Sequence record: PV231354.1
Length of the DNA stretch: 64,000 nucleotides
Direction: 5' to 3' (one strand)
Shown: in pieces, positions 1 through 64,000 of the stretch
Layout of the letters: every line of letters begins with the position of its first letter
Position numbering within the stretch: position 1 is the first letter of the stretch
Notes under the pieces: generated by a model
Told to the model about the DNA's origin: nothing
Seen by the model: only the letters and a program-made list of their open reading frames with translations
Databases searched by the model: none
Made by a program: the position numbers and the translations under genes

Positions 1-2
1 GC

Positions 3-308
3 GAACCGACCGACGACGAGACCGCCAAGGTCGTGAAGAAGTACATCGCCGGCCTGGAGACCTCGATCGAGGCCGCCCGGAGCGAGGAGGAGCGCTCGCG
101 CTTCATCGTCGAGAAGCGGCGCCTGGAGGGCTTCCTGCCGCAGATGCTCGACGGCGGTCACCTGACCGACGCCATCCACGTGACCCTGGCCAAGCTGGGC
201 GTCGATCGCGACGTCAAGAGCACCAAGGCGGTGGTCGCCGATCTGCAAGAGACCTACCCCGGTCAGATTGACCCGGCGGCCGTCTCGCGCTACCTTCGCA
301 ACGTCTGA
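3..308 (+). CDS. GatB/YqeY domain protein (5' partial)
   Basis: Frame is open from the window start (EPTDDETAKVVKKYIAG...LEGFLPQML...VVADLQETYPGQIDPAAVS), matching the YqeY C-terminal pattern. Confidence 0.75.
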   Translation, partial: EPTDDETAKVVKKYIAGLETSIEAARSEEERSRFIVEKRRLEGFLPQMLDGGHLTDAIHVTLAKLGVDRDVKSTKAVVADLQETYPGQIDPAAVSRYLRNV

Positions 309-335
309 TCCCAGACGAAATCCCAACCAGAACTC

Positions 336-365
336 AAAAGGCCCCGGAGCGATCCGGGGCCTTTT
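336..365. terminator. Bidirectional rho-independent terminator
   Basis: AAAAGGCCCCGGA-GCGA-TCCGGGGCCTTTT between convergent genes. Confidence 0.9.
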
Positions 366-377
366 CTTCGTCCAGGT

Positions 378-698
378 CTACCGGCGCTGCGCCGGCGGAT
401 CGCCATAGATGACGGGGTAGTGGGCGCGCACGTCAGGCGGCGTGAAGTCGCCCCCGTCCTTGACGCACTCGCGCGCCCGCATGACGGTGTGGTCGTAGAG
501 GGTCAGAAGCTCCTCGCGCGTCAGCGCCATCAGGGCGTTGGTGAACCAGACGCGCTGGGAGCCGTGGACCTCGGTCGGCTCGTAAGGCAGCGGCGCGGTC
601 AAGAACACCTGATGCGCGCGGTTCTCACGCCAGTTGGCGATCTTGAGCGCCCGCTGGAGGAGGCCCATGGGGTTGACGTCTTCGTTAGGCGGCTTCAT
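378..698 (-). CDS. hypothetical protein
   Basis: Start moved to MKPPNED, which overlaps the ligase stop. Confidence 0.7.
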   Translation of the reverse strand: MKPPNEDVNPMGLLQRALKIANWRENRAHQVFLTAPLPYEPTEVHGSQRVWFTNALMALTREELLTLYDHTVMRARECVKDGGDFTPPDVRAHYPVIYGDPPAQRR

Positions 699-1758
699 CG
701 TCGGTGTCCTCTTGCTTGGCCAGCCAGTCGGCGTAGAGCGCCTCCAGGACCTTGACGCGGGCGCCGTCCATGTCGGACGGATCACGCAGGCCCTCGAACA
801 CCCCGTGGCGCGGCAGGTCGTAGTCGCCGGCCAGGGCGTAGCTCATCTTGACGAACTGACCCACCGGCGGGTTGACGAAGTAGTCGGCCTTGGTCTTGTC
901 GTTGAGGCCCGAGGCGATCCGCGCCACCTTGCCCGGCCATTCGGGGAAGATCACCAGCAGCTTGCCGGCGCGGCCCTTGGCGGCCTTGTTCGCCTTGTGG
1001 GTCGAGCGCTTGGTGTAGCCGCGCTCGTCGAGCGTCGCCTCGTTGTTGTTGGCGAACTCCTCCTCGACGCCGATGCAGACGCCCTCCAGGTCGGCCTTGT
1101 CCTTGGCCTTGACGTTGTAGCCCTCCAGGACCGTCGAGCGGCCGGGCTTGTAGGGGCCGTCGATCGCGCAGAAGATCAGGCCCTCGTCCTCGTTCTCCAG
1201 CGCCTCCAGGTACATGGCCAGCGCCTCCTCGGCGTTGCGAAGCAGGCGCTGCTCCAGGACCACTACCCACGACGGCAGGGACAGTTCCAGGGCCTTGAGC
1301 GCGGCGAGGCGCTCGGCCTTGCCGCCCGGCGCCAGGAAGTGCTCGAAGACATAGTAGCGGATGTCGGGCTCGCCCTCATGGGTCATCACCGCCGAGGTCG
1401 AGCCCCGGAAGTTCAGCTTGCCATCGGTCAGGATGCCGATCTCGCCGTCCAGGCCGTGCGGCAGCGTCGACAGCAGCTTGCGCACGTGCAGGTTCGGGAT
1501 GTACTTCAGCGACCGGGTGATGCCGTGGCCGATCGTGTCGCGCTCGTTGGTCACCCAGCCGGCCTCGGTGTGGGTGATCGCCGCCTCGATCCTGTCGGGA
1601 TGCACCGGCGAGACGCTGGCCCGGACCCCGTCCTTTTTGAAGGACCCGTAGCAGGGGAACGTGATCCGCGTGGCGAACTCGCTGGGCTTGACCGAGTCGG
1701 TGTCGGCTAGGGCGATACGGAAGCGCTTGTAAAGCTTGGGCTTCTTGATCTTGCTCAT
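685..1758 (-). CDS. lig: Minimal ATP-dependent DNA ligase
   Basis: Motif I FPCYGSFKKDGVR (KxDGxR), LDGEI, YYVFE, EGLIF, motif V KAK, C-terminal OB fold ending PRHGVFEGLR; GAGGGG RBS before MSKIKK. Confidence 0.93.
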   Translation of the reverse strand: MSKIKKPKLYKRFRIALADTDSVKPSEFATRITFPCYGSFKKDGVRASVSPVHPDRIEAAITHTEAGWVTNERDTIGHGITRSLKYIPNLHVRKLLSTLPHGLDGEIGILTDGKLNFRGSTSAVMTHEGEPDIRYYVFEHFLAPGGKAERLAALKALELSLPSWVVVLEQRLLRNAEEALAMYLEALENEDEGLIFCAIDGPYKPGRSTVLEGYNVKAKDKADLEGVCIGVEEEFANNNEATLDERGYTKRSTHKANKAAKGRAGKLLVIFPEWPGKVARIASGLNDKTKADYFVNPPVGQFVKMSYALAGDYDLPRHGVFEGLRDPSDMDGARVKVLEALYADWLAKQEDTDDEAA

Positions 1759-2216
1759 CTCAATTTCCCCTCGATCAACTTGAGGCCGGGCTGGTCCCGG
1801 TCCATCTGGTAGACGGTGTAGCGATCGCCGTCGAACTCGACGCTGTAGACCCGGATGCCGGCGTTGAGGCACTGCATCCACATGTCGCGCGTGCCCGGCC
1901 CGCCGGGAAACGCCACGCAGACGTCGGGCTGGCTGGTCTCACGCATGCGGGTGTTGCGCCGCTTGGGCGCATCGTCGCCCTCGCCGTCGAGCGCCGGGTC
2001 GACCTTGTAGACCTCGGTGGCGAACCCCCACTTCGCGGCCCAGGCGCGGCAGAGCCGGTCATAGCCCACCGCGTCGCCGTCGACCCAGATCATGTCGCGC
2101 GGCCAGCGCAGCGCCGAGACCAGGGCGGACAGCACAAGGGTGGGCGCGATCTCGACGACGCCGACCCGGCCGCCGCAGACCACCGCGACGAAAGGACGTT
2201 CAGCTTCAGGCGTCAT
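1755..2216 (-). CDS. SLOG/YspA-like (DUF2493-type) protein
   Basis: VVCGGR, GDAVGYD, RRNTRM, VAFPGGPGTRDM motifs. Confidence 0.8.
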   Translation of the reverse strand: MTPEAERPFVAVVCGGRVGVVEIAPTLVLSALVSALRWPRDMIWVDGDAVGYDRLCRAWAAKWGFATEVYKVDPALDGEGDDAPKRRNTRMRETSQPDVCVAFPGGPGTRDMWMQCLNAGIRVYSVEFDGDRYTVYQMDRDQPGLKLIEGKLR

Positions 2217-4119
2217 CGAAGATGTCCGGGTTGAGGATTTCGGGTTCCATGTCGATGAACGAGCCGTCGAGCTTACCCGAGCGCACGCCCGGCGTCGGTG
2301 CCTCATAGCGCGGGTTGAGCAGGTCCATCTCCAGGCGGTGGCGCTGGTATTCGTTATGCGAGTTGTACCTGTACTTGTTGTGGTACATCTTGGACGCGTG
2401 TTCCATGGTCTCCTCGGGCGGCGCGTAGCTGCGCCCCCGCCTGCCGCCGCCGTAGTCGTAGTGCGGGCTGCGGAAGTTGCCGCCGAACTCGCGGTCCGAC
2501 AACGCCGCCTGCTGCTGCAACCGGTCGCGGAACTTGCCGTAGCGCGCCGTCACGGCCGCGTGGTAGAGGCCCACGTCCGCCAGGAGCTTGATCAAGGGCT
2601 TGAACGACTTCTGCCCGTCGGAGAACTCCGTCACCGCGTCGACGAAGGCCTGGGCCGCCTTGACGGCCCTGGGCGAGCCGCCCAGCCAGGACAGAATTTG
2701 ACCGCCCTCGACGTCGTAGCAGGAGCCGTTGATCGCCCAGCCGCGCTCGGCCTCGTCCCAGGTCCACTGCGCGTTGTGCATCAGGGCCAGGACACCGAAC
2801 GGATCGTAGCGATCCTTGCCGTCGCGCAGGACCCCAAAGCCGAACTTGGTCTTGGCCATCAGCCCCGTCCATTCGGCCATGATGCCGGCATCCACCGACA
2901 TCTGCTGGAGCAGCTTCTGGAGGTAGCGCACGTTCGCCGGCACGTCGGTGCTGGTGCTGTCGCGCACGATCGTGCCTTGGAACGTCGTCCACGCCTCCAG
3001 GGTGCAGAACCGCTGGTGCAGCGGCTGGCGATCGTATTCCTGGCGCACGTTGTCAAGCTGCGCGAACTCGTCGAACGCGCCATAGCCGCCGTAACGGTCC
3101 CGGCGCCGATAGTACATGTCGCCGCCGACCTTCATGATCGGCATGTCGGCGTGGGCTTCGAAGATGTTGCCCAGGTCGTAGTAGCCGTCGTAGTCCCTGG
3201 TCTTTTCCAGTTCAGCGTCGGGGATCGCCCACAGGCCCGTCCACTCGCCGTCCGGACCCCAGAGGAAGAGGTTGGCCATCGGCCCCATCTCCTCCACCGT
3301 CGGGGTCCGCTCGGGCAGATAGGGCGCGAAGTGGTGGGCGTTCTTGTGGATGAACTCACGCACGTGGACTTCGTAGCGGTCGCTCGCGCGCCCGTGACGG
3401 CCATACATATCGTGATGGATCGAAGACATCTTGGTGTCCATGTACTTGAGGGGCGAGGCGGCCAGCCAGCGCATCATGTCTTTTTGATAGGGGCGCAGCG
3501 ACAGGGCTTGATGGTCACGCATGATCTCGGCGGCGGTCTTGCCCTGCGCCTTGTGGCTGGTGACGGGGAAGCCGTAGAGCTTGTCGACCATCTCCTTGAG
3601 CCGCGACTTGCCCGCCTGACGCGGGGCGACGTGTACCGTGCGGCAGAGGTTGTCGAACTTGGCGTCCAAGGGAGCAGGCCAGGGGGACGGCCAGGGCGCG
3701 TCGAACGCGGTGACGTCCTGCAACATGGCCGCCTCGTCGATGAGCCACGTGTTGTTCAGGGTGTCGTGCCCGAAGAACCGGTGAATCGTGCTGCCGGTCT
3801 TGCTGGCCGGGTCGATGCCGTAATGGACCTTGAACGGCCCCAGGGTGGCGTCCTCGATCTTGCGCTGCATCTCCTTGAGCCGCTCTTCGATCGACGGTAG
3901 GTCCGAGGCCTGCTCCAGGACCTTGATCTCCAGCGGGAACACGCTGTCCTTCCAATCGGGCTTGGCCTGGGTCGTCTTGGCGACCTTCAGCGTGTCCGCC
4001 AGCTTCTGGATCGACTTGGCCGCCTTGCCGGTCGGCGCCGGCACGAAGAAGCTGGAGGGCGCGGGCGGCTCCTTGAACAGGCTGAAGACGTCGGCCGGCG
4101 GGGCGCTGACCTGCTTCAT
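2206..4119 (-). CDS. Large hypothetical protein carrying isolated terminase/helicase-like motifs
   Basis: Long ORF in operon orientation; start moved to MKQVS, just after the DUF1643 stop; motifs listed under findings. Confidence 0.75.
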   Translation of the reverse strand: MKQVSAPPADVFSLFKEPPAPSSFFVPAPTGKAAKSIQKLADTLKVAKTTQAKPDWKDSVFPLEIKVLEQASDLPSIEERLKEMQRKIEDATLGPFKVHYGIDPASKTGSTIHRFFGHDTLNNTWLIDEAAMLQDVTAFDAPWPSPWPAPLDAKFDNLCRTVHVAPRQAGKSRLKEMVDKLYGFPVTSHKAQGKTAAEIMRDHQALSLRPYQKDMMRWLAASPLKYMDTKMSSIHHDMYGRHGRASDRYEVHVREFIHKNAHHFAPYLPERTPTVEEMGPMANLFLWGPDGEWTGLWAIPDAELEKTRDYDGYYDLGNIFEAHADMPIMKVGGDMYYRRRDRYGGYGAFDEFAQLDNVRQEYDRQPLHQRFCTLEAWTTFQGTIVRDSTSTDVPANVRYLQKLLQQMSVDAGIMAEWTGLMAKTKFGFGVLRDGKDRYDPFGVLALMHNAQWTWDEAERGWAINGSCYDVEGGQILSWLGGSPRAVKAAQAFVDAVTEFSDGQKSFKPLIKLLADVGLYHAAVTARYGKFRDRLQQQAALSDREFGGNFRSPHYDYGGGRRGRSYAPPEETMEHASKMYHNKYRYNSHNEYQRHRLEMDLLNPRYEAPTPGVRSGKLDGSFIDMEPEILNPDIFDDA

Positions 4120-4129
4120 CAGCGCCGCG

Positions 4130-4762
4130 CTAGGCGCCCCTAAGAGGCTCGAAAGGCTGCTCGCTGGGGATGTAGAGGGGGTGGCGAGGATGCCCGCCTT
4201 TGGACTTGCCGAGGCACTTGACTTCGACCCCGGTGATTTCGGCTTGCTGGACCGCGCCATAGTCTTGATCCTTGAACTCCCCATGGACACCCCAGCCGGC
4301 GATGACGTCGGCCTTGGCGGTGACAGCGTACTCGAAAGCGTGTTGCAGGAAACGGGCGTTGAGTGGCCCGATCGGGTCGGGCGCGGCCTTCATGATCGCG
4401 GGCGACTTTGACCGGAAGGCGAAGAGGTTGACCACGATGATCCCGCCGTAGTCGTCGCGGCGCGCAAAGCCCATGCAGCGCCGGATGGTGTTGTCGTCGA
4501 CTTGCGCGGTGGCGGTAGACGGATTGAGCATCATGAAGATCAGCAGCGGCTTGCTCGGGTCCCAGACCCGCATCAGCATGTAGCGGAAGGTCTCGCAGTC
4601 CGAGAGGATCGCGGCCTTGATCACGCCGTCCTCGATCACCACGTCGCCATAGACGCCGGTGATCTCCGGATCGTCGATCGACAGTTCGGCGGTCCCGTCC
4701 TCCAGGACCCGCAGGAAGTCGCCCCAGGAGGGCGCGCTCAGTTGTGCGGTGATCGTCGTCAT
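4130..4762 (-). CDS. DUF1643 family protein
   Basis: FRYMLMRVWD, MLNPSTA, DDNTIRRC, VVNLFAFR, AGWG, GHPRHPLY. Confidence 0.88.
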   Translation of the reverse strand: MTTITAQLSAPSWGDFLRVLEDGTAELSIDDPEITGVYGDVVIEDGVIKAAILSDCETFRYMLMRVWDPSKPLLIFMMLNPSTATAQVDDNTIRRCMGFARRDDYGGIIVVNLFAFRSKSPAIMKAAPDPIGPLNARFLQHAFEYAVTAKADVIAGWGVHGEFKDQDYGAVQQAEITGVEVKCLGKSKGGHPRHPLYIPSEQPFEPLRGA

Positions 4763-4768
4763 TCCTGA

Positions 4769-4798
4769 CATTTGCCCCGAGACGGCCGGCTTTGTCAA
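4769..4798 (-). promoter_or_regulatory. Possible sigma70-type promoter
   Basis: TTGACA at 4798-4793 just downstream of a terminator; -10 element is poor. Confidence 0.35.
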
Positions 4799-4810
4799 CG
4801 CTTGGAATCA

Positions 4811-4838
4811 AAAGGGCCGCCCCGCAGGACGGCCCTTT
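4811..4838 (-). terminator. Rho-independent terminator
   Basis: AAAGGGCCG-10 nt-CGGCCCTTT hairpin followed by a T run on the - strand. Confidence 0.8.
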
Positions 4839-4844
4839 CTCGAC

Positions 4845-5040
4845 CTTACCAGACTTCGCCGAGTATGCACGTCCGCCTGGACGTCGACCGCCTCGGAGTC
4901 TGGTCTTGTAGCGCCTCTAACGCTTGCCCCTCCGCACCCCGATCAAGGAAACCAGAAATCGGGTCGGATGGTCTAATGGGCGGCAGGTGATCGCTGGCGG
5001 TCTCTTCCGTGTAGGGCCTCCTACCACTTGCGGCTCTGTT
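4845..5040 (-). ncRNA. Candidate structured non-coding RNA
   Basis: ~200-nt gap in an otherwise gene-packed region; five stems, G-U pairs favouring the - strand, and long-range alternative pairings. Confidence 0.55.
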
Positions 5041-5319
5041 CTAGGATCGCGGCGCTACGTCGTCAACCTCAAGCAGGGCCTTTTGAGCCAGGGCGCGGTT
5101 GTACTCCAGGAGCTTGCGAAGAGCCTTGCGGTCTCCTTCAGCCATGGCGTAGAGCCGCACCACGTCGTCGAAGTCGAACTCGTTGACGAGGTCGCGTAGG
5201 TCCTGGTCCATCCTGTCGATGGTCCGAAACAGGCGCTCGCGGTACTGGCGGCGCTCACGCTGGCGGCGGCGGGCGACGAGGGTGCCGATCCGCTGCCGCA
5301 CGCGACGATGGCGCAGCAT
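5041..5319 (-). CDS. hypothetical protein with Arg-rich N-terminus
   Basis: Coupled to the upstream gene (TGATG); N-terminus RHRRVRQR...RRRQRERRQYRER. Confidence 0.7.
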   Translation of the reverse strand: MLRHRRVRQRIGTLVARRRQRERRQYRERLFRTIDRMDQDLRDLVNEFDFDDVVRLYAMAEGDRKALRKLLEYNRALAQKALLEVDDVAPRS

Positions 5320-5831
5320 CAGAGCGGCTTAGGCGCGTGCCAGTCCTCGCGGTCGTCGGCATAGAGCACCGACGCCAGCGGCCCGGTCCCGATGTCGCAC
5401 TTGGCGGCGATCCCCACCGCCTGGGCGGCCGTGGCGCCCATGTGAAGCGCTCCCAGGGCCGACCACGTACCCGAGCCGAAGGCGTAGAAGGGCGCGCGCA
5501 TCACATAGGCCGGCGCGCCGCTCTCGAACCGCAGGCAGGAGCCATCGGGGAGGATGACGTAACCGTTGGTCTCCTTGTCGGGCTTCTCGGGGCGGCCCAT
5601 GTCGCAGTACGGCCCCTTGCCGCCATCCGCCAGCCACTCATCGAACTTCTCGGACTTGACCCAGTCGAGGAAGATTTGGACGTAGGACGACTCGCCCGCC
5701 GCACCGAAGAGCAGCGTGCCGCCCGGCCCGGTGCGCTTGCCGATCTTGGGAACGTCCCCGCAGGGGGTCCACAGGTCCAGCACCCGCGCATCGGCGGCCA
5801 GGGCGCCGTCTCGATAGACGATACACGTCAT
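5319..5831 (-). CDS. HslV/proteasome-beta-like Ntn hydrolase
   Basis: N-terminal M-T-C-I, ALAADAR, K, LFGAAG, AFGSG, AVGIAAKCDIGT; GGAG RBS. Confidence 0.78.
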   Translation of the reverse strand: MTCIVYRDGALAADARVLDLWTPCGDVPKIGKRTGPGGTLLFGAAGESSYVQIFLDWVKSEKFDEWLADGGKGPYCDMGRPEKPDKETNGYVILPDGSCLRFESGAPAYVMRAPFYAFGSGTWSALGALHMGATAAQAVGIAAKCDIGTGPLASVLYADDREDWHAPKPL

Positions 5832-5862
5832 ACGTCCAAACTCCTACTGATGTCTTCTAGGT

Positions 5863-6552
5863 TTAGCGCGGTGCGCGCGGCAGGCGGGCGGCGGCCGGGT
5901 TCTTCAGCGAGCCGGTGGTCGGCCCGGCTTGGCGAGCGCCGGCCTTGGGGTTGAAGCCCTCGGGCAGGAGCGGCGTGCGGGACTTGCCCGAAGCGGCGGC
6001 GCGCTCCTTGACGAGGTCGTCACCCCCTTCGCTCTGGACCTTGGCGTCGGAGACCAGCTTGTCGCGGCGCTTGGAGGGCGCGACGTTGTTGGACTGGACG
6101 GTGCCGTCCGAGCCGGCCGCGATCTGGCGCGTCGTCAGGTCGACGACCGCGTTGACCAGCGCCGACAGCATCGCCTTTTCGGCGCTGACCGAGGCTGCGG
6201 TCGAGGCGCCCGTGAACCCGGTCTCCTCACCCTTCGCCTTGCCGCTGACGCGCACGGTGATCTGCTTGGTCTTCTTGTTCTTCAGGAAGCCCGAGACCTC
6301 TTCGCGCGTCGAGACGTCGACCCGCGCGCCCGGCGCGATGTGCTCCAGCAGCGCCAGGGCGGCGTGATAGCTGCTGGTGAAATTGAGCGCGCCCTTGTAG
6401 CCGCTCGGGACGGCGATGGTCTTCTCGATCGTTTGATCGATGACCGTCGTGGCCAGATAGGTGGGCTCAGGATCGCGCAGGTAGGTGTCGACCTGCTCCT
6501 TCACGGCCCGCAGGCGGTTGATGTCGATTGAAAGGGCGCGGGTGGCGACCAT
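5863..6552 (-). CDS. hypothetical protein
   Basis: Start moved to MVATRAL (GGAG RBS). Confidence 0.7.
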   Translation of the reverse strand: MVATRALSIDINRLRAVKEQVDTYLRDPEPTYLATTVIDQTIEKTIAVPSGYKGALNFTSSYHAALALLEHIAPGARVDVSTREEVSGFLKNKKTKQITVRVSGKAKGEETGFTGASTAASVSAEKAMLSALVNAVVDLTTRQIAAGSDGTVQSNNVAPSKRRDKLVSDAKVQSEGGDDLVKERAAASGKSRTPLLPEGFNPKAGARQAGPTTGSLKNPAAARLPRAPR

Positions 6553-6562
6553 GGGACTGCTC

Positions 6563-7114
6563 CTATTCCTGTTCATCGATCGCCTGGGCGACCTGGGTGC
6601 TGCTGTAGCGGTAGTTGTTCCAGTGGTCGCTCGTGGCGTAGCGACCCTTGCGCTTGAGGCTGACCTCGACTTCCGGCGAGACCAAGCCCATCTTCTCTCC
6701 GGCCGCGATGAGGTCGAAGAACTTCTGCTGCCAGGGCGGCGGCATCTCCTGGAGGGACATGCGCGGCAGGGTGAACCACGCCATCCGCCCCAGGCCGAAG
6801 AAGCGATCGACCGGTGCGTAGGGCATGGGCATGTCCCCGGCATAATGGACGACCCGCCCGTCGCTCTCCTTGACCGAGTGCGTGTACGCGGCAATCCTGG
6901 CGCGCTCGTAGGCCTCGTCTTCCGCCTGCCGGATAAGCAGGGCGCGGATGTCCTCGGGACAGCCCTGGAAGAACGCCTCATCCTTGGGGGTGAGGCAGTC
7001 GGCCAGGGCCGCCTTGAGCGCGCTGCGCATCTCATCGAGCGCCTGGGCCGCGTCCTCGTCCCGATCGGGATGGAAGTCGTCGGCGATCTCAGCGATGCGG
7101 TCACGCAGGTTCAT
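6563..7114 (-). CDS. hypothetical protein
   Basis: Start moved to MNLRDR, coupled to the upstream stop. Confidence 0.7.
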   Translation of the reverse strand: MNLRDRIAEIADDFHPDRDEDAAQALDEMRSALKAALADCLTPKDEAFFQGCPEDIRALLIRQAEDEAYERARIAAYTHSVKESDGRVVHYAGDMPMPYAPVDRFFGLGRMAWFTLPRMSLQEMPPPWQQKFFDLIAAGEKMGLVSPEVEVSLKRKGRYATSDHWNNYRYSSTQVAQAIDEQE

Positions 7115-7572
7115 TGGCAGACCTTCACGGGGTCGACGGCCGCGACCGGCGACATGTAGGTGTCGGGGTCCCAGGCGCCGGGGACGTTGCCGCCCTCGAT
7201 GTACTGGTAGTCCGGCGACGGCGGCCTCATCGAGCCGCCGTTGCTGGCGACCTTGCCCGGATTGGGATAGGCCGATAGCCACAGGCGCCCGTCGGTGCCG
7301 CGCAGGACAAATTGCCCGCTCTGGCGGCAGACCTTGGCGATCTGCATCCGCCATGCGTAGTTGAGCTTGCGCTTCTTGGCGGCCTCGTCGCGCAGCCACT
7401 GCTCATGGCCCATCCGCGCCCACCGAGCCCTCTTGGCGACGAGGGCCTTGTGCTCGGGCGACCAGCGCAGGTTCTGCTCCTCGTCGAACGACACCGACAC
7501 CGTCACCAGCAAGAGGAGGACCAGGACACCAAGCACCGGGAGCCAGAAGAGCGGATCACGCAGGCGAGACAT
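7111..7572 (-). CDS. Membrane-anchored hypothetical protein
   Basis: N-terminal hydrophobic helix; coupled start/stop. Confidence 0.7.
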   Translation of the reverse strand: MSRLRDPLFWLPVLGVLVLLLLVTVSVSFDEEQNLRWSPEHKALVAKRARWARMGHEQWLRDEAAKKRKLNYAWRMQIAKVCRQSGQFVLRGTDGRLWLSAYPNPGKVASNGGSMRPPSPDYQYIEGGNVPGAWDPDTYMSPVAAVDPVKVCQ

Positions 7573-9029
7573 CAGGCGGGCTCGTCGACGAAGGCGTAGT
7601 CGCCGGTGTCGTAGCCGGCCGCCACGCGCTCGCGGACTTGATCCAGGGTCGTCGGCTCCAGCACCTTGCCGGTGTTGAAGACCTCGTCGAGCAGGTCGTG
7701 CTCAACCACGTCGCCTTCGTGGACCGTGATGGTCTCGAAGCCGCCATGCTCGTTGGTCACGAGCGCCAGCTTGCCCTTCTTGGACACCTTGCCCGGATCG
7801 GTGATCGGGTCCTTGAAGATGTCGACCCACTCGCCGTTGATCTCCTGGGCCGACGACTTCATCGCCCACTTGTTGGTGTCGCGGTCGAGGTCGCCCGTCG
7901 CCAGACCACCGCCGGCCGCCGTCATGATGCTGTCGGGCGCGATGCCCAGGTCCCGGCCCAGGTAGAACGGGTCCATGTGGGTGTGCTCGTTCATGCCGTC
8001 GCCCTGGAGGACCTTGACGTTCATGTTGATGACGTCCAGGCCCTTGCTGTTGCGCTGGGTGCCGAACCCGTCCGCCAGGGTCTTGAGGACCGGCGGGATC
8101 ACCTCGCCCAGGCGCCCGCTGTCGGGGCGGCAGACGATGGTCAGGTTCTTGTTGGCGATCAGGTCCTTGTACTTCACGAGCTTCTTGGCGAACTCGAAGA
8201 TGTTCCAGGTGTCGCCGACCAGCGAGACGATCGAGCCCACCGGCGCGCGCGTCAGGCAGTGCAGGATGTACTCGTCGTCGTTGTCGCGCCCGAACGAGCA
8301 CGAGATCGAGTGCTCGGTGGCCAGCACCGAATAGGCCGACATCTCGCTGAAGTAGTTGATGTTCGCCGCGCGCACGCCGGGCACGTTGTCCGAGCCCTGG
8401 AAGTGGAAGAGGTGAGCGATGCCGGCCAGGACCGAGTGGTCATAGCCCATGGTGCCGCGCGAGGAGAAGTCCAGGAAGGCGAACGGCGACATCGGGGTAT
8501 CGCTGGTCAGTTCCCAGAAAATCTTGATCGACTGGGCGATCTTGTTGACGCGGGCGGCGATCGTCGAGGCCGTCCAGACGTCGCGCAGGATCATGGTCTC
8601 GAAGTACGAGGTCAGCCATGGCAGGCGCGGGTCGAGGTTCTCGACGCTGATCAGCGCGTTCTTGACCGGGATCATCATGCCCTCGGGCACGGCCTTGATC
8701 CGCAGCGGCAGGTAGCCGCCGTATTCGTTCAGGATGATCTCCCAGCCGTCGCGGTTGAACGGCAGGCCGTGGGCCGGCACGAACGCGGCCATCTCTTCGA
8801 TGTCGGCGCGGGTGATCGGCTTGCAGAGCTTCTGGAAGAGCAGGCGCTGGAACGCGGCCAGCATCACCTTGGGGTAACGCCCGCCCCGGCTCTCGATGTA
8901 GCTGTAGACGGTGGTGCAGCCGTCGCGATAGAGCACCCAGTGACCGAGCTTATAGCTGTCGGTGTCGGCGATCAGGTTGTAGGTTTCGACGGGGGCGACC
9001 CCGTCCCAGTTGGCGATGTCGAAGGCCAT
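7572..9029 (-). CDS. nadV: Nicotinamide phosphoribosyltransferase (NAMPT)
   Basis: DTDSYKLGH, DFSSRG, FQGSDN, ATEHS, VGDTWN, RPDSG, QGDG, GGG, KVSKKGK; start moved to MAFDIA. Confidence 0.93.
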   Translation of the reverse strand: MAFDIANWDGVAPVETYNLIADTDSYKLGHWVLYRDGCTTVYSYIESRGGRYPKVMLAAFQRLLFQKLCKPITRADIEEMAAFVPAHGLPFNRDGWEIILNEYGGYLPLRIKAVPEGMMIPVKNALISVENLDPRLPWLTSYFETMILRDVWTASTIAARVNKIAQSIKIFWELTSDTPMSPFAFLDFSSRGTMGYDHSVLAGIAHLFHFQGSDNVPGVRAANINYFSEMSAYSVLATEHSISCSFGRDNDDEYILHCLTRAPVGSIVSLVGDTWNIFEFAKKLVKYKDLIANKNLTIVCRPDSGRLGEVIPPVLKTLADGFGTQRNSKGLDVINMNVKVLQGDGMNEHTHMDPFYLGRDLGIAPDSIMTAAGGGLATGDLDRDTNKWAMKSSAQEINGEWVDIFKDPITDPGKVSKKGKLALVTNEHGGFETITVHEGDVVEHDLLDEVFNTGKVLEPTTLDQVRERVAAGYDTGDYAFVDEPA

Positions 9030-9039
9030 GAGGTCCCCC

Positions 9040-10284
9040 TTAAGCGTTGAGGCTGAGCATGCGGTCCACGATGAAGGCGTGGTCCTCGAAGGTGTTGGAC
9101 GGGTCGATCTCGGAGACCGGGTCCCAGTTCGCCGCCGCCGCGTCGTCGTGACCCTTGACCACCGGCAGGCCCAGGCCCAGCGCCGGCGGCGGGATGACGA
9201 AGTGGAAGGCGTTGGAGATGATGTGGGCGCGCCGCGAGCGGTGCGGGTCATCGAAGAGTTGCGGCTCGCCCACCAGGAAGCGGCGCAGTTCCGCCATCGC
9301 CGCCAGGACGTAAGGCGGCGGGGCCGGCGCGCGCAGCTTCAGCCGCTCGGCCTGCTTGCAGGCGGCGAGCCAGTGGACGAAGCCATACTCGCGCTCCGAG
9401 GGGTGGATGAACAGCGCCGTCTCTTCGATGATCTCGCGCAGGCAGTTGTCCAGCAGGGTGGCGCCGGCGTTGACGAAGCCGCCGGGCAGGGCCTTCATGC
9501 CAAAACCCTCGGCGCCGCCGCGCTCGATCCGCAGGACGTGGCCGGCGCACTCGACCACGCCGTCGACGGCCAGGAACGGACCCGGCCCCCAGCGTTCGCG
9601 GTAGGCGTCCTCGGCCTTCTTCTGGTCGAGCAGGTAGGCATAGACCTTCTTGTCGCGGAAGCGCTCCAGAAAATCGATGGTCGACGGGTAGAGGAGGTCC
9701 GTCCAGGCATAGCCCCGGTCGCTCCAGGAGGTGTCGCGGAAGTTGACCCCGCCGGCGAAATAGGCTTGGCGCAGGGCCGTGGCGTTGACGCCATTGTCCT
9801 CGACGGGGCTGTAGGGCCATTGCGGGAACCACGTCAGGTACTCGCTAGTCGCGTCGCGGACGTTGCCAATCAGGGTGACGCGCGGGCGCAGGACCTTGGT
9901 GGCGTTCTTGACGTGCTGCTGGACCTGGGCGATCCACTCGTTCTTGCCGTAGGGGCCGGTGTCGTTCAGCGCGATCACCTGGGTCTGTTCCAGGCGCTTC
10001 AGGACGTGCCGATCGGCCGCCTCGGGTTCAAGATAGCCCGGCGTGAACTGGCCTTCCAGTTCCTCCAGGGCGAAGTCCTTGATCCCGCCCAGGATCATCT
10101 CCTTGCGCTCCTCGAACGAGAAGGGATTGCGGGTGTCGCGGGCGAGGTTGGCCGAGCCGATGAACCAGAGGACCTTGCGGGCCTTCTTGCGCGCGGCCTG
10201 ATACAGGCGGAAGTGGCCGAGCTTGGTCGGCATTTGCGCCCGCGTGATCAGCACCGCGATGTCGTACTCGAAATCCACCATCAC
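9040..10284 (-). CDS. Bifunctional NMN adenylyltransferase / Nudix hydrolase (NadM-Nudix type)
   Basis: RAQMPTKLGH (HxGH-like), IGSAN, RNPFSFEERKEMI, NATALR; Nudix box LPGGFV...LREIIEET; adjacent to NAMPT. Confidence 0.9.
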   Translation of the reverse strand: MMVDFEYDIAVLITRAQMPTKLGHFRLYQAARKKARKVLWFIGSANLARDTRNPFSFEERKEMILGGIKDFALEELEGQFTPGYLEPEAADRHVLKRLEQTQVIALNDTGPYGKNEWIAQVQQHVKNATKVLRPRVTLIGNVRDATSEYLTWFPQWPYSPVEDNGVNATALRQAYFAGGVNFRDTSWSDRGYAWTDLLYPSTIDFLERFRDKKVYAYLLDQKKAEDAYRERWGPGPFLAVDGVVECAGHVLRIERGGAEGFGMKALPGGFVNAGATLLDNCLREIIEETALFIHPSEREYGFVHWLAACKQAERLKLRAPAPPPYVLAAMAELRRFLVGEPQLFDDPHRSRRAHIISNAFHFVIPPPALGLGLPVVKGHDDAAAANWDPVSEIDPSNTFEDHAFIVDRMLSLNA

Positions 10285-10706
10285 CTCCTAAAGGCCGGGC
10301 GGATGCGCCGGGCCGGCTTGTTCTCGGTCAATTCCCGCCCGCTGAAGGACGGGAAGGAAAGCTCGCTGATGCCGTTCTGCCGTATGGCGAACTGGCGCTT
10401 CTTGGTGTCGATCCCGTCCAGGTGCGTGCTGCGCCGCCGCTCGATCAGTTCGAGGTCGACGACGTCGCCAAACACCTTGCCGTGGAAAATCTGCCGCCGC
10501 GCCCAGGTGATGGCCGATCCCAGGTGCTCGAACGCCCTGGTCTTCTCGGCCTCCTGGAGGCTGGCGCCGTCGTGGAAGGACGGGTCCACCCACGACAGCT
10601 TGATTTCCCGCGCCGGGAGCGTCTTCACCAGGACGTTGATGGCCTCGTGCCCGTAGCGCTGGGCGAAGTCGCCCACGTCGTAGCTTTCGATGTCCAGCAC
10701 CATCAT
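10281..10706 (-). CDS. hypothetical protein
   Basis: Start moved to MMVLDIES because the track start overlaps the -10 element. Confidence 0.65.
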   Translation of the reverse strand: MMVLDIESYDVGDFAQRYGHEAINVLVKTLPAREIKLSWVDPSFHDGASLQEAEKTRAFEHLGSAITWARRQIFHGKVFGDVVDLELIERRRSTHLDGIDTKKRQFAIRQNGISELSFPSFSGRELTENKPARRIRPAFRR

Positions 10707-10732
10707 GGTGATCGGCTTGGTCGTTAGGGACG

Positions 10733-10762
10733 ACACTATCGATTTCCCTCCGGCTTTGTCAA
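10733..10762 (-). promoter_or_regulatory. sigma70-type promoter
   Basis: TTGACA-N18-TAGTGT. Confidence 0.5.
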
Positions 10763-10766
10763 CGCT

Positions 10767-11243
10767 TTAACGCAGGAGCTTCAGCGACGAGGGGGCGTGG
10801 TATTTGAACGCCGCCTCGGTGATCGGCCCGATCCCCACGAAGGTCACGGTCGGCTTCTCGAAGACGGTGCGCCCGGCGTCGACGACCAGGGTCGCGCCGG
10901 CATACTCCCGGAAGCGCTCGTAGAGGGCTTCCAGTTCTTCGTTGGTGCCGGTGTGGAGCGCGATCTTCGCCGCCGACTGCGAGTAGCGGTACTGGCGCGC
11001 GGTCTTGGGGAAGCGCTCCATGGCGTCCCACCACGCATGCAGGTAGGCGTGGCCAGCCTGGGCGGAGAGCTTGCCGATGTTGAGGGACTTGTCCTCGGGC
11101 TTGCGGCTGCGCTTGGCCACGGTCATCGCGTCGAGCGCTTCCTGGCTGACGATGGCGTAGAGGCGCAGTTCAGCCTTGGACTTGCCGGCGAAGCACGCCA
11201 TCACGAGGTCCCAGGCGTGCAACCAGCTTTCGAAGAATTTCAT
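10767..11243 (-). CDS. pth2: Peptidyl-tRNA hydrolase, Pth2 family
   Basis: GKLSAQAGHA, KIAL, VVDAGRT, TFVGIGP. Confidence 0.88.
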   Translation of the reverse strand: MKFFESWLHAWDLVMACFAGKSKAELRLYAIVSQEALDAMTVAKRSRKPEDKSLNIGKLSAQAGHAYLHAWWDAMERFPKTARQYRYSQSAAKIALHTGTNEELEALYERFREYAGATLVVDAGRTVFEKPTVTFVGIGPITEAAFKYHAPSSLKLLR

Positions 11244-11683
11244 GCCCGCAAGGCCCTTTCGTAGTGGTCCTCCAGCGCGATGGCCGCGTCGAAGGCGATG
11301 TCGATGAGGTCCTCGTTGATGATGACCTCGCAGGATCGGTGGAGGCTGATCAACGCCAGGGGCTCGTAGGCCTTGTTGAGCGTCGACAGCGTCTTGATGT
11401 TCAGGGCCAGTCGATCGAGCAGCTTGACGCCGTAGACCTCAGGTCCGAACGGGTGCTTCTGCGCGTAGAGCCGCTTCTTGACCTTCGGAAAGGTCTCCCA
11501 GTCCTTGACGTGCAGGTCGGACATCAGGTCGGCGGTCTGCTCGATCAGGGTCACATAGCGCATCAGCTTGCGGAGCCGGACCTGGATGTCGTCGGACTTG
11601 GCCGTCGGCGGAGGATCGCGACAATCCTCCGCCTCATGGGCCGCCAGCATCCGCGCTCGAAAGAGGACGTCGGCGATCGGCAC
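11240..11683 (-). CDS. hypothetical protein
   Basis: Coupled ORF in operon. Confidence 0.65.
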   Translation of the reverse strand: MPIADVLFRARMLAAHEAEDCRDPPPTAKSDDIQVRLRKLMRYVTLIEQTADLMSDLHVKDWETFPKVKKRLYAQKHPFGPEVYGVKLLDRLALNIKTLSTLNKAYEPLALISLHRSCEVIINEDLIDIAFDAAIALEDHYERALRA

Positions 11684-11686
11684 CGA

Positions 11687-12124
11687 TTAGGCCTCGGGCG
11701 TCGGGGCTTCGGCTTCCGGCTCGGCGGCGGCGGTGGTCTTGGCCTTGCCTTTGCTGCCCGACGACGGCGAGGCCTGCGCTTCGTCAGCCGCCGGCGCGGC
11801 GGCCGGGGTCTCGACCAGAACCGGCTCGGCGTCGGCCGGCACGTCGACCGCAGCGTAGTCGGCCTCGAACGCGGCCGGCTTCAGGATCAGCAGTTCGTAG
11901 TCGTCGCCGCGCGGGATGCGCACGATGAAGTCGTCCTGGGTCGCCGAGGCGATCTGGCCGTTGATCGGGACCAGCAGCTTGCCGACGGCATCCTTGCCGA
12001 CAGCCATGGTGCCCATGGCGGTGTAGGCGGTGTGCTGCGTCAGCCACTCGGGCAGGTCTTCCAGGCGCTGGAAGGTGTATTGGACCGCATCCACGGTCAC
12101 GGGCAGACGAGTGTACTTGCTCAA
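11687..12124 (-). CDS. Conserved-type phage hypothetical protein
   Basis: KYTRLPVTVDAVQY N-terminus, Ala/Pro/Glu-rich tail; AGGAG RBS. Confidence 0.75.
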   Translation of the reverse strand: MSKYTRLPVTVDAVQYTFQRLEDLPEWLTQHTAYTAMGTMAVGKDAVGKLLVPINGQIASATQDDFIVRIPRGDDYELLILKPAAFEADYAAVDVPADAEPVLVETPAAAPAADEAQASPSSGSKGKAKTTAAAEPEAEAPTPEA

Positions 12125-12133
12125 GGATAGCTC

Positions 12134-12718
12134 CTACTGGGGCTGGGCCGGCGCCGGGATGGCGAAGGCAAGGGAGTCTTCGACCAGGGCCAAGAGGTCG
12201 GTGACCAGCTTGGGATTGAGGTCGTCTTGGGTCAGGGCGGCGGCGACGGCGTTGATCCGCGACCACGTGAAGTCCTCGGTCAGGCCGAGATTGTGGAGGC
12301 GCAGCAGGGTCTCGCCGTGGATCGCCACGACGCCGGAAAGCTCGCGCAGGGTGCGCAGGGTCAGAGGCCGCTCGGAGAGCATCTTGATCGCGCTGCCCGA
12401 GGGCGCCAGGAGCAGGCGCATCCAGTCGCCGGCGGGATCGTCGGCCCGGCGCAGGTCCGGATGGTCCAGGGTCGCGCCCCAGATCACCGCGTGGGCTTTC
12501 GCTGCCAGCGACTGGCGGCGCTTGGCGATGGCCTCGGCTTCCTTGGCTTCGCGCTGGGCCGCCAGGAAGGTGGCGATGATCACCGAGGGGAAGATCGCCA
12601 CCAGGAAGAAGGCGAGGCGGTCGGTCCAGACCGCGTGCGGCGTGACCACGTTCATGCCCGTGCCGATCAGCACCGTCGGGTAGATCAGCCCGCCGTGGCG
12701 GTGGATGAAGCGGATCAT
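12134..12718 (-). CDS. Membrane protein, hypothetical
   Basis: Two N-terminal hydrophobic segments; first gene after a promoter. Confidence 0.75.
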   Translation of the reverse strand: MIRFIHRHGGLIYPTVLIGTGMNVVTPHAVWTDRLAFFLVAIFPSVIIATFLAAQREAKEAEAIAKRRQSLAAKAHAVIWGATLDHPDLRRADDPAGDWMRLLLAPSGSAIKMLSERPLTLRTLRELSGVVAIHGETLLRLHNLGLTEDFTWSRINAVAAALTQDDLNPKLVTDLLALVEDSLAFAIPAPAQPQ

Positions 12719-12734
12719 GAAAAGGGCCTCCGGC

Positions 12735-12793
12735 GTTGTCGTCGAAGGCCCTTCTAGCGAGTCGGTGTCAGGCTGTCAACACTTGTCAGCCAG
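12735..12793 (-). promoter_or_regulatory. Early promoter with upstream element and leader
   Basis: CTGGC-N6-GTG-TTGACA-N17-TAGAAG then CGACGACAAC and GGAGG. Confidence 0.85.
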
Positions 12794-13394
12794 CGTCTTC
12801 CACCAGCCGCGCGATCCGCTCGAAGCCCAGTTCCAGGCGGCCCCAGAAGGCACCGGGCACGTGCGGCTTGACGACCTCGGTGAAGCGGGCGCGCTCCTTC
12901 AGGTACATCTTGGCCATGCCCAGATGCGGTGCGTTCGTCGCCGGGTCCTTGATCGAGGCCTCGACGTTGGCGATCCGATCGGCCAGCTTCAGGATGCAGG
13001 CCTCGGGGTGCTCGCCCAGCTTGCGGTAGATGTCCTCGTTGCGGGCCTTGCGGTTGGGGCCGATGCCCGACACCGCCCAGACCAGCGCCGCGACGCGCTC
13101 GCCGAACTTGTCCTCAACCATCTGCCGGCGGGCCTCGGGCGTCATGTCGAGGTGGGTGTCCTCGATCACGTCGTGCAGTTTGGCCGCCGCCGTCCAGGTG
13201 AAGCCCGCATAGCCGTAGTCGTCCAGGATGCGCTCGACCTTCTGGAGGTGGTAGAGGTAGGGCTGGCCGGCGTACTGCTGCTCGCCGTGCGCGGCGATGG
13301 CGAACTTCGTCGGGTCCTCCTGCTGGTAGGTGCCGGGGGCGTCCTCCATCAGGCTGGCCAGTTGATCGGGATCGGACAGGGGCGTGTCGGTCAT
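12786..13394 (-). CDS. RelA/SpoT-type HD hydrolase (small alarmone hydrolase-like)
   Basis: AHGEQQYAGQPYLYHL, AKLHDVIEDT, FGERVAALV, KLADRIAN. Confidence 0.85.
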   Translation of the reverse strand: MTDTPLSDPDQLASLMEDAPGTYQQEDPTKFAIAAHGEQQYAGQPYLYHLQKVERILDDYGYAGFTWTAAAKLHDVIEDTHLDMTPEARRQMVEDKFGERVAALVWAVSGIGPNRKARNEDIYRKLGEHPEACILKLADRIANVEASIKDPATNAPHLGMAKMYLKERARFTEVVKPHVPGAFWGRLELGFERIARLVEDAG

Positions 13395-13798
13395 GACGTT
13401 TTCTCGGGGATCAGGGTGAAGACCTCCACCCCCTCGTCGATGCGCATGTGGTGCGTCGGCGGGTGGGCGGGGTTGTAGCGGATGTAGCCGGCGAGGCCGC
13501 CGTCGATCATCGCGCCGCCGCGCTCCTGGTAGTCGTGGCGGAAGCGCGAGACCAGGAACGAGCCGTCGGCGAGCTTGATGGCCGAGAACACCGCCTCGCG
13601 GATCGAGGCCGCCGAGGTGATGTAGATGCCGTCCTTGAGCGGGTGGATGAAGAGGCCAAAGTAGTTGTCGTGGCCCTGCGAGCGATCCGGCGTCTCGGTG
13701 TAGAAGACGTAGAACGGCCCCTCCCGGTCCGGGAGGTCGTAGTAGCCCACGTACTTGGCGTTGTAGTGCTCTTCGGCGGCTTTGACGTTGATGCCCAT
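13391..13798 (-). CDS. hypothetical protein
   Basis: Coupled ORF. Confidence 0.7.
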   Translation of the reverse strand: MGINVKAAEEHYNAKYVGYYDLPDREGPFYVFYTETPDRSQGHDNYFGLFIHPLKDGIYITSAASIREAVFSAIKLADGSFLVSRFRHDYQERGGAMIDGGLAGYIRYNPAHPPTHHMRIDEGVEVFTLIPEKTS

Positions 13799-14298
13799 CA
13801 GGCGACCCTCAGAAATTCACCCCAGGCTGGGGCGGCGTATTTCAGGTAGGCCTCGTGCGCGGCCTCCGGCGTAGTATAGCGCCCCAGGAAGCGATAGACA
13901 CCATGAATGGTGATCTGGGCCTGGAACGGCTTGCTCTTGCACCGGCACTTGGTCACGCCCTTGGGCAGGGCGCCGATCGGGCGGCGGTTGACGAGGTTCT
14001 GAGACCGAGTCGCCTTCCGGAGGTTCTTGATCCGGTTGTTGCGGCGGTTGCAGTCCTCGTGGTCGACGTCATGGTCGGGGACGACCCCGTGGTGGAGCGC
14101 CCAGGCCAGCTTGTGGGCGGCGATCTGGATGCGGCGGCCCTCGAAAGGAACCTTGATCACCCGGTAGCCGTCCTGGTTGACCGTGCCCAGGCGCTTGCGG
14201 GTCTTGGAGCCCCGCAGGTAGATGGCGCCAGACGAAGCCTCGTAGCGGTAGCGCGCCTTGAGGTACTCGACCGGGATGACGTACTCTGCCCCCGACAT
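13798..14298 (-). CDS. HNH homing endonuclease with AP2-like domain
   Basis: AHKLAW, VDHEDCNRRNNRIKNLR; C-terminal KGV...FQAQI...LGRY...AHEAY. Confidence 0.88.
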   Translation of the reverse strand: MSGAEYVIPVEYLKARYRYEASSGAIYLRGSKTRKRLGTVNQDGYRVIKVPFEGRRIQIAAHKLAWALHHGVVPDHDVDHEDCNRRNNRIKNLRKATRSQNLVNRRPIGALPKGVTKCRCKSKPFQAQITIHGVYRFLGRYTTPEAAHEAYLKYAAPAWGEFLRVA

Positions 14299-14302
14299 GG
14301 GA

Positions 14303-14542
14303 TCAATCCTTCTTAGCGTGCCGCTTGAAGAGGAGATAGAAGAGGTAGGCGACCAGCACGCCGAGCCAGCAGAACCACAGGATCACCGCCTGCCCCAGGG
14401 TCATAAAGAAGAACCCGATCTTCCAGTCGTCGTTGAAACGGTTCTCCCGGTTCTCCCAGACCTTGGGGTAGTCGATGGCGTAGCGGTAGCCGATCCGGGC
14501 CAGCGCGATCAGGCCGCCCAGGATGAAATAGATGTCCTGCAT
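14303..14542 (-). CDS. Small membrane protein
   Basis: Two hydrophobic segments. Confidence 0.7.
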   Translation of the reverse strand: MQDIYFILGGLIALARIGYRYAIDYPKVWENRENRFNDDWKIGFFFMTLGQAVILWFCWLGVLVAYLFYLLFKRHAKKD

Positions 14543-14549
14543 GGCGGAC

Positions 14550-14825
14550 TTACTTCGTGGAGGCGTTGTCGACGGCGTCGACGGCCTTCTCCGCCAGGGC
14601 GCCCAGCTTCTTGCGGACGAAGAAGAACACGCCGGCCCAGAAGCCCAGGAACAGCGCCAGCGGCCAGATCAGGCCGATGATGATCCCGGCGATGCCGAAG
14701 AAGAAGCAGTAGACGCCGATGCCTTCGTAGTTGGTGATCCCCAGCTTGCGGAACACCGCCGGGAAGACGGTCGCGGCGGCGGCCCAGACGCCGGCGCAGA
14801 TGAAGAGCGCGGTGAGGAAATACAT
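14550..14825 (-). CDS. Small membrane protein
   Basis: Hydrophobic, coupled ORF. Confidence 0.7.
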   Translation of the reverse strand: MYFLTALFICAGVWAAAATVFPAVFRKLGITNYEGIGVYCFFFGIAGIIIGLIWPLALFLGFWAGVFFFVRKKLGALAEKAVDAVDNASTK

Positions 14826-15127
14826 CAGGTCGGTTCCTTTTCGAGCCCGTGGTCGGGGTCGTACTTGACGAGGATGCCGTCTTCGTTCCGGTGCTCCATC
14901 AGAGGCAGGCCGGAGACGAACTGCGGCACGAAGAGGTCGCGGCGCGGCTGCTGGAGCCAGATGAGGCCGGTCTCGGCCACCTGCGCGCGCTCGGCCGGCG
15001 AAAGCTCCCAGCAGGAGATCACGCCCTCAGGGCCGGTGTAGGTGTGCAGCGGGATGACCGAGTCCTCGTTGCCCGGCGCCGGGTTCCAGACCTTGTTGGA
15101 GCCGGCGAAGTTACGCGGCGTGGCCAT
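14825..15127 (-). CDS. Phage hypothetical protein
   Basis: ISCWELSPAERAQV motif; coupled ORF. Confidence 0.7.
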   Translation of the reverse strand: MATPRNFAGSNKVWNPAPGNEDSVIPLHTYTGPEGVISCWELSPAERAQVAETGLIWLQQPRRDLFVPQFVSGLPLMEHRNEDGILVKYDPDHGLEKEPT

Positions 15128-15359
15128 GCTTGGACCCCTTGTTGACGAAGAACCAGATCGCCAGCGCGATCAGGAAGCCGGGTACGGCCAGAGGCCATGC
15201 GAAGGTGACGCCCAGGAAGACGAAGACGCCCAGGAAGACCGCACCGACCGCGTCGGAGAGCTTGAGCACCCCGTCCTTGGTCTCGTGCTTGATCGCCCAG
15301 AAGAGCGCGCCCAGGCCGGCGATCACGCCGACGATGAGAGAGAAGAGGATGTACTTCAA
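15111..15359 (-). CDS. Small membrane protein
   Basis: Hydrophobic, coupled ORF. Confidence 0.7.
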   Translation of the reverse strand: MKYILFSLIVGVIAGLGALFWAIKHETKDGVLKLSDAVGAVFLGVFVFLGVTFAWPLAVPGFLIALAIWFFVNKGSKHGHAA

Positions 15360-15739
15360 AGCAAGCCCGCCGCCTGCTTGGCGGCCTCCTTGGCGCGGAC
15401 CTTGTCATGCGACAGGCTCTTCACGCGGTTGATCTCGTCGGCCTCGCAGCCGTCGGCGCTGATGCCGAGGTTCTCGCAGAGGGTGTAGAGCGACAGGAGC
15501 AACCCGCCGACCTCCTCCTTGACCTCGCCGACCGGACGCCCGTAGGTCCAGTGGGCCTGCCGGATCACGTCCTCCAAGGTCAGGCCCTGGGTCTGGACGA
15601 GTTCCATGCACTCCTCCAGCGTCCGGAAGGCCTGGATGCGGCGGTTGAAGACGCGGCCCGTCAGGACCTCCTCAACCCACTTCCAGCACCATGTCTGGCG
15701 CTTGGCCCGGTGCTCGTGGCAGGCGTCCACCTCGGTCAC
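15356..15739 (-). CDS. MazG-like nucleotide pyrophosphohydrolase
   Basis: RTLEECMELVQ...VKEEVGGLLLSL acidic helical pattern; GTG start overlaps the upstream TGA. Confidence 0.6.
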   Translation of the reverse strand: MTEVDACHEHRAKRQTWCWKWVEEVLTGRVFNRRIQAFRTLEECMELVQTQGLTLEDVIRQAHWTYGRPVGEVKEEVGGLLLSLYTLCENLGISADGCEADEINRVKSLSHDKVRAKEAAKQAAGLL

Positions 15740-15885
15740 GACTTGGTCCACTTGAACAGGCTCCAGAACGATTGGCGGGTATCGCGTGACCAGCGCCAGG
15801 GGCGGATCACCAGGATCGAGGCGATGACGGCGACGATCGCGTAGATCGTCGCCGCCCGCCCCAGGACGTCCAGGAAGGCCGTCAC
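15736..15885 (-). CDS. 49-aa membrane peptide (not in ORF track)
   Basis: MTAFLDVLGRAATIYAIVAVIASILVIRPWRW...; fills the gap between rtcB and the MazG-like gene. Confidence 0.6.
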   Translation of the reverse strand: MTAFLDVLGRAATIYAIVAVIASILVIRPWRWSRDTRQSFWSLFKWTKS

Positions 15886-15888
15886 CGA

Positions 15889-17121
15889 CTAGCCCTTCAC
15901 GCAGAGGACTTGCTTCAGGGTGTGGACGATGTCCACGAGGTCCTTCTGCGCCTCCATGACCGCGTCGATGTCCTTGTAGGCCATCGGGATTTCGTCGATC
16001 ACGCCGATGTCCTTGCGGCACTCGACGCCTTCGGTCGCCTTGATCTGGTCTTCCAGCGTGAAGGCGGCCTTGGCGGCGGTGCGCGACATGGTCCGCCCCG
16101 CGCCGTGCGAGCACGAGCAGAACGAGTCGGCGTTGCCCTTGCCGCGCACGATGTAGGACTTGGCCCCCATCGAGCCGGGGATGATGCCAAACTGGTCCTT
16201 CTGAGCCGACACCGCGCCCTTGCGGGTCACGAAGACCCACTCGTCGAAGTGGAACTCCTTCTGGACATAGTTGTGGTGGCAGTTCACCGCTTCCTTGTCC
16301 GTCTTGAAGGGCGGCAGGCCCGAGGCGCGCATGGCGTCCAGGACCCGGATCATCATCATCTCGCGGTTGATCCGCGCGAAGTCCTGACCCCAGGCGACGG
16401 CTTCCACGTAGTCGTAGAATTCCGGCTCGCCTTCCGACAGCCACGCGAGGTCCTTGTCGAGCGGCTTCTGGCCGTCCCGACGCAGCATCATCTCCTTGGC
16501 CTTCTCGATGAAGATACGGCCGATGGTGTTGCCGACGCCGCGCGAGCCCGAGTGGAGCATCACCCAGACGCGCTGGTCCTCGTCGAGGCAGACCTCGATG
16601 AAGTGGTTGCCGCCGCCCAGCGTGCCCAGTTGGACGACGCTGTTGGCGTTCTTGAGGGTCTTGTACTTGTCGCAGAGCTTCTCGAACCGGGCTTCCAGGC
16701 CCGAGTCGACCCACTTGCGCATGATCGAGTTCGGGATGCCGCTACGCCCGTTCCAGCCGCCCGACGGACCCGGCCCGCCGTGCGGGACGGCGTGCTCGAT
16801 CAGCGAGCGCAGCTTGGCGAGGCTGTCGGGCAGGTCCGAGGCCTTCAGCGAGGTACGCACGGCCATCATGCCGCAGCCGATGTCCACGCCCACGGCCGCC
16901 GGGATGATGGCGCCCTTGGTCGGGATCACCGATCCCACGGTCGAGCCGATGCCCATGTGGACGTCCGGCATCAGGGCCACGTGCGAGTGGATGAACGGCA
17001 GGGCGGCGAGGTTGTGCGCCTGCACCTGGGCGGGCTGCTCGAAGGTCACACCCCGGACCCAGGCCTTGATCACCCCGCCGTTCCAGCCGGTGATCTCTTC
17101 GTATTGGGTCTCGGCGGTCAT
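15889..17121 (-). CDS. rtcB: RNA-splicing/repair ligase RtcB
   Basis: LMPDVH, VGVDIGCG, GTLGGGNHFIE, HSGSRG, CHHNY, RKGA, PGSMG, SHGAGR, DEIPMAYKDI. Confidence 0.96.
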   Translation of the reverse strand: MTAETQYEEITGWNGGVIKAWVRGVTFEQPAQVQAHNLAALPFIHSHVALMPDVHMGIGSTVGSVIPTKGAIIPAAVGVDIGCGMMAVRTSLKASDLPDSLAKLRSLIEHAVPHGGPGPSGGWNGRSGIPNSIMRKWVDSGLEARFEKLCDKYKTLKNANSVVQLGTLGGGNHFIEVCLDEDQRVWVMLHSGSRGVGNTIGRIFIEKAKEMMLRRDGQKPLDKDLAWLSEGEPEFYDYVEAVAWGQDFARINREMMMIRVLDAMRASGLPPFKTDKEAVNCHHNYVQKEFHFDEWVFVTRKGAVSAQKDQFGIIPGSMGAKSYIVRGKGNADSFCSCSHGAGRTMSRTAAKAAFTLEDQIKATEGVECRKDIGVIDEIPMAYKDIDAVMEAQKDLVDIVHTLKQVLCVKG

Positions 17122-17136
17122 GTGCTCCTCGCTGCC

Positions 17137-17186
17137 GTTGTCGTGATTTACGACTTTTGACCACGCCCTTCGTCGTCTGTCAACAC
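17137..17186 (-). promoter_or_regulatory. Possible promoter for rtcB
   Basis: GTGTTGACA inside the upstream gene, weak -10, CGACAAC leader then GAGGAG. Confidence 0.45.
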
Positions 17187-17468
17187 ACCTTCGATCGCCT
17201 CGATCTGGATTTGCAGCGTCGTCCTGGCGTTGCTCTGCGCCGGGAGTTGCTCGCTGACGCGCTTCATGTCCCCGAGGGCGTAGAGCAGGGTCTCATAGAA
17301 CTCGGTCTCGCCACCGCCGTTGGTGAGCCGCTCCTGCATGTGCGTGATCCTCGCCTGGAGGACGCGGGCGCGGTCGTCGTTGGGCAACAGCATGCCCTCG
17401 GCCAGAGCGACCGCCTCGACGGTGTCTTGCAGCATGCGGCGGTAGGTGTTCTCGCGCGGGGTACTCAT
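17148..17468 (-). CDS. hypothetical protein
   Basis: Coupled ORF. Confidence 0.7.
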   Translation of the reverse strand: MSTPRENTYRRMLQDTVEAVALAEGMLLPNDDRARVLQARITHMQERLTNGGGETEFYETLLYALGDMKRVSEQLPAQSNARTTLQIQIEAIEGVLTDDEGRGQKS

Positions 17469-17569
17469 AGGATCACTCTCAGCAGTTGGATGAGGGCCGC
17501 CCAGAGCGCCAGATCGGCGAGGACGGCGAGGAAGAGTTCATAGTTCAGACGGGTGCCCTTGTGGGTCAT
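17465..17569 (-). CDS. 34-aa membrane peptide (not in ORF track)
   Basis: GGAGG RBS; MTHKGTRLNYELFLAVLADLALWAALIQLLRVIL; ATGA overlap with the next gene. Confidence 0.6.
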   Translation of the reverse strand: MTHKGTRLNYELFLAVLADLALWAALIQLLRVIL

Positions 17570-17587
17570 CGTTGCCTCCCTGAAACG

Positions 17588-17620
17588 AAAAACGCCGGCG
17601 AGTAGGTCCCGCCGGCGTTT
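17588..17620 (-). terminator. Rho-independent terminator
   Basis: AAACGCCGGCG-9 nt-CGCCGGCGTTT plus T run on the - strand. Confidence 0.85.
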
Positions 17621-17649
17621 CCGTAGTCCAAATCTAGGCCGTCAGGCCG

Positions 17650-18480
17650 TTAGTTCACCTTGACGAAGGGCACCGCCCCGCCGGTCGTGGTCGGCAGGCG
17701 GCCGTCCCACTTCTCGATCGCCTTCAGTTCGACGATCTGCGGGCTGGCCGCGATCGACGCCGCCAGCAAGCGGTTCGATTCGGCTTGACCACGGGCTTGC
17801 TCGATCGCGGCGTTGGCTTCAGCCTTGGCGACCTCGACGCGGGCGGTGGCCGCCACGGTGTCGGCGTCAGCCTTGGTCTTGGCTTGGATCGAGTCGAGGA
17901 TCACCTGCGGGTAGCGGATGTTGCCGATCCAGTCGAGTTGGCTGATCGTCACGCCCTCCTTGGCCCACTTGTGCTGGACCGTGGCGAGGGCCTTCTGGAT
18001 CACCTGCTGGCGACCGCCCTTGTAGAGGTACTCGACCGACACCAGTTCGGTTTCGCGGGCGATGGCCGAGCGCACGTCGTTGCGGATCGGGCCTTCGAAC
18101 AGTTGGTCGAACGACAGCCGGTACTTCTTGTAGAGCGCCGGCGCCGCCGCCGAGTCGACGCGCATGACGAGTTGGACGTCGGCGGTCATCGGCAGGGCGT
18201 TGTTGTCCGAGAACGTGACTTCTTCGTTCTCGCCGCCGCGCTCATCACGTTCGCGGGTGTAGGTGTAGGTGCGTTGGATCGCCGGGTAGTCGACGATCTT
18301 CTCGCCGAAGCTGTTGAAGTGCATGCCCGAGGACAGCGGAGCGGGATCGACACCCGAGCCGCCGACGGTGCGAATCTTCACGCCGATATTGCCGGGCTCG
18401 ACGGTGTGCCAGCCGCAGGCCGACATGGTCGCCGCCATGCCCATCAGGGCCACGGCAGTCAAAAGAGACTTGATCTTCAA
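17650..18480 (-). CDS. SPFH/band-7 (prohibitin-like) lipoprotein
   Basis: Lipobox-like MSAC; VEPGNIGVKI, ADV, coiled coil AEANAAIEQARGQAESN, IEKWDGRLP. Confidence 0.88.
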   Translation of the reverse strand: MKIKSLLTAVALMGMAATMSACGWHTVEPGNIGVKIRTVGGSGVDPAPLSSGMHFNSFGEKIVDYPAIQRTYTYTRERDERGGENEEVTFSDNNALPMTADVQLVMRVDSAAAPALYKKYRLSFDQLFEGPIRNDVRSAIARETELVSVEYLYKGGRQQVIQKALATVQHKWAKEGVTISQLDWIGNIRYPQVILDSIQAKTKADADTVAATARVEVAKAEANAAIEQARGQAESNRLLAASIAASPQIVELKAIEKWDGRLPTTTGGAVPFVKVN

Positions 18481-18484
18481 GGGG

Positions 18485-18820
18485 TTACTCCTCGTCTTGT
18501 TTCGGGGATTTGTGGAACGCTTTTGCGATGTCGCCCAAGAGCTTGATCGCGAACATGAGGACGGTCGGCATGCCGATCACCAGGATCAGGAAGGCCACGA
18601 TGGTCGAGCCGAAGAAGTGGGCCTCGGTGAGGGTCCAGGCGAAGCCCATGTAGACCAGGACGCCGGCGATGATCACCAGGGTCGGGTAGAGGGTCAGCCG
18701 GTAGAAGAGACCGGGCAGGCGCTTGTCCCGCAGCGCCGCGCTGGGGCCGCCCAGGGCCGAGACCAGGAAGGCGACCATCAGGACGAAGTAGAGAGGGAAG
18801 AGAGGAAGGAAGAGCCTCAC
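18485..18820 (-). CDS. Membrane protein
   Basis: Three hydrophobic segments; GTG start overlaps the upstream TGA. Confidence 0.7.
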   Translation of the reverse strand: MRLFLPLFPLYFVLMVAFLVSALGGPSAALRDKRLPGLFYRLTLYPTLVIIAGVLVYMGFAWTLTEAHFFGSTIVAFLILVIGMPTVLMFAIKLLGDIAKAFHKSPKQDEE

Positions 18821-19509
18821 GAGGTGGGACCTTTCAGAATGGCGTCGATCCGCGCGAGGAGGTCCCCACAATCGACGCCGCCAGCTTTGAAAGCCAAGGA
18901 GACCTCCGACAGCAGGTCGGTCTTCTTGACGGTCGCGATGGCGACCTGTTCCTCGATCGCCTCGACGATCGCGGTGACGAGCACCTCTTGGCGGACCCGC
19001 CAGCAGCCGTCGGCGCCCGAGTAGAACCACGTGCCGATGATGTTGTCGGAGCGGCTGTTGTCGGCGATCTTGCGCGCGGCGTGATAGGGGCCTTCGTCGC
19101 GGCCGATGTGCGCGCCCGCCGACAGGATGTCGATGATGTCCCGGCGGATGCCGTGCCACATGTCGGGCAGGATGCCCGAGGCCTTGTAGGCGTCGGCGTT
19201 GTCCAAGACGATCAGGAGGCGGCGCACGCGCTCGTCGGTGATCGGGCGGCTTTCGGTGATGCGCCGCTCGGCCCACTCCACCCGCGCCAGGGGAACCACC
19301 GCGCTCGGCGCGCCGGCCCGCAGAAGGCGCTTGGCGACGTCGTTCTCGTAGGACTCGTACTCGCGGCAGCGACCCTCCAGGCGGCGGATCGTCGCCCGCA
19401 GATCGACGGCTTCCTTGGCGTAGTCGTCCAGGGCCTCGTTAGCCTCGGCGAGCTTGCGCTCCAGGTCGGCGATCTTCAGCGCGCCATCGGCGTCCTCAAG
19501 AGGGTGCAT
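18817..19509 (-). CDS. Coiled-coil hypothetical protein
   Basis: Start moved to MHPLED. Confidence 0.7.
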   Translation of the reverse strand: MHPLEDADGALKIADLERKLAEANEALDDYAKEAVDLRATIRRLEGRCREYESYENDVAKRLLRAGAPSAVVPLARVEWAERRITESRPITDERVRRLLIVLDNADAYKASGILPDMWHGIRRDIIDILSAGAHIGRDEGPYHAARKIADNSRSDNIIGTWFYSGADGCWRVRQEVLVTAIVEAIEEQVAIATVKKTDLLSEVSLAFKAGGVDCGDLLARIDAILKGPTS

Positions 19510-19793
19510 CAGCCCGCGAGCCCCCGCTGCTTCAAGGCGACGATCTGCTCGATCTCCTTGAGGATGTGCTCCGACAGGCGGTCGGTGCGCTCCTTGATGC
19601 CGGCCGGGACGCCGATCTTGCACTGGCCGATCTCGTGCAGGCGGTCGGAGACGGCCTTCAGATCGATCAGGGTGTCGCGGATCAGCACGTCGGCGAGGCT
19701 CAGGGCCTCGGACTGAAGCGCGGCGATACGCTGGGCGGTGGTGATCTCGGTGGTCGCCGGCACGACGGCGAGCTTGGTCTGGGAAGCGGTCAA
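19509..19793 (-). CDS. hypothetical protein
   Basis: TTG start after AAGGAG; first gene after a promoter. Confidence 0.72.
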   Translation of the reverse strand: MTASQTKLAVVPATTEITTAQRIAALQSEALSLADVLIRDTLIDLKAVSDRLHEIGQCKIGVPAGIKERTDRLSEHILKEIEQIVALKQRGLAG

Positions 19794-19806
19794 ATCGGGT
19801 CTCCTT

Positions 19807-19855
19807 GTTGTCGTCGGGCGTGACTTCTAGCCGGCGTCCGTGGGGCTGTCAACAC
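19807..19855 (-). promoter_or_regulatory. Early promoter with leader
   Basis: GTG-TTGACA-N17-TAGAAG, CGACGACAAC. Confidence 0.8.
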
Positions 19856-20384
19856 TTTCGCTCACGGGCGCGGCGCCATAATGCGCGACCAGTACCAGCC
19901 GCGCGCCGCAGGCCACGAGCGAGCCCTGGGCGTTGTAGATCAGCCGCCCGGCTTCCTGGCCGTTGGCGTCGAGTATGGCGGCGGCGTGGGCGTAGGTCGG
20001 CTTGCCGCCCTTGCCCTTCTGGATGCGGATCGGCGGGGCGTTGGTCTGGTGTTTGGTGTTGCGGTCGATGACCTGCCGGTTGACGTTGAGCACGATCATG
20101 CCGCGCTCGATCTTCGGCAGCGGCGCGGGCTCCTCGGGCGGCAGCGGCATCCAGCCGATGACGTCGTCGATGGTGTAGGCGTCGCGCCCGGCCATCTTCC
20201 AGCAGATGTACGGGTCGTCATCCTCGTCGATCTGCCAGTCGACCAGTTGTGCCGTGTACATGCGGCCGTGCTGGGTCTTCACCAGCACCCAGTCGGACGC
20301 CTTCGCACCCCAGGGGTCCTCTTGCTTGATCTCGGGCGGATCGGCATGAGGATGGCGCCACAGGGGCCAGGACGGGTTGTTCAT
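19827..20384 (-). CDS. hypothetical protein
   Basis: Start moved to MNNPSW (AGGAGG RBS). Confidence 0.7.
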   Translation of the reverse strand: MNNPSWPLWRHPHADPPEIKQEDPWGAKASDWVLVKTQHGRMYTAQLVDWQIDEDDDPYICWKMAGRDAYTIDDVIGWMPLPPEEPAPLPKIERGMIVLNVNRQVIDRNTKHQTNAPPIRIQKGKGGKPTYAHAAAILDANGQEAGRLIYNAQGSLVACGARLVLVAHYGAAPVSESVDSPTDAG

Positions 20385-20392
20385 GGGTCCTC

Positions 20393-21292
20393 CTACCAGC
20401 CGAACTTGGTGGCGCAGACCGGGCCGATGCCGGCGTCGATCGAGGCGTGATTGGTCAGTTCCCGGCCGCAGCACGAGCAGGAGCCGGTGCGCTGTCCATA
20501 GGCGATGGCGGCGGCGTGCGGATCGGCCGCCAGGGCGAGGATTTCGGCTTCCTGCTCGGCGGTGCAGTCGCGCACCTTGAGGAACTTGCCGTTCATCACC
20601 TTGCCCATGTACACGCCCTCGACGGTGCGCACGTAGATGGCGCCGGCGTTGGTGCTGTCCATGGCGGCGGGCTTGAACTTGTAGCCGGCCAGCCGCAGGG
20701 TGATGTTCTTCAGGCCCGAGCCCTTGGCGTGGAAGAAGGCTTCCTCCAGCTTGGCGAGCGAGATGGCGGGCGCGGCGGCTTCGCGGGCGACCCGCTCGGC
20801 TTCGCGTTGGATCGCGCGCTTCTTGTCCTCGGCCGCCAGCCGCTGGACGGTGGCAAGCTGCTTCTCCGACAGGTGACCGTATTGCTCGACGGCCTGGAGC
20901 ATCTTGTGGGCGAAGTCAAAGCGCGGGGCGGTCTTGACCATCCACGTCATCTCCTCGGCGTGCGCCAGCTTCCAGGCGGCGCGCTGGGCTTGGAGATCAG
21001 CCACGGCCTGGGCCTTCTTCTTGTCGGCGTTGGCGCGGCGGCGGGCGCGTTCCTCGGGCGAGGTCTTGCGCACGAACTTGCCCTTGCCCTTGCAGACGAA
21101 GCACTGGCGGCCGTACTGCGACATGCCGCGATACGTGCCCGTGCCCCGGCACTTGGGGCAGAGTTCGATCCACTCGGCCGGCGGCGGGGTCTCGTCGACG
21201 AAATCGACGCCCGCTTCCATGGGCTCACCCGGCTGGGTTTCCCGGACCACCGGCTCGGTGATCAGTTCATCCATATCAGCGAAAAGGTCCAC
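20393..21292 (-). CDS. Zn-finger phage protein (DUF6011-like C-terminus)
   Basis: CPKCRGTG...CFVCKGKG; C-terminal CSCCGRELT...GIGPVC. Confidence 0.8.
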   Translation of the reverse strand: MDLFADMDELITEPVVRETQPGEPMEAGVDFVDETPPPAEWIELCPKCRGTGTYRGMSQYGRQCFVCKGKGKFVRKTSPEERARRRANADKKKAQAVADLQAQRAAWKLAHAEEMTWMVKTAPRFDFAHKMLQAVEQYGHLSEKQLATVQRLAAEDKKRAIQREAERVAREAAAPAISLAKLEEAFFHAKGSGLKNITLRLAGYKFKPAAMDSTNAGAIYVRTVEGVYMGKVMNGKFLKVRDCTAEQEAEILALAADPHAAAIAYGQRTGSCSCCGRELTNHASIDAGIGPVCATKFGW

Positions 21293-21299
21293 GGCGGGT

Positions 21300-21365
21300 C
21301 TCCATCAGCAGGTGATGGAGCCCTTCTAGGCCTCTCGACCTAGCCTGTCAACACTCTCGCGCCAA
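21300..21365 (-). promoter_or_regulatory. Early promoter with 8-bp palindrome over start site/RBS
   Basis: TTGGC-N6-GTG-TTGACA-N17-TAGAAG; CTCCATCA-N5-TGATGGAG. Confidence 0.8.
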
Positions 21366-21376
21366 CAAAATGTCGG

Positions 21377-21700
21377 CTAGTCGGTTTCGAGGACAGGGGC
21401 CTCTTCGAGGATCAGGGTGTACATGTCGCGCGGATCGCCGCAGGGGATGATGTCGACGATCACGCAGGTCCGGATGCGCTCGCTCTGGGTCAGGTAGATG
21501 ACGAAGTCGCCCAGGCGCGGCCCTTGGCAGTGGACCATCACGCTGATGCGCTCGATCACCAGGGGCTTGCGAAACCACCCCCGCTTGACCAAGCGCGGCT
21601 TGGCGACGCTGAACGTGCTGGAGTGCATGGCGTGACCCCAGCCCTGTTTGCCGGGGCGGAAGTCGAAGGTCCGGGGACCGTTGTTAAGGCGCAGGAGCAT
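21377..21700 (-). CDS. hypothetical protein
   Basis: ORF in operon orientation. Confidence 0.6.
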   Translation of the reverse strand: MLLRLNNGPRTFDFRPGKQGWGHAMHSSTFSVAKPRLVKRGWFRKPLVIERISVMVHCQGPRLGDFVIYLTQSERIRTCVIVDIIPCGDPRDMYTLILEEAPVLETD

Positions 21701-21914
21701 GGCGATCCTTTTCGGCTAGGACGCGGCGCTCCAGGCGGCCGTGCCCGATGAAGGCGATGATGTCTTTGCCCCGGACGCGCTTGGGCATGTAGCCGCCAAA
21801 ACGCCGCTGGAGCGGGATGCGCCGGTACTTGGGATCGAACAGCCCGACCCAGCGGCGCGCCCTGGGGTTCTCGCGTGGCAGGATCACCGACAGGACATAG
21901 GGTGAGAAGTTCAT
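21684..21914 (-). CDS. hypothetical protein
   Basis: Coupled ORF. Confidence 0.6.
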   Translation of the reverse strand: MNFSPYVLSVILPRENPRARRWVGLFDPKYRRIPLQRRFGGYMPKRVRGKDIIAFIGHGRLERRVLAEKDRHAPAP

Positions 21915-22153
21915 GTCGTGATCGTCGAGAGGACGTAGGTCGCCTCGGCCCGGCCGTAGTCGTCGGGGCCGATCAGCATCAGTTGCGACGGCTGGTCGAG
22001 GTCGACGTCACGCCAGACCACCTTGCCCTTGCGGCCGGTGACCGACGGATCGTGCGGCAGGTCGGCGAGCAGCCGCAGGGTGGTGGTGGCGATCTGGTGG
22101 GCCTCATAGGAGCCCGGTTCGATGTGATCGGCGAGGGTGAGCTTGACGAGCAA
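21911..22153 (-). CDS. hypothetical protein
   Basis: AAGGAG RBS, TTG start. Confidence 0.65.
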   Translation of the reverse strand: MLVKLTLADHIEPGSYEAHQIATTTLRLLADLPHDPSVTGRKGKVVWRDVDLDQPSQLMLIGPDDYGRAEATYVLSTITT

Positions 22154-22166
22154 TCTTGGCTCCTTT

Positions 22167-22679
22167 CTATCCGTGAAGAGAGGTCTTCAGGTGGGCGCGG
22201 CCCTGGTGGTACATCCGCATCGCGCGCTTCTCGGTCTTGCAGGGACCAAACCAGAGCAGGTCCCCCGGCCGCCGGGCGGCGATCCCATACTGCCGCATGG
22301 GCTCTTCCACGTAGTCGACGCCAGCCAAGATGCTGATCACCTCGTAGGGGCTTTCGCCCGCTTCGATTTGTGCGTCGTCCACGCCAACGTAAAACGAGAC
22401 ATCCTTGCCGAACATCCCGCCGGTGACCCTGGCATGTCGCCAGGACGTCCAGAACCAGCCGCGCCGCAACTCCAGGCCGCGAACGATACCCAGGTCGGCT
22501 TCTTGCGGCTCACCGTCGGGCCAGGACCCGAGCACCGACGCCTGGAAAGCCGAGTCAGGATGGGACTCCGCCTTGACGAGGCCGGTGGCGATCCGCTTGG
22601 CGTCGTCCTCGTCGACCGCCGTGACCTCGATCTCGGTGACGAGGGCCTGGGTGACCTTGATCAGGAAGGTCTCAGCCAC
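22167..22679 (-). CDS. hypothetical protein
   Basis: GTG start at VAETF. Confidence 0.65.
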   Translation of the reverse strand: MAETFLIKVTQALVTEIEVTAVDEDDAKRIATGLVKAESHPDSAFQASVLGSWPDGEPQEADLGIVRGLELRRGWFWTSWRHARVTGGMFGKDVSFYVGVDDAQIEAGESPYEVISILAGVDYVEEPMRQYGIAARRPGDLLWFGPCKTEKRAMRMYHQGRAHLKTSLHG

Positions 22680-23358
22680 GCAGGCGCGCCTCATGGAACG
22701 CGTTCGCGCCCACCGCCGCCGCCAGTTCCGACTTGATCTGGTCGACGTCGGCCTTCAATTCCTTGAAGTAGGGCGTGTCGGCGAGGAGGTCCTGTATCTT
22801 CCACAGGCCCGCATAGGCCCGCTGGACGTAGCCGGTCGGATCATCCTCGACCACGCGCACGATGTCGTGGAACTTGACCGGGACGTAGGCGTCGAAGTCG
22901 CAGAGGTAGGCGACATCGTGGGCCTCGATGATCCGCACGCCGCCCGAGGCGAGGTTCTTGACGACCTGGGGGACGTGCTCGCAGTGGCTGACCGTGCGGA
23001 TCGAGCCGCGCGGGGCCTTGGGCGGATTGTGCGTCACCAGGACGACCTTGTCGCCCGGCTGGAACTCCCAGCGGACCTCGGGATCGTTCAGGTGATCGTC
23101 GATCATCTTGCGGATCGTCGCCAGCGAGCGATGGCTGTAGCAGTCGCCGTGGAGGCAGTAGTGGATGATCTTCCACTCCTTCTCGCTCGGCGAGGGGATT
23201 TCCTTGCCCTCGCCGTCGCGGCCATGGAAGTAGGCCGCCGACTCCAGGCGATGGATGGCCTCGATGTCGCGGTCGTCGTCGGTCTCGATCGTGTCGAGCA
23301 GGTTGATCACCTTCATCAGGCTGTAGGTGATCGGACGGGTGTAGGGGCGCTTGATCAC
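22672..23358 (-). CDS. hypothetical protein (paralogue of 23355..24251)
   Basis: GTG start overlaps the upstream TGA; FHGRDGEGK motif. Confidence 0.7.
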   Translation of the reverse strand: MIKRPYTRPITYSLMKVINLLDTIETDDDRDIEAIHRLESAAYFHGRDGEGKEIPSPSEKEWKIIHYCLHGDCYSHRSLATIRKMIDDHLNDPEVRWEFQPGDKVVLVTHNPPKAPRGSIRTVSHCEHVPQVVKNLASGGVRIIEAHDVAYLCDFDAYVPVKFHDIVRVVEDDPTGYVQRAYAGLWKIQDLLADTPYFKELKADVDQIKSELAAAVGANAFHEARLRG

Positions 23359-24251
23359 AGGTGCTTCTCCAGGCCCAGGTCGTCGATCACCGCCTGGGCG
23401 ATGGCTTCGAGGTTGAAGTGGCCGTCGAGGATCGCATCGCGCATGTCGTCGGCGTCGACCCAGTTGGAGGCGCCCTGGTAGGCGGTGCTCTCGGCGGCCT
23501 CGATCGCGCGCTTGAGGGCATCGGCCAGGATCACCGCCGGGGTGCGCTTGACCTTGGCCTTCTTGACCTTCCAATGGAGGTCCTGGATGCGCACGACGCG
23601 GCGCGCGCCGTCGTCGATGTCCTTGAAGGCGCCGGCCTCGACCAGCCGCTCGACGGTGGCGTCCGTGAAGTGGGCGTTGGCCTCGTTCACCGGGAACGTG
23701 GTCCAGCAGTCGGTGCCCAGTTGGGTCAGGGTGCCCGACGACGTGGCGCGCGCGGCGTGGATGGCGTGGTACTCGTCGGCGAGCATGAACTGCTCGTAGC
23801 CGGGGCCGCTCAGGGTGCCGACGTCGTTGAGCACCGCGACATAGCAGTTCTCGCCGTTCCAGGACTGCGACGTGTAGCACTTCTGGAGCGTGTAGGTCTT
23901 GCCGACCGTGAAGCTCTCGCTGCCGCCCACATAGACGGCCTGGGCGTTCTGGGGGAACGGCCAGCGGTAGTGCTCGTTGTCGGGATCGAAGGCTTCCAGG
24001 GCCTTGGTGATGTCCTCGCGCTTGACCTCGTCGGCCGTGAAGCGCTTGTACTTGCCCTCGGCGTCGCGGCCGTGGAACAGGTCCTGGATTTCGCGCACGA
24101 TGTCGTACTCGAACGGCCAGATCGAGCCGCCCCGATAGTCGCTGACCAGCTTGTCGAACATCGCCACCGAGCCGCCGGCCGCTTCGAGCGCCAGCAGGTC
24201 ACGGATGATGTCGGCCGGCTCGCGGGCATAGGCGTGGGGTTGACGGACCAT
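23355..24251 (-). CDS. hypothetical protein (paralogue of 22672..23358)
   Basis: FHGRDAEGK motif; coupled ORF. Confidence 0.72.
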   Translation of the reverse strand: MVRQPHAYAREPADIIRDLLALEAAGGSVAMFDKLVSDYRGGSIWPFEYDIVREIQDLFHGRDAEGKYKRFTADEVKREDITKALEAFDPDNEHYRWPFPQNAQAVYVGGSESFTVGKTYTLQKCYTSQSWNGENCYVAVLNDVGTLSGPGYEQFMLADEYHAIHAARATSSGTLTQLGTDCWTTFPVNEANAHFTDATVERLVEAGAFKDIDDGARRVVRIQDLHWKVKKAKVKRTPAVILADALKRAIEAAESTAYQGASNWVDADDMRDAILDGHFNLEAIAQAVIDDLGLEKHL

Positions 24252-24616
24252 CAGGCCGACACCTTCGCCAGTTGCTTTTCCAGTTCGGCGCGCAGTTCGG
24301 CGTCGGTCAGGCCCAGGCGCTCCTTCATGAACGCCACGGCGTCAGCCGGGTTGTCGAAGGAGCGGGTGTCCGCATCGGTGCTGTCGCGCAGGCCACGCAC
24401 CTCGGTCACGCCCCAGAAAGTCCCCCAGGCGCTCGCGACGACGGCCGCCAGCGCTACGAAGAACGCGCCGCCAAACTGGTGCGCGTCAGCGCGCTCGATC
24501 AGTTCGGCGCCGGCGAAGGACACGGCGATGAGCGCCACCGCAGCCAGATGCAGCATGGCGCTCTTGCGCGTGTAGGTCGGGGTCACCTTGAGGGTGAACT
24601 TGTCGCTGGTCTCCAA
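24251..24616 (-). CDS. Membrane protein
   Basis: Two hydrophobic segments; first gene after a promoter. Confidence 0.7.
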   Translation of the reverse strand: METSDKFTLKVTPTYTRKSAMLHLAAVALIAVSFAGAELIERADAHQFGGAFFVALAAVVASAWGTFWGVTEVRGLRDSTDADTRSFDNPADAVAFMKERLGLTDAELRAELEKQLAKVSA

Positions 24617-24633
24617 GAGAGGTCTCCTCTGTC

Positions 24634-24691
24634 GTTGTCGTCGAGGGGCTTATAGGCGGAGGTCAGCGACCTGTCAACACTCTCACGCCAA
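24634..24691 (-). promoter_or_regulatory. Early promoter with upstream element and leader
   Basis: TTGGC-N6-GTG-TTGACA-N17-TATAAG, CGACGACAAC. Confidence 0.85.
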
Positions 24692-26095
24692 CTTTACGCC
24701 GACCGAGGCTGCGACCTTGGCGAGGGTCTCGCGCTGGGCCTTGATGCGCTTGTCGAAGGCGTCGAGCGACGCCATCATGTCGCTCTCCAGCTTGTCCAGC
24801 GCCGCCCACTGCTCGACGACCGCCTTGGCGGCCTTGTCCTGGGCCTCGTTGCGTTCCGGGCCGTAGACCCGCTCGCGCAGTTCGGCGATCCAGGCGCGCG
24901 GCAGGCCCAGTTCCTTGGAGACCTTCTCGTCGGTCATGTCGCCGCCATAGCACTGGCGGTTGGTGTCGTAGTGAGTGTCCAGGGCTTCGAGGATGCGGCG
25001 GTTCTCGGCCGGCGTCGCCGCGCGCGGCGGCTCGGCGGACTGGGGCAGGGTCTTGGCGGCGGCTGGGGGCATGGCGATCTCCGGAATAGGGGTTTCGATA
25101 TGGGTTTCGATGGTGGTCGGATTGTTCTTCTTGGCCAACCGCGTCTTGGCGGCGGCCTTCTGGCGCTCGGAGCGTTCTTCCTGGGTCATGGCGGCCCAGT
25201 AGGCGCGCGGCCCGCGCCCCTTCTTTTCACGCTGCTCGGCGATCTTGGCTTCCTTCTTGGCCTTGCGCGTGGCGTGGCCCTTCTTGGAGAGTTCCGACCG
25301 CTGCTCGGGCGTCAGGGATTCGTGGTGGGCACGCAGATGCGCCCCATCGAAGAGCTTGCGCCGATCGACCTTGGCGTCGACGCCTTGTTCCTTGCTCACG
25401 GTGGCGTAGGCCTCCTCGAAAATGGGATTGAGGAACTTGTCGGACGCGTAGTGGACGATCTCCTCGGGCAGCACGTCATCCTGGGTGCTCAGTTCCTGGA
25501 TCACCCTGCGGATCGACGCCAGGAGAGGGGCCGTGGGCGCCTCAAGTCCGCACTCGCGGAAGAACTTGCCAGCGTAATTCGTGAGAACGGCCTTGATCCG
25601 CTGCTCGCGCGGGTAGCCGCCCGTCGTCTTGCGGATGGCGCCCCGGACGATCCTGTCGGCCGTGTCGGGGTCGATCTCCGCCACGGTGGCCAGCATCTTG
25701 CCCACGGCCTCGTCTTCGAGGACGAAGTCCCCCGCCTCGCGCGGGTCGATCATCTCGATCGGCTTGATCGCGTTGGACACGACCTGGATCGCCGTGTCGA
25801 TGGCGATGTCGTCGCGGTCGGCGACCGGGGCGGAGTCCTGCTTGGCGCGGCCGTGGCAGGACGGGCAGGTGTCCTTGTTGCGGTTGGCGCCGACGGCCCA
25901 GCCCCGCTTACGGAATATCTTCGAGGCCAGTTCCGCCGGGATGTGCGGGCTGCGCGTCGTCACCGGGACGGCGTCATCGCGGTCGCACTTGCGGCAGACG
26001 GCCACGACGTGGTTCTGGCGCTTGTTAGGGTCGGTGGCCAGGGGCCGCATCTCGACCCGGAACGACTCGCGCGTGGCAAGTTTGGTCGTGCTCAT
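24683..26095 (-). CDS. Zn-ribbon-containing hypothetical protein
   Basis: CRKC...CPSC, basic helical middle region, C-terminal coiled coil; start MSTTK. Confidence 0.72.
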   Translation of the reverse strand: MSTTKLATRESFRVEMRPLATDPNKRQNHVVAVCRKCDRDDAVPVTTRSPHIPAELASKIFRKRGWAVGANRNKDTCPSCHGRAKQDSAPVADRDDIAIDTAIQVVSNAIKPIEMIDPREAGDFVLEDEAVGKMLATVAEIDPDTADRIVRGAIRKTTGGYPREQRIKAVLTNYAGKFFRECGLEAPTAPLLASIRRVIQELSTQDDVLPEEIVHYASDKFLNPIFEEAYATVSKEQGVDAKVDRRKLFDGAHLRAHHESLTPEQRSELSKKGHATRKAKKEAKIAEQREKKGRGPRAYWAAMTQEERSERQKAAAKTRLAKKNNPTTIETHIETPIPEIAMPPAAAKTLPQSAEPPRAATPAENRRILEALDTHYDTNRQCYGGDMTDEKVSKELGLPRAWIAELRERVYGPERNEAQDKAAKAVVEQWAALDKLESDMMASLDAFDKRIKAQRETLAKVAASVGVKLA

Positions 26096-26424
26096 TTCTT
26101 GCCCCTCGGACGATTGTTCTCGAACCACGCGTGCCACTCGGCCTTGGTCATCCAGGGCTGGGTGCGGTGGGCGTTGTAGAGGGCAAGGCCCTCCTCGGTG
26201 ACGGTGTAGAACTTCGAGCCGCGCTCCATGTGTGGCATGCGCTGCTCGGACTTGGCGAGACCACGCTTTTCGAGCTTGGCCAGGGTCGCCGAATGGTGCG
26301 AGCCGTTCGAGCCGCCGACATCCATGGTGCGGTGTCGGCGGATCGGCTCATCGCGGAAGGACGGGATCAGGCACCCCAGGACCTCCCAGTCGCGGTCGGT
26401 CAGTGGGGACAGGCGTCGGGTCAT
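26092..26424 (-). CDS. Small winged-helix-like protein
   Basis: LTDRDWEVL...TLAKLEKRGLA...YTVTEEG. Confidence 0.6.
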   Translation of the reverse strand: MTRRLSPLTDRDWEVLGCLIPSFRDEPIRRHRTMDVGGSNGSHHSATLAKLEKRGLAKSEQRMPHMERGSKFYTVTEEGLALYNAHRTQPWMTKAEWHAWFENNRPRGKK

Positions 26425-26437
26425 CGCGGTCTCCAGA

Positions 26438-26495
26438 TTGTCGTCGTCTCGACATCTAGGAGGCTTTTCCGAGTCTGTCAACACAATCACGCCAG
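26438..26495 (-). promoter_or_regulatory. Early promoter with upstream element
   Basis: CTGGC-N6-GTG-TTGACA-N17-TAGATG, CGACGACAA. Confidence 0.82.
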
Positions 26496-26708
26496 CGATT
26501 GGGGATTGACCAGAGCGATGATTCCGATGGTCGTGCAGAAGACGCCGCCGCCCATCGCGGCGCTTTTCAGCCCGGCGCGCGCGAAGGTGAAAAAGGCCTG
26601 CTCCTCGCCCTGCGTGCGGGCGATGATCTGGGGCAGGATGTCGTCGGCCAGCCACATGCCTAGGGCGCTGGCCAGCAGGACGATGATCACAAGTCCCGTG
26701 AGGTTCAT
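26487..26708 (-). CDS. Small membrane protein
   Basis: Two hydrophobic helices. Confidence 0.68.
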   Translation of the reverse strand: MNLTGLVIIVLLASALGMWLADDILPQIIARTQGEEQAFFTFARAGLKSAAMGGGVFCTTIGIIALVNPQSLA

Positions 26709-27049
26709 CGGTCTTCTCCGTGTTCAGCCTCGGCGAGGCGCTGGATGTAGGCGCGCATGCCCGCGCTGGACGCATAGCGCCACGTCCAAGGGACCTGCTC
26801 GGGCCGGGCGCCGTTGAAGCGGCAGAGCCAGAGGAAGGCCTCCTCGGTGTGCGGGTAGTTCTCAGCGTCGGCCGAAAAGCCGGTCATGCGAAAGCATGCC
26901 GCGACCTGGGCCGGCGTCAGGTTCGGATCGCGCACGGCCTTGAGCTTGACCTTCACCTCCTCGGGAGGCGGTGGTGGTGGCGGCTCGACCTCGTAGCCGG
27001 CCTTGCGCAGGAGCTTGATCGCGGCGGCGATCTCAGGCGTCGGCTTCAT
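26705..27049 (-). CDS. hypothetical protein
   Basis: Start moved to MKPTPE (ATGA overlap). Confidence 0.65.
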   Translation of the reverse strand: MKPTPEIAAAIKLLRKAGYEVEPPPPPPPEEVKVKLKAVRDPNLTPAQVAACFRMTGFSADAENYPHTEEAFLWLCRFNGARPEQVPWTWRYASSAGMRAYIQRLAEAEHGEDR

Positions 27050-27291
27050 GGGCGCGGCTTCCATTCCCCGCACGAGACGTTCATGTGGACCTGGGGGAAT
27101 TCCGCCCAGCCGATGTGATCTGGCTCGCGGTCGCCGTGGAAGCTGCCGCCCGTCCGAGCACCATGGTAGCGCGACGGTTTGACCTTGATCGACGGCGGAT
27201 AGCGGCGGCATTGACCGTGGCGCTCGACCTCGCGGGTGTCCTTGAAGAACCGGCAGTTGGCGCAGCGCTCCTCGTCCTCGTCCTGGTTCAT
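27046..27291 (-). CDS. Small Cys-rich (metal-binding) protein
   Basis: CANCRFF...GQCRRYPP...CGEW. Confidence 0.7.
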   Translation of the reverse strand: MNQDEDEERCANCRFFKDTREVERHGQCRRYPPSIKVKPSRYHGARTGGSFHGDREPDHIGWAEFPQVHMNVSCGEWKPRP

Positions 27292-27815
27292 AGGATGTAG
27301 GCTCCGCCGTCGGCGCTCTCGCAGCGCTGATCGTGGAAGGCGTCCATGCCTACGCGGTAGACCTCGCAGATCGTGGGCCGCGTATGCGGCTCGTCCCAGG
27401 GCCGAATCAGGCCGTTCAGCGCCAGTTCGAAACCCTGGACCTGACCGTAGCGGGTGAAGACCGCGCCGAACGGCACGTGCAGCGGATGCACGAGGATCAT
27501 CTTGACCAGATCGAAGGTCTTGACGTCCTCGGGCATGTAGCCGTCCTGGCAGAGCACCGCCAGTTCGCAGGCCACGCGCGTGCGCCGGCCGTAGACGTTG
27601 TCGATCTCCTCGCCGGTCAGGAACCGGTCGTCGAAGATCGGGGTCGTCCGGTCGGTCTTCTCCAGGAAGGCCAGTTGCTTCTCCGCCCACTGCCCCGCGC
27701 TCATGTAGGGCTGGTGAAGGCAGGTGGCGACGATGCCGTACTTGACGCTCTTGTCGTAGAGCGTGTAGCGGCGGCCGGCGTGATCGCGCTCGATCCAGAT
27801 GGCGGGGCGCTTCAT
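27288..27815 (-). CDS. hypothetical protein
   Basis: Start moved to MKRPAI (ATGA overlap). Confidence 0.68.
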   Translation of the reverse strand: MKRPAIWIERDHAGRRYTLYDKSVKYGIVATCLHQPYMSAGQWAEKQLAFLEKTDRTTPIFDDRFLTGEEIDNVYGRRTRVACELAVLCQDGYMPEDVKTFDLVKMILVHPLHVPFGAVFTRYGQVQGFELALNGLIRPWDEPHTRPTICEVYRVGMDAFHDQRCESADGGAYIL

Positions 27816-28120
27816 CGGCGGACCACCGGCATGGTCTGGATCGAGAAATCGACGTGCTTGTGGTTGCAATGCCCCGCGCCCGGTTGGATCGCCTCCAGGG
27901 CGTCCTCGGTCCCGCGCTCCCAGGCGTCGCGCGCGGCGTAGACTTCCGAGGGCTTGGCCGAGGGGTCCACGCTGGGCATCTGGTAGCGGCGGGAGATCAC
28001 GCTGTTCAGCTTGGTGACGACGTCCTCGGCGTGCGCCAAGTCGGCGAACGCGGTGAGGTTGGTGACGCCGCCGGCGTCGTAGTCGCGGTCATCCATGACC
28101 AGAATGTAGACGGTGTCCAC
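27812..28120 (-). CDS. hypothetical protein
   Basis: First gene after a promoter; GGAGG RBS. Confidence 0.72.
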   Translation of the reverse strand: MDTVYILVMDDRDYDAGGVTNLTAFADLAHAEDVVTKLNSVISRRYQMPSVDPSAKPSEVYAARDAWERGTEDALEAIQPGAGHCNHKHVDFSIQTMPVVRR

Positions 28121-28133
28121 GTGGGCCTCCTTC

Positions 28134-28178
28134 GTTGTCGTCGGAGGCCTTCCTAGACTGGCGCGAGTGTGTTGTCAA
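28134..28178 (-). promoter_or_regulatory. Early promoter with inverted element in spacer
   Basis: TTGACA-ACACACTCGCGCCAGTC-TAGGAA, CGACGACAAC. Confidence 0.82.
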
Positions 28179-28398
28179 CAGCCCGAGGGCGACGGAACTT
28201 CTCCATCAGCGCGGTGCGCTCGGCCGGCGTCATCTTGCGCTCCCAGCAGGCGTACTCGTCCTCGAACCGCGTATGCTCGGCCCGGATGATCACGCCGTCG
28301 GGCGTGAGCCCCGACGAGTAGGGCGCCTTCATGCAGTGCCCCAGCGACTGCCCCACCCAGGGGTGCCAGAGCCGGCAGGTTCCGCACGACCGGGTCAC
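28153..28398 (-). CDS. Small Cys-rich protein
   Basis: CGTCRLW...GHC...C. Confidence 0.65.
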   Translation of the reverse strand: MTRSCGTCRLWHPWVGQSLGHCMKAPYSSGLTPDGVIIRAEHTRFEDEYACWERKMTPAERTALMEKFRRPRAVDNTLAPV

Positions 28399-28637
28399 GC
28401 CGCCGCGACCGCCGCCATGATCACCAGGATGACCAGCCCAACCGTCACCACCGCGACCGCTGGGCAGAGGATCAGCGACAGGAAGAAGGTCAGGGTCGGG
28501 TGGTCGAGGAAGAAGTAGTCGAGATAGGCCGGCGGATGCGGCTGGTCGTAGAGATAGCCGGCCGTGAAGCCGAGGATCACCACGCCGCAGGCATAGGCGG
28601 CGATGTACCAGAGGGCGTATTTGACCTTGTCAGGCAT
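28395..28637 (-). CDS. Small membrane protein
   Basis: Two hydrophobic helices. Confidence 0.68.
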   Translation of the reverse strand: MPDKVKYALWYIAAYACGVVILGFTAGYLYDQPHPPAYLDYFFLDHPTLTFFLSLILCPAVAVVTVGLVILVIMAAVAAA

Positions 28638-28822
28638 CAGAGGAACTTCTCACCGTTGTGGCAGGCGATGCCCACCCGCGCGACGATCGCCGCGAAGTAG
28701 ATCACCAGGAGGAAGGTCTGGGACTCGATGGCGAAGCCCAGAACCCGCATGACATGCAGGGCCGAGATCGGCACGACGAGGACGGAGACGATGATCATCA
28801 GCAGCGAGATCAGCATTTTCAT
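28637..28822 (-). CDS. Small membrane protein
   Basis: Start moved to MKMLISLL. Confidence 0.65.
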   Translation of the reverse strand: MKMLISLLMIIVSVLVVPISALHVMRVLGFAIESQTFLLVIYFAAIVARVGIACHNGEKFL

Positions 28823-29145
28823 CGATCGGACCTTTGACTTTCCAGGTAGTTGATGCGTCCGCGCAGCGACGAGATCGTGCTCTTCAGGTCCTCGATCTCC
28901 CTGGCGTGGCGCTTGTCGGCGTCTTCGGTCTCGCGCTTGTGGCGGTCGCGCGTCTGACGCAACTCGGTGTCCAGCGGATTGGGGATCACGTCGTGACCCA
29001 TCGCCTGACCGTAGTTCTCGGCCGAGGTCTCGATCCCCTGGGCGATGCCGACGCGCTGTTCCTCGGTGAGCCCGTCCCAGACGTCCCAAAGGCCCTCGCC
29101 GTCGAAGGCTAGGTCCAGGCTGTCGCGCCAGTAGCTATTCGACAT
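28819..29145 (-). CDS. hypothetical protein
   Basis: Coupled ORF, C-terminal coiled coil. Confidence 0.7.
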   Translation of the reverse strand: MSNSYWRDSLDLAFDGEGLWDVWDGLTEEQRVGIAQGIETSAENYGQAMGHDVIPNPLDTELRQTRDRHKRETEDADKRHAREIEDLKSTISSLRGRINYLESQRSDR

Positions 29146-29500
29146 CGACGTCCAGGTCCCGCTTGAGCGCCGTCGCGCAGTCGCTGCCGTGGAAGATCAG
29201 ATCGCCAGAGCGCACCAGCATGGCGACGGTGGCGTCGCTGATGCGCACGCCCCGGTGCCCGATCGGGAACCAGTCACCGTCGTGATCCTTGAGCAGGCCG
29301 TGGTCGCGCACCGCCCAGGACAGCGCCTGCGCCGCGCGCTGGGCGGCGGCCGTGGCGCTCTCGGCCATCTGGTGCAGGTCCTCGGGCGAGAAGCAATTCA
29401 GCAGCTTCTCGCGCATGCCCTCGCGATCCTCGGCCGGCGGCTTGATGAAGAACTCCAGCAGCAGGTCGACGTGGTGCTCAGGCGAGTTGGTCTTCGTCAT
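29135..29500 (-). CDS. hypothetical protein
   Basis: Coupled to the ACP stop. Confidence 0.68.
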   Translation of the reverse strand: MTKTNSPEHHVDLLLEFFIKPPAEDREGMREKLLNCFSPEDLHQMAESATAAAQRAAQALSWAVRDHGLLKDHDGDWFPIGHRGVRISDATVAMLVRSGDLIFHGSDCATALKRDLDVDVE

Positions 29501-29775
29501 CAGGCCCTCTGCTTGGTCACGGCGGCGTACACGACGTCGATCATCATACCCAGGGTCGTGTCCTGGTCGGGGAAGTCCTCGGGAAGTTCGATGAAGAACT
29601 CCTCCTCCAGCGACATCGCCAGATCGACAAAGTCGAGGCTGTCGAACCGCAGGTCCGGACCGAGACGCAGGTCCTTGTGGTAGTCGTCCAGAACGATGGG
29701 CGTCTCGCTCATCATGTGCGCGAATTCGTACACCGCGATCTGGACTTCACTCCACGTGACTTTTGTATCGGCCAA
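29500..29775 (-). CDS. acpP: Acyl carrier protein
   Basis: DLRFDSLDFVDLAMSLEEEFFIELPE phosphopantetheine-site motif; acidic, 91 aa. Confidence 0.87.
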   Translation of the reverse strand: MADTKVTWSEVQIAVYEFAHMMSETPIVLDDYHKDLRLGPDLRFDSLDFVDLAMSLEEEFFIELPEDFPDQDTTLGMMIDVVYAAVTKQRA

Positions 29776-29803
29776 GGACTTCCCCTTCTGCTGCTGCCCG
29801 GCG

Positions 29804-29846
29804 CTTCTAGCGAAGCTTCACCAGGACGTCAACACTCTAACGCCAG
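29804..29846 (-). promoter_or_regulatory. Early promoter for ACP gene
   Basis: CTGGC-N6-GTG-TTGACG-N17-TAGAAG. Confidence 0.78.
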
Positions 29847-30502
29847 ACCCAACTCAAGCTGAGCACGATGTCGTGGTCCTCGTAGGCGGCGCTGCGTCCG
29901 GTGATCAGCTTGATCCCCCGCAGCGGCCCCAGCCGCCAAAGCTGGACCTCCTTACGCTCATGGCGCCCCGGCACGTGCTCCAGCAGTTCGCGGCGCTTGA
30001 TCGCGATGTGCTTTTGCTCGCGGTGGACGACCAGGGCGATCTTGCACGTCGGGCTCTTGCCAAACCAGCGGCGCCAGTAGCCGGGCGTGTCGAGGTTGTC
30101 GAACAAGCGCGCCACGCGCTTGCTGACCGGGCGCAGCCCCGCGACCTGCCGGCGCACGTTGAGCGGCGGGAAGGTGCAGGGCGGCCAGACGTCGAGCAGG
30201 CTCTGGCGCAGGCGGCGAAACTCCCAGGCCAACATGGCGTTGTCCTTGGAGTTGTTGCACGCCACGCACGCCGCCGCGACATTGCTGTCGTGGTTCGAGC
30301 CGCCCTCGGCCTTGGCCTCCAGGTGTTCGATCGTGACCTCGTCCGGCTCCAGGTTGCCGGCCTTCTGACCGACGCGCCGGCGATATTTCATCTGCCCCGT
30401 GCAGTAGGTGCAGAGGCCGCCCGACTCCAGGAAGAGCCGTTGCCGGCGGTTTGGGGCCGCCGGCGGGAGGGGATCATAGACGATGACGTCAGAGGACGAC
30501 AT
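29837..30502 (-). CDS. HNH endonuclease (CxxC...EH...N...CxxCN type)
   Basis: CTYC, TIEHLEAKAEGGSNHDSNVAAACVACNNSK. Confidence 0.88.
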   Translation of the reverse strand: MSSSDVIVYDPLPPAAPNRRQRLFLESGGLCTYCTGQMKYRRRVGQKAGNLEPDEVTIEHLEAKAEGGSNHDSNVAAACVACNNSKDNAMLAWEFRRLRQSLLDVWPPCTFPPLNVRRQVAGLRPVSKRVARLFDNLDTPGYWRRWFGKSPTCKIALVVHREQKHIAIKRRELLEHVPGRHERKEVQLWRLGPLRGIKLITGRSAAYEDHDIVLSLSWVWR

Positions 30503-30929
30503 AGCCGTCCTCGCCGTTCTCGAACGCGAGATCAGCGAAGCGCAGGTTCTCCAGGGCGACGTTGAACGCCTCCTCCGACCCGCCGACCTTGGCCCAGATC
30601 GCCCGGCGAGCGATCACGGTGGTGAAGAGGTTGGGCGAGCGGCCCTGGCGGACCTCGTCGGCCGCCAGATCGACGAGAACGCGGTAGGCCGCGCCCGTCA
30701 CGGTTTGGCGGCTGCGCACGTCCACGAGACCCAGGCCCCGCAGGGTGTCCAGGTAGGCGCTCAGGTCCTTGACCGTGACGCCGGCCGTCAGGGCGAAGGT
30801 CGTCGGGTTGGTGTCGAGCACCTTCAGCGACTCGGCGCGGCGCAGGACCACCTCCTCGCGGGCCTCGATCGCCAGTTGCTCGTCCGACTTCTTCTCGGCT
30901 TGCTTGATCTTGCGCAGGGGGTTCAGCAT
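30489..30929 (-). CDS. Winged-helix-like hypothetical protein
   Basis: ALTAGVTVKDLSAYLDTLRGLGLVDV; start MLNPLR. Confidence 0.6.
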   Translation of the reverse strand: MLNPLRKIKQAEKKSDEQLAIEAREEVVLRRAESLKVLDTNPTTFALTAGVTVKDLSAYLDTLRGLGLVDVRSRQTVTGAAYRVLVDLAADEVRQGRSPNLFTTVIARRAIWAKVGGSEEAFNVALENLRFADLAFENGEDGYVVL

Positions 30930-30937
30930 GGGGTCTC

Positions 30938-31330
30938 CTAGTAGAGGACGCTCCAAGACGTCTGGGTCTTGGCGTAGGCGGATGGGGTGATGTAGCCGCG
31001 ATCCTTGAGATCGTCGATCAGGGCGAGGGTCGTCGGCAGGAACGCTTCTTCGCTCAGGGGCTCTTGGCCCGGCTCGCAGTGGTTGCGCGCCCACCAGTAG
31101 AGGCGGTGGTTGAGCCGCAGCGTCGTGCGCTCGAACGCCCGGCGCGGGTTGATCTCGTTGGCCAGGATGTGCATGAGCCAGCCCGCCAGGGTATAGCGCG
31201 AGGAATTGCCGACCGGGTCGCGATAGAAGCCCGCCTGCTTGAGCGCCTCGAACTCGGCCTGGAACTCCGGCAGGAACCGCACGAGGCGGCCGAACGGCTC
31301 ATGGAAGACGACGATCTGCCGATCATTCAT
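30938..31330 (-). CDS. hypothetical protein
   Basis: Coupled ORF. Confidence 0.68.
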   Translation of the reverse strand: MNDRQIVVFHEPFGRLVRFLPEFQAEFEALKQAGFYRDPVGNSSRYTLAGWLMHILANEINPRRAFERTTLRLNHRLYWWARNHCEPGQEPLSEEAFLPTTLALIDDLKDRGYITPSAYAKTQTSWSVLY

Positions 31331-31688
31331 CGGCCTGATACCCCAGGTGCGGGCGCAGGTTGGCGAGATCGTCCTCCTCCAGGCGGATGGACGTGAGCTT
31401 CGAGCACCGGGCGTTCTCGGCCATCTTGGTGTAGCGGCTGGCGAGGTTCCAGTAGGTCCTCGCGTGATCCCACCAACGATAGTTGTTATCGAGGACCTTC
31501 TCGGCTTCCTCGCGGGTCACCGGCCGGCGCTGGAAGAGCCACCACGGCGCGACGCTGGTGGTCTCGACCTTCATGATCTTGGCGATTGTCTCCTCGCGGA
31601 TGGCGTCGCCCTGGGCCTCGAAATCCTCGGCGCCCTTGGTGGCGGCCTCGATCAGGACGAGGCGGTCGACTTCGGCGCTCATGCTCAC
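31323..31688 (-). CDS. hypothetical protein
   Basis: Coupled ORF. Confidence 0.68.
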   Translation of the reverse strand: MSMSAEVDRLVLIEAATKGAEDFEAQGDAIREETIAKIMKVETTSVAPWWLFQRRPVTREEAEKVLDNNYRWWDHARTYWNLASRYTKMAENARCSKLTSIRLEEDDLANLRPHLGYQADE

Positions 31689-31954
31689 TTCAGCTTCTCC
31701 CCGACATAGACCTCCAGGAAACGCGTTTGCGTTTCGGGGTCCTGGAACATCCAGATGGCGTACTTGGTGCGCGGGAACGGCTGGCGGAAGAACTCCACCC
31801 CGCCCAGCGTCTGCTTGGCGATCGGGGGCGTCGGCGCCGCCAGCGGCGTCTTGACCACAAACGGGTAGCGTTCGAGGTGCTTAATCACCGCCATGGAGCA
31901 GTCGCGCTCGCGCGTCGTCTTCTCGGGCAGGTCGCGGGTCCAGGTCGTAGTCAA
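31685..31954 (-). CDS. hypothetical protein
   Basis: Coupled ORF. Confidence 0.62.
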   Translation of the reverse strand: MTTTWTRDLPEKTTRERDCSMAVIKHLERYPFVVKTPLAAPTPPIAKQTLGGVEFFRQPFPRTKYAIWMFQDPETQTRFLEVYVGEKLK

Positions 31955-32106
31955 AGGGCCTTCTCCGAGGCACGGGCGATGATCGCCACCAAGAGGATGG
32001 AAAAGAGGGCGGCCGTGATCATCGGCGGCTGGCGGTTGTAGCCGTCGACGAAGCCTTGGATCACGCCGACCAGCATGGCGGCGCCGTAAGCGGACCAGAA
32101 TTTCAA
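31951..32106 (-). CDS. 51-aa membrane peptide
   Basis: TTG start at LKFWSAY overlaps the upstream TGA; two hydrophobic segments. Confidence 0.6.
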   Translation of the reverse strand: MKFWSAYGAAMLVGVIQGFVDGYNRQPPMITAALFSILLVAIIARASEKAL

Positions 32107-32675
32107 GCCGTGATCTCCTCGAAGCGGCCGTCCATGAACTCGGCCTCGCGCCGGCCCCAGACCTGCCCGCCGCCGTCGATGTAGGTCAGCAGGGTCTCGT
32201 CGTCCTGGATCGGGGTCTCGCACTGGATGCGAATGGTCCCCACCACGGCATAATCGGAGCCCCGCTTCTTGTGGCGGAACCGGCGCATGCCGCGCGGCAG
32301 TTCGGCCAGGAAGGCTTTCAGGGCGTCGGCCATCTTGGCGACGCCGTGCGGGAAGTGCGAGCCCGGTCCTCGGACCCATTGATAGACCGTCGCCAGGGCA
32401 AAGCGCCCGGCGGCGATCTCGCCCGTGGGGTCCTTGCGCAGGACGTCCGGCGCGTGCTCTTGCAGGTAGTTGGTGCTGACGATCGCCTGCATCCGAGCCT
32501 CCTCGACATTGGTCGGGGGCTTCAGATACCCAGCCGGCGTCGAGGTCTCCAGACGCTTGATCGTCTCGTCGATCAGCTTGGCGCTGTCCTGGTGGAAGGA
32601 CTTCAGCCCGCCGCCGTAGATGGAAGCGCTGCTGCGGTGCCAGTCGCGTAGGAGGATGAGAGGGTCTTGATCCAT
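32103..32675 (-). CDS. hypothetical protein with DUF1653-like C-terminal domain
   Basis: FRHKKRGSDYAVV...YIDGGGQVWGRREAEFMDGRF. Confidence 0.7.
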   Translation of the reverse strand: MDQDPLILLRDWHRSSASIYGGGLKSFHQDSAKLIDETIKRLETSTPAGYLKPPTNVEEARMQAIVSTNYLQEHAPDVLRKDPTGEIAAGRFALATVYQWVRGPGSHFPHGVAKMADALKAFLAELPRGMRRFRHKKRGSDYAVVGTIRIQCETPIQDDETLLTYIDGGGQVWGRREAEFMDGRFEEITA

Positions 32676-32686
32676 CGGAGCCTTTC

Positions 32687-32734
32687 GTGTCGTCGGCCGT
32701 GACTTTAGAGGGTCACGGCCGAGCCTGTCAACAC
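32687..32734 (-). promoter_or_regulatory. Promoter with 10-bp inverted repeat around -10
   Basis: GTG-TTGACA-N18-TAAAGT; CGGCCGTGAC-N8-GTCACGGCCG. Confidence 0.72.
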
Positions 32735-32735
32735 A

Positions 32736-33260
32736 TCAAGTCAGGGCTTCGAGCCCGCGATGATAAAAGAGCCGGCGGCCGTTGAAGAACAGACGGACCC
32801 GGAACTTGTCGCCCAGCTTGCCGATGTCGAGCGAGAAGCCCAGCAGGCCCAGACTGACATAGGCGTGGTTCTCGCGTCGGCCGTGCAACATCGGCACGTC
32901 GTTCATGCCGCCGATCGCCAGCCGGATCAGCCAGCGCCAGCCCAGGTCGAAGCGCTTGAAGCCCTGCCAAGAGATCGAGCGCCAGATGAAGCCGCCGCCC
33001 AGGAAGGACGCCTCGGCGTCGAGGTTCCAGCCGCCGGCCAGGGGATCGCCCCGGCGACGGTATTGCAGCCGGCCCAGAGGCGACTTGAAGTCGAACTGCG
33101 GCAGGCGCGCCAGCAGGGCGAACCAGAGCCGGGCGCCGATGAAGAGGAACGGATGGATCAGGCAGGCGTAGAGCAGCACCACCAGGAAGACCCCGGCGTG
33201 ATAGGCGTTGATCCAGACGGCGCCGAGGAAGGCGCCCAGCTTGGGCGTGTCGTGGGTCAA
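32736..33260 (-). CDS. Membrane-associated hypothetical protein
   Basis: N-terminal hydrophobic segment; aromatic/Gly-rich. Confidence 0.65.
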   Translation of the reverse strand: MTHDTPKLGAFLGAVWINAYHAGVFLVVLLYACLIHPFLFIGARLWFALLARLPQFDFKSPLGRLQYRRRGDPLAGGWNLDAEASFLGGGFIWRSISWQGFKRFDLGWRWLIRLAIGGMNDVPMLHGRRENHAYVSLGLLGFSLDIGKLGDKFRVRLFFNGRRLFYHRGLEALT

Positions 33261-33901
33261 GTGCGGTTCCCCTCGGCGAAATCACCGGCGCGGCCGATGA
33301 TCGGATAGAACGTGTACATCTCGCCCGGCCGGTCCCTGGCCTCCCGGCTGATCACCGGCAGGTCCGGGGCGTAGCGGGCAAACCACGCGGCCTTGCGCTT
33401 GGCCCAGGCTTGCGGGTCCTCGTCGTGGTCCCAGCCAAACACCCCGCGCCCGTTCTCCCTGCCCTTGCGGATCGAGGAGAGCATCTGGTTCATGCCGATA
33501 TAGCGGCAGTAGGCCTCCGGCGCCGCGCCGTGCTGCGTCGGGCATCCGTTGTTGTGGTGGTCGACGAAGGCCAGATCGTTCTTGGACAGGTCCTGCTCGA
33601 TCCAGCCACGACCGTCCTTGACGAACGGATCGACCAGCTTGGTGATCTCGCGATAGACGTCGATCCCGACGAAGGCCGCATAGCCATCCGACAGGCTCAG
33701 TTCGGGATTGACCCCGTCCCGGAGGGTGATCATGTAGGCGCAGCCCTCGGCAATGGTCTTGCCTTCGAGGAGTGCGGCATAGCGCATGCAGATGCCGCCC
33801 CAGGCCTTGGCGGACAGGACGTCCCAGGCGGTGCGCTGCATCCGATCGCGGCGGTAGTAGGCCTGGGCGGCTTCGCGCAGGTGATCAGAGAACGTGGTCA
33901 T
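33257..33901 (-). CDS. hypothetical protein
   Basis: GGAGG RBS. Confidence 0.72.
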   Translation of the reverse strand: MTTFSDHLREAAQAYYRRDRMQRTAWDVLSAKAWGGICMRYAALLEGKTIAEGCAYMITLRDGVNPELSLSDGYAAFVGIDVYREITKLVDPFVKDGRGWIEQDLSKNDLAFVDHHNNGCPTQHGAAPEAYCRYIGMNQMLSSIRKGRENGRGVFGWDHDEDPQAWAKRKAAWFARYAPDLPVISREARDRPGEMYTFYPIIGRAGDFAEGNRT

Positions 33902-33910
33902 GAGCCCTCC

Positions 33911-34534
33911 CTAGTTTCGAAGGAACAGAAGGATGTCGCGGGCCTTGTCTTCCTTGGCGAAGCGGCCCTTGATCGTCTTGGCGGCGGCGGCCTGCTTGAG
34001 CAGCTTGGCCGCCTGCATGAGTTTGTCGGCCTCCTCCAGGAGCCTGGACGACTGCCCCGTGTCCCCGATCAGCGCTTGCTCGTCGATGGCCTCGCCCGTG
34101 CGAATGTCGATGATCCGGAACTTCGTGGGGAAGCCCGTGGAATCGACCGGATCGGCGTGAACAAGATAGTTCAGCGTCGCCTTGGCGGTCGCCAAGTCCA
34201 CGAACCCGGAATGATCGGTCCAGGCCTTGCCTTTCCGGTTGTAGCCCTCGCCGCCATAGCTTTCGACGGCGTAGATCGGGAGCGGACCACCGTCCTCGGT
34301 GGCCTGCTGGCCCGCCATGTGCGCAGGATGGACCACGAGCCCGGTGCGGATGTCGACGACCCGCCAGGACCCTTCCAGGTCCTTGCCGACGTAGTGGTCG
34401 ACGTCCAGGGCCGCGTCCGTCAGGTCATCGAAAGTCGAGTGAAGCTTCCACGTCCGGGCCGCGTCGGGAAGGGTCTCGCGGCCACGCGGCAGGGGATAGA
34501 ACCCCTGGAGCCAGAACGGATCGTGCGACGGCAT
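33911..34534 (-). CDS. hypothetical protein with internal duplication
   Basis: Two W-x-x-HS-x-F-x-DL...R-x-x-DIRTG units. Confidence 0.72.
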   Translation of the reverse strand: MPSHDPFWLQGFYPLPRGRETLPDAARTWKLHSTFDDLTDAALDVDHYVGKDLEGSWRVVDIRTGLVVHPAHMAGQQATEDGGPLPIYAVESYGGEGYNRKGKAWTDHSGFVDLATAKATLNYLVHADPVDSTGFPTKFRIIDIRTGEAIDEQALIGDTGQSSRLLEEADKLMQAAKLLKQAAAAKTIKGRFAKEDKARDILLFLRN

Positions 34535-34824
34535 CAGCGGCCCTTCGCCGGGCGCTTGAAGCGGCCGTTCTCGTCGTAGCTGTCGACGCTGGCGCCGGGC
34601 GTGTCCCAGCCGAACATCGAGCCGAACTCCATGGCCGAGGCCTGGGCGGGCGTGACGCCCATGCGCTTGTTCAGGCTGGCGACGATCTCCGCGCCCTGGG
34701 GGCCGTAGTTGGGATTGTAGTAGCCGGTCTCGCCACGCTTGACGATCACGGTCTCGCCCGTGGTCGACAGGACCACATAGGCGGTCTCGGGCAGGGCGGC
34801 GAGGTTGGTTTCGAGCAGGGACAT
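34534..34824 (-). CDS. hypothetical protein
   Basis: First gene after a promoter; GGAGG RBS. Confidence 0.75.
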   Translation of the reverse strand: MSLLETNLAALPETAYVVLSTTGETVIVKRGETGYYNPNYGPQGAEIVASLNKRMGVTPAQASAMEFGSMFGWDTPGASVDSYDENGRFKRPAKGR

Positions 34825-34837
34825 CGGGGCCTCCTTG

Positions 34838-34896
34838 GTTGTCGTCGACGCTCCCTATAGACCCGGCCTGTCAGCCTGTCAACACTCGACAGCCAA
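34838..34896 (-). promoter_or_regulatory. Early promoter with upstream element and leader
   Basis: TTGGC-N6-GTG-TTGACA-N17-TATAGG, CGACGACAAC. Confidence 0.85.
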
Positions 34897-35196
34897 GTAA
34901 CGATTCCGCTGGGGCTCGTAGGGCAGATCGTTGGCGACCGCCATCAGCCAGCCGGCGTGACAGCGCTTGGGCGCGCAGTGACAGACGAGGTGGAAGCCCT
35001 TGAGGTTGGCCTTCACCCAGGCGATGAACTGCGCATCGTCCCGCCTGTGGGCGATGTACCGGTCGATCACCTGATCGCGAGTTCCGTCGACGCCGATCCG
35101 GAACTCGTTGCCCGCCGGCGTCCCCCGGCCGACGTACTTGGACATCGGCGGGAGGTGGCCTGGGAAATCGCTTCGGCTCAGGACTTGGAGGATCAC
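34879..35196 (-). CDS. DUF4326 family protein
   Basis: YVGRGTPAGNEF, GTRDQVIDRY, LKGFHLVCHCAPKRCHA. Confidence 0.85.
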   Translation of the reverse strand: MILQVLSRSDFPGHLPPMSKYVGRGTPAGNEFRIGVDGTRDQVIDRYIAHRRDDAQFIAWVKANLKGFHLVCHCAPKRCHAGWLMAVANDLPYEPQRNRYLAVEC

Positions 35197-35828
35197 GCCG
35201 CCTTGCTCTCCACGTATTCGGCCAGCCGCGCGATCGTGTCCTGGGCCGAGGTGTGGTAGATCGCAAAGCCCCCGGCGTCGATCCAGGCGTTGCAGTTGGC
35301 CGTGCGGTCGTCGATCAGGATTTGGTGGTCCGAGTGCTTGCGGTGCATGAACAACTGCTTGCGCGAGGAGGTCGTGCAGATGAAGCGCTCGTCGGCGATG
35401 CGCTGGCGACGATGGACATAGCCGTCGCGCTCGTTCATCCCCACCGGAACCTTGAAGACCTCTGCAAGCAGCGTCTCCTCGATCCACCGCCGCTTGGCGT
35501 AGGCCGCGCCCTGGAAGAACGGCGCCGTCAGATAGTCGTCCTCGCTCGCACCGAACTTCGGCGACGCGGTCAGGATGATCGGATCGGCCTCGGCGACGGC
35601 CTTGTAGAGATCGACGGCGCCCGGCATGAACGGCAGGGTCTCGAAGAAGGTCGTGCCCTTGATGACGTCGTACATGCCTTGCTTCCACAGGTTCGCCTCG
35701 TCGTCCATGGCGTGGCTCGACTGGTTGAACAGCGGATCGGGCTTGAAGCCCAGGCGGCGGATGCCTTCGTCGAAATCGGCGAGCACCCCGTCCATGTCGA
35801 GGTAGATGGCGTAGTTCTTCAGGTCCAT
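35193..35828 (-). CDS. HAD-family 5'(3')-deoxyribonucleotidase-like protein
   Basis: YLDMDGVLADF, FFETLP, ILTASP, KRRW, LIDDR...GG. Confidence 0.85.
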   Translation of the reverse strand: MDLKNYAIYLDMDGVLADFDEGIRRLGFKPDPLFNQSSHAMDDEANLWKQGMYDVIKGTTFFETLPFMPGAVDLYKAVAEADPIILTASPKFGASEDDYLTAPFFQGAAYAKRRWIEETLLAEVFKVPVGMNERDGYVHRRQRIADERFICTTSSRKQLFMHRKHSDHQILIDDRTANCNAWIDAGGFAIYHTSAQDTIARLAEYVESKAA

Positions 35829-35830
35829 GA

Positions 35831-36196
35831 TCAGTTGCACTCCCGCAGTTCGCCCAGGCCGCCGACCTGGACGTCGCACTCGGCCAGGGCCTGCTCGCGC
35901 CGCTCGCACATGCCGATCAGGTCTTCGATGCAGTCGACCAGCATGCCCACCCCGTCATAGAGGTCGATCTCCTGGTCCTCGGTCAAGGTCCCGCCCACCT
36001 CGGCGATGTTGCCGATGGCGCGGAACTTGGCCAGCTTGCCGCCCGGCTCCAGCAGCGCCTTGAACGCGGCGAGGTTGGGGCTGGGCACCTGGGCGCCGGC
36101 CGTGACGAAGCCCGACAGCCGCGAGGCCACCCGCGCCATAGCCTCGTCGCGCAGGTCCCCGACCGGGCCTTTGAGGGTCATGTTGACGACTTCCAT
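35831..36196 (-). CDS. hypothetical protein
   Basis: ORF in operon. Confidence 0.65.
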   Translation of the reverse strand: MEVVNMTLKGPVGDLRDEAMARVASRLSGFVTAGAQVPSPNLAAFKALLEPGGKLAKFRAIGNIAEVGGTLTEDQEIDLYDGVGMLVDCIEDLIGMCERREQALAECDVQVGGLGELRECN

Positions 36197-36198
36197 GT

Positions 36199-36396
36199 CT
36201 ACTCCGGAAATTGGGCGTGCAGGCTCATGGCGATGCGCGCCAGTTCATAGGCGGTCTTGGTTTCCAACTCGGCGGTCGGCGTGCGCGCGATCTTGAGTTG
36301 GTCGCTCATCATGTGGATGGCGTGGATGATGTCGCTCTTGCGCCGCTTCTCGTAGTAGCGGTGCGAGACGGTGGCGCGGACCTCGACAATCGCCAC
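36199..36396 (-). CDS. hypothetical protein
   Basis: ORF in operon. Confidence 0.6.
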   Translation of the reverse strand: MAIVEVRATVSHRYYEKRRKSDIIHAIHMMSDQLKIARTPTAELETKTAYELARIAMSLHAQFPE

Positions 36397-36783
36397 CTAG
36401 TCCCCCAGGCCCTGCATGGCGTTGTCGCGGCTGTCCTCGGCGTCGGGCCGCACCGCCAGTTCCGCCAAGAGGTCGACGTCGAGGTGGCGGTTGTAGATCG
36501 CCGCGCCCCGGTACTTGAAGAGTTCGCTGGCCTCATGCAGCAGCGCCCGCTCCACCGCCGCCCAGGCCGTCTGCACGATCTCGGTGTCGGTGGCGTAGTA
36601 GGAGAGCTTCCACTTGCGACCCTTCCAGGCCTCGGGCTCGCCCGTGACGGTGTTGACGCCGTCCTTGCACGAGACCTGGAGCCAGACTTCCGCATGGCTC
36701 GTGTTCAGCAGGAACTCAAAGCCCGGATAGCTGATCTTGTCGACGACGTCGCGGATCGACTGCGGGGTGCGCATGTTCGCCAT
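36397..36783 (-). CDS. Phage hypothetical protein
   Basis: WKGRKWKLS...HEASELFKY motif. Confidence 0.72.
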   Translation of the reverse strand: MANMRTPQSIRDVVDKISYPGFEFLLNTSHAEVWLQVSCKDGVNTVTGEPEAWKGRKWKLSYYATDTEIVQTAWAAVERALLHEASELFKYRGAAIYNRHLDVDLLAELAVRPDAEDSRDNAMQGLGD

Positions 36784-37247
36784 CAGGGCCTCGACTTGAT
36801 CAGTCGGCGCGGCTTGCGCCGGGGCGACTTGAAGGACATCAGCGGATAGCCACTACCCGCGTACACGGGTTCCGGCGGCGGGTCGGGCAGGTCTTTTGGG
36901 CGCTCCAGCGTGAAGCCGTCCAGGTCGAGGTCGTAGATCGACAGGCGCTCGCTGTAGCCGTAGCGGTTGTTGGCGAAGGTGATCCCGACATCGCCCATCG
37001 ACGAGACCATGATCACCCGACAGGCCTTGCCGCCCTTGCGGCCGTAGAGGGCCGGCATGAAGCCCGCCTCCTCGATCGCCAGGGTCTCGGTGGCGTTGCC
37101 GGCGTTGAGCGCCAGGAAGCCCCGGACGATGGCCGGCAGCTTGTAGTCGCAGATCGCCCGGCCGTTGCTGACCTCGTAGGGCATGCCGATCTTGCCTTCG
37201 ATCACCGCGCCCAGGATTTCGGCGTCCGACATCGTCTCAGCGGTCAT
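36783..37247 (-). CDS. hypothetical protein
   Basis: Start moved to MTAETM. Confidence 0.65.
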   Translation of the reverse strand: MTAETMSDAEILGAVIEGKIGMPYEVSNGRAICDYKLPAIVRGFLALNAGNATETLAIEEAGFMPALYGRKGGKACRVIMVSSMGDVGITFANNRYGYSERLSIYDLDLDGFTLERPKDLPDPPPEPVYAGSGYPLMSFKSPRRKPRRLIKSRP

Positions 37248-37494
37248 AGGTGATCCTGTAGGGCAGGCCGCCGACGCAAATCTTGCCCCGGAGCCCGCTG
37301 GCGGTGGTGAAGGAAAAGCCCTGGCGGCCTTTGGTCCCGGCGCAGCCGAACCAGCGGCGATGGAAGCTGACGATCTGAGAGCCGGTGTCGCGCTCGACAA
37401 GCCGCCGGGCGTGGTTGCCTTCCCAGCCGAGCGCCATCATCCCGATCGTCAGGAAGAAAACGCCCAGCGCGAACGTAGCCCAGACGGACCTCAC
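37237..37494 (-). CDS. Small exported/membrane protein
   Basis: N-terminal hydrophobic helix, two Cys. Confidence 0.65.
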   Translation of the reverse strand: MRSVWATFALGVFFLTIGMMALGWEGNHARRLVERDTGSQIVSFHRRWFGCAGTKGRQGFSFTTASGLRGKICVGGLPYRITYDR

Positions 37495-37871
37495 GCGGCG
37501 ACGAACCCGGCGATCACGTCGGCGACGACGCGGCGCTTCTCGACCGGCATGCTGGCCAGGGCCAGGATCGTGCCGGCGCCGATCTGGGCGACGGCGCTTT
37601 CCAGGTCGGCGCGACCGTCGGTCATGAAGGTCGGATCATCGACCGGCGGATAGAAGCTCTCGATCGGCTGCTTGAGGAAGCGGGCCGCGTCGTAGAGCTT
37701 GGAGGACGAGATGCGGTTGTCGCCGCGCTCGTACTTCTGGACCTGCTGGAACGTGATGCCCAGGGCGTTGGCCAGATCGCCTTGCGAATAGCCGGCGGCC
37801 TTGCGGGTGTTGCGCAGCTTCTGACCGACGTACTTGTCGACCGGGTGCGGGGTCTTGTCTTCGTCAGCCAT
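37491..37871 (-). CDS. XRE-family HTH transcriptional regulator
   Basis: HPVDKYVGQKLR...SQGDLANALGITFQQVQKYERGDNRISSSKL. Confidence 0.92.
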   Translation of the reverse strand: MADEDKTPHPVDKYVGQKLRNTRKAAGYSQGDLANALGITFQQVQKYERGDNRISSSKLYDAARFLKQPIESFYPPVDDPTFMTDGRADLESAVAQIGAGTILALASMPVEKRRVVADVIAGFVAA

Positions 37872-38847
37872 TGGCGGCTTCCTCCTTCTTTTGCTGGCGG
37901 GCCTTGCGGCGGTGCGTGTAGGCCGCGCGCAGGGCCTGGGTGGTGTCGTCGTGCGCGCCCAGGTCAATCCCATCGGGCGCGACGACGCTGTTCTTCAGGC
38001 CGAACCGGTAGCCCTCGGCCTCCAGTTCGTAGAGCGCCTGCTCTTCGTGCATCTGGGCGAGGTGGCGGTAGTATTCCGCCAGGGCCAGTTCGTAGTCGCC
38101 CAGGAAGAGCCGCGCATTGCGCTCGGTCCCGGCGACCTCGGCGCGGAAGGTGAGCAGGAACCGACCAGGACCGACATGCGTCAGCTTGTAGCCGGTCTCG
38201 GCCAGGACCTCCTCGACGGTCTTGACGACCTCGTAGATGTGGAAGGTCCACACCGACTCGATGTGGGTGTCGTGGTAGAGGTACTCGTGCTCGGGCTTCT
38301 GCTCGCCGATGTAGGGACCCCACTTGTGGTAGCGCCAGCCGCCGCGATCGGGCTGGTGCTCGCGGCGCACCTCGACCATCGAGATGAAGTAGTTGGTGTC
38401 GGGGTCGTCGATCAAATCCGGGATCAGCGCCAGCAGTTGCTCGGGGCCGTCACAGACGCCGTAGCTGTCGATAGGCTCGGCGATGCGCTTGTAGCCCTCG
38501 GCCACCGGCGGCAGGTCCTCGTTCTCCAGGTCGCCGACGACCTCGATCTTGTACTTGTCGTGCAGGAGCTTGATGCGCGCCTCGCGGCGCTCACCATCGG
38601 CCTTGATCCAGGCGCGGAACGCATCGGTGCGCTCCTCCTCGGTCTGGCCGGCCTTGTACTCAGGCCCCCAGCGGCCCCACTTGTCCTCGATCTTCTCGAC
38701 GATCTCGTACTCGGGGTTCCAGGAGCCGAGGGCGAAGACGCCCTGGGCCAGCCGCTTGGGAAAGCCCGAGCGCTTGGTGCTCTCGGCGATCATGCGGGCG
38801 ATGGGATCGACGGCCGAGGCCGGGCGCGGGGTGATGTCGTAGAGCAT
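37864..38847 (-). CDS. hypothetical protein
   Basis: Coupled ORF; GWRYHKWGPYIG motif. Confidence 0.75.
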   Translation of the reverse strand: MLYDITPRPASAVDPIARMIAESTKRSGFPKRLAQGVFALGSWNPEYEIVEKIEDKWGRWGPEYKAGQTEEERTDAFRAWIKADGERREARIKLLHDKYKIEVVGDLENEDLPPVAEGYKRIAEPIDSYGVCDGPEQLLALIPDLIDDPDTNYFISMVEVRREHQPDRGGWRYHKWGPYIGEQKPEHEYLYHDTHIESVWTFHIYEVVKTVEEVLAETGYKLTHVGPGRFLLTFRAEVAGTERNARLFLGDYELALAEYYRHLAQMHEEQALYELEAEGYRFGLKNSVVAPDGIDLGAHDDTTQALRAAYTHRRKARQQKKEEAANG

Positions 38848-39146
38848 CAGGCGGTGCCCTGGGCGATTTCGTAGACGATCTTGGAGATGCCGCCCAGGTC
38901 CACGGTGAAGCGGTCCTCCGAGCCGTCGAAGATGTACTTCCCGACGCAGCCGATCGGCAGCATCTTGCCGTTGTCCAGGTAGATGGCGTGCGGGGTGGCC
39001 TCGACCACGCCCCGGATCGCGCCCTGCTCCTCGGTTGGCGCCATGTCGACGAAGGTATCCTTCGCGCCCTTGATGCGGACCACCGCCACGCGCAGACGCG
39101 CGCCGGGCTGGTTGAGCTTGGTGATCAGGTCTTGAACGGTCTGCAC
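38847..39146 (-). CDS. hypothetical protein
   Basis: First gene after a promoter; GAGGAG RBS. Confidence 0.72.
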   Translation of the reverse strand: MQTVQDLITKLNQPGARLRVAVVRIKGAKDTFVDMAPTEEQGAIRGVVEATPHAIYLDNGKMLPIGCVGKYIFDGSEDRFTVDLGGISKIVYEIAQGTA

Positions 39147-39158
39147 GGGAACTCCTCT

Positions 39159-39218
39159 ATGTCGTCGTCTCGACCCTTCTAGGTGGAGGTTCCCGTTCTG
39201 TCAACACACAACCGCCAA
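39159..39218 (-). promoter_or_regulatory. Early promoter with upstream element
   Basis: TTGGC-N6-GTG-TTGACA-N17-TAGAAG, CGACGACA. Confidence 0.83.
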
Positions 39219-39224
39219 CGAGGC

Positions 39225-39257
39225 AAAAAGAAACCGCCGACCCGAAGGCCGGCGGTT
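39225..39257 (-). terminator. Rho-independent terminator
   Basis: AACCGCCG-GCC-TTCG-GGT-CGGCGGTT (C-UUCG-G loop) then TCTTTTT. Confidence 0.88.
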
Positions 39258-39277
39258 GGGAGGTGTGGGCTCGGGAA

Positions 39278-41137
39278 CTAGACGTCGAGGATGAAGAAGC
39301 GCTCGCTGGACGGGCCGTCGACCTCGACGATGAAGCCCGCCTCCAGCAGCGCCTCGATCGCCTTGCCGGTGTGGTAGAGCGACAGGTCGGACGCTTCGCT
39401 GATCCGGGCCAGCGAGAAGCCGACGTTCTGACCAACCTTGAGGTCTTGCAGCGACAGTTCGTTCAGGGTGGTGATCACCGCCCCGGCCGGGGCCAGTTCA
39501 TACGCGCCTTCGAAGTCGCGATCCTCCGACAGACGCACGAGGCCTTCCTGCTCGATATTGTCGAGCAGCGAGGCCAGGAACTCGGGATCGACGAAGCCGA
39601 CGTGGCTGCGGATTTCGCTCAGGTAGGCCGGGCCGTCGACGTCGACGGCGTTGAGGACCGCCAGCAGGGCGATGCCCGGCATGACCGCCACGACTTGCTC
39701 GGCCTTCTCCTCCTCGGAGATGTCGATCGGCACGCCCCCGCCGTTCGACAGAGGCACGATGGCTTCGTCCGGATGCAGGAGGATGAAGTCCTTGATCGCC
39801 CGCAGCGCCGCCAGGAAATGGTCCTTGGGGATTTCGTCGAGCTTGAAGGTGATGCGATCGTCGATGCCCATGGGATAGAGCGCCCGCAGATTGGCGACGA
39901 TGTCCTCGGGCCACGCGGCGAGCACCGTGTCCCAGAGAACCTTGGGCATCTGGAAGGCCCCGAAAGACAGGAACTGGTCGGGGGTGGCGGCTTCGACCGC
40001 AGCGATGGACTCGTCGATGCTGGCGGGCGTGTAGCCGCCCACGACGCCGTTTTGCGTCGCGTGGAGCACCTCGGCGGCTTCCTCGGCGCTCAGCCCCGTG
40101 ATGACCTTTTCCACGCCCTCCTCGGGCTCCTGGAGCGGCTCCAGGGTCTTGAGGCGATCGCTCAGGCCCTGGATCGACTCGTAGGCGTCGGTCGTGTCGA
40201 CGGCGAGCTTCAGGGTCAGGCGCTCGGGGCGGGCGCTGAACTCCTCGCCCGTGATGGTGTAGACGCCCTCGCGCTCCAGGATTTCCAGGTTCAGGAAGCG
40301 CCCCGTGTCGTTGAGGGCGCGGAAGCGCGCGTAGAGCATGTCCTGCTCAGTCAGATCGGTGAAGATGCCCTTGTCGAGCGCGAACAGCAGTTCGCTGCTG
40401 GAGAGGGTCTGCTCGCCCATGCCGGAGACCTCCTCGGGCTGGTCCTTCGTGAACCTCAGGCCCGGCCCGGTGGTCTCGGTTTCTTGAGGGATGATGGGGT
40501 CTTCGATCACGGGGGCTTTCTCCTTGAAAACGATGGAGGTCAGTTCGCTCAGCGAGACCGACCAGTTGGTGTCGACCTGGGCGGCGTAGCGGCCCGACAT
40601 GGGGTTCCAGGCGACCTTGCCGATCTCGCCGCTGACCATCTTGTCCTCCCAGGCCGAGCGGAACATCACGTCGGCGCCGCCGAAGTAGTCCGTCAGGTGG
40701 CCCGCGAAGGTCTCGATGTCCTCGCGGGACGCCGGGCGCACCTCGCGCAGCGGGTAGGAATGGTGGACGCCGGGGCGCGCGTCTTCGATCTCGACGAAGA
40801 TCGGCCCGTGGTCGGTGTGGAAGCGCTCGGTGTAGCCGATCATCTCGCCTTGCGGGGTCATGACCATCACCGGCAGGGCCGAGAACTTGTGGTTCAGGCG
40901 GTCCACGTAGTCGCTGGGATAGGCGGTGGTGGTGTAGATGAGGTTGTCGCCCCGGCGCACGCCGCTGTAGTCGACGACGCAGAGCGGCGTGGCCACCGCA
41001 CCGCTCGGGAAGCGCGGCCGATCAACGAACACTTGCCCGTCCGCCACCGGCGGGGAGACGCCGTGAACGTAGGGGACCACCTCGCTGTAGGTGGCGATCC
41101 AGGCGGGCTTGACCCGGTCAAGGAAGGTTTCGGTCAA
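39278..41137 (-). CDS. Large acidic hypothetical protein with two C-terminal winged-helix-like segments
   Basis: 619 aa; LLDNIEQEGLV and IEALLEAGFI segments. Confidence 0.75.
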   Translation of the reverse strand: MTETFLDRVKPAWIATYSEVVPYVHGVSPPVADGQVFVDRPRFPSGAVATPLCVVDYSGVRRGDNLIYTTTAYPSDYVDRLNHKFSALPVMVMTPQGEMIGYTERFHTDHGPIFVEIEDARPGVHHSYPLREVRPASREDIETFAGHLTDYFGGADVMFRSAWEDKMVSGEIGKVAWNPMSGRYAAQVDTNWSVSLSELTSIVFKEKAPVIEDPIIPQETETTGPGLRFTKDQPEEVSGMGEQTLSSSELLFALDKGIFTDLTEQDMLYARFRALNDTGRFLNLEILEREGVYTITGEEFSARPERLTLKLAVDTTDAYESIQGLSDRLKTLEPLQEPEEGVEKVITGLSAEEAAEVLHATQNGVVGGYTPASIDESIAAVEAATPDQFLSFGAFQMPKVLWDTVLAAWPEDIVANLRALYPMGIDDRITFKLDEIPKDHFLAALRAIKDFILLHPDEAIVPLSNGGGVPIDISEEEKAEQVVAVMPGIALLAVLNAVDVDGPAYLSEIRSHVGFVDPEFLASLLDNIEQEGLVRLSEDRDFEGAYELAPAGAVITTLNELSLQDLKVGQNVGFSLARISEASDLSLYHTGKAIEALLEAGFIVEVDGPSSERFFILDV

Positions 41138-41146
41138 GGCGGTCCC

Positions 41147-41611
41147 CTATTCGTTTGGAATGACGGACGCCGGGGCGTCCAGGTCGAAATTCTCGCCCTC
41201 ATCGGTGAGGGCGAAGGTGGCGTAGCCGTCAGGGCTCTTGACCATGGTCAGCAGCTTGATCAGGCCGTGCTTCTCCAGCGCCTGGGCGGCGGGATAGTCG
41301 GCGTGCTTGTAGAAGACGTTGAGTTGCCCGCCTCGGCCCAGGATGCGCACGCTGCGCAGCAGCATGGCCTCCTGTTCGCTCAGCCCCAGCGCGCCCTTGA
41401 TCCGCACGCGGGCGAGATGGACGTCGATCACGTGCGTCTGGCCCTGGTGCTCGAACTCGATGATCGCCAGCGGGCCGAACGATCCGTTGGTCACCGCCAG
41501 GACGACGCCCTCGAACTCGGTCGTTTTCCGCGCCGTGATGGGCACATAGTAGTCGAAGAAGACCGTCTTGCCCTTCATCACGTGGTGGGCCTGGGGCGCG
41601 ACCGTGCTCAT
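41147..41611 (-). CDS. hypothetical protein (beta-rich N-terminus plus winged-helix-like C-terminus)
   Basis: AAQALEKHGLIKL...FALTDEG. Confidence 0.68.
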   Translation of the reverse strand: MSTVAPQAHHVMKGKTVFFDYYVPITARKTTEFEGVVLAVTNGSFGPLAIIEFEHQGQTHVIDVHLARVRIKGALGLSEQEAMLLRSVRILGRGGQLNVFYKHADYPAAQALEKHGLIKLLTMVKSPDGYATFALTDEGENFDLDAPASVIPNE

Positions 41612-41859
41612 GCCGTGGGGTCCTTCTTGCGGGCGGTGTAGTGGAACTCGTCGTGCATGCGCCCGTCCAGGGTGACCTCGTAGCCGGGACCCAGTTCAGC
41701 CAGGATGCGCGCCTCGATCTCGGAGAAGTCGATGTTGGCCATTGCGCGCTCGGCCGCCGCCGCCTGCTCCAGGAAGCTGCTCCTGATCTTGGCGCCGGCC
41801 TCGGTGCGGATCGGGATGTTCTGGATGGGCGGCTCGGACTTGGACAGACGCTCGCTCAT
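41608..41859 (-). CDS. 83-aa mini DNA polymerase A palm-motif protein
   Basis: RLSKSEPPIQNIPIRTEAGAKIRSSF, IDFSEIEARILA, MHDEF; coupled on both sides (ATGA overlaps). Confidence 0.75.
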   Translation of the reverse strand: MSERLSKSEPPIQNIPIRTEAGAKIRSSFLEQAAAAERAMANIDFSEIEARILAELGPGYEVTLDGRMHDEFHYTARKKDPTA

Positions 41860-42407
41860 CAGGCCCTCTTGATCTTGCCGACGTGCGAGGGGCGCGTGGC
41901 GGCCTTGTAGACGAACGGGCGATAGGCCACGCGGTGGTGCTCGATGCAGTAGACGCCCTGCTCGGTGCGGCACCCGCAATGGCCGAAGTTCTGGTCGGTC
42001 GGATCGCCGTAGGGCCAGCGGCACATGCCGCGCGTCAGCTTCAGCGTCGGGACCACGGTCTCGGGGCGCACCGGGATCGGCGCCTGACCCTCGGGGACCA
42101 GTTCGATCTTCGGCTTCGACGGCTTCTCGGCCTTGGGCTTGGTGACCTTCTTGGGCTTGGCGACCTTGACCTTCTTGATCTGGATGCCGTAGCCGCGCGT
42201 CTTCTTGCGGCGCTCCTGGAGCGGCAGGACCTTCTCGCCCAGTTCGCCCTTCTGGCGCAGGCGATCGCCCATGCCGCAGACGGCGCTCTTGCTGCGCGGC
42301 TCGCTCAGCATTTCCCCGATCTGCTTGGTCCCGACAGGCTCTGCCCAGAGCTTCTTCAGCAGGGCGATGTCCTCGGCCAGCCAATCCGACTTACGCTTCT
42401 TCACCAC
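41859..42407 (-). CDS. gcrA: GcrA-family cell-cycle regulator homologue
   Basis: WLAEDIALLKKLW...SKSAVCGMGDRL; C-terminal CRWPYGDP...CG...YCIEH...AY. Confidence 0.88.
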   Translation of the reverse strand: MVKKRKSDWLAEDIALLKKLWAEPVGTKQIGEMLSEPRSKSAVCGMGDRLRQKGELGEKVLPLQERRKKTRGYGIQIKKVKVAKPKKVTKPKAEKPSKPKIELVPEGQAPIPVRPETVVPTLKLTRGMCRWPYGDPTDQNFGHCGCRTEQGVYCIEHHRVAYRPFVYKAATRPSHVGKIKRA

Positions 42408-42415
42408 CTTGTACG

Positions 42416-42601
42416 CTACTCCTGTTCTGCTTTGGCGGGACGCCGGCTTCTGGACTGACGCGGGACGAACACCAGGGCGACGGTCGAGCCGCCGGTGTAC
42501 TTGGTGCGGCGGCTATAGAGCCAACCGCCCTCGATTTCCAGGCGCTCGGTCACCTGACCATCGCCCTCGTCGATCTTTTCCCATTTCGTCTTCTTGGCCA
42601 T
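42416..42601 (-). CDS. Small hypothetical protein
   Basis: GAGGAG RBS; TERLEIEGGWLY. Confidence 0.72.
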   Translation of the reverse strand: MAKKTKWEKIDEGDGQVTERLEIEGGWLYSRRTKYTGGSTVALVFVPRQSRSRRPAKAEQE

Positions 42602-42603
42602 GA

Positions 42604-42653
42604 CGCTCCTCGATTTTCGCCGGCACCCTAGAGGAGCGCCGATGTGTTGACAA
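42604..42653 (-). promoter_or_regulatory. Leftward promoter of divergent pair
   Basis: TTGTCA-N17-TAGGGT with an 8-bp inverted repeat covering the RBS. Confidence 0.68.
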
Positions 42654-42666
42654 GCGCCAAATGGCT

Positions 42667-42724
42667 CTGGCTGGCGAGTGTTGACAAGGCGGCGGTGGTC
42701 CCTTAGAAGGGCGGCGACGACAAC
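42667..42724 (+). promoter_or_regulatory. Rightward promoter of divergent pair
   Basis: CTGGC-N6-GTG-TTGACA-N17-TAGAAG, CGACGACAAC. Confidence 0.85.
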
Positions 42725-42738
42725 GAAAGGAGGCGCCG

Positions 42739-43038
42739 ATGCGCTACGTTCTGGAGTACATGGACTGCGACGACCAGATCGTCCAGGTCGACTTCGAAGC
42801 CCCCACCCGCGCCTCGGCGATCGCCAAGGCCAAGCGCCTCTTCGTGAAGGCGGTCGAGGCCAGCGGCCGGTCGATCTTCACCGGCTACATGTTCGAGGAC
42901 CACTCGATCACCATGAAGGTGAAGCTGGTCCCGTTCGGCACCCTGAGCCGCTACCTGGGCCTGGGCAAGGTCACCGCCGCTAACATCTCGTTCGACGACC
43001 GCGACGCCAAGATCGCCCGCCAGGACATGGCCGCATGA
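42739..43038 (+). CDS. hypothetical protein
   Basis: GGAGG RBS; first gene after a promoter. Confidence 0.75.
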   Translation: MRYVLEYMDCDDQIVQVDFEAPTRASAIAKAKRLFVKAVEASGRSIFTGYMFEDHSITMKVKLVPFGTLSRYLGLGKVTAANISFDDRDAKIARQDMAA

Positions 43039-43247
43039 TCCGGGTCGAGGACGTTCAGCCCGGCTTCATCTATCGCGGCGGCAAGAGCGGCGCACTGCGT
43101 CAAGTGGTCAGCTACGGCGCCAACGAGAGCTTCGTCTGCTGGGCCAACCCGCACGATCGCCTGCCCTATGGCGGCTTCCTCAACACCACCTGCACCAGCC
43201 GGGCGTCCTTCGCTCGCTGGGCCGACAAGATCGAGGAAGAGGTTTGA
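43035..43247 (+). CDS. hypothetical protein
   Basis: ATGA overlap. Confidence 0.7.
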   Translation: MIRVEDVQPGFIYRGGKSGALRQVVSYGANESFVCWANPHDRLPYGGFLNTTCTSRASFARWADKIEEEV

Positions 43248-43531
43248 TCACCACCTTCCTGCGCTGCACCCATCGCGACGAGGCCGGCCGCCGGTACTTC
43301 GAGTTCCGCGAGCCCGACCTCGTCCAGCGCCTCTATGTCCGCAAGCCGCAGACCGAATGGGAAGAAGGCTTCCCGATCATCCTGGAGGACTTCTACAACG
43401 GCTCCTCTGGCGGCAAGACCCTGTACCGCGCCGGCAAGACCCAGGGCCTGGGGATCAGCGCGTTCTTCCGCGCCTTCCCCGAGGTCTTCACCCTGATCGT
43501 CCTGCCTCAGGAGGTGCTCGATGCCGCGTAA
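43244..43531 (+). CDS. hypothetical protein
   Basis: TTGA overlap. Confidence 0.68.
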   Translation: MITTFLRCTHRDEAGRRYFEFREPDLVQRLYVRKPQTEWEEGFPIILEDFYNGSSGGKTLYRAGKTQGLGISAFFRAFPEVFTLIVLPQEVLDAA

Positions 43532-43784
43532 GAAACGCCCCGACCTGCCCGTCACCGTCGCCGACCTCAAGGCGTACCTGGACAAGTTCCCGGACGACAT
43601 GAAGGTCGGCATCCGCAGCGGCGGTGGTCGCTTCACCGGCTTCACCGAGGTCGAGGTGTACAACCTCACCACCTATGGCTCGGCGAGCGATCGCCTGACC
43701 ATGGAGACCTCGCGTGGGGCCACCATCTTCAAAGGCTACAAGGGTAAGATTTCCGCGCCCTTCGACGCCCTCATTTTCGACTAG
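43521..43784 (+). CDS. hypothetical protein
   Basis: GGAGG RBS; VTVADLKAYLDKFPDDMKV. Confidence 0.72.
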   Translation: MPRKKRPDLPVTVADLKAYLDKFPDDMKVGIRSGGGRFTGFTEVEVYNLTTYGSASDRLTMETSRGATIFKGYKGKISAPFDALIFD

Positions 43785-43792
43785 GAGGGACC

Positions 43793-44047
43793 ATGAGCAA
43801 CCGCGTTTGGATCGAACTGGAAAAGCCCAAGACGGCCGAAGAAGGCAAGGCGCGCGCCGCGCTGCTCTGCAAGATGCTCGCCCGCCTGGGCGTCGAGTAC
43901 GGCCGCTATCCCGCCGTCTTCTGGAGCGAGCGCGACGGCAACTACGCCTTCACCCTCGACGGCGCCGGCAGCTACGCCGTCTGCGAGGGCGCCGAGCCCG
44001 GCCACTGGTACAACCTGGACTCCATCATCGAGGCGTTCGAGGCGTGA
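43793..44047 (+). CDS. hypothetical protein
   Basis: GGAGG RBS. Confidence 0.72.
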   Translation: MSNRVWIELEKPKTAEEGKARAALLCKMLARLGVEYGRYPAVFWSERDGNYAFTLDGAGSYAVCEGAEPGHWYNLDSIIEAFEA

Positions 44048-44442
44048 CCCAGGACACCTTCCCGCCGATCCGCCCCCGCGACGCCAGGGACGAGGAAGTC
44101 CATGGCTTCGTCGTCCGCTACGGCTGGTTCTGGAACGTGACCCTGCTCAACGGCACGATCCTGGCCTTCGATCCTGACGACGTCGACCCGTGCCGCTACG
44201 GCGTCACCGACAAGGACGCCTTCCGCAACCTCGCCGGCCCGGTCGAGACCATCGTCTCCTACGAGTGCGTCCAGGGCTGGCACGCCAAGGCCAAGCACCT
44301 GTCGGGCTGGACCGAGAAGCACGACGACCGGCTCGAAGCCCTGCGCACGGCCTACCGGCGCCTGGAGGAGCAGCGCGAACGCAACAGCCGGGCGCTCGAA
44401 GAGCACGGCGGCATCTTCCAGTTCCTGGAGAAGCAGGACTGA
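44044..44442 (+). CDS. hypothetical protein
   Basis: GTGA overlap. Confidence 0.68.
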   Translation: MTQDTFPPIRPRDARDEEVHGFVVRYGWFWNVTLLNGTILAFDPDDVDPCRYGVTDKDAFRNLAGPVETIVSYECVQGWHAKAKHLSGWTEKHDDRLEALRTAYRRLEEQRERNSRALEEHGGIFQFLEKQD

Positions 44443-44443
44443 C

Positions 44444-44632
44444 GTGACCAACGAGGAGATCACCTTCGCGGGCCTGATCAAGGCCATGGAGGACGCCCGC
44501 CGTGAAGCCCGCGCGGTGGGCGATCTCCTCAAGGCCGCCGAGATCGACGGCTGGTTCAAGGAGCACGCCCGGATCATCCGGGTGATCCGCGACAAGGCCG
44601 AGGCCGAAGAATTCGACAATCCGTTGGCGTGA
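44444..44632 (+). CDS. hypothetical protein
   Basis: ORF in operon. Confidence 0.65.
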   Translation: MTNEEITFAGLIKAMEDARREARAVGDLLKAAEIDGWFKEHARIIRVIRDKAEAEEFDNPLA

Positions 44633-44682
44633 GAGTGTTGACAGTCTCGCCGCGCCCGGCTACAAGCCTCCTCGACGACAAC
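44624..44682 (+). promoter_or_regulatory. Early promoter with upstream element and leader
   Basis: TTGGC-N6-GTG-TTGACA-N17-TACAAG, CGACGACAAC. Confidence 0.85.
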
Positions 44683-44696
44683 GCAAGGAGCCTGTC

Positions 44697-45860
44697 TTGA
44701 CCGATTTCCCGATCATCCGCGCCGCCATTGAAGGCCGCCGCGCCGCTGGTTTCGACACCGTCCTGGCCAACGCCGACGCCTTCGCTGCCGAGGGCGTGCT
44801 GATCAAGGCCGAGTTCGAGGACATCAAGGGCGTCTTCAGCCGCTGCCTCTCCGACGCCTGGGAAGTCGTGCGCAAGCGCCACTTCTTCATCGACCACGCC
44901 CTGCGCTCCAAGGAAGTCGAGGACCTCTTCTGGAGCTTCTCGATCCCCTATCCGCACGTCATGCCGGGCTTCCTGAAGAAGACCCTGGCGGCCAAGAACA
45001 TCCCGGCCAACGTCCGCGAAGACCTCGTGGCCCTGTTCAACGAGGGCATCGCCCTCAACGACAAGCTGGTGGCACTCAAGCCTCTGATCGGCAAGCGCGC
45101 GCCCAAGAAGACCAAGGTCGAGATCGAGCGCGAGGGCAAGGAACGCACCTGCCAAATCTGCGGTCGCGGCATCCTGGCCGAGGGCGGCATCATCGCCCAC
45201 CACGGCTACACCCGCCCCTACGAGGGCTGGCAGACCGCCTCCTGCTCTGGCGCCCGCGAGGTTCCGTTCGAACTGAGCCGCGACGAACTGGGCAAAGAGA
45301 TCGCCGCCCTGAAGGCGTGGCGCGTGCGCAAGGTGAACGAGCGCGCGGCGATCGAAGCCGAGACCGTCAAGCTGATCCTGAAGTATCAGGTCTCCGAGCA
45401 GGACCCGCGCAAGGCGCAGGGCTTCAAGCTGACCGTCGATCGCCAGATCGAAGTCACCCGCGACACCTTCGAGGCCCTGAAGGTCTCCACGCCCGAGGCC
45501 TTCTCGGGCAAGTACAACCCCCGCAAGGAGGGCAAGTACACCTACGAGGCCCTGACCTTCGACGGCCTGAAAGAGCAGGCCCTGGGCATGGTCGACATCG
45601 AGATCGGCCGCCTGGACAACGACATCCTGCGCCAGCAGGCCCGCTATGACGCCTGGAGCCAGAAGGCGATCTTCGCCAAGGGCCGCTATTGGTTCATCGG
45701 TGATGAGGTCCAGACCGCCGACGGCGCGGTGGGCAGCATCAAGGGCTTCTACCAGCACTATCCGCCGCAGCCGGGCGACGTCGCGGGCGGCGTGCGTCTC
45801 GGGGCCGAGACCAGCGGTTTCGTCTCCTGGAACGTCGAGAGCCTGGAGCCGGTGGCCTGA
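44697..45860 (+). CDS. hypothetical protein with CxxC/HGY/C metal motif
   Basis: TCQICGR...AHHGY...SCSG. Confidence 0.78.
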   Translation: MTDFPIIRAAIEGRRAAGFDTVLANADAFAAEGVLIKAEFEDIKGVFSRCLSDAWEVVRKRHFFIDHALRSKEVEDLFWSFSIPYPHVMPGFLKKTLAAKNIPANVREDLVALFNEGIALNDKLVALKPLIGKRAPKKTKVEIEREGKERTCQICGRGILAEGGIIAHHGYTRPYEGWQTASCSGAREVPFELSRDELGKEIAALKAWRVRKVNERAAIEAETVKLILKYQVSEQDPRKAQGFKLTVDRQIEVTRDTFEALKVSTPEAFSGKYNPRKEGKYTYEALTFDGLKEQALGMVDIEIGRLDNDILRQQARYDAWSQKAIFAKGRYWFIGDEVQTADGAVGSIKGFYQHYPPQPGDVAGGVRLGAETSGFVSWNVESLEPVA

Positions 45861-46261
45861 TGCGCTTCGTCTCCCCAAACCAACCCTACTGCCGCTGCTG
45901 CGGCAAGCCGATCAAGAAGTTCACGCTCCGGCACTCGTTTGGCAAGAGCGAGTACAAGGACCATGGCTGGTCGATCTCGCGCACCGAGAAACCGATGTCC
46001 AAGGAGGAACTCCAGCGCGCGGTCAACGGCCGGATCATCTCGTTCACCTGGGACCACGAGACGACCTACGACGCCAACTACGAGCCGATCCGCACGAAGA
46101 CCTTCATCGGCGAGGCCAACGTCTGGGACGGCGAGACCTACGAGGCGCAGTTCTTCTGCACCATGCGGTGCGCCGCCGCGTTCGGGGAAATGGCCGCCCG
46201 TGAATATCCGGGCCTCCACACCCAGACCTACGCTGACGCCATGAAAAAGAGGGAGGGCTAA
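45860..46261 (+). CDS. Zn-binding hypothetical protein
   Basis: CRCCGK...FCTMRC. Confidence 0.72.
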   Translation: MRFVSPNQPYCRCCGKPIKKFTLRHSFGKSEYKDHGWSISRTEKPMSKEELQRAVNGRIISFTWDHETTYDANYEPIRTKTFIGEANVWDGETYEAQFFCTMRCAAAFGEMAAREYPGLHTQTYADAMKKREG

Positions 46262-46983
46262 TGTCCGACGAGATCAGGAAGACCCACGAAGCCTTCGGCG
46301 TGATCGGCTACAGCCACACCCAGGGCGACACCGATCTGGTCGGCGTCGACTACGCCCAGGGGCACTACGTGTCCCTGACGATCAAGACGGCGATCGCCTA
46401 CGAGGGCGAGACGCACGATCGCTTCCACGGCGACAAGTACATCTGCAAGGTGTCGATGAGCGAGGTCCAGTGGGCCTCCTTCATCGCCAACCCCAACCGG
46501 GGTGACGGCGTGCCCTGCACCTTGCAGTTCTACCGTGACCCGCTGACCGGCGAGCCCAAGCAGCCGAGATACCTGCGCGAGCGCCTGACCCGCATCGACC
46601 GCACCCGCGAGGCCGTCACCGCCCGCGCCAAGGGCCTGTCGACCAAGGTCAAGGAAGCCCAGGCCGAACTCCAGCGGCTGATGGACGGCGGCCCGATCAA
46701 GAAGGGCGATCTGAAGGCGCTCAAGGACCTGCTCTACTTCGCCAACCAGGACATGGACATGAACCTGGGCTACTTCGTCGAGCGGGTCGAGGAGACCATC
46801 GACAAGGCGGTGGTCGACGCCAAGGCCCAGGTCGACGCCCACGTCGACTTCGTGGTCCGGGAACTGGGCGTGCGCGCCCTGGGCTCGCGGCTGCAAGCGG
46901 CGATCGACGCGGGCCATGAGCCGGGCGCGGTCGGTCAAGCCCTGCTCGACGCGATAGCCCCACCCCAGGAGCCGCCGACGTGA
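46261..46983 (+). CDS. Phage hypothetical protein
   Basis: HEAFGVI...MSEVQWASF...GDGVPCTL. Confidence 0.75.
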   Translation: MSDEIRKTHEAFGVIGYSHTQGDTDLVGVDYAQGHYVSLTIKTAIAYEGETHDRFHGDKYICKVSMSEVQWASFIANPNRGDGVPCTLQFYRDPLTGEPKQPRYLRERLTRIDRTREAVTARAKGLSTKVKEAQAELQRLMDGGPIKKGDLKALKDLLYFANQDMDMNLGYFVERVEETIDKAVVDAKAQVDAHVDFVVRELGVRALGSRLQAAIDAGHEPGAVGQALLDAIAPPQEPPT

Positions 46984-47222
46984 GGACGCCCCGCTTCCTG
47001 AACCGCTGGCGCGACCGCGACCTCGCCGAGGAGAAGGCCTTCCAGACCAAGGGTCTGGCCTTCGCCCACGCCGCGCGCATCGCCAGCCGCCTGGGCGAGA
47101 TCGTTCGTGTCGAGCATCAGGAACCCATCAGCCAAGCCTCCCCGAACTGGGCGGTGGTCGAGAAGTGGAGCTTCCACCCCGACGGCCGCATGACCCGTGA
47201 CCTCAAGAAGGAAGTCCTATGA
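46980..47222 (+). CDS. hypothetical protein
   Basis: GTGA overlap. Confidence 0.65.
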   Translation: MRTPRFLNRWRDRDLAEEKAFQTKGLAFAHAARIASRLGEIVRVEHQEPISQASPNWAVVEKWSFHPDGRMTRDLKKEVL

Positions 47223-47713
47223 CCCGCAGCACCACCGAGATCATCGCCCGCATCAAGTCCCTGGAGAACGACACGTCGGACTTCTTCGGCTTCCAGACGG
47301 GCGATCTCGTCTGCTATCTCCCCTTCGCCGACGCCAAGCCCTGGCTGAACGAGAACGCGACGGCCGAGGCCTGGACGCCCAGCGTCAACACGCCCGAGGC
47401 GATCAAGTCGACCATCCACGACTACATGTCGTTCGCCTGGGACAAGGCCAACAACTGCCGGGGCCTGTCGGCCGGCCGCTCACTAGACCACATGAAGGCT
47501 TGGCTCTGGCTCTACGGCGCCGACGAAGCCTGGATCGAGGCCCTGCGCCTGGACAACTACACCATGTACGGCAAGCCCCAGCTTCGCGCGATCTGCGAGC
47601 ACTTCGGCTGGGACTGGACCCAGTGGGATGACGGCTGCTGGACCAACAACGAGGGCGCGGCCGGCTACAGCCCGGACGAGGTCGAGCGCGTCGGCGTCCT
47701 GGCTGACGCCTAG
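47219..47713 (+). CDS. hypothetical protein
   Basis: ATGA overlap. Confidence 0.72.
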   Translation: MTRSTTEIIARIKSLENDTSDFFGFQTGDLVCYLPFADAKPWLNENATAEAWTPSVNTPEAIKSTIHDYMSFAWDKANNCRGLSAGRSLDHMKAWLWLYGADEAWIEALRLDNYTMYGKPQLRAICEHFGWDWTQWDDGCWTNNEGAAGYSPDEVERVGVLADA

Positions 47714-47783
47714 TTGGCGTTAGAGTGTTGACAGTCATTGGGGCCTCCTCTATATCCACCCTCGACGACAACGAGGAGGCCCC
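47714..47783 (+). promoter_or_regulatory. Early promoter with upstream element, leader and 11-bp inverted repeat
   Basis: TTGGC-N6-GTG-TTGACA-N17-TATATC; GGGGCCTCCTC...GAGGAGGCCCC. Confidence 0.87.
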
Positions 47784-47784
47784 G

Positions 47785-49533
47785 ATGACGACCGAGACCA
47801 TGACCCTGAGCTTCCGTATCGAAGGCGCCGCCCTGGTGGAGCGCGCCCGCGACCGGGTCATCGAAGGCGCCTGGGAGCATGGCCTGCGCATCCTCGTCGA
47901 GGGTCTGCACGGCATGACCTACGAGATCGCCATCGACATCCTGATGGGCAAGTACACCCTGGGCGGCTGGTCCTCGGACCCCGAGGGCGTCTACCTCACC
48001 GAGCAAGACCCCGAGGACGAGACCTTCAAGCGCTACAAGGAGACGTTCGACTTCCAGTTCGCCGGCGTCTTCAAGGACGAGACGGGCCGCATCATGCGCC
48101 CCTACGCCATCGTCGACAGCTACGGCAAGAAGGACTTCGACTCCAAGTACCGCTACGACCACGCCCGCGCGCGCGGCTCGGACGAGTTCCTGTCGCGCCC
48201 GGTGCGCTACCACGACATCCTGGGCAAGGACCCGATCGACTGGGCCTATCGCGCCCTGCATTACGCCAACCTGCCGCAGCAAGACATCGTCAAGCGGGTC
48301 AAGAACCCCGGCGAATACCACGGCACGATCCAGGAGATGGCCGCGCTATTCGAGGTCATCCACGACTACCCCAAGCTCCTGCTGCCCTACGTCACCAACA
48401 GCGCCCAGGAGGCCGTCGACAAAGCGGTCGCCTCCGGCCGCCGGATGGAGAAGCGCGGCTATGTCCACGAGTACGGCCCCAATGATCCGTTCGCTGAGTT
48501 CCACGCCGTGACGACCACGGCGATCGACAACTTGCCGCCCCAGTGGGTGATCGAGAACCAAGCCTATGAGCCCCCGGCGCCGGTCAAGGCCCTGGAGGAC
48601 TTCAAGCAGGGCGTCGCGAGCGCCCCTGATGAGGTCTCGGCGATGAACCGGATGATCGTCAAGGAGGTCAACGCCGGCACGAGCATGTCGACCGCCATCG
48701 CCCTGGCCCGCGCCAAGATGGCGCTGATGGGTGGCATGGCCGAGGACCCTGAAGAGCGCATGTCGGCGATTAACGCCCACTTGGCGGCGGAGGCCGAGCG
48801 CGCCGAAGGCAAGTCCAACGAGACCTACCGCAAGGCGATCCAGGAGCAGGCCGCCGGCGACTACTTCGATCTCGTGTACACGGGTAAGGGTGGCGAGGAG
48901 GTGACCCTGAAGGTCCCGACCGCGCCGTTCGAGAAGTGGTGCCTGTGGCGCACCGCCGGCGCTCACCTCGCCAAGCCGTGGAAGCGCGTCACCTATTCGG
49001 GTCTGAAGTGCTTCGGCGACGACCCCTATCACACCGACTGGGTCATCGGCGCGGGCCTGGAGCCCGAGGATTGGCCGACCCGCAGCGACGACCCGCTGCA
49101 CAAGGCCGCCTGGGACAAGCGCTTCGAGGTCGCCCAGAGCAAGATGGGCGGCAATCTGGTGGTCCTGCTGGGCACGGGCTTCGTGACCGGCAAGATCAAG
49201 CACCTCAAGCCGGGCGAGACCCTGGAGCGGGGGCAGATCGGCGTGATCCGCAACGCTGGCCCCGACTACGTCCAGGCCGCCGTCAGCGCGATCGACAACA
49301 ACGCCGCCCTGATCACCGAGAACGGCGGCAACGTCGCCCACCTCGTCACCGAGTTCCGGGACAAGCCGCTGCGTCTGGTGCGCATCGCCGACGCCCGCAA
49401 GATTTTCAAGGACGGCATGGAGGTCGACCTCGACCTGGATAAGGCATGGCGCCGTATCTACGAAGGCTCGCGCGGTCCCGCGCCGGGTGACCTCTACCTG
49501 CCGCCGGAATGGGAGATTCAAGATGACGCATGA
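47785..49533 (+). CDS. Large protein with C-terminal PEP-utiliser phospho-His swivel domain
   Basis: ALITENGGNVAHLVTEFRD...ARKIFKDGMEVDLD; start moved to MTTETM. Confidence 0.72.
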   Translation: MTTETMTLSFRIEGAALVERARDRVIEGAWEHGLRILVEGLHGMTYEIAIDILMGKYTLGGWSSDPEGVYLTEQDPEDETFKRYKETFDFQFAGVFKDETGRIMRPYAIVDSYGKKDFDSKYRYDHARARGSDEFLSRPVRYHDILGKDPIDWAYRALHYANLPQQDIVKRVKNPGEYHGTIQEMAALFEVIHDYPKLLLPYVTNSAQEAVDKAVASGRRMEKRGYVHEYGPNDPFAEFHAVTTTAIDNLPPQWVIENQAYEPPAPVKALEDFKQGVASAPDEVSAMNRMIVKEVNAGTSMSTAIALARAKMALMGGMAEDPEERMSAINAHLAAEAERAEGKSNETYRKAIQEQAAGDYFDLVYTGKGGEEVTLKVPTAPFEKWCLWRTAGAHLAKPWKRVTYSGLKCFGDDPYHTDWVIGAGLEPEDWPTRSDDPLHKAAWDKRFEVAQSKMGGNLVVLLGTGFVTGKIKHLKPGETLERGQIGVIRNAGPDYVQAAVSAIDNNAALITENGGNVAHLVTEFRDKPLRLVRIADARKIFKDGMEVDLDLDKAWRRIYEGSRGPAPGDLYLPPEWEIQDDA

Positions 49534-49819
49534 ACTGATTATGGTCCAGGTGGGTGGGCAAGCCCATTCGCACTTCTCGATCGAGACGCGCGAGGCCGAG
49601 GTGCCGGGCGGAAAGCTCTACATCACCACGGCGCATGCCGGCGAGAACTGCGAGGCCATATCGGTCGCCCAGACCTTCGTGCCGACGCCGCCGCCGTCTA
49701 AGGTCGTGACCATCCCCGACGAGGTGCTGCGCGACCTGATGAGCCGCAAGGACGTCGCCAGCGGGCGCTCGCTGCTCAAGAAGTGGCTGTTCGCCCACGG
49801 CCTGGAGCTTGAGGCCTGA
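49523..49819 (+). CDS. hypothetical protein
   Basis: Start MTHELI. Confidence 0.65.
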   Translation: MTHELIMVQVGGQAHSHFSIETREAEVPGGKLYITTAHAGENCEAISVAQTFVPTPPPSKVVTIPDEVLRDLMSRKDVASGRSLLKKWLFAHGLELEA

Positions 49820-49998
49820 TGCCGCTCTTCAGCTTCAAGGCTACGGTCACCTACCACGACGACGTCGTGATCGACGCCGAGGACGAGGACCACGCCCGCG
49901 AACTGGTGGCTGAGTCTGGCTTCACCGGAAGCCACATCGTCAGCCACGACGCCGACCTTGACCCCGAGATCAAGCTCCACCTGGACGAGGAGGACTGA
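49819..49998 (+). CDS. 59-aa acidic protein (not in ORF track)
   Basis: MPLFSFKATVTYHDDVVIDAEDEDHARELV...; TGATG coupling. Confidence 0.68.
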   Translation: MPLFSFKATVTYHDDVVIDAEDEDHARELVAESGFTGSHIVSHDADLDPEIKLHLDEED

Positions 49999-49999
49999 C

Positions 50000-50506
50000 A
50001 TGGCCGATTTCAGTGAGGCCCGGCGTGCGGTCGCGACCGAGGAACTGATCACGCGCCTGAAGGCCCTCAAGGACCTGGAGGACGCCCGCGACATCCCGGA
50101 CGAGGAGACCAAGTCGGCGCTGGCGGCGGCGATCCTGCGCCTTGGTGAGTACGAGGATGAGGTCCAAAGCAACAAGGCCACGATCGCGCGCCTTATGGGA
50201 GCCATCCATGCCTGGAGGACGATGGTCACCCAGGACCAGGGCGCGCCCGACTTCAAGCGCGCCGCCGCCCATCTGCACGTCTTCTCCACCTTCTACGACC
50301 GCATGTGGGCGATCGTTCGCACCTTCGAGAAGGCCGTGGATGAGACGGGCCTGCTGAACAAGACTGGTCCTGATCCGATCCGCCGGCTGATCTGGAAGTA
50401 CATCCGCCACGATCTGGCCGGCGAACTGGGCTCGTCCATGCTCTGGTCGCACCGCAACGCCGTCGCCGCCCTCAAGGGCCTGGAAGATGCGGAGCCGAAG
50501 GTTTGA
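50000..50506 (+). CDS. hypothetical protein
   Basis: GAGGAGG RBS. Confidence 0.72.
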   Translation: MADFSEARRAVATEELITRLKALKDLEDARDIPDEETKSALAAAILRLGEYEDEVQSNKATIARLMGAIHAWRTMVTQDQGAPDFKRAAAHLHVFSTFYDRMWAIVRTFEKAVDETGLLNKTGPDPIRRLIWKYIRHDLAGELGSSMLWSHRNAVAALKGLEDAEPKV

Positions 50507-50715
50507 GCCGCCGCTACACCGGCCCGCGCTTCTGGGTCTCCGAGGACGGCCACGTCCACCAAATCCAGGACGGCGTCACCAACGTCGTCGCCACCCTCTC
50601 CCCGGACGAGATGAAACGGCTGCGCAAGTGCGGTTGGAACATCGGCTCGTCCACCCGCCGCTACGCCTACAACCCCGCCTCAATTCTCCGCAACGCCCTG
50701 GGAGCCGCCCGATGA
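50503..50715 (+). CDS. hypothetical protein
   Basis: TTGA overlap. Confidence 0.62.
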   Translation: MSRRYTGPRFWVSEDGHVHQIQDGVTNVVATLSPDEMKRLRKCGWNIGSSTRRYAYNPASILRNALGAAR

Positions 50716-51284
50716 TCGACCCGAAAGCCACGCTCGCCCAGCAGACCGAGTCGTTCCTCGGCGACGGCCGGGCGCTCGCCGAGGTCTGCCAGCGGGAGGG
50801 CACCTATAATCTCGCCGACCAGACCCTGGCCTACATCGCTGACGCCGAGGCAATCATCGAGGCCCAGCGCGCGCGGATCGTCCAGTTTCAGGAAGAGAAG
50901 CTGCGCAACTGGGGGACCAACAACGCCTACCTGCGCGTGATCCAGGAGTTCATCGCCGGCCGCGCAAACCCGCATCTCAAAGCGCTGCAAGACCTCGGCG
51001 GCATGACGATCGTCCAGGGACGGCAACTCCAGCAGACCATCGACAAGTTCAACGCTACGCTGCGTGCCGAGGGCATCTCCGGGAAAGAGTTGACCGGCAA
51101 AGGCAAGCGGCTGATGGACCTTGTCGAGTTCTTCGTCTTCCATGAACTTCATCGCGTGGCGTGGTACATCGAGAAGTTCGTCGGCCGCGACATCCATTTA
51201 GCCGTCGCCGGCCTGACGCCGGCCGACATCAAGGACCTTCCCAACCCCGACCCGCCAGCGCAGGCCCAGGAGATGCCCTCGTGA
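50712..51284 (+). CDS. hypothetical protein
   Basis: ATGA overlap. Confidence 0.7.
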   Translation: MIDPKATLAQQTESFLGDGRALAEVCQREGTYNLADQTLAYIADAEAIIEAQRARIVQFQEEKLRNWGTNNAYLRVIQEFIAGRANPHLKALQDLGGMTIVQGRQLQQTIDKFNATLRAEGISGKELTGKGKRLMDLVEFFVFHELHRVAWYIEKFVGRDIHLAVAGLTPADIKDLPNPDPPAQAQEMPS

Positions 51285-51508
51285 TCGACTACGTCTACCG
51301 CAAAGACCCGCGCGGCAGCGACTACGGCGCCCAGCGGATGGACCTGAGTGAAGCCCTGGCGGTGGTCGCGGCCGAGAAGCAGGACTTCCTCATTCGCTTG
51401 GTCGAGGTCCTGCACGAGAACAACCTCCTGCGCGACGCCGACGTGCTGGAGTTGCTCGGCAAGGGCTGGGGCCTGGAGGCCTACGACGTCCTGTACGTAG
51501 ACGATTGA
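51281..51508 (+). CDS. hypothetical protein
   Basis: GTGA overlap. Confidence 0.65.
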   Translation: MIDYVYRKDPRGSDYGAQRMDLSEALAVVAAEKQDFLIRLVEVLHENNLLRDADVLELLGKGWGLEAYDVLYVDD

Positions 51509-51549
51509 CAACACTCTCGCGCCAGCATAGAAGCCTTCTCGACGACAAC
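51505..51549 (+). promoter_or_regulatory. Early promoter with inverted element in spacer
   Basis: TTGACA-ACACTCTCGCGCCAGCA-TAGAAG, CGACGACAAC. Confidence 0.85.
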
Positions 51550-51562
51550 GAAGGAGGCTTCC

Positions 51563-51934
51563 GTGAAGCTCGCGACCCAAGACCGGACCGATCCCCGCCT
51601 GAACGCCGACTACCGCCTGATCAAGGCGGTCTTCTACTACGGCGGCCCGGCCGAGTACCCGATCCACCTGGACGAACGCTGGAGTGCGGTGACGCCGGCC
51701 CAGGTCGAGGACCAGATTTCGGTCCTCTGCCGCGACCTCGCCAAATGCGCGGGCAACACCCTGGCGCCGGCGACCTTCTACGAGCGCGCCAAGCTGAGCT
51801 TCGCCGAGGTGCCGCCGGTGTCCGACGAGTTCTGGGGCCTGATCTCCGAGACCACCAAGCAGAACATCCTCGCCCTGAAGGATCGCTTCACCGTCCACGG
51901 CAGCGGCTTCATGCTCTCGTGGGCCAAGGTCTGA
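51563..51934 (+). CDS. hypothetical protein
   Basis: GGAGG RBS. Confidence 0.72.
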   Translation: MKLATQDRTDPRLNADYRLIKAVFYYGGPAEYPIHLDERWSAVTPAQVEDQISVLCRDLAKCAGNTLAPATFYERAKLSFAEVPPVSDEFWGLISETTKQNILALKDRFTVHGSGFMLSWAKV

Positions 51935-52272
51935 TGTGCCATCTGGCTCACACCCAGGGATGCCGCGAGTGCCCGTTCAAGCGCACCGCCGCGCCCGGCT
52001 GGCTCGGCGCCGACACCCCCGAGGGCTTCCTGCGCGCGACCATGTCGGGTAGCGTCCAGATGCCCTGCCACATGACCGTCGACTACGACGCCGACGACTG
52101 GCGCGAGCAGGCGGCCGACGCGCCGTTCTGCGCCGGCGCGCTGATCTTCCTCAAGAACATCTGCAACCTGCCGCATGATCCGAAGATCGTCGCGGCCCGC
52201 GCGCAGGTCGAACCCAACCGCGAGGACTACTTCGCCCGTCCGGACGAGTTCCTGGCCCATCACGGAGGCTGA
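51934..52272 (+). CDS. Cys/His-rich hypothetical protein
   Basis: CRECPF...PCH...CAGA. Confidence 0.72.
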   Translation: MCHLAHTQGCRECPFKRTAAPGWLGADTPEGFLRATMSGSVQMPCHMTVDYDADDWREQAADAPFCAGALIFLKNICNLPHDPKIVAARAQVEPNREDYFARPDEFLAHHGG

Positions 52273-52273
52273 C

Positions 52274-52552
52274 ATGACCAAGCCCGCCCAGTACCGCGTC
52301 CGCGCCTTCACGCGCCGCCTGCCGCCCCAGCGTGGCTATCTCGACCACGACATCGTCCACATGCAGGTCCTGGAACTCAAGCGGTGGTTCGGCTGGCAGA
52401 CCATCGACGAGGAGGTCGTGCCCGACCACGTCAAGATCAGCAGCGGCGCCCTGGGCGACACCGGCGGCTGGGTCTCGAAGTTCACCAAGCTGGGGACCTT
52501 CGGCCGCGACGGCGTCTTCACCCTGCACCCGCACGTGGAGGCCAAGCTCTGA
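52274..52552 (+). CDS. hypothetical protein
   Basis: GGAGG RBS. Confidence 0.7.
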   Translation: MTKPAQYRVRAFTRRLPPQRGYLDHDIVHMQVLELKRWFGWQTIDEEVVPDHVKISSGALGDTGGWVSKFTKLGTFGRDGVFTLHPHVEAKL

Positions 52553-52974
52553 TGCGCCTGTTCCTGATCATCTTGGCGACGATCCTGTGGCTGGGCGACA
52601 CCGCCCGCGCCCAGTCCTTCCGCCTGTCCCAGCCGCTCAACTACGGCAGCGATCTCCACTACACCGAGACGCGCGACGCCTCGGCCTCACGTGATCCGCT
52701 CAAGCGGGTGATCGCCGACCTGTCGCGCTCGCCGACGGTGACGATCGAGCGGGCCTGGACCTATGCCGAACTCGCCGGCGCCCAGACCACCTGCGGCGAG
52801 ATCATCCTCAACGGCCGCCACCAGAAGTTCGTCCTCCAGCAGGGGCCGAAGACCGCCGTGATCGGCCCCGCCATGCCCACCGAGTTCTGGAGCCTGGATG
52901 TCCAGGACTACCAGTTCCGCAACGCCGGGTGCCTGCGCGACCGCGCCGCCCAGATCATCCCGCCGCGCTTCTGA
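52552..52974 (+). CDS. Secreted protein (Sec signal peptide)
   Basis: MRLFLIILATILWLGDTARA|Q; two Cys. Confidence 0.7.
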   Translation: MRLFLIILATILWLGDTARAQSFRLSQPLNYGSDLHYTETRDASASRDPLKRVIADLSRSPTVTIERAWTYAELAGAQTTCGEIILNGRHQKFVLQQGPKTAVIGPAMPTEFWSLDVQDYQFRNAGCLRDRAAQIIPPRF

Positions 52975-52977
52975 TCC

Positions 52978-53036
52978 TTGGCCGTCTTGTGTTGACAAAG
53001 GCAGGTTCGCCGGCCTAGAACGTCATCGACGACAAC
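52978..53036 (+). promoter_or_regulatory. Early promoter with upstream element and leader
   Basis: TTGGC-N6-GTG-TTGACA-N18-TAGAAC, CGACGACAAC. Confidence 0.83.
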
Positions 53037-53048
53037 AAAGGAGGCCCC

Positions 53049-53405
53049 ATGCCGCTGTATGATTTCCCGACCGGCCCGACCACGATGGAAGACATCGAAG
53101 CGTTCGTCGCCGGCGCCCAGGCGGTGGTCAACGCCCAGATGGCGAAGACCTTCCCGAACGTGAGCCCGCCGGTCCTGACGATCGAGCCGGTGCGCGCCAA
53201 CAGCCAGTTCGCCAAGATCGTGGCAAGCGACCGCGCCCAGCGCTCGGTCTGGGCGTTCGTTCGCCTGGAGAACGGCCTGATCTACAAGCCTTCCTCCTGG
53301 AAGGTCCCGGCCAAGCACGCGCGCGGCACCATCCACTCCGCTGGCCACGGCGCCGAGTACGTCGACTGGACCGGCCCGCGCTACATCAAGGACATGCGCC
53401 CGTGA
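53049..53405 (+). CDS. Phage hypothetical protein
   Basis: SVWAFV...GLIYKPSSWKVPAKHARG. Confidence 0.75.
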   Translation: MPLYDFPTGPTTMEDIEAFVAGAQAVVNAQMAKTFPNVSPPVLTIEPVRANSQFAKIVASDRAQRSVWAFVRLENGLIYKPSSWKVPAKHARGTIHSAGHGAEYVDWTGPRYIKDMRP

Positions 53406-53671
53406 GCATCTTCACCGTGATCTTGTCGCAGTACGATGAGCAGCGCGTCTACATCGTCGAAGCCGGCAACAACATCAACGCCCTGGCGCACGCCAAGCGC
53501 GTGGCGGAGTCGCACGACGAGAAGGGCTCGACCTGGAACCTCAACGTGATGTTTGTCGGCGCGTCCGACATCGCCATGAAGAGCCAGGGGCTGAAGGTCA
53601 TCGACCTGCGGGTCGACGAGACCGTCGCACCCATACGCCTGCCCACGGCCGAACGCGTCGGGGGCTGCTGA
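53402..53671 (+). CDS. hypothetical protein
   Basis: GTGA overlap. Confidence 0.65.
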   Translation: MSIFTVILSQYDEQRVYIVEAGNNINALAHAKRVAESHDEKGSTWNLNVMFVGASDIAMKSQGLKVIDLRVDETVAPIRLPTAERVGGC

Positions 53672-54213
53672 TGCCGGACCTGATCGACGCCCGCGCCATC
53701 AACGTCGACCCCTTCGCGATCGTCACCGATCGCCTGGAGGGCTCGATCACCCTGGTGCGGCTGGCCGAGGCCGGCCGCTACCGCCACGGCGGCGCGCTCC
53801 TCTACTTCCGGGGTCGCCAGATCGACACGGGTCTGAAGGGCGTCTCCTACGTCTACGATGACGAGACCAACGCCAGCCACCTCGAATACTGGGGCGGCTA
53901 CGAGGATCGCATCCTCGCCCGCTTCGCCTCCAAGGACGACGCCATGAAGGCCCTGCACGATGGGCTGGCGGCGCGCGCCGAGGTCGACATCCTGGTCAAG
54001 CAGGCCCAGGCCATGCTCCAGGCCCTGACCGACCTGCGCGACCGGCGGTTCAAGGAGACCGTCCAGGCCCAGGAACGCGACGGCGTCCAGCGCGATGGTT
54101 GCGAGGTCTGCAACGGCTCGCGCGGTGGTGTGCCCGGCAACGAGAACGTCGTCGACGGCAAGGTGGTCTGCGACTACTGCCACGTCGACATCATGGACGC
54201 GAGGAAGGGCTGA
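53671..54213 (+). CDS. hypothetical protein with C-terminal CxxC...CxxC
   Basis: CEVC...GGVPGNEN...CDYC. Confidence 0.72.
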   Translation: MPDLIDARAINVDPFAIVTDRLEGSITLVRLAEAGRYRHGGALLYFRGRQIDTGLKGVSYVYDDETNASHLEYWGGYEDRILARFASKDDAMKALHDGLAARAEVDILVKQAQAMLQALTDLRDRRFKETVQAQERDGVQRDGCEVCNGSRGGVPGNENVVDGKVVCDYCHVDIMDARKG

Positions 54214-54434
54214 TGGGCTCCTACACCTACTGCCCCAACCGCACGTGCGGCGCCGGCCTCGGGCCGCCCTCGATCCGTGAGGTCGTGGAGAACGAGCGCA
54301 AGTGCCCGCACTGCGGCGGCGACGTGCCGGTCTACGACTCCCTGGCCGACGTGCTGGAGCGCATGGAGGGCAAGATCGAGGAACTCCAGGAGGAGGTCCG
54401 CGTGCTGCGCGAAGGAGACGACCTTGGGTCTTAG
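54213..54434 (+). CDS. Small Zn-ribbon/coiled-coil protein
   Basis: CPNRTC...CPHC. Confidence 0.68.
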   Translation: MGSYTYCPNRTCGAGLGPPSIREVVENERKCPHCGGDVPVYDSLADVLERMEGKIEELQEEVRVLREGDDLGS

Positions 54435-54780
54435 AAAAATCCCGCCCGCCCATTCGTGGTTCTCGGCGATGGCCTTCCGGACGGCGTTCAAGAAGCCGGG
54501 CCACGAAGAGCGTCTCAAGCGCCTTCAGGCGGTCCAGGCCGCCCGGCTCTCGGGCTCGGAACTGCGCGACCCGCTGATGAAGAAGCTGGTGCGCGAGGGC
54601 CTCGTGCGCCTGCACCGGCCGGCCAACGCCGAGTTCTACAGGCAGTCCAAGGGCGGCTTCATGAAGCGCACCCAGGCCTTCCTTACGCCCGCTGGCGAAG
54701 CCTATCTGGCGGACCCGGCGCATCATCCCGTTCCGAAGTCGGAGCGCACCGAGAAAGCCAAAGGGGTTCGCGGCAAATGA
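54424..54780 (+). CDS. Winged-helix-like hypothetical protein
   Basis: MKKLVREGLV...FLTPAGEAYL; start uncertain. Confidence 0.6.
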   Translation: MGLRKIPPAHSWFSAMAFRTAFKKPGHEERLKRLQAVQAARLSGSELRDPLMKKLVREGLVRLHRPANAEFYRQSKGGFMKRTQAFLTPAGEAYLADPAHHPVPKSERTEKAKGVRGK

Positions 54781-55226
54781 TCAACTGGAAGGACCCCTTC
54801 GGCTTCGAAGCCCGCCGCCTCGCGCGTGAAGCGCTCTGGGCAGAGCAGGCCAAGGAGACGCGGGCGCGCAACCTCAAGCGCGCCCAGGAGACCGGCACGC
54901 ACTGCATCAAACAAGTCGCCGCCGATCGGTTCTTCGTGCTGTTGCGCGACACGAACGGGCGGTATCGGACGATCCAGCGGGACGGCAAGGTCGCGTCGCA
55001 ATACCCCTGCAACGCCCACGTCATCCGCACCCTGGAGCAGGCCAAGGACTTCGGGCGCATCGCCGAGCGCAACTTCCGCGAGGAGGTGGCCGAGGAGGTC
55101 GAGCGCCTGACCAGCCACGAGAACTTCTACCACCCGACCGAGTACGAGCCCGTGCCGGCCAAGGAGGCGCGCGCCGAGGACATCGTCTTCGTCGAGGCGG
55201 TCTCCACGTGCTGGAGCCGCCGCTGA
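54777..55226 (+). CDS. hypothetical protein
   Basis: ATGA overlap. Confidence 0.7.
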   Translation: MINWKDPFGFEARRLAREALWAEQAKETRARNLKRAQETGTHCIKQVAADRFFVLLRDTNGRYRTIQRDGKVASQYPCNAHVIRTLEQAKDFGRIAERNFREEVAEEVERLTSHENFYHPTEYEPVPAKEARAEDIVFVEAVSTCWSRR

Positions 55227-55423
55227 TGGAGACCCGCGCAGACGCCGTCCAGGCCGTCGCCAAGGCCCTCTACGAGCGTCAGTGGGCGCGCGGCGGACAA
55301 GTCGTCCCGCCGCCCTGGGAGACCTTGCCGCCTCGGTTCAAAACGCCGTTCCTGGAGACGGCCGAGCTTTGCGTCGACATCATCATCGAACACGTCAGGA
55401 ACACCAGCCATGAACCGTCGTAA
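55226..55423 (+). CDS. hypothetical protein
   Basis: TGATG coupling. Confidence 0.62.
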   Translation: METRADAVQAVAKALYERQWARGGQVVPPPWETLPPRFKTPFLETAELCVDIIIEHVRNTSHEPS

Positions 55424-56051
55424 TCTCCTGCTGGGCGCCGGCGCGGCCGTCATCGCCGCCGGGGTCGCCCAGGCCCAACCGGTCCACGTGTCGGAGGTCA
55501 AGCCGACGGCCTATTCGTGGTACTCCAGCTACGAGACGGGCATCCGCCAGCGCGACACCCACGACACCCGCTACACGATCCGCTGGGAGCAGGGCGCGAT
55601 GCAGCACCCGCATGCCGCGCTCGTCAGGAAGTGGGTCCGCGAGACCATCGACAGCGGCTACCTCTACTGCTTCGGCGACATCCACTGGATGGATCGCAAG
55701 GTCCGCCTGGAAGACGTCCACATCGTCATCCGGCCGGGCAAGAAGGTCTGGAACCACGTCACCGGCTACACCGACGAGGAGGGCCTCCAGATCGAGGTCA
55801 ACGAGGCTGGTGCGGTCTTCGCGCCGTTCGGCCTCGCCTCGACCCATGGCCTGACCTACGTCCGCGAGTCGATGCGCGACACCTACTATGTCCGCAAGCC
55901 GTACCTGCGCTACGACGAGGAGCGCGAGCTTCGCTTCGCCCTGGGCGACGACCCGCAAGGCTACCGCGCGCCGAACTCCAAGGTCGGCTTTGACGACCGG
56001 ATGTGGACCGAGGTCCTGAAGGACCTGGAAGCCAAGAAGGCCCAGGCCTGA
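55410..56051 (+). CDS. Protein with twin-arginine (Tat)-like signal peptide
   Basis: MNRRNLLLGAGAAVIAAGVAQA|Q. Confidence 0.7.
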   Translation: MNRRNLLLGAGAAVIAAGVAQAQPVHVSEVKPTAYSWYSSYETGIRQRDTHDTRYTIRWEQGAMQHPHAALVRKWVRETIDSGYLYCFGDIHWMDRKVRLEDVHIVIRPGKKVWNHVTGYTDEEGLQIEVNEAGAVFAPFGLASTHGLTYVRESMRDTYYVRKPYLRYDEERELRFALGDDPQGYRAPNSKVGFDDRMWTEVLKDLEAKKAQA

Positions 56052-56548
56052 TGATCCGCTCCCGCAACGAGCCGCCCGAGGTCACCGCCGGCAAGATGCA
56101 GGAGCGGTGGGCCGCCCAGAGAGCGAGCATCCATGGGATGCTCTGCCTACCACACACCCTGAACGCCAACTGGCAGCAGGTCAGCGCGATGATCTGGGCG
56201 CACTGCGACGGGCGGGTGGTCGGCGAGTGGCAGGACCGCCCGGTGCCGGGTTGGACAGCCGAGCATATCCAGGCGCCGTTCGACATCTGCATGGTTCAGG
56301 ACCCGAACGCCAAGACCCTCCAGGACGCCGATCTGGCGCTGCGGATGATCACCACCCTCCTGCCCGACGCGGCCCTTGAGATCAAGAAGTGCAAGGGGCG
56401 GGACGGCGAGTGGGAGACGCTGATTGACACCCGTTGCGCCCAGGTCGCCAAGCATCGGGGGATGATCTGGGGCTTTGGTCCTGGCATCGCCCTGGCGACG
56501 TGGCGCGCCTACTTCAGCTACCTTCAGAAGGAGCCCACCTATGACTGA
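56051..56548 (+). CDS. hypothetical protein
   Basis: TGATG coupling. Confidence 0.68.
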   Translation: MIRSRNEPPEVTAGKMQERWAAQRASIHGMLCLPHTLNANWQQVSAMIWAHCDGRVVGEWQDRPVPGWTAEHIQAPFDICMVQDPNAKTLQDADLALRMITTLLPDAALEIKKCKGRDGEWETLIDTRCAQVAKHRGMIWGFGPGIALATWRAYFSYLQKEPTYD

Positions 56549-56762
56549 CATCTTCGACGAGGTCGAGCGCCGGCTGAACCGCAAGCGTCCGACCTTCTGG
56601 CTTCACCGGATCGCGATCGTGATCATCGTCGTCATCGGCCTGCTGGTCGTCGCCGGCGCCGCCATCCAGGTCTTCAATCCGACCCTGGCGACCCAGTGGC
56701 AAGCTCGTCAGGACGCGGCCTACGACCGCGCCTACGAGGAAGCCCGGCGGCGGGGCGAGTAA
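56541..56762 (+). CDS. Small membrane protein
   Basis: Single transmembrane helix; AAGGAG RBS. Confidence 0.7.
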   Translation: MTDIFDEVERRLNRKRPTFWLHRIAIVIIVVIGLLVVAGAAIQVFNPTLATQWQARQDAAYDRAYEEARRRGE

Positions 56763-57244
56763 TGGCCGGCCCGCAGTACAACTGGGAGCCGGCTTCGACC
56801 GCCGACGGCGTCAAGCTGACCGAGCACGTGATCCGGGGCGAGATCGTCCCGATCTGCGTCGGCGCGTCGCTGCACGCGATCGAGATGCACGCCATCATGG
56901 GCGAGCGGCTCTACCGGGCCTTTGGGACCATGTCCGGCGACGCCGACTGGACCCAGGCCGAGATCGGGACGCCCCAGACCCATCCGCTCGACGGGCAGGA
57001 CCTCAACGCGCTGGATTACCACACCAGGGTCCGCGAGGAGTACCGCCGCGACATCGCCACGGCCGGCGGCCGGCACCTGATGATCTGCCGCAAGACCGAC
57101 GATCTCCAGGAACTGCTCGCCCTGATCCCGATGGACCTGCGACGGCGTCACGAGATGGCCAACCTGATCACCCTGGTGGCGCGGATGCTGCTCATCGAGA
57201 ACACGCCGCGCACGCTCTCCGACTCCAAACTGAAGCGCTTCTGA
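56762..57244 (+). CDS. hypothetical protein
   Basis: TAATG coupling. Confidence 0.7.
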   Translation: MAGPQYNWEPASTADGVKLTEHVIRGEIVPICVGASLHAIEMHAIMGERLYRAFGTMSGDADWTQAEIGTPQTHPLDGQDLNALDYHTRVREEYRRDIATAGGRHLMICRKTDDLQELLALIPMDLRRRHEMANLITLVARMLLIENTPRTLSDSKLKRF

Positions 57245-57245
57245 C

Positions 57246-57785
57246 ATGATCTCCAACCGCCTCGACTTCACCAGCAACGATCTCTGGCCGCCCAAGGTCG
57301 ACTACGAGATGAAGAAGCTGCGCTACGACACCGCGCTCGACGCGCTGGAGATCGTCCATCCCAAGAACCGCCTGGGCAACCGGGTCGACGTCTCCCACAT
57401 CTGCTCCTACCTGATGAACGGCCGCGTCAAGGGCGTGCTCGACCACATCGCCAGCACCGGCGTCGAGGACCCGCGCGAGCAGACCTTCAAAATCCTGCGC
57501 ATCCTGGAGAGCCAGGAGTTCGTCACCAATGACGGTGGCGATTGGTCGCTGACCGCCACGGGCGCGATCTGGCATCTGGTCGCTGACAACCACCCTTCCG
57601 GCTGGGCCGAACTGGGCGCCCTGCTCCAGGACATCCGCCTGCAATGGTGGTCGCGCGCCGCGATCACCAAGGCCATCCAGGAAACCCGCTATTTTTCGCT
57701 GCGTCCGGGGCATGATGTGCTGAGCGTCGCCTTTGATCTCACGGCGCTTCAACAGCCGCTCGACGGGTGGAACGGATGGCGCTGA
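57246..57785 (+). CDS. hypothetical protein (winged-helix-like segment)
   Basis: KILRILESQEFV...WSLTATG. Confidence 0.68.
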   Translation: MISNRLDFTSNDLWPPKVDYEMKKLRYDTALDALEIVHPKNRLGNRVDVSHICSYLMNGRVKGVLDHIASTGVEDPREQTFKILRILESQEFVTNDGGDWSLTATGAIWHLVADNHPSGWAELGALLQDIRLQWWSRAAITKAIQETRYFSLRPGHDVLSVAFDLTALQQPLDGWNGWR

Positions 57786-58315
57786 GCGAGGAGGCCTGGG
57801 ACAGCCTGATCCTCGACCTGCGCAACGCTGTCGAGGCCGAGGATCGCGAGGCCTGGGACGAGGCGATCCAGGCCCTGGAGAACGCCTTCGACGAGCATGT
57901 CGACGGCCCGCTGGAGACCCACCCCAACACCCTGGCCTGGAAGAAGAGCGCCGACGAACGCAAGCGCTTCCTGGCGGGCTGGTCGTACTGGGGTAGCGGC
58001 GCCCGCGATGTGCCGGCCGAGTACAAGGGCGACATGATCTTCAATCGGGGCCGCAGCGCCGCCGCCACCGCCCAGGACATGAGCGGCCTGCACCGGACCC
58101 TGGCGTCCTGCAAGCATCCGCAGTCCTACCGGATCGAAGGCGGCGACAATCTCCACCTGCCGCGCTACCCGGCGGTCTATGGCTCCTACGAGGTCCACAT
58201 CTGCCGCCTCTGTCGCGGGTGGAAGACGATCGGCCACGGCGAGCGCCAATGGCACGAGGGGCCGTATTTCGACGCCTACGAGAAGGCGATGCGTGAGGAA
58301 GAGGAGCGCTGCTGA
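57776..58315 (+). CDS. hypothetical protein
   Basis: Coupled ORF; C...H...CxxC. Confidence 0.68.
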   Translation: MALSEEAWDSLILDLRNAVEAEDREAWDEAIQALENAFDEHVDGPLETHPNTLAWKKSADERKRFLAGWSYWGSGARDVPAEYKGDMIFNRGRSAAATAQDMSGLHRTLASCKHPQSYRIEGGDNLHLPRYPAVYGSYEVHICRLCRGWKTIGHGERQWHEGPYFDAYEKAMREEEERC

Positions 58316-59007
58316 TGCTCTACGTGTTCGGGGACATCCACGGCCGCATGGACCTGCTGGAGAAAGCGCGCCACGTCATCCGTGTACGCGGCGACGCCAC
58401 CCGCCTGATCTTCCTGGGCGACTATGTCGATCGCGGTCCGCAGAGCCGCGAGGTGGTCGAGGCCGTGATGGAGCTTCACCGCCAGGGCGAGATCGCCCTC
58501 AAAGGCAACCACGAGCAGATGATGGTCGATAGCTGGCGGATCGCCAACTACGGCGCGCTCTCCAAGATGTGGGTCAGCAATGGCGGCAAGCAGACCCTGA
58601 AGTCCTACGGCGCCGGCGACAACGCCTGGAACGCCCAGTGGGACATGATCCCCCAGGAGCATATCGACTGGATGGACGGCCTGCCGACCATGCACGTCGC
58701 GCCCGGCCGGGTCTTCGTGCATGCCGGGCTGATGCCGGGCATCCCGCTTGATCAGCAGGACGAGGAGTGGACCCTGTGGATCAGAGACCGCTTCCTGCTG
58801 GGCAAGCCGGGCGACTTCACCCACCACGTGATCCACGGCCACACCCACACCGTGCCGGTCTTCAAGGAGGAGCCGTCCGAGCCGGAGCTTCTGCCCCACC
58901 GGACCAACCTCGACACCGGCGCGTTCTTCACCGGCGTCCTGGGCGTGGGCGTTTTCGATCCGAACGAGACCGCCGGCCCGGTCGAGGTGCTCAAGATCAC
59001 GGTGTGA
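58315..59007 (+). CDS. Calcineurin-like Ser/Thr protein phosphatase (lambda NinI/PPP type)
   Basis: GDIHG, GDYVDRG, GNHE, HAG, HGHT, DTG. Confidence 0.93.
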   Translation: MLYVFGDIHGRMDLLEKARHVIRVRGDATRLIFLGDYVDRGPQSREVVEAVMELHRQGEIALKGNHEQMMVDSWRIANYGALSKMWVSNGGKQTLKSYGAGDNAWNAQWDMIPQEHIDWMDGLPTMHVAPGRVFVHAGLMPGIPLDQQDEEWTLWIRDRFLLGKPGDFTHHVIHGHTHTVPVFKEEPSEPELLPHRTNLDTGAFFTGVLGVGVFDPNETAGPVEVLKITV

Positions 59008-59009
59008 CG

Positions 59010-59624
59010 ATGTCGTTTCTGGACCGCATGCGCGAGTACATCACGGCCGACCTGAAGATCGTGGAGCACCTCACCCGCCGGTTCAGCCGGAAGCCGGAGG
59101 AGCCCGTGACCGGGATCGCGCCCCAGCCGATGACGCCGAACTGGGGCAACGTTCTTCCGCAATTGCCTCAGGCCGGCGTCGGCGGTGGTGGTGGGGCATC
59201 GCACTTCTACTACCCCGGCGTCGGCGGTGGTGGCGGCTATGTGAGTGGCGGCTCCGGCGGTGGGGCCAGCGGCACATCGGGGCAGGTCCTGGCCTACGAC
59301 GGCCAGAACGCGGCCTGGAGGCCCGCCCCAGTCCCCACGAAGGTGAAGGCCAACAAGCCGGCGGGGAGCTTCAAGGACCTCAACGCGACCGAGGAGGCGG
59401 TGGTCCACAATGTTGCCCAGTACGAGGGGACAGAACTCGTGCGCGAGAAGGACGGGATGTTCTCCTATTGTCGCAACGGCGTGGCCCTGGCCCAGGACCG
59501 CGTCCGCTCCCGCACGGTCAACGTGTTGATCAAAAAGAAGTTTCTGGACGTGATCGAGTTCGGGGAGCGCGGCGAGGCCCTGGTCTGCGGGCTCGACTCC
59601 AACATCATGGTCCACGGCCGCTAG
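59010..59624 (+). CDS. hypothetical protein with Gly-rich linker
   Basis: Start MSFLDR; (A/P)GVGGGG repeated twice. Confidence 0.68.
   Translation: MSFLDRMREYITADLKIVEHLTRRFSRKPEEPVTGIAPQPMTPNWGNVLPQLPQAGVGGGGGASHFYYPGVGGGGGYVSGGSGGGASGTSGQVLAYDGQNAAWRPAPVPTKVKANKPAGSFKDLNATEEAVVHNVAQYEGTELVREKDGMFSYCRNGVALAQDRVRSRTVNVLIKKKFLDVIEFGERGEALVCGLDSNIMVHGR
59173..59233 (+). repeat. 19-nt direct repeat (2 copies)
   Basis: CCGGCGTCGGCGGTGGTGG at 59173 and 59215. Confidence 0.7.
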
Positions 59625-59631
59625 AAAGTGT

Positions 59632-59684
59632 TTGACAACACTCTCACGCCAACATAGAACCCTCCTCGACGACAACGAGGAGGG
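59632..59684 (+). promoter_or_regulatory. Early promoter with inverted element in spacer and 9-bp anti-SD repeat
   Basis: TTGACA-ACACTCTCACGCCAACA-TAGAAC; CCCTCCTCG-ACGACAA-CGAGGAGGG. Confidence 0.87.
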
Positions 59685-59688
59685 CCGC

Positions 59689-60108
59689 ATGGCTTACGTA
59701 ATTCCCGACCTGAGCACCTTCACCTTCACCGACCCGTCGGTGGAAAGCTTCGCCAGGGCCATGGTCTCGGCGATCGAGGCCAACCAAGCGATCATCGACG
59801 AGTTCGCCAAGAGCCTGATCGAGAGCCCGGTGCGCGCGCTGGAGCGCAGCCTGTCGGTCAAGCTGGCCGCCGTCCGTCAGAACGCGGCGAAGGAAGCCCT
59901 CGAACAGACCCTGGACACGCTCCTGCACGGGACCGACAAGACCTGGGCGGTGATCAAGCTGGAACTCCAGCAAGCGCTCCTGCATCTCGTGGTCTACCAC
60001 GCGTCGCGGTCGACGCGCTCGACCAACGCCGAGGCCAACGACATGGAGCGCTTCGACCTGCAAGCCAAGGCCGAGTTGCTCGACCGCGTCATGAAGGGCC
60101 GCTTCTAA
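59689..60108 (+). CDS. hypothetical protein
   Basis: Start moved to MAYVIP. Confidence 0.72.
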   Translation: MAYVIPDLSTFTFTDPSVESFARAMVSAIEANQAIIDEFAKSLIESPVRALERSLSVKLAAVRQNAAKEALEQTLDTLLHGTDKTWAVIKLELQQALLHLVVYHASRSTRSTNAEANDMERFDLQAKAELLDRVMKGRF

Positions 60109-60350
60109 TGCGCGGCGTCGAGGTCAACGAGAGCTATCAGACCGAGCAGCGCTCGTTTGATGGCCAACTCGCCGGCAAGTACGGCGCTGCCTCGGGCGGC
60201 CCGGACCTGACCCGTGAACAGTGGCAGGCGATGCAGCGGGCCGACCGCAAGCGCTTCGCCGGCTTCATCATGGGCGCCTTCGTGTTCATCTTCTGCCTGA
60301 CCTGGGTGATCAACGATCTGACCCACTTCGGCGCGGCCCTGCCCTTCTAA
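60108..60350 (+). CDS. Small membrane protein
   Basis: C-terminal transmembrane helix. Confidence 0.68.
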   Translation: MRGVEVNESYQTEQRSFDGQLAGKYGAASGGPDLTREQWQAMQRADRKRFAGFIMGAFVFIFCLTWVINDLTHFGAALPF

Positions 60351-60360
60351 GCGAGGACCC

Positions 60361-60666
60361 ATGACCCAGGCGCTGACCTTCGAAACCACGTCGTCCCGGC
60401 TCGCCGTCGAGGTCAGCAGGGACGACTTCCTGGCCCTGACCGTCGCCGAGGAAATCCTGGCCAAGGGCAACTACCTGTCGCCCCATCTCAGCGCCCGGCT
60501 GGAGAACATCAACGGCGTCTGGGAGGTCGAGTACAACGGCCACTTCGGGGCCTACATCCACCTGACCCTGGACACCGAGGACGACACGCCCGAGGTGCGC
60601 CAGCAGATCGCCGACATCATCACCGACCAACTGGCCAAGGCCAGGGTCTGGAAGCGGGAGCGCTAG
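60361..60666 (+). CDS. hypothetical protein
   Basis: GAGG RBS. Confidence 0.7.
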   Translation: MTQALTFETTSSRLAVEVSRDDFLALTVAEEILAKGNYLSPHLSARLENINGVWEVEYNGHFGAYIHLTLDTEDDTPEVRQQIADIITDQLAKARVWKRER

Positions 60667-60667
60667 G

Positions 60668-61051
60668 ATGCAGAGCCACGATCAGCGCCTCGCCGAGGCC
60701 CTCGCCATCACCACCCAGCGCCCGGCCTGGATCGAGAAGAAGGGTGATCGCTACCACGTCATCACCAAGGGCGTGCTGTTCCCCAACACGCGCAATGCCA
60801 TCCACAAGACCTGGAGCCGCCGCGCCGGCGCCCTGGCCTGCATCCAGCAGGACGGCTACACCCTCCTCGACGGCGACTGCCCGCTGCCGGAGGTGACCCA
60901 GGCCCAGCGCGACGCCTACCAGTTCCAGGGCGCCGAGCGGCGCGAGGCCGTCGAGATGCTGAGCCGCGAACTGGGCATCCACCAGGACGAAATCCGCCGC
61001 GCGTTGCGCAACCTCGAAGGCAAGGGCCTCATCCAGTTCGGCGGGCGCTGA
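60668..61051 (+). CDS. hypothetical protein with C-terminal winged HTH
   Basis: LSRELGIHQDEIRRALRNLEGKGLI. Confidence 0.7.
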   Translation: MQSHDQRLAEALAITTQRPAWIEKKGDRYHVITKGVLFPNTRNAIHKTWSRRAGALACIQQDGYTLLDGDCPLPEVTQAQRDAYQFQGAERREAVEMLSRELGIHQDEIRRALRNLEGKGLIQFGGR

Positions 61052-61058
61052 TAGCAGC

Positions 61059-61117
61059 TTGGCGTTTGTGTGTTGACAGGCCCAGTCCGGTTCTGTAGAC
61101 CTCTGCTCGACGACAAC
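61059..61117 (+). promoter_or_regulatory. Early promoter with upstream element and leader
   Basis: TTGGC-N6-GTG-TTGACA-N17-TAGACC, CGACGACAAC. Confidence 0.85.
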
Positions 61118-61129
61118 GAGGAGGCCCCC

Positions 61130-61336
61130 ATGCCGCATCTGAGCAAACAGTCCTACAGCTTCGACTACACCAGCGACGCCCTGGCGGCGGCCGGCGAGTT
61201 CGAGGCCCTGACGACCGAGTTCTATCGCTACGAGACGCGCTACCTCTACGACGCGGCGCGCGCGATCGTCGGCGTCGAGGTCCGCGTCATGGACGAGGAC
61301 GGCTTCTTCGTTGGCTACGTGGCGGGCGAGGCCTAA
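61130..61336 (+). CDS. hypothetical protein
   Basis: Start moved to MPHLSK (GAGGAGG RBS). Confidence 0.7.
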   Translation: MPHLSKQSYSFDYTSDALAAAGEFEALTTEFYRYETRYLYDAARAIVGVEVRVMDEDGFFVGYVAGEA

Positions 61337-61339
61337 GCC

Positions 61340-61735
61340 ATGATCAGCCACAACATCGATCCGCGCATCGGCGTCCTCAACTCGGGCGTCTACTATGCCT
61401 ACGTCAACGGCTATCACCAGCCCGAGACGCGCGGCACGCTCGAAGAGGTCGAGATCGCCCTGGGCGTTCGCAAGCCCAAGCCCGCGCCGGCTCCCCTGGT
61501 GGAAGTCCAGGGCCGGGGCGGTCGCGTCTCGGTGCAGTTCGGCACCATCAACGGCAAGCCCCTGACCCTGACGATCAGCGAGGCCGACAGCGTCTGCGCC
61601 GACGTCGAGTGCGGGCGCCACGGCTGCTCGCTGTCGCTGCTGGACGACTTCGGCACCATCGGCGAGGACGGCCCCAAGGTGTCCCAGAAGACCATCGACA
61701 AGATGATCGACTGGGCGCTGACGAAGGGCTGGTGA
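61340..61735 (+). CDS. hypothetical protein
   Basis: ORF in operon. Confidence 0.7.
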   Translation: MISHNIDPRIGVLNSGVYYAYVNGYHQPETRGTLEEVEIALGVRKPKPAPAPLVEVQGRGGRVSVQFGTINGKPLTLTISEADSVCADVECGRHGCSLSLLDDFGTIGEDGPKVSQKTIDKMIDWALTKGW

Positions 61736-61944
61736 TGAGCAGCACGCGCATCGCCGCCGAGGTCCTGGAGGCCATGAAGAGCACCAACGACCCGGCCCTC
61801 CAGGAGCGCCGCGTCGGCGCGGTCCTGGCCGAATATGCTGGCGATCCCGACACCTTCGATCTCGAAGGGCTGAGCCCGACGTCTCGGCGGATCGTCCACG
61901 AAACCACGCTGCACTGGCGGGCGCACCTGCGCCTCCGTGCATGA
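61735..61944 (+). CDS. hypothetical protein
   Basis: TGATG coupling. Confidence 0.62.
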   Translation: MSSTRIAAEVLEAMKSTNDPALQERRVGAVLAEYAGDPDTFDLEGLSPTSRRIVHETTLHWRAHLRLRA

Positions 61945-61970
61945 AATTTTAATCTGGAGAGGGCCTTAAG

Positions 61971-64000
61971 TTGCTGAATTTCCAACCGTTTAAGACGGCC
62001 GTCGCGGCGCAGTTCGCCAAGATGTCCAAGGGCCAACTCTACCGCGTCGAGGTCGACAAGGACCTCCTGTGGCAGACCTACCTCGCCGCCTTCCCGCCGG
62101 GCACGGACCCGATGTTCCGCGCGCGCACCGAGCACAACTGCTCGTGCTGCCGCGCCTTCGTGCGCCAGGGCGGCGACGTCGTGGCCATCGTCGACAACAA
62201 GATCGTCACCCTGTGGGACATCACCGTTCCGGGCGAGCCGGCCTACCAGCAGGTCGCCAACAGCCTCGCGGGCCTGATCCGCTCGCGGCCGATCGCCGAC
62301 GTCTTCCTGCACGACCAGAAGTCGATCGGCACCGACCGCAGCGTCGAGTCGCTGCTGGGCGGCGATGACGTGGTCTGGAACCACTTCTACTGCGACGTGC
62401 CCCAGCAGTTCGTCAAGAAGCGCACCGACATCCCCACGGCGCTGCACGGCCCGCGCATGGCGGCCGAGACGCTGCTGCGCGCGGTGACCGACATCAGCCG
62501 CGAGGCGGTCGAGACCGTGCTCGAACTGGTCGCCCAGAAGTCGGTCTACCGAATCGAGGAGCACAAGGCGACCGTCGAGGCCTTCCGGGCGATGCAGAAC
62601 AGCTTCGCCGGCAAGACGGGCCTGGACGCGACGCTGCACGCCTGGACCACGGCCACCAAGGGCGAGGTCTGGGGCTCGGTGATCGGCATCAAGAACACCG
62701 TGATCGGCTCGCTGCTGCTCGACCTGTCGGGCGACATGGAGATCGAGGACGCGGTCAAGAAGTACGAGACCAAGGTCGCGCCGCAGAACTACAAGCGCAC
62801 CTCGACGATCGCCACCAAGCGCCAGATCGAGGCCGCCAAGAAGACGCTGGAGGACCTGGGTCTGACCTCGGCCCTGGAGCGCCGCTATGCCGTCCTGACG
62901 GACGTGTCGATCAACGACGTCCTGTTCGCCGATCGCTCGGCCAAGGCGGCGCTGAGCGCGGACGTGTTCTCGGAGATGGCGGCCGAGGTGGGCGAGAAGA
63001 CCAAGTCGTTCGACAAGGTCGAGGAGGTCCCGATCGACCGCTTCCTGAGCGACATCCTGCCCAAGGTCACGTCGATCGAGGCCCTGGTCGAGAACCGTCT
63101 GGCGGGCAACTTCGTCAGCCTGATCGCGCCCAAGAACCCGACGGCCGGCAACCTCTTCAAGTGGGGCAACAACTTCTCCTGGTCCTATGCCGGCGAGGTC
63201 GCGGACTCCATCAAGCAGCGCGTCAAGGCCGCTGGCGGTAACGTCTCGGGCGACCTCTGCTGCCGCCTGGGCTGGTTCAACCACGACGACCTCGACTTCC
63301 ACATGTACGAGCCGGGCGGTGGTCACATCTTCTTCCGCGAGAAGGTCTCCGAGCGCACGCGTGGTCAACTCGACGTCGACATGAACGCCGGGCGCGGCAC
63401 CACGCGCTCGCCGGTCGAGAACATCTTCTATGGCGACCGCAAGCGGATGAAGGAGGGCGTCTACGAACTGAAGGTCCACCAGTTCGATAACCGCGACGCC
63501 TCGCGCGATCCGGGCTTCGAGGTCGAGATCGACTACCTGGGCGCGGTGACCAAGTTCGCCTACGCCAAGGCCCTGCGCTACCAGGAATACGTCACGGTCG
63601 CCAAGTTCGAGTACAGCCACGCCGGCGGGATCAAAATCCTGTCGTCGCTGCCGTCGTCCTCGGCGAGCAAGGACGTCTGGGGCGTGAAGACCGAGACCTT
63701 CCGCAAGGTCAACGTCGTCATGCTGTCGCCCAACTTCTGGGACGGCGAGCCGGGCGTCGGCAACAAGCACTTCTTCTTCATGCTGGAGGGCGGCATCAAC
63801 GAGGACGGCGCGCGCGGCTTCTACAACGAGTTCCTCAAGGACTCGCTGAGCCCGCACCGCCGCGTCTTCGAGATGCTGGGCTCCAAGCTGAAGCCCGCGC
63901 CGGCCGCCGAGCAACTCTCGGGCCTGGGCTTCTCGTCGTCCAAGCCTGACACCCTGACCGTCAAGGTCTCGGGCGCCTTCACCCGCGTTCTGAAAATCAA
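61971..64000 (+). CDS. Large conserved-type phage protein with YfaP/DUF2135-like domain (3' partial, not in ORF track)
   Basis: GGAGAGG RBS, TTG start, frame open to the window end (~676 codons): MLNFQPFK...HNCSCC...WFNHDDLDFH...GQLDVDMN...PVENIF...GNKHFFF. Confidence 0.8.
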   Translation, partial: MLNFQPFKTAVAAQFAKMSKGQLYRVEVDKDLLWQTYLAAFPPGTDPMFRARTEHNCSCCRAFVRQGGDVVAIVDNKIVTLWDITVPGEPAYQQVANSLAGLIRSRPIADVFLHDQKSIGTDRSVESLLGGDDVVWNHFYCDVPQQFVKKRTDIPTALHGPRMAAETLLRAVTDISREAVETVLELVAQKSVYRIEEHKATVEAFRAMQNSFAGKTGLDATLHAWTTATKGEVWGSVIGIKNTVIGSLLLDLSGDMEIEDAVKKYETKVAPQNYKRTSTIATKRQIEAAKKTLEDLGLTSALERRYAVLTDVSINDVLFADRSAKAALSADVFSEMAAEVGEKTKSFDKVEEVPIDRFLSDILPKVTSIEALVENRLAGNFVSLIAPKNPTAGNLFKWGNNFSWSYAGEVADSIKQRVKAAGGNVSGDLCCRLGWFNHDDLDFHMYEPGGGHIFFREKVSERTRGQLDVDMNAGRGTTRSPVENIFYGDRKRMKEGVYELKVHQFDNRDASRDPGFEVEIDYLGAVTKFAYAKALRYQEYVTVAKFEYSHAGGIKILSSLPSSSASKDVWGVKTETFRKVNVVMLSPNFWDGEPGVGNKHFFFMLEGGINEDGARGFYNEFLKDSLSPHRRVFEMLGSKLKPAPAAEQLSGLGFSSSKPDTLTVKVSGAFTRVLKI

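What the first reader, a model, noticed from the sequence alone, without database searches (positions are those of the whole stretch)
12777..61072. Bipartite element CAACAC-N6-GCCAR overlaps the -35 box of 15 promoters, in both orientations
Seen: 12 promoters carry YTGGC-N6-GTG directly upstream of TTGAC (near 12.79, 21.36, 24.69, 26.49, 29.84, 34.89, 39.21, 42.67, 44.62, 47.71, 52.98 and 61.06 kb). The 6-nt spacer varies but its length is fixed. In three others (28.16, 51.51, 59.64 kb) the same element is flipped and lies in the -35/-10 spacer (TTGA-CAACAC-N6-GCCAR). It is often embedded in the last codons of unrelated upstream genes in different frames (...KLA*, ...VWR*, ...DAG*, ...AVEC*), which implies DNA-level selection. 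Inference: because it occurs in both orientations it is not a sigma or alpha-CTD contact but an operator for a phage or host factor, probably a shut-off repressor or activator of all early promoters. Candidates in the window are the XRE protein, the GcrA homologue and the many winged-helix proteins.
Basis: partly seen in the sequence, partly recalled or inferred. Interest (0 to 1): 0.75.

Follow-up and report, generated by a model that had tools for sequence, protein, structure and literature searches.

The report
Shared operator-like element on phage early promoters
A 17-base, two-part DNA motif sits on top of the RNA-polymerase docking site of about twenty early promoters of a phiCbK-type Caulobacter phage, in either orientation, and is most likely the landing site of a still unidentified regulator that switches this whole gene class together.

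Summary
YTGGC-N6-GTGTTG occurs 15 times in the window, against 0.04 expected. Twelve copies abut a TTGACA -35 box. Three are inverted and lie inside the 17-nt spacer.

The window is Caulobacter phage RBC63/RBC8/RBC11, a Rogue-like phiCbK relative. Genome-wide there are 22 exact copies, and 20 lie in the two diverging arms of small early genes. The spacer length is always 6.

Between RBC63 and phiCbK the two half-sites are as conserved as the -35 box, while the promoter spacer and flanks have drifted. The element also occurs in Brevundimonas phages.

Two orthologous genes carry the forward form in one phage and the flipped form in the other. Two further geometries exist, one straddling a -35 box and one over a -10 box. 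Every geometry overlaps the core promoter, and those promoters are already near-consensus.

I read it as an operator for coordinated repression by a probably phage-encoded protein (confidence about 0.5).

The published TgrL (XRE) matrix does not fit the element. No element contains GANTC, the methylation site through which GcrA acts. Sigma-54, CtrA and UP-element readings fail. A conserved Cro/CI-like HTH gene that carries the element across its own -35 is a new candidate binder.

I found no published description. It is a new member of a known kind.

The parts
12777..12793 (-). Element, forward type. -35 TTGACA 12774-12779; -10 TAGAAG 12751-12756; CGACGACAAC box 12735-12744; ATG 12716-12718.
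   Evidence: the upstream ORF ends ...DAG* inside the element
21349..21365 (-). Element, forward type. -35 21346-21351; -10 TAGAAG 21323-21328; GTG start 21290-21292.
24675..24691 (-). Element, forward type. -35 24672-24677; -10 TATAAG 24649-24654; box 24634-24643; TTG start 24614-24616.
   Evidence: upstream ORF ends ...KLA*
26479..26495 (-). Element, forward type. -35 26476-26481; -10 TAGATG 26453-26458; ATG 26422-26424. The first gene downstream is a 110-aa winged-helix protein.
28158..28174 (+). Element, flipped type; the promoter is on the - strand. -35 TTGACA 28173-28178; the element fills the spacer; -10 TAGGAA 28150-28155; box 28134-28143; GTG start 28118-28120.
   Evidence: the upstream ORF stops at the TGA of TTGACA
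29830..29846 (-). Element, forward type. -35 TTGACG 29827-29832; -10 TAGAAG 29804-29809; no CGACGACAAC box.
   Evidence: upstream ORF ends ...VWR*
34880..34896 (-). Element, forward type. -35 34877-34882; -10 TATAGG 34854-34859; box 34838-34847; ATG 34822-34824.
   Evidence: upstream ORF ends ...AVEC*, encoded by the element
39202..39218 (-). Element, forward type, preceded by a terminator-like hairpin at 39225-39255. -35 39199-39204; -10 TAGAAG 39176-39181; GTG start 39144-39146. This promoter heads the operon that holds the tgrL (XRE) homologue at 37491-37871.
   Evidence: the 17-mer is identical in phiCbK
42667..42683 (+). Element, forward type; first promoter of the rightward arm. -35 42681-42686; -10 TAGAAG 42704-42709; box 42715-42724; ATG 42739-42741.
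44624..44640 (+). Element, forward type. -35 44638-44643; -10 TACAAG 44661-44666; box 44673-44682; TTG start 44697-44699.
   Evidence: upstream ORF ends ...PLA*
47714..47730 (+). Element, forward type. -35 47728-47733; -10 TATATC 47751-47756; box 47763-47772; ATG 47785-47787.
51509..51525 (-). Element, flipped type; the promoter is on the + strand. -35 51505-51510; -10 TAGAAG 51528-51533; box 51540-51549; GTG start 51563-51565.
   Evidence: also flipped at the orthologous phiCbK promoter
52978..52994 (+). Element, forward type. -35 52992-52997; 18-nt spacer; -10 TAGAAC 53016-53021; box 53027-53036; ATG 53049-53051.
59636..59652 (-). Element, flipped type; the promoter is on the + strand. -35 59632-59637; -10 TAGAAC 59655-59660; box 59667-59676; ATG 59689-59691. 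The orthologous phiCbK promoter carries a forward-type copy instead.
61059..61075 (+). Element, forward type. -35 61073-61078; -10 TAGACC 61096-61101; box 61108-61117; ATG 61130-61132. It lies just after the stop of a 127-aa HTH 'transcriptional regulator' gene (60668-61051).
17178..17186 (-). Half element. GTG-TTGACA promoter without YTGGC, upstream of the RtcB-like ligase gene.
19847..19855 (-). Half element. GTG-TTGACA promoter with a CTAGAAG -10 and the CGACGACAAC box (19807-19816), but no YTGGC.
32726..32734 (-). Half element. GTG-TTGACA promoter without YTGGC.
42644..42660 (-). Divergent control region; putative leftward promoter of the GcrA-like operon. It reads TTGGCGC-TTGTCA-ACAC..., so the half-site words are in a non-canonical arrangement. 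On the + strand it reads GTGTTGACAAGCGCCAA.
   Evidence: conserved in phiCbK

Best explanation
The 17-bp element is a cis-acting operator. Its consensus is YTGGC-KnnnRW-GTGTTG, and WCA always follows it.

A sequence-specific DNA-binding protein reads the two unlike half-sites. Their centres lie about 11.5 bp apart, so they fall in successive major grooves on one face of the helix. Such a protein would be a monomer with two reading heads, or an asymmetric dimer.

The GTGTTG half always overlaps the -35 hexamer, through its TTG in forward sites and its CA in flipped sites. Elsewhere the element straddles a -35 box or covers a -10 box. A bound protein would therefore compete with sigma-73 RNA polymerase and turn down the whole early promoter class together. 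This could be shut-off after the first 15 minutes, or negative feedback.

The factor is probably phage-encoded. The best new candidate is the conserved Cro/CI-like HTH protein at RBC63 80,839-81,630, which lies outside the window. The early winged-helix and HTH proteins inside the window are the alternatives.

Shown here: the element, its geometry, its conservation and its interchangeability.
Inferred: protein binding, the negative sign of the regulation, and the identity of the binder.
For: (1) Extreme enrichment and strict spacing.

(2) Purifying selection. In nine orthologous RBC63/phiCbK promoter pairs, identity is 0.91 for YTGGC, 1.0 for GTG and 1.0 for the -35 box. It is 0.62 for the promoter spacer and 0.44 for the upstream flank.

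(3) Deep conservation. There are 9 sites in the early region of Brevundimonas phage Bajun, whose GcrA-like protein is only 27.5% identical. An exact copy sits at the orthologous integrase promoter of Brevundimonas phage Kikimora.

(4) Four geometries, all overlapping core promoter elements: forward at about -49 to -33, flipped at -31 to -15, straddling the -35 of the HTH gene at -41 to -25, and over the -10 box at RBC63 10,453.

(5) Forward and flipped forms are exchanged at two orthologous genes between RBC63 and phiCbK, so evolution treats them as equivalent.

(6) The core promoters are already near-consensus: TTGACA, a 17-nt spacer and a TAGAAG-like -10. An activator is therefore not needed.

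(7) The class is early and then falls. tgrL lies in an element-driven operon. It peaks at 15 min and then declines, and 41% of phiCbK genes show the same pattern (PMC10688885).

(8) The strict consensus is essentially absent from 596 Gb of bacterial genomes. It gives 3 hits, and one of them lies on a 210-kb phage-like contig.
Against: - No binding, footprint or expression data exist for any site.
- The early decline seen by RNA-seq could come from RNA decay, or from relative normalisation, rather than repression.
- A forward element centred near -41 is also the classic position of class II activators.
- The candidate HTH protein looks like a dimeric Cro/CI-type repressor, and such proteins normally read dyad-symmetric sites. 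The element has no dyad symmetry.
- Colossus keeps that gene, yet showed no element in the 50 kb I examined.
- Only the strict 20-nt consensus could be searched in hosts. A degenerate host regulon, and so a host factor, is not excluded.
Confidence: 0.5

Rival explanations
1. Positive control site. An activator or RNA-polymerase-recruiting factor binds the element and boosts this promoter class. The factor could be a host protein, a product of the terminal-repeat pre-early genes, or a virion protein. It would act like a monomeric two-HTH activator such as MarA/SoxS, whose asymmetric site works in either orientation depending on its position.
For: - Forward sites are centred near -41, the class II activator position.
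- The element is asymmetric and bipartite, about one helical turn long, as a marbox is (my own knowledge of MarA/SoxS/Rob).
- Orientation is coupled to position: forward when upstream, inverted when downstream.
- The phage infects swarmer cells, where some sigma-73 promoters are silenced (PMC1175088), so a booster could be useful.
Against: - The core promoters are already near-consensus.
- Five RBC63 promoters carry the element between -31 and -15. One gene has it across its -35 box and one across its -10 box. A bound protein there should hinder polymerase, not help it.
- The forward and flipped positions put the protein on different helical faces, because the proximal half-site centres lie about 7 bp apart. 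One specific contact with polymerase cannot be kept.
- None of the ten annotated DNA-binding proteins scanned matched an AraC-type domain. The proteome was not scanned in full.
Confidence: 0.2
2. Intrinsic promoter element read by the host polymerase itself, either as an extended -35 or as an UP-like element. It would make these promoters unusually strong without any extra factor.
For: - GTG precedes TTGACA even in the promoters that lack YTGGC, at 17.18, 19.85 and 32.73 kb.
- Both halves resemble -35-like TTGNC words 14 bp apart. Bajun uses TTGTC as the left half.
- A T-rich tract often precedes the element.
Against: - The element is G/C-rich, unlike UP elements.
- Flipped promoters have no GTG or YTGGC upstream of the -35 box. 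They carry the whole element inverted in the spacer, and they replace forward promoters at orthologous genes.
- In the HTH gene promoter the -35 box sits inside N6.
- A polymerase contact cannot be both mirrored and moved.
Confidence: 0.08
3. No function of its own. A promoter cassette spread by duplication and recombination, and the element is conserved by descent. Alternatively it serves as a recombination or module-shuffling site rather than a transcription signal.
For: - The promoters share about 100 bp of architecture, including the CGACGACAAC leader.
- Cassettes have been exchanged at orthologous genes.
- The flipped promoters are very similar to one another.
- The phage encodes a tyrosine recombinase whose own promoter carries the element.
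Against: - Within orthologous pairs the half-sites stay invariant while the adjacent spacer and flanks diverge.
- The element survives in Brevundimonas phages, where the rest of the cassette differs.
- The fixed N6 length and the A/T-only sixth spacer position indicate constraint.
- It lacks the inverted-repeat core typical of tyrosine-recombinase sites.
Confidence: 0.07

Closest known systems
Phage P1 C1 repressor operators (my own knowledge; Heinrich, Velleman and Schuster 1995 review)
   Same: - An asymmetric 17-bp operator with no dyad symmetry.
- More than a dozen copies dispersed over a large phage genome.
- Each copy overlaps a promoter, and copies occur in either orientation.
- One protein controls many scattered operons.
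   Different: - There is no sequence resemblance to the P1 consensus.
- P1 is temperate and C1 maintains lysogeny. This phage is lytic, and the element marks an early class.
- The binder here is unknown.
- The strict mirror placement around the -35 box is not a described P1 feature.
Lambda / 434 / P22 OR-OL operators with Cro and CI
   Same: - 17-bp operators overlap the -35 and -10 boxes of strong early promoters.
- Cro turns early transcription down during lytic growth.
- A Cro/C2-like HTH protein is conserved in this phage family. The profile matches 434 Cro and P22 C2 at E = 0.006-0.04.
   Different: - Lambdoid operators are pseudo-palindromic and clustered in two control regions.
- This element has no dyad symmetry and lies at more than 20 separate promoters.
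MarA/SoxS/Rob marbox (my own knowledge; Martin et al. 1999)
   Same: - An asymmetric bipartite site of about 20 bp, read by a monomer with two HTH motifs.
- Its orientation depends on its position relative to the -35 box, and it can overlap that box.
   Different: - Marboxes are activator sites and are degenerate.
- None is known inside the -35/-10 spacer.
- None of the ten proteins scanned here matched an AraC-type domain.
CtrA boxes in the terminal repeats of phiCbK-like phages (Mascolo et al. 2022, PMC9437464)
   Same: A class-specific factor site overlies the -35 region of one block of phage promoters. It is present in this same genome at 1-10 kb.
   Different: - The sequence is different (TTAA-N7-TTAA).
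- It occurs in a different genome region.
- The host factor is known.
- That paper does not mention the present element.
T4 MotA box of middle promoters
   Same: A phage-specific word near -30/-35 defines a temporal promoter class.
   Different: - MotA promoters lack a -35 box, whereas here TTGACA is intact.
- The RBC63 homologue of the protein that the Kikimora record names 'MotA' shows no MotA similarity in Pfam or PDB searches.

Membership tests
Caulobacter sigma-73 (housekeeping) promoter (the core that carries the element) | -35 TTGACgS and -10 GCTANAWC at sigma-70-like spacing (consensus cited from my own knowledge, Malakooti 1995) | tested here: met
   Fourteen of the 15 promoters have TTGACA and one has TTGACG. 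Fourteen have a 17-nt spacer and one has 18. The -10 boxes are TAGAAG-like and often preceded by GC or C. The E. coli-type scan fails only because the -10 boxes lack the final T.
Sigma-54 (RpoN) promoter | GG and GC separated by exactly 10 nt (TGGCAC-N5-TTGC) | tested here: not met
   Ten nt after the GG of YTGGC the element reads TT, not GC. The TTG lies 2 nt too far away and is followed by A or T (element consensus).
CtrA box | TTAA-N7-TTAA(C) | tested here: not met
   The element has no TTAA half-sites. Genuine CtrA boxes occur only in the terminal-repeat promoters.
GcrA / CcrM methylation-dependent promoter | A GANTC methylation site in the recognition element | tested here: not met
   None of the 22 elements contains GANTC. 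GAATC abuts the -35 box in a different promoter class of this phage.
TgrL / RtrA / RtrB / CdxA / CdxB XRE regulon site | A match to the published ChIP-seq position weight matrix (PMC10688885, S2 Table) | tested here: not met
   The best TgrL score over each element is 0.6-9.3 bits, out of a maximum of 18.8. All but one site score below 6.3 bits. None of the 40 best genome hits lies on an element; one lies within 20 nt of one.
UP element (alpha-CTD site) | An A/T-rich tract at a fixed upstream position and in a fixed orientation | tested here: not met
   The half-sites are G/C-rich. Five copies are inverted and lie downstream of the -35 box.
Dyad-symmetric (lambdoid or XRE-type) operator | Inverted-repeat half-sites | tested here: not met
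   The left half is YTGGCGYG and the reverse complement of the right half is CAACACTC. They share only 2 of 8 positions (consensus).
Dyad-symmetric (lambdoid or XRE-type) operator | Overlap with the core promoter | tested here: met
   All four geometries overlap the -35 box, the spacer or the -10 box.
P1 C1-type asymmetric dispersed operator | An asymmetric site of about 17 bp, in many dispersed promoter-overlapping copies, in both orientations | tested here: met
   There are 22 exact copies plus variants over 186 kb, in both orientations.
P1 C1-type asymmetric dispersed operator | Bound by a single repressor protein; homology to C1 or to its operator | not testable with these tools
   No binding data exist. 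The sequence is unrelated to the P1 consensus. This is a working analogy, not membership.
MarA/SoxS-type marbox | An AraC/XylS-family two-HTH monomer encoded or available | tested here: inconclusive
   Ten annotated DNA-binding proteins gave HTH_3, winged-helix and HNH domains but no AraC-type domain. The whole proteome and the host were not scanned.
T4 MotA-dependent middle promoter | No -35 box, with a MotA box at -30 and a MotA/AsiA pair | tested here: not met
   The -35 box is intact and consensus. The 'MotA' homologue gives only a weak IclR-HTH hit and no MotA match in PDB sequences.

The most novel reading that the evidence does not exclude
A lytic jumbo phage family, the Dolichocephalovirinae of Caulobacter and Brevundimonas, may time its largest gene class with one dedicated repressor. 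That repressor would read an asymmetric 17-bp operator placed on either side of the -35 box, or across it, at more than 20 dispersed promoters. This would be a P1-C1-like logic in a virulent phage. The repressor would be the family-wide Cro/CI-like HTH protein with a possibly S24-like, serine-less C-terminal domain. That protein also carries the operator across its own -35 box, so the early to middle switch would be a self-limiting negative-feedback circuit.
Probability: 0.25. Interest if true: 0.6.

Novelty: new member of a known kind. Interest (0 to 1): 0.5.

Why it matters
phiCbK is the standard phage of the Caulobacter cell-cycle model, yet its temporal programme has no known cis code apart from the CtrA boxes of the terminal repeats.

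This element, together with the two other promoter classes seen here, gives a concrete and testable map of three promoter classes. It also names a 17-bp probe with which the unknown regulator can be fished out.

The mirror placement, and the forward/flipped exchange at orthologous promoters, form a clean natural experiment. They indicate that the site works by occupying the promoter and not by a fixed contact with polymerase.

On the practical side, these are compact, strong Caulobacter promoters with a built-in operator, which could be useful parts for Caulobacter genetics.

Tried and rejected
TgrL (XRE) as the binder. Rejected with the published matrix.

GcrA homologue. Unlikely, because no element contains GANTC.

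Sigma-54, CtrA, UP-element and dyad-operator readings. Rejected on the sequence (see the membership tests).

MotA lead from the Kikimora annotation. No support in Pfam or PDB.

Host regulon. The strict consensus gave only 3 hits in 596 Gb. A degenerate pattern would have drowned in chance matches, so I did not run one.

IMG/VR search with the GcrA-like protein. It returned only the known isolates.

Published per-gene expression classes of phiCbK. The phage sheets of S3 Table are cut off in the stored file. I therefore could not compare the timing of forward, flipped and element-less operons.

Structure prediction of the conserved HTH protein. 

S24-like nature of its C-terminal domain. Support is weak: one of five homologues hits Peptidase_S24 at E = 0.047. 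There is also a PHROG 'transcriptional repressor' match over residues 24-246.

Rfam. No family matched in the window.

Literature. Searches for the motif and for phiCbK promoters found no description.

Full report
**What the window is.** A 6-kb piece is 100% identical to Caulobacter phages RBC63, RBC8 and RBC11. It is 98% identical to CcrRogue and about 78% identical to phiCbK. The window corresponds to about 123.9-187.9 kb of the 223-kb RBC63 genome, with a few small indels. Genes run leftward up to about 42.6 kb and rightward after it. I fetched the whole RBC63 genome and 100 kb of phiCbK for comparison.

**The observation.** YTGGC-N6-GTGTTG matches 15 times, against 0.04 expected. Aligned on the motif, 12 sites share one architecture:
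- the element,
- then TTGACA directly after it,
- then a 17-nt spacer,
- then a TAGAAG-like -10 box,
- then usually CGACGACAAC, GGAGG and a start codon.

In the other three sites the promoter strand reads TTGA-CAACAC-N6-GCCAR, followed two bases later by the -10 box. The same 17-mer therefore lies inverted inside the spacer, and transcription still runs with the neighbouring genes.

The E. coli-style scan finds no promoter, because these -10 boxes lack the final T. They fit the Caulobacter sigma-73 consensus, which I cite from my own knowledge. 'Promoter' remains a sequence inference.

Stop codons fall inside N6, or at the TGA of TTGACA, in three frames. Several proteins end in residues that the element itself encodes: LA*, WR*, LAxxC*.

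**Genome-wide picture.** RBC63 has 22 exact copies.
- Twenty lie between 136.7 and 196 kb, 15 forward and 5 flipped.
- One lies after the tRNA cluster, at 53.0 kb.
- One lies over a putative -10 box at 10.45 kb.
- A one-mismatch copy lies at the integrase promoter.

phiCbK has 16 exact copies in the homologous 100 kb, 13 forward and 3 flipped.

Only N6 spacing occurs. N6 is biased: G or T at its first base, G or A at its fifth, and only A or T at its sixth.

At least three promoters in the window keep GTG-TTGACA but lack YTGGC. The element is therefore not needed for a promoter of this type to exist.

**Selection.** In nine orthologous forward promoters of RBC63 and phiCbK, per-segment identity is as follows:

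| Segment | Identity |
|---|---|
| Upstream flank | 0.44 |
| YTGGC | 0.91 |
| N6 | 0.81 |
| GTG | 1.0 |
| -35 box | 1.0 |
| Promoter spacer | 0.62 |
| -10 box | 0.80 |

The element also occurs in more distant phages:
- The early region of Brevundimonas phage Bajun has nine copies. Some have TTGTC as the left half.
- Brevundimonas phage Kikimora has an exact copy at the orthologous integrase promoter.
- A 50-kb stretch of small rightward genes in CcrColossus has none. Its promoters carry other words next to the -35 box.

**Interchangeability.** The gene at window 59,689 has a flipped promoter in RBC63 but a forward-type one in phiCbK. The next promoter-bearing gene (RBC63 189,806, outside the window) shows the reverse.

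**More geometries.** A 263-aa HTH protein (RBC63 80,839-81,630) is conserved in every Dolichocephalovirinae genome in the collection.
- Its N-terminus resembles 434 Cro and P22 C2.
- Its C-terminal half aligns with a PHROG repressor family. One homologue weakly hits Peptidase_S24.
- Its promoter reads YTGGC-cTTGAT-GTGTTG-CCAA, then eight bases, then TAnAtC. The -35 box (TTGATG) therefore lies inside N6.
- This arrangement is exact in phiCbK, Magneto, BL57 and Bajun. It is one mismatch off in RBC63, and degenerate in Colossus and Domovoi.

Together with the 10.45-kb site, this gives four geometries. Their only common feature is overlap with the core promoter.

**What it is not.**
- The published TgrL matrix does not fit.
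- No element contains GANTC.
- The sigma-54 spacing is wrong.
- There are no TTAA half-sites.
- It is not A/T-rich.
- It has no dyad symmetry.
- The strict consensus is almost absent from bacterial genomes.

**Mechanism.** The promoters are near-consensus, so they should fire with host polymerase alone. tgrL lies in an element-driven operon and is an early gene that peaks at 15 min and then declines, as do 41% of phiCbK genes.

An asymmetric site that works upstream, mirrored downstream, across the -35 box and across the -10 box is what one expects of steric repression. It is not what one expects of a fixed activating contact. The forward and flipped positions even place the proximal half-site on different helical faces.

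I therefore favour a coordinated shut-off or feedback operator, read by a monomer with two reading heads or by an asymmetric dimer. The binder is unknown. The conserved HTH protein is attractive because it carries the element on its own promoter. However, Cro/CI-type dimers usually read palindromes.

**Context.** The same genome holds two other promoter classes:
- CtrA boxes in the terminal repeat, which are known (PMC9437464).
- About 22 copies of GTCGTGAATC-TTGACA in the structural and replication modules.

I found no paper describing the present element.

**Verdict.** The feature is real and strongly selected, and I found no published description of it. Its kind, a dispersed asymmetric operator on a phage promoter class, is known. 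P1 C1 operators are the closest analogue.

Noticed in passing
window: 12735-12744, 19807-19816, 24634-24643, 28134-28143, 34838-34847, 42715-42724, 44673-44682, 47763-47772, 51540-51549, 53027-53036, 59667-59676, 61108-61117: An exact CGACGACAAC box lies about 6-8 nt after the -10 box, at or near the predicted transcript start, and is followed by GGAGG. Twelve of the 13 exact copies in the window are in this position. It could be a leader element for translation or stability, or an initial-transcribed-sequence signal. No Rfam family matches.
   Followed up: partly
RBC63 genome outside the window: L002-L004 (19.9-118 kb) and L005 (205-207 kb): A second promoter class. About 22 copies of tGTCGTGAATC sit directly 5' of TTGACA, in the structural, lysis and replication modules. 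The word contains a CcrM/GcrA-type GANTC site. TTAACCA-like words often follow downstream. It never co-occurs with the YTGGC element.
   Followed up: partly
L002 1-10,200 (terminal repeat of RBC63): Nearly every gene of the terminal repeat has its own promoter, with a TTAAC-N6-TTAAGA CtrA-type box and a CTAGAGT- or CTAATGT-like -10 box. This agrees with Mascolo et al. 2022.
   Followed up: partly
L003 30839-31830 (RBC63 80,839-81,830), and L016-L019, L021-L024: A Cro/CI-like 263-aa HTH protein is a core gene of the whole subfamily, and it always follows the dUTPase gene. In phiCbK-like phages its promoter also holds a 13-nt inverted repeat (TTGCCAAAGAGGG / CCCTCTTTGTCAA) around the -10 box, in addition to the element.
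   Followed up: partly
window 42,600-42,740: The divergent control region holds two copies of GTGTTGACAAG 34 bp apart. The leftward promoter (GcrA-like operon) seems to use TTGTCA, which is the reverse complement of part of the first copy. This promoter lacks the CGACGACAAC box.
   Followed up: no
L020 (CcrColossus 175-225 kb): Colossus promoters carry different conserved words around the -35 box: aGAG-TTGACAG-MCGGC, and a second type with GTTTCTTTACA at the -10 box. This suggests lineage-specific operator codes.
   Followed up: no
L005 about 18,290-18,330 (RBC63 about 192.2 kb) and L007 (phiCbK about 186.0 kb): A conserved hairpin of about 28 nt (GTCCGAAATTTGT...ATTTCGGAC) lies in the leader between the CGACGACAAC box and the ribosome-binding site of one flipped promoter.
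   Followed up: no
L011 (NZ_JBKBMX010000004.1, 210-kb contig of a Brevundimonas MAG): This contig carries the exact consensus element. It also has a 44%-identical translated match (tblastx, 81 aa) to the RBC63 Holliday-junction-resolvase gene region. It is probably a phiCbK-like phage genome binned as bacterial.
   Followed up: partly
L008 24869-25459 (Kikimora) and L004 22764-23363 (RBC63): The Kikimora record names this protein 'middle transcription regulatory protein MotA'. The RBC63 homologue is 42% identical. It shows only a sub-threshold IclR-type HTH hit and no MotA similarity.
   Followed up: yes
RBC63 212,818 and phiCbK 205,247 (inside the large terminase gene, about 180 bp before the terminal-repeat boundary): A conserved near-match, TTGGCTCGCGTCTGTTG, scores 17.5 bits and has no promoter context. 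It is probably a coding coincidence, but it lies close to the repeat boundary.
   Followed up: no

Follow-up and report, generated by a model that had tools for sequence, protein, structure and literature searches.

A small gene next to gcrA in a phiCbK-like Caulobacter phage encodes a stand-alone protein of 83 aa, here called mini-PolA, and profile comparisons show that it derives from a family-A DNA polymerase of the bacterial type. Substitution patterns give solid support for its maintenance by purifying selection, as opposed to decay. As the best explanation we infer, at a probability of roughly 40%, that mini-PolA is an exapted, non-catalytic fragment of DNA polymerase I (Pol I) which would act by binding during early takeover of the host. 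The gene lies in a stretch of 64,000 nucleotides from sequence record PV231354.1 (the window), which matches phage RBC63 at 100%.

Homology to DNA polymerase I and organization of the locus

Residues 4-56 of mini-PolA aligned with positions 120-170 of 381 in the Pfam family DNA_pol_A (PF00476; E=1.3e-12), with a score of 47.9 bits, which exceeds the gathering score of 34.3. A custom PolA HMM made from 75 bacterial sequences gave E=5e-21, and phmmer against the PDB aligned mini-PolA with solved Pol I chains at the segment from TGRLSS to motif A. By these matches, which are far above chance, residues 4-56 are significantly homologous to the pre-motif A and motif A regions of family-A polymerases, as had been proposed in an earlier reading of the DNA made without database searches (the sequence-only reading). 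In the alignment, NIDFSEIEAR of mini-PolA corresponds to ADYSQIELR of PolA, and motif A is present with its catalytic Asp. Eighteen PolA-invariant positions are retained, including R4, Q13, N14, R18, D44, E49 and R51; the last three, equivalent to Klenow D705, E710 and R712, are invariant among the orthologues, and the N-terminal block corresponds to Klenow R668-G686 by chain numbering. Other substitutions are family-specific and fixed in all lineages (N to P at position 11, S to K at 7, Y to F at 45, Q to E at 47). This combination of retained PolA-invariant residues and fixed substitutions of its own points to a constraint that is new but stable. Identity to bacterial Pol I over residues 4-56 was 49-58%, with no special affinity to the Caulobacterales within a PolA sample that came from a genome scan picking up only sequences containing NIPIRTEA, the host PolA lying outside this comparison.

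The Pfam match is a single short stretch of the profile and the sole one found, and the thumb, the fingers with motif B, the exonuclease domain and everything N-terminal are missing, in line with the sequence-only reading. Nothing precedes TGRLSS, and 83 aa leave no room for motif B and the O-helix. Because fingers and thumb are absent, mini-PolA is not a polymerase, and the earlier statement that such a protein cannot polymerise holds.

Table 1. Positions of mini-PolA, its segments and the surrounding operon features within the window.
Feature	Position	Strand	Description
Divergent intergenic region	42602..42738	.	Two CTTGTCAACAC copies, 42644-42654 and 42678-42688
g61	42416..42601	(-)	Operon gene 1; ORF, PHROG 14288
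Phage gcrA	41859..42407	(-)	182 aa; adjoins mini-PolA upstream; Pfam GcrA E=8e-21
mini-PolA ORF	41608..41859	(-)	83 aa and stop; orthologue of phiCbK gp221, member of PHROG 12116
N block, residues 1-22	41794..41859	(-)	MSERLSKSEPPIQNIPIRTEAG; equivalent of the PolA TGRLSSxxPNLQNIPxRTxxG loop
Variable linker, residues 23-34	41758..41793	(-)	Within long predicted helix
Motif A block, residues 35-58	41686..41757	(-)	AAERAMANIDFSEIEARILAELGP; HMM alignment to ADYSQIELRILAHL
Tail, residues 59-83	41611..41685	(-)	Predicted beta-hairpin, strands 60-68 and 71-78, H69-D70 at tip
DGRxHDEF island, residues 65-72	41644..41667	(-)	Constrained core of the tail
g154	41147..41611	(-)	Downstream of mini-PolA; ORF, PHROG 11942
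g619	39278..41137	(-)	Final operon gene; PHROG 12845; fast-evolving
Terminator-like hairpin	39232..39257	(-)	End of five-gene operon; 11-bp stem with 8 G-C pairs, then T run

The mini-PolA reading frame is uninterrupted over 83 aa, has a coding-type GC3 of 0.92 similar to that of the adjoining genes, and matches PHROG 12116 over positions 1-81 of 81 (E=4.7e-50). Its ATG overlaps the gcrA stop codon by one base (TGATG) and its own stop overlaps the ATG of g154 (ATGA); both overlaps are retained in every lineage examined. An intact ORF, translationally coupled between gcrA and the next gene and third from the leftward divergent promoter, had been described in the sequence-only reading; the intact frame, the overlaps on both sides and the third place from the divergent intergenic region, after g61 and gcrA, were confirmed. 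The five genes form a clade-specific operon in the order g61-gcrA-miniPolA-g154-g619, whose fourth member showed no Pfam, PDB or PolA similarity. A terminator is annotated in CcrSwift and CcrKarma at the place equivalent to the hairpin in Table 1. At the other end, the CTTGTCAACAC motif of the divergent intergenic region has eight occurrences in the window, where 0.5 would be expected, and the aligned sites have a -35/-10-like arrangement, marking the region as a probable promoter on sequence grounds. Exactly the same 26 phage records carry gcrA and mini-PolA, and g619 is present in these 26 as well. As all carriers of this gene pair belong to a single clade, their joint occurrence does not count independently towards a functional link.

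Conservation and predicted structure

Orthologues of mini-PolA were found in 26 of 26 phiCbK-type records, in three lineages, with start and end fixed and with synteny downstream of gcrA in nine loci. Changes in length are limited to a 5-aa in-frame deletion in the linker, seen in phage BL57, and to two C-terminal residues. The dN/dS ratio was 0.17-0.31 (Fisher p 3-5e-4 in each deep comparison), and three islands with pN/pS of about 0.10-0.17 and pS of 0.32-0.59 are separated by a neutral linker. Across three lineages, the N block keeps 19 of its 22 positions unchanged (pN/pS 0.11, pS 0.37), the motif A block 20 of 24 (pN/pS 0.17) and the DGRxHDEF island seven of eight (pN/pS 0.10, pS 0.59); the linker retains two of 12 (pN/pS 1.18). 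Low pN/pS at normal pS argues that the protein, rather than the DNA, is constrained. At the amino-acid level mini-PolA is 72-77% identical between lineages, compared with 62-66% for GcrA, 66-72% for g61, 38-45% for g154 and 35-44% for g619 (the last between phage genera), which makes it the best conserved of the five genes in this fast-evolving operon. The earlier judgement that the gene is not a product of random decay is upheld by the dN/dS values (p ~4e-4) and by the fixed ends in all 26 records.

A pseudogene or decaying remnant was considered and rejected, since neither neutral evolution nor variable ends were seen and all indels are in frame.

Structure prediction did not return the mini palm sheet that had been expected from the sequence-only reading. 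In two independent AlphaFold runs of moderate confidence, the N block was modelled as a coil, followed by two helices and a single hairpin; a helix is predicted in place of the beta-strand of motif A, which is absent from the models. The N block is predicted to be unstructured (pLDDT 50-66), and the overall tertiary arrangement is weakly supported (pTM 0.39-0.43). BFVD returned the orthologue alone, with a packing different from that of the AlphaFold model (TM 0.33). Foldseek found no match with E<1 in the PDB and no polymerase among the 50 matches listed.

The C-terminal tail was the point on which the earlier proposal of joined palm motifs A and C depended, with RMHDEFHY taken as motif C. 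None of the HMMER searches (Pfam, phmmer against the PDB, the 75-sequence PolA HMM) aligned any residue beyond 56-57, so that of the predicted hits those to pre-motif A and motif A were obtained and the one to motif C was not; the tail alone gave top scores of ~0 bits against the PolA HMM. Four readings of the tail were tried by PSSM and hhalign, and none was decisive. Placed as the strand preceding TGRLSS in PolA, an arrangement resembling a circular permutation, it scored 17.2 bits, which one of 250 shuffles reached, and when matched in colinear order to the GYVETxxGR hairpin and VHDEL it scored 19.6 bits (3/250 shuffles), both being weak matches; weakest was its placement immediately after motif A, with a score reached by 11 of 250 shuffles. 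With hhalign, the tail matched the pre-TGRLSS strand at E=0.004 and motif C at E=0.019, each at a probability below 10%. The three weak placements on PolA score about equally and are mutually incompatible, and neither the motif C assignment nor the joining of motifs A and C can be regarded as established. The same applies to the view that both catalytic aspartates are kept: D44 of motif A is invariant, while the second Asp depends on the motif C assignment. The HDE of mini-PolA is itself invariant and placed at the tip of the predicted hairpin, and this His-Asp-tipped hairpin, as modelled, fits motif C without proving it.

Possible functions of mini-PolA

Phage genomes encode many small early proteins that disable or redirect host machinery. 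If mini-PolA is an exapted Pol I fragment, it would be a binding module rather than an enzyme. Its N-terminal loop of 22 residues, the most constrained part of mini-PolA, is predicted to lack order when alone, and the protein as a whole is acidic, at a pI of about 5. On these grounds we propose that mini-PolA may fold onto a partner. Mini-PolA might then compete with, or mimic, the matching surface of host Pol I, and candidate partners would be a protein that reads this surface or a metal-bound DNA 3' end. Such binding could take place during early phage reprogramming of the non-replicating swarmer cell, alongside the phage GcrA. A dominant-negative binder, the alternative offered in the sequence-only reading, is also possible. 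The pI of mini-PolA lies at 4.9-5.3, and its net negative charge speaks against simple DNA binding.

A more specific form of the same idea, that mini-PolA is a small early mimic of the Pol I palm made of a host-type active-site fragment of ~55 residues and a short His-Asp-Glu hairpin, is in our estimate unlikely but compatible with the evidence. Such a mimic might block or hijack a reader of that surface, for which host factors, DNA 3' ends and immune sensors are conceivable, and the architecture of mini-PolA is possibly that of a circularly permuted or doubly deleted mini-palm. Mini-PolA would in that case be a founding example of mimics made from enzyme active-site fragments in phage host takeover; a binding surface cut from a host-type enzyme would constitute a new route to phage inhibitors, and a further Pol I partner might be revealed. 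Mini-PolA has an origin traceable to one segment of the Pol I active site and a clear signature of selection, and it can be studied in the genetically tractable model pair of phiCbK and Caulobacter crescentus.

Alternatively, mini-PolA could be a small acidic accessory of a phage module for GcrA and RNA polymerase takeover, working with GcrA, g154 or g619 so that transcription of the host is redirected, its polymerase ancestry being irrelevant. The strict co-occurrence with gcrA in 26 genomes, the conserved start/stop overlap, the clade-specific nature of the entire operon and the presence of the early regulator tgrL in the adjoining transcription unit are all consistent with such a role. However, the co-occurrence is phylogenetically non-independent, and the invariant residues of mini-PolA are those invariant in real PolA, which would not be expected if the ancestry were irrelevant; we consider an accessory role improbable, somewhat more so than a palm mimic.

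Still less probable is the anti-defence decoy proposed in the sequence-only reading, in which a mini-palm would mimic the polymerase surface sensed by a polymerase-triggered defence system such as Borvo and would titrate the sensor. Mutations in phage DNA polymerases do give escape from Borvo and AbiQ (PMC11348598), and mini-PolA is under selection in a probable early operon. Its sequence is nevertheless of the bacterial Pol I type, at the identities given above, and BLASTP showed no resemblance to the T7-like polymerase of the phage (best E=0.44). This weakens the case, since a decoy aimed at a sensor of the phage polymerase should look like that enzyme. A host-type Pol I would also give a defence system no cause to treat it as foreign. 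Moreover, PADLOC gave no match and no polymerase-like fold was predicted. To our knowledge, no polymerase-triggered defence system has been described in the Caulobacter host, which also counts against a decoy.

Mini-PolA could also be what is left, without function, of a polymerase gene that was lost or swapped, and be kept open solely by the translational coupling of gcrA to the downstream genes. Swapping of polymerases is common in phages (PMC11348598), and sporadic singleton ORFs of 59-79 aa that carry a PolA segment occur in metagenomic phage-like contigs. Coupling alone would not need the purifying selection seen on the amino acids, however, nor does a remnant agree with the fixed ends, with mini-PolA being the most conserved gene of the operon, or with a replication module about 70 kb away. 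The dN/dS values largely refute this explanation, and we regard it as very improbable. If mini-PolA were merely a tolerated leftover, the annotation "DNA polymerase" on proteins of ~80 residues, which misleads automated counts of polymerases, would need to be corrected.

Finally, a residual catalytic or metal-binding mini-enzyme, or one part of a split polymerase whose remainder is supplied by a second protein, is highly improbable: the carboxylates D44, E49, D70 and E71 are invariant together with H69, and the predicted hairpin has an H-D tip like that of the motif C hairpin, but proof that this hairpin equals motif C is lacking, the metagenomic analogue P0061 has no motif A Asp, no fingers or O-helix occur within the operon, and the search of the neighbouring genes for a missing polymerase piece yielded nothing with Pfam, PDB or PADLOC, g61, gcrA, g154 and g619 showing no PolA similarity in Pfam and E>0.2 against PolA in hhalign.

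Relation to known polymerases and phage proteins

Of the known proteins, bacterial Pol I (PF00476) shares with residues 4-56 of mini-PolA the primer-terminus loop and motif A of its palm, but has about 900 aa and a 5' nuclease, exonuclease, thumb, fingers and motif B, all of which are lacking in the 83 aa of mini-PolA. The phage's own T7-like replicative polymerase (phiCbK gp123; RBC63 94713-96959) belongs, like mini-PolA, to family A in the broad sense. No similarity between the two was detectable by BLASTP, and the equivalent loop reads NRASHSNPNIAQVPRV in the phage polymerase and not ERLSKSEPPIQNIPIRT; the T7-like polymerase is also conserved at 91-95% across the lineages in which mini-PolA is 72-77% identical. 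Polymerase swapping is frequent in phages, and some carry second, divergent PolA genes, of which divPolA1 is described as having a palm that conserves the main catalytic residues next to a truncated thumb and is concluded to be probably active as a polymerase (PMC11348598). Like mini-PolA, divPolA1/2 are extra family-A sequences beside the main phage polymerase; unlike divPolA1, mini-PolA has a homologous core of 55 residues and is incapable of polymerase activity.

Closer in size are the stand-alone PolA-segment ORFs of 59-79 aa from metagenomes (P0018, P0061, P0086, P0098 and P0106), found in a search biased towards that segment. They carry the same segment as mini-PolA (EPxLQNIP to the motif A helix), have phage-like neighbours and in some cases overlap the next gene, but they are singletons with unrelated tails, none of which contains DGRxHDEF, and in P0061 the motif A Asp has been lost. 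P0018 was examined as a possible second conserved family and rejected as a singleton. Among 1.84 billion representatives, E<1e-10 was reached by the mini-PolA family alone. An index of 5.8 billion proteins held two mini-PolA clusters only, both phiCbK-like, the IMG/VR matches were confined to Rogue, BL10 and Karma, and two scans of JGI metagenome contigs yielded no family member.

Literature searches found no study, published analysis or experiment on gp221. The existing names refer to its polymerase ancestry: "putative Pol I DNA polymerase, palm domain" for gp221 in GenBank, "DNA polymerase" for PHROG 12116, and "DNA-directed DNA polymerase family A palm domain" in UniRef. The phiCbK gp221 protein and its orthologues are of the same family as mini-PolA, with 67-100% identity, a length of 78-83 aa and the same position and overlaps after gcrA, and the mini-PolA of the window is the Poindextervirus (CcrRogue/RBC63) allele, with no substantive difference from the gp221 family.

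The polymerase I segment of mini-PolA

Over nucleotides 40000-44000 the window matches Caulobacter phage RBC63 (PV231352.1, 163935-167935) at 100% identity and CcrRogue at 98%, and the phage therefore belongs to the phiCbK-like giant siphophages of the Poindextervirus group. The sequence-only reading described an intact frame coupled between gcrA and the next gene. This description holds: the mini-PolA frame is uninterrupted, its ATG has one base in common with the stop codon of the upstream gcrA homolog (TGATG), the start codon of the following ORF overlaps its TGA stop (ATGA), and its codon-position GC (0.61/0.45/0.92) has the same profile as that of the neighboring genes. Mini-PolA is real and no artefact, and a name for it is already public. 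The phiCbK ortholog gp221 is labeled 'putative Pol I DNA polymerase, palm domain', the RBC63 and Rogue copies are labeled 'putative Pol I DNA polymerase', and the family corresponds to PHROG 12116 'DNA polymerase' (81 positions). Several records and this PHROG name a protein of 80 residues plainly 'DNA polymerase', a bare label that would inflate automated counts of phage polymerases. The 2012 genome paper treats the T7-like replicative polymerase and GcrA without gp221 (PMC3556154), and a literature search for gp221 or mini-PolA found no study of the protein.

Residues 4-56 match Pfam DNA_pol_A at positions 120-170 of 381 (E=1.3e-12; 47.9 bits, clearing the gathering threshold of 34.3), our own HMM built from 75 bacterial PolA genes (E=5e-21), and solved Pol I structures from TGRLSS through motif A, including positions 344-395 of the Klenow fragment chain. 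With these values, the homology claimed for pre-motif A and motif A, the first two-thirds of the original observation, is correct and far beyond chance. In a joint alignment of mini-PolA with 39 PolA fragments, 18 columns are invariant (R4, L5, P10, Q13, N14, I15, P16, I17, R18, T19, E20, A21, G22, F29, D44, E49, R51 and A54), while five near-invariant PolA positions are replaced and fixed in all phage lineages (G3E, S7K, N11P, Y45F, Q47E). The segment shares 49-58% identity with Pol I enzymes from many bacterial phyla, with no particular Caulobacterales affinity in a PolA sample that is biased by the search patterns and leaves out the host PolA. No similarity to the phage's own T7-like polymerase was detectable (best BLASTP E=0.44), and that enzyme differs strongly in the equivalent loop. 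Mini-PolA derives from a bacterial-type PolA, is under selection and does not qualify as a functional polymerase; it is best filed as a stand-alone fragment of a family-A polymerase.

Selection on the protein

By tblastn, mini-PolA occurs in 26 phage records, all phiCbK-type Caulobacter phages (67-100% identity), which form three lineages: the Rogue/BL10 group, the phiCbK/Swift/Karma group, and BL57. The start is identical in all lineages, the C-terminus varies by at most two residues, both gene overlaps are kept, and the sole internal length change is an in-frame five-residue deletion in BL57 within the variable linker. At dS of about 0.15-0.6, sequence pairs give dN/dS values of 0.17-0.31, and all three deep comparisons show a significant deficit of nonsynonymous change (Fisher p=2.5e-4 to 5e-4). 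Constraint is concentrated (pN/pS) in residues 1-22 (0.11), residues 35-58 (0.17) and DGRxHDEF at 65-72 (0.10), the linker 23-34 standing at 1.18. The constrained blocks show ordinary synonymous divergence (0.32-0.59), so it is the protein that is constrained, rather than an overlapping DNA or RNA signal. Mini-PolA is also the most conserved member of its operon, with between-lineage identity of 72-77% compared with 66-72% for g61, 62-66% for GcrA, 38-45% for g154 and 35-44% for g619. The suggestion that the gene is not random decay is thereby borne out: a decaying pseudogene is ruled out by the dN/dS values, the fixed ends and the top conservation, and a frame kept open only for translational coupling is ruled out by purifying selection at the protein level.

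The C-terminal tail

The sequence-only reading had further assigned RMHDEFHY to motif C and expected HMMER to recover pre-motif A, motif A and motif C. Pre-motif A and motif A were matched, and nothing aligned past residue 57 in the profile searches (Pfam, solved Pol I chains, 75-PolA HMM). The tail was scored on a position-specific matrix derived from 75 PolA sequences, taking the mean of the three phage lineages, with shuffled tail columns as the null. The 12-mer DGRMHDEFHYTA fits best to the PolA strand TGRIHTSFNQTI (17.2 bits, a score that 1 of 250 shuffles attains), which directly precedes TGRLSS in real PolA and would imply an arrangement resembling circular permutation. A colinear two-block chain, with GYEVTLDGR on the GYVETxxGR hairpin and MHDEF on motif C VHDEL, likewise stands above the null at 19.6 bits (3/250), while a contiguous reading of post-motif A sequence without an indel is weaker (11/250); the HMMER alignment runs on into the latter in the three best PolA hits. 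With hhalign the top match is the pre-TGRLSS strand (E=0.004), followed by motif C (E=0.019); neither reaches a probability of 10%.

AlphaFold was run twice, on 43 rows and on 4 rows from the family alone (pLDDT 77 and 72; pTM 0.43 and 0.39), and both models show a coil at 1-19, helices at 20-41 and 45/46-56, and a β-hairpin of 60-68 and 71-78 with H69-D70 at its tip. A His-Asp pair at a hairpin turn is the geometry of motif C in Pol I structures, and the predicted hairpin favors the motif C reading somewhat, short of proving homology. The mini palm sheet that had been expected did not appear, the models having neither a motif A β-strand nor any palm sheet. Foldseek against the PDB returned no polymerase and no hit with E<1, and a BFVD search returned solely an ortholog, packed differently (TM 0.33). 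The readings of the tail are mutually exclusive: derivation from motif C is the foremost candidate, if a tentative one, and a permuted pre-TGRLSS strand, diverged contiguous sequence, or a tail unrelated to PolA are each unlikely, to a similar degree.

Operon context, possible function and related ORFs

The leftward transcription unit runs in the order g61, gcrA, mini-PolA, g154 and g619. Exactly the same 26 phage records carry gcrA, mini-PolA and g619, and none of the three was found in Colossus-like Caulobacter or Brevundimonas phages, although these phages share the T7-like polymerase (73% identity in the Brevundimonas phage Bajun); this distribution suggests that the three genes form an accessory module confined to one clade. 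The last gene, g619, evolves very fast, at 35-44% identity between phage genera whose replicative polymerase is 91-95% identical. Early expression of the operon is plausible. An 11-mer (CCTGTCAACAC or CTTGTCAACAC) occurs 8 times in the window against 0.5 expected; on the opposite strand it reads GTGTTGACAGG (TTGACA -35), with a CCTAGAAG-like -10 about 17 nt on, and the sites probably represent early promoters of a host-type family. The divergent region ahead of the gcrA operon holds two of them. Five genes on from mini-PolA on the same strand, in the next leftward unit beyond the terminator, lies the ortholog of tgrL (CbK_gp216), an XRE-family transcription factor established experimentally as an early regulator (PMC10688885).

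Coordinates of mini-PolA, its surroundings and stand-alone PolA-segment ORFs on metagenomic contigs (L097-L104)
Feature	Position	Strand	Remark
Divergent intergenic region	42602-42738		start of leftward transcription unit
Mini-PolA	41608..41859	-	83 residues
g619	39278-41137	-	last operon gene
Terminator-like hairpin, strong	39257..39232	-	end of gcrA/mini-PolA unit
tgrL ortholog	about 37493-37873	-	converted from RBC63 annotation
11-mer sites	21344, 24670, 32724, 34875	+	
11-mer sites	42644, 42678, 52989, 61070	-	
P0018	L097 1422-1658		singleton
P0061	L099 2622-2861		Gly replaces motif A Asp
P0086	L104 3362-3547		
P0098	L103 43-225		
P0106	L102 147-326		
D12-class N6-adenine DNA methyltransferase	L103 222-1070		start overlapped by P0098

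In mini-PolA, constraint is strongest in the 22-residue primer-terminus loop, which by prediction would be disordered by itself, and the protein is acidic (pI 4.9-5.3). Taking Klenow to start at residue 324, the invariant R4, R18, D44 and E49 correspond to R668, R682, D705 and E710, which in Pol I lie around the 3' end of the primer and the metal site. Because of these features, mini-PolA may act by binding: it would fold onto a partner and compete with, or imitate, the palm surface of Pol I, possibly during early takeover of the non-replicating swarmer cell, beside the phage GcrA. For identity, selection and this mechanism combined we estimate a probability of about 0.4; confidence is high in identity and selection and low in the mechanism.

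A role as an accessory of the GcrA/RNA polymerase module is unlikely, though the foremost of the alternatives; the co-occurrence with gcrA is real but phylogenetically non-independent. Less probable again is the defense decoy proposed in the sequence-only reading. Its background is correct, in that phage polymerase mutations allow escape from Borvo (PMC11348598), but a decoy for a polymerase sensor should resemble the phage polymerase, which mini-PolA does not. Its likeness to host-type Pol I instead favors the second suggestion of that reading, that the protein competes with Pol I over a partner or a substrate, and a mimic would accordingly be one of host-type Pol I. A functionless remnant is very improbable given purifying selection on the amino-acid sequence. 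Residual catalysis or a split polymerase is scarcely credible, since the operon neighbors have neither PolA similarity nor recognizable domains in Pfam, hhalign, PHROG, PADLOC and PDB searches. Within a model pair of phage and host, mini-PolA offers a clean lead that can be tested.

In a 5.8-billion-protein index the family makes up only two clusters, both of them phiCbK-like; IMG/VR has it in three known genomes only, and no member was found in JGI metagenome contigs. In an exhaustive HMMER scan of 1.84 billion representatives, able to find only fragments containing this PolA segment, only the family itself scored below E=1e-10. Weaker hits include complete stand-alone ORFs of 59-79 residues with the same segment (EPxLQNIP to the motif A helix) in metagenomic phage-like contigs, beside ParB-like and helicase genes, a D12 adenine methyltransferase, or a PARP-domain gene. 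GcrA is a reader of adenine methylation, and the methyltransferase beside P0098, set against GcrA before mini-PolA, may be coincidence. These ORFs may be leftovers of polymerase loss and are a lead, not evidence. Unlike the conserved mini-PolA family, they have unrelated tails, and P0061, P0086, P0098 and P0106 were each found on one or two contigs only; P0018 has the PPIQ, DF and EAR substitutions in common with the phiCbK family.

Follow-up and report, generated by a model that had tools for sequence, protein, structure and literature searches.

A family of large-phage and megaplasmid proteins joining a phospho-histidine swivel domain to a conserved N-terminal module without recognisable donor domains

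To our knowledge, every characterised swivel-domain enzyme receives its phosphate from an ATP-grasp domain or from a PEP-binding barrel. The stretch of DNA analysed here, 64,000 nucleotides of sequence record PV231354.1 (hereafter the window), carries a gene whose product ends in such a domain and has neither source of phosphate in recognisable form, which raises the question of how the protein would be charged and to what it would pass the phosphate on. The original prediction, made from the sequence alone, had proposed a phage phospho-histidine carrier or a novel phosphotransferase connected with the phosphotransferase system (PTS) of the host.

The window is 100% identical to Caulobacter phages RBC63, RBC8, RBC11 and BL64, 98% identical to CcrRogue and about 79% identical to phiCbK, Karma, Magneto and Swift, and is therefore part of the approximately 223-kb genome of a phiCbK-like siphophage (Poindextervirus). 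Sequencing runs containing small shares of this stretch were wastewater metagenomes only. The swivel gene comprises 582 codons from the ATG at 47785 to the stop ending at 49533, with GAGGAGG located 5 nt upstream of a start codon that is annotated at the same position in relatives (Table 1). Its orthologue in CcrRogue, gp242, is annotated as a hypothetical protein, and phrog_11532, to which no function is assigned, covers the whole protein (E = 0, 1041 bits, aa 2-580 on profile positions 1-586). The overlap with the 98-aa gene that follows suggests translational coupling, and the two are probably co-translated; beside family members this small gene is conserved in the phiCbK group only.

Table 1. 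Features of the swivel-domain locus, other elements of the window and megaplasmid members of the family. Coordinates refer to the window except for the last two rows, where they refer to the loci named.
Feature	Coordinates	Strand	Basis or remark
Swivel-domain protein CDS, 582 aa	47785..49533	+	PHROG 11532; orthologue of CcrRogue gp242
N-terminal alpha/beta region, aa 1-230	47785..48474	+	conserved family-wide; no known fold
Variable, low-confidence linker and helical region, aa 231-344	48475..48816	+	pLDDT <50 over much of it; gappy alignments
Conserved middle region, aa 345-456	48817..49152	+	pLDDT 80-95; alignments
Signature KCFGDDPYHTD (K408, D412, D413, H416, D418)	49006..49038	+	conservation counts
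Phospho-histidine swivel domain, aa 457-560, PF00391-type	49153..49464	+	profile and structure matches
His519 codon, predicted phospho-acceptor	49339..49341	+	inside TENGGNVAH (49315-49341)
Downstream 98-aa gene, PHROG 12291	49523..49819	+	11-nt overlap with the end of the swivel CDS; no function assigned to the PHROG
Promoter-like element TTGACA-N17-TATATC (class TTGACAG-N16-CTAYA)	47728..47756	+	sequence pattern
TTGACAG-N16-CTAYA copies	24651-24677, 34856-34882, 44638-44664, 47728-47754	-, -, +, +	pattern scan
16-bp GC-rich inverted repeat	47735..47788	+	RNA fold -31.3 kcal/mol, z -6.4
HD metal-dependent phosphohydrolase ('alarmone hydrolase' of the original prediction)	12790-13398	-	RBC63 annotation
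Megaplasmid member, Variovorax sp. SRS16 plasmid 2, 801 kb	L032 3792-5339		
Megaplasmid member, Pseudomonas sp. FeN3W plasmid, 910 kb	L033 3813-5291		

Ahead of the gene, TTGACA (47728-47733) is separated by a 17-nt spacer from TATATC (47751-47756), and the -10 region fits the CTANAWC type of Caulobacter housekeeping promoters; a generic scan for E. coli-type promoters did not call this element. The window has four copies of TTGACAG-N16-CTAYA where 0.01 would be expected, and the copy at the swivel gene is conserved in CcrRogue, Karma and CcrBL10. The four elements are probably phage promoters of the host sigma-70 type heading gene blocks on both strands. An inverted repeat, with core arms GGGGCCTCCTC at 47740-47750 and GAGGAGGCCCC at 47773-47783, is predicted to fold into a strong hairpin in which the promoter spacer is base-paired to the Shine-Dalgarno sequence and start codon of the swivel gene. 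Both arms are altered in Karma, with pairing apparently kept in an alignment judged by eye. The 5' arm would be missing from transcripts initiated at the swivel-gene promoter, so that only read-through RNA would have its translation blocked by the hairpin, through occlusion of the Shine-Dalgarno sequence; alternatively, the repeat may be an operator.

Queried with the full 582-aa protein, Pfam gave no match, and the sole match of the window protein alone in phmmer was the C-terminal domain of Geobacillus pyruvate kinase (E 0.3). On the last 130 residues PF00391 scores 14.3 bits (E 0.03), below the cut-off of 23.1 bits; it is the homologues, many of which score above threshold (36-47 bits), together with the family profile, that place the protein by sequence in PF00391 / IPR008279. 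A profile of 20 family sequences matched the swivel domain of RPH (E 4.6e-8), and one of 148 sequences matched PEP synthase (8a8e, 1.8e-13), pyruvate kinase (2e28, 2.6e-12) and RPH (6.9e-12). The structure match of the C-terminal domain shows the swivel beta-barrel fold, and its best matches by structure, like several of its NCBIfam matches, are RPH-type proteins. Alignment by hhalign with E. coli PpsA has a probability of 97% (E 8.6e-11) and places His519 on the catalytic His421, versus 18% (E 1.4e-3) with E. coli EI, where the alignment is confined to the swivel domain. Judged from these sequence comparisons, the domain resembles those of PEP synthase and RPH rather than that of Enzyme I.

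The segment TENGGNVAH fits the swivel-domain signature T/SxxGGxxxH (PMC12167813), and its histidine, His519, is the predicted phospho-acceptor. Among 162 family representatives, mostly only 25-40% identical to the window protein, His519 is kept in 158 of the 159 sequences that reach this position, and the two glycines of the GG motif are present in 159 and 155 sequences. A histidine so nearly constant among such distant relatives argues for chemistry rather than scaffolding. The residue preceding it is alanine in 133 of the 162, at the position where PEPS, PPDK and EI have the regulatory Thr/Ser of the TSH motif. An orphan swivel-domain protein with its histidine retained at the C-terminus, as originally observed, is confirmed by these results.

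Residues 1-456 matched no family in Pfam, NCBIfam or PADLOC: NCBIfam matches are confined to the swivel region, and the PADLOC defence library gave none. With the 148-sequence profile no match was found for these residues among PDB sequences, and hhalign to PpsA or EI aligned nothing outside the swivel domain. According to Pfam, the window protein contains no PPDK_N, PF02896, HPr-binding helical subdomain or EIC domain. Foldseek and VIA-align, applied to AF2 models of medium confidence (pLDDT 73, pTM 0.42-0.48), returned no ATP-grasp and no RPH substrate domain among the fold matches. The two negative statements of the original prediction, that the N-terminal part is unrecognised and that the protein has no recognisable ATP-grasp or PEP-binding domain, hold throughout these comparisons. 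A known but diverged fold may have escaped in models of this confidence, which were searched whole. A feature search of the ESM Atlas with the CcrSwift orthologue as query yielded two Rph_4th clusters with scores of 0.89-0.90, a range that chance hits reach as well.

The first 230 residues are modelled with a pLDDT of mostly 80-90, except for a low-confidence stretch around aa 120-150, and include near-invariant R22, G55, P106, D117, R156, Y160 and P196. The linker that follows is lengthened in the phiCbK group. The middle region and the swivel domain are the most conserved parts of the family, and distant relatives align only from about aa 325-350 on. Near-invariant residues of the middle region are P378, P381, F382, W385, W399, K408, D412, H416 and D418, with the signature K-x3-DDPYHTDW; in the 162 sequences, K408 is found 159 times, D412 and H416 161 times each, and D418 in all 162. 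On the strength of this conservation, the segment KCFGDDPYHTD is a candidate metal/phosphate site. The N-terminal part has two separate near-invariant polar clusters, R22/D117/R156/Y160 and K408/D412/H416/D418.

Homologues were detected by tblastn and word search in Brevundimonas phage Bajun, Caulobacter phage Seuss, several Vibrio phages and metagenomic contigs. A profile built from the N-terminal part only, compared with 1.84 billion cluster representatives, retrieved 1,326 proteins at E <= 0.001, including 524 at E <= 1e-30; the approximately 1,300 family representatives are clusters at 50% identity. The best 150 of about 1,300 are 349-631 aa in length, match the whole N-terminal profile and all possess the swivel domain, so that among these 150 the N-terminal module always travels with the swivel architecture. 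The carriers are viral contigs of 80 kb to 578 kb, a prophage-like region, and megaplasmids of Variovorax (801 kb) and Pseudomonas (910 kb). With members in phages of Vibrio and Brevundimonas, uncultured jumbo phages and the two megaplasmids, the role of the family is not specific to Caulobacter. The scan of 185,579 species genomes revealed one confirmed copy, in Thalassospira, and says little on absence because it used one stringent peptide pattern. On this Thalassospira xianhensis contig (L022, 4347-6669) the middle and swivel part lie in a 373-aa ORF that a 431-aa ORF, upstream and in another frame, overlaps, and the copy may be a frameshifted or split gene. The megaplasmid members sit amid phage-like genes for RNA ligase, RNase H, EF-Tu and aminoacyl-tRNA hydrolase. 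In Variovorax and on a 545-kb contig (L003), a gene for a small outer-membrane beta-barrel lies one or two genes downstream of the family member.

All-against-all comparison of the flanking ORFs at 18 loci from 14 lineages found no conserved neighbour common to lineages, and the only clusters obtained were antisense shadow ORFs. A partner encoded by a conserved adjacent gene was rejected on these grounds, and the family member is a single gene without conserved neighbour.

The two-component dikinases HpeHI, CreHI and PpsAB have their ATP-grasp subunit separate from the substrate-plus-swivel subunit (PMC12167813), and for this reason the donor was sought in whole carrier genomes. PPDK_N (PF01326) and PEP-utilizers_C (PF02896) are absent from all five carrier phage genomes searched, four of which are at least 97% complete; the same searches detected them in 13 and 14, respectively, of 14 control genomes, including that of Caulobacter vibrioides, where proteins of both kinds are present. 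In each carrier phage the swivel domain belongs to the family member only, an extra match in one genome (G004; E 0.16, 14 profile positions) being negligible. A donor domain encoded by the phage was therefore rejected. As neither donor domain was recognised in the protein or in the carrier genomes, either a new donor chemistry or fold or a parasitised host enzyme is expected.

The reading preferred here, with a probability of roughly 0.4, is a self-contained phosphotransferase of new architecture in which His519 would shuttle phosphate between two new sites. It is drawn from the invariant histidine and two polar clusters, from an architecture that is always two-part and from the lack of a partner gene. 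The swivel domain would carry phosphate on His519 and swing between two sites of the N-terminal 456 residues: at a loading site the histidine would be autophosphorylated from a donor, ATP or PEP, and at a discharge site the phosphate would be passed to an acceptor that could be a small molecule, a nucleotide or a host macromolecule. Such an enzyme would work as rifampin phosphotransferase and the HpeH-type dikinases do, with the ATP-grasp and substrate domains swapped for unrelated ones; its gene, accessory in large phages and megaplasmids, would be transcribed from a host-type promoter of its own. HpeH alone, consisting of the substrate domain and swivel domain only, catalyses phosphotransfer (PMC12167813), and this precedent was counted in favour. 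Against the self-contained model, residues 1-456 show, in the AF2 models and by profiles, neither a fold nor a motif recognisable as nucleotide- or PEP-binding. Put forward more tentatively is the extended version, in which residues 1-456 would form a new donor and acceptor module replacing the ATP-grasp and substrate domains, and the protein, a member of a fourth class of swivel enzymes, would serve, during infection, to phosphorylate a host molecule or a defence molecule.

The main rival, rather unlikely if worth serious thought, is that the protein depends on the host as the H-type half of a two-component dikinase, with His519 loaded in trans by PpsA/PPDK or by Enzyme I/EI-Ntr, so that phosphoryl flux from host PEP or ATP would be diverted to a target chosen by the phage or simply drained. 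The lack of a recognisable donor domain in the protein and the five phage genomes is what this explanation would predict, separate ATP-grasp subunits do exist in HpeHI, CreHI and PpsAB (PMC12167813), the Caulobacter control genome encodes possible loading enzymes, and the swivel domain is nearest to the PEP synthase type. However, the tethered swivel domains of the host enzymes would out-compete one acting in trans, a conserved docking surface would be needed across the very different hosts of the family, and the similarity to the Enzyme I swivel domain is marginal. Moreover, two N-terminal polar clusters exceed the needs of an acceptor site alone.

This explanation includes the PTS idea of the original prediction, and loading of the histidine by a host donor, at the same low probability, is the defensible core of that idea. 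PTS-Ntr control of SpoT is established in Caulobacter (PMC4848567), and the original prediction had the phage protein act on this phosphorelay. With a swivel domain of the PEP synthase/RPH type, neither an HPr-binding nor an EIC domain, and a family that extends to phages of unrelated hosts, no specific support was found for a tie between the swivel gene and PTS-Ntr/SpoT. The supposed complement to an alarmone hydrolase in the same window fares no better, since the HD phosphohydrolase gene in question belongs to another transcription block, some 34 kb distant and of opposite strand. What stands of the original prediction is the general idea of a phage phospho-histidine carrier or novel phosphotransferase, given a real, conserved swivel histidine and no classical donor domain; what does not is the Caulobacter PTS-Ntr/SpoT target.

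The minus-strand block to which the HD phosphohydrolase gene belongs (5062-17125) also encodes, according to the annotation of RBC63 (L023), an HslV-like peptidase, a nicotinamide phosphoribosyltransferase, a cytidylyltransferase, possibly NMN adenylyltransferase-like, a peptidyl-tRNA hydrolase and an RtcB-type tRNA ligase. It looks like an NAD-salvage and translation-repair kit unlinked to the swivel gene. A connection of the family with NAD salvage through the first two of these transferases was considered and rejected, nicotinamide phosphoribosyltransferase occurring in the three jumbo genomes only and not in the 85-kb and 80-kb carriers.

Also weighed was a non-catalytic protein, namely a swivel decoy that would plug into PpsA, PPDK or EI and block it, or a phospho-sensing module which, like the extra C-terminal domain of Geobacillus/Bacillus pyruvate kinase, would control an unrelated N-terminal activity. 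Such a role is improbable, since a conserved N-terminal part of 340 residues with invariant K/D/H/D and R/D/R/Y looks enzymatic, and near-absolute retention of GG...H at 25% identity exceeds what a binding mimic normally needs. A diverged RPH/PigC/YvkC-type dikinase, with ATP-grasp and substrate domains drifted past detection and, as its target, a small molecule, for instance an anti-phage compound resembling an antibiotic, would share the RPH domain order (catalytic part, then C-terminal swivel), the RPH-type affinities of the swivel domain and the Rph_4th clusters of the Atlas, but is very improbable, because the RPH type needs about 750 residues ahead of the swivel domain against only about 340 conserved ones here, Foldseek and VIA-align found no ATP-grasp, hhalign to PpsA covers the swivel domain only, and the Atlas scores are within the range of chance hits.

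The C-terminal domain was already flagged by databases, relatives being named 'PEP-utilising enzyme mobile domain-containing protein' in UniRef and two Vibrio phage genes 'PEP-utilizing enzyme'; in the literature, no paper was found that deals with the family or with swivel-domain proteins of phages. This analysis adds the delimitation of the family, the conserved N-terminal module without known fold, the candidate active-site residues, and the absence of the classical donor domains from the carrier genomes. If the new donor and acceptor module is real, the proteins carrying it would constitute a fourth architectural class after PEPS/PPDK, Enzyme I and the RPH-type dikinases, spread by large phages and megaplasmids. 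Both a new donor chemistry and the parasitism of a host enzyme would be new for phage biology and for the enzyme superfamily. The N-terminal region is a clear candidate for a Pfam entry, and since the protein is soluble-looking and encoded by a single gene, in the Caulobacter/phiCbK system and in cultured Vibrio phages, the question is open to direct bench tests.

Among known systems, the pyruvate kinases of Geobacillus and Staphylococcus have an extra C-terminal PEP-utiliser domain (2e28, 3t05), whereas the rest of the phage protein is not pyruvate kinase. From PTS Enzyme I and EI-Ntr the phage protein differs by the marginal affinity of its swivel domain and by lacking the HPr-binding helical subdomain and EIC. 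PEP synthase and PPDK provide the nearest swivel sequence, as judged by both the profile match to 8a8e and hhalign to PpsA; unlike them, the phage protein has neither PPDK_N nor the TIM barrel of PEP-utilizers_C, and alanine precedes its histidine. Compared with RPH (PDB 5hv1/5fbs) and the small-molecule dikinases, it is about 300 residues shorter, lacks an ATP-grasp and any recognisable RIF-binding domain, and shows no detectable homology in its N-terminal part; a whole-protein search with the medium-confidence model likewise gave no sequence or fold match of this part to HpeH or the RIF-binding domain of RPH. It differs from HpeHI, CreHI and the phenylphosphate synthase PpsAB in that no I-type ATP-grasp partner adjoins it or occurs anywhere in the five carrier phage genomes. 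In layout, it resembles the H-type subunit of these same systems, in which a presumed substrate part is followed by a T/SxxGGxxxH swivel domain and the ATP-grasp domain lies outside the polypeptide (PMC12167813).
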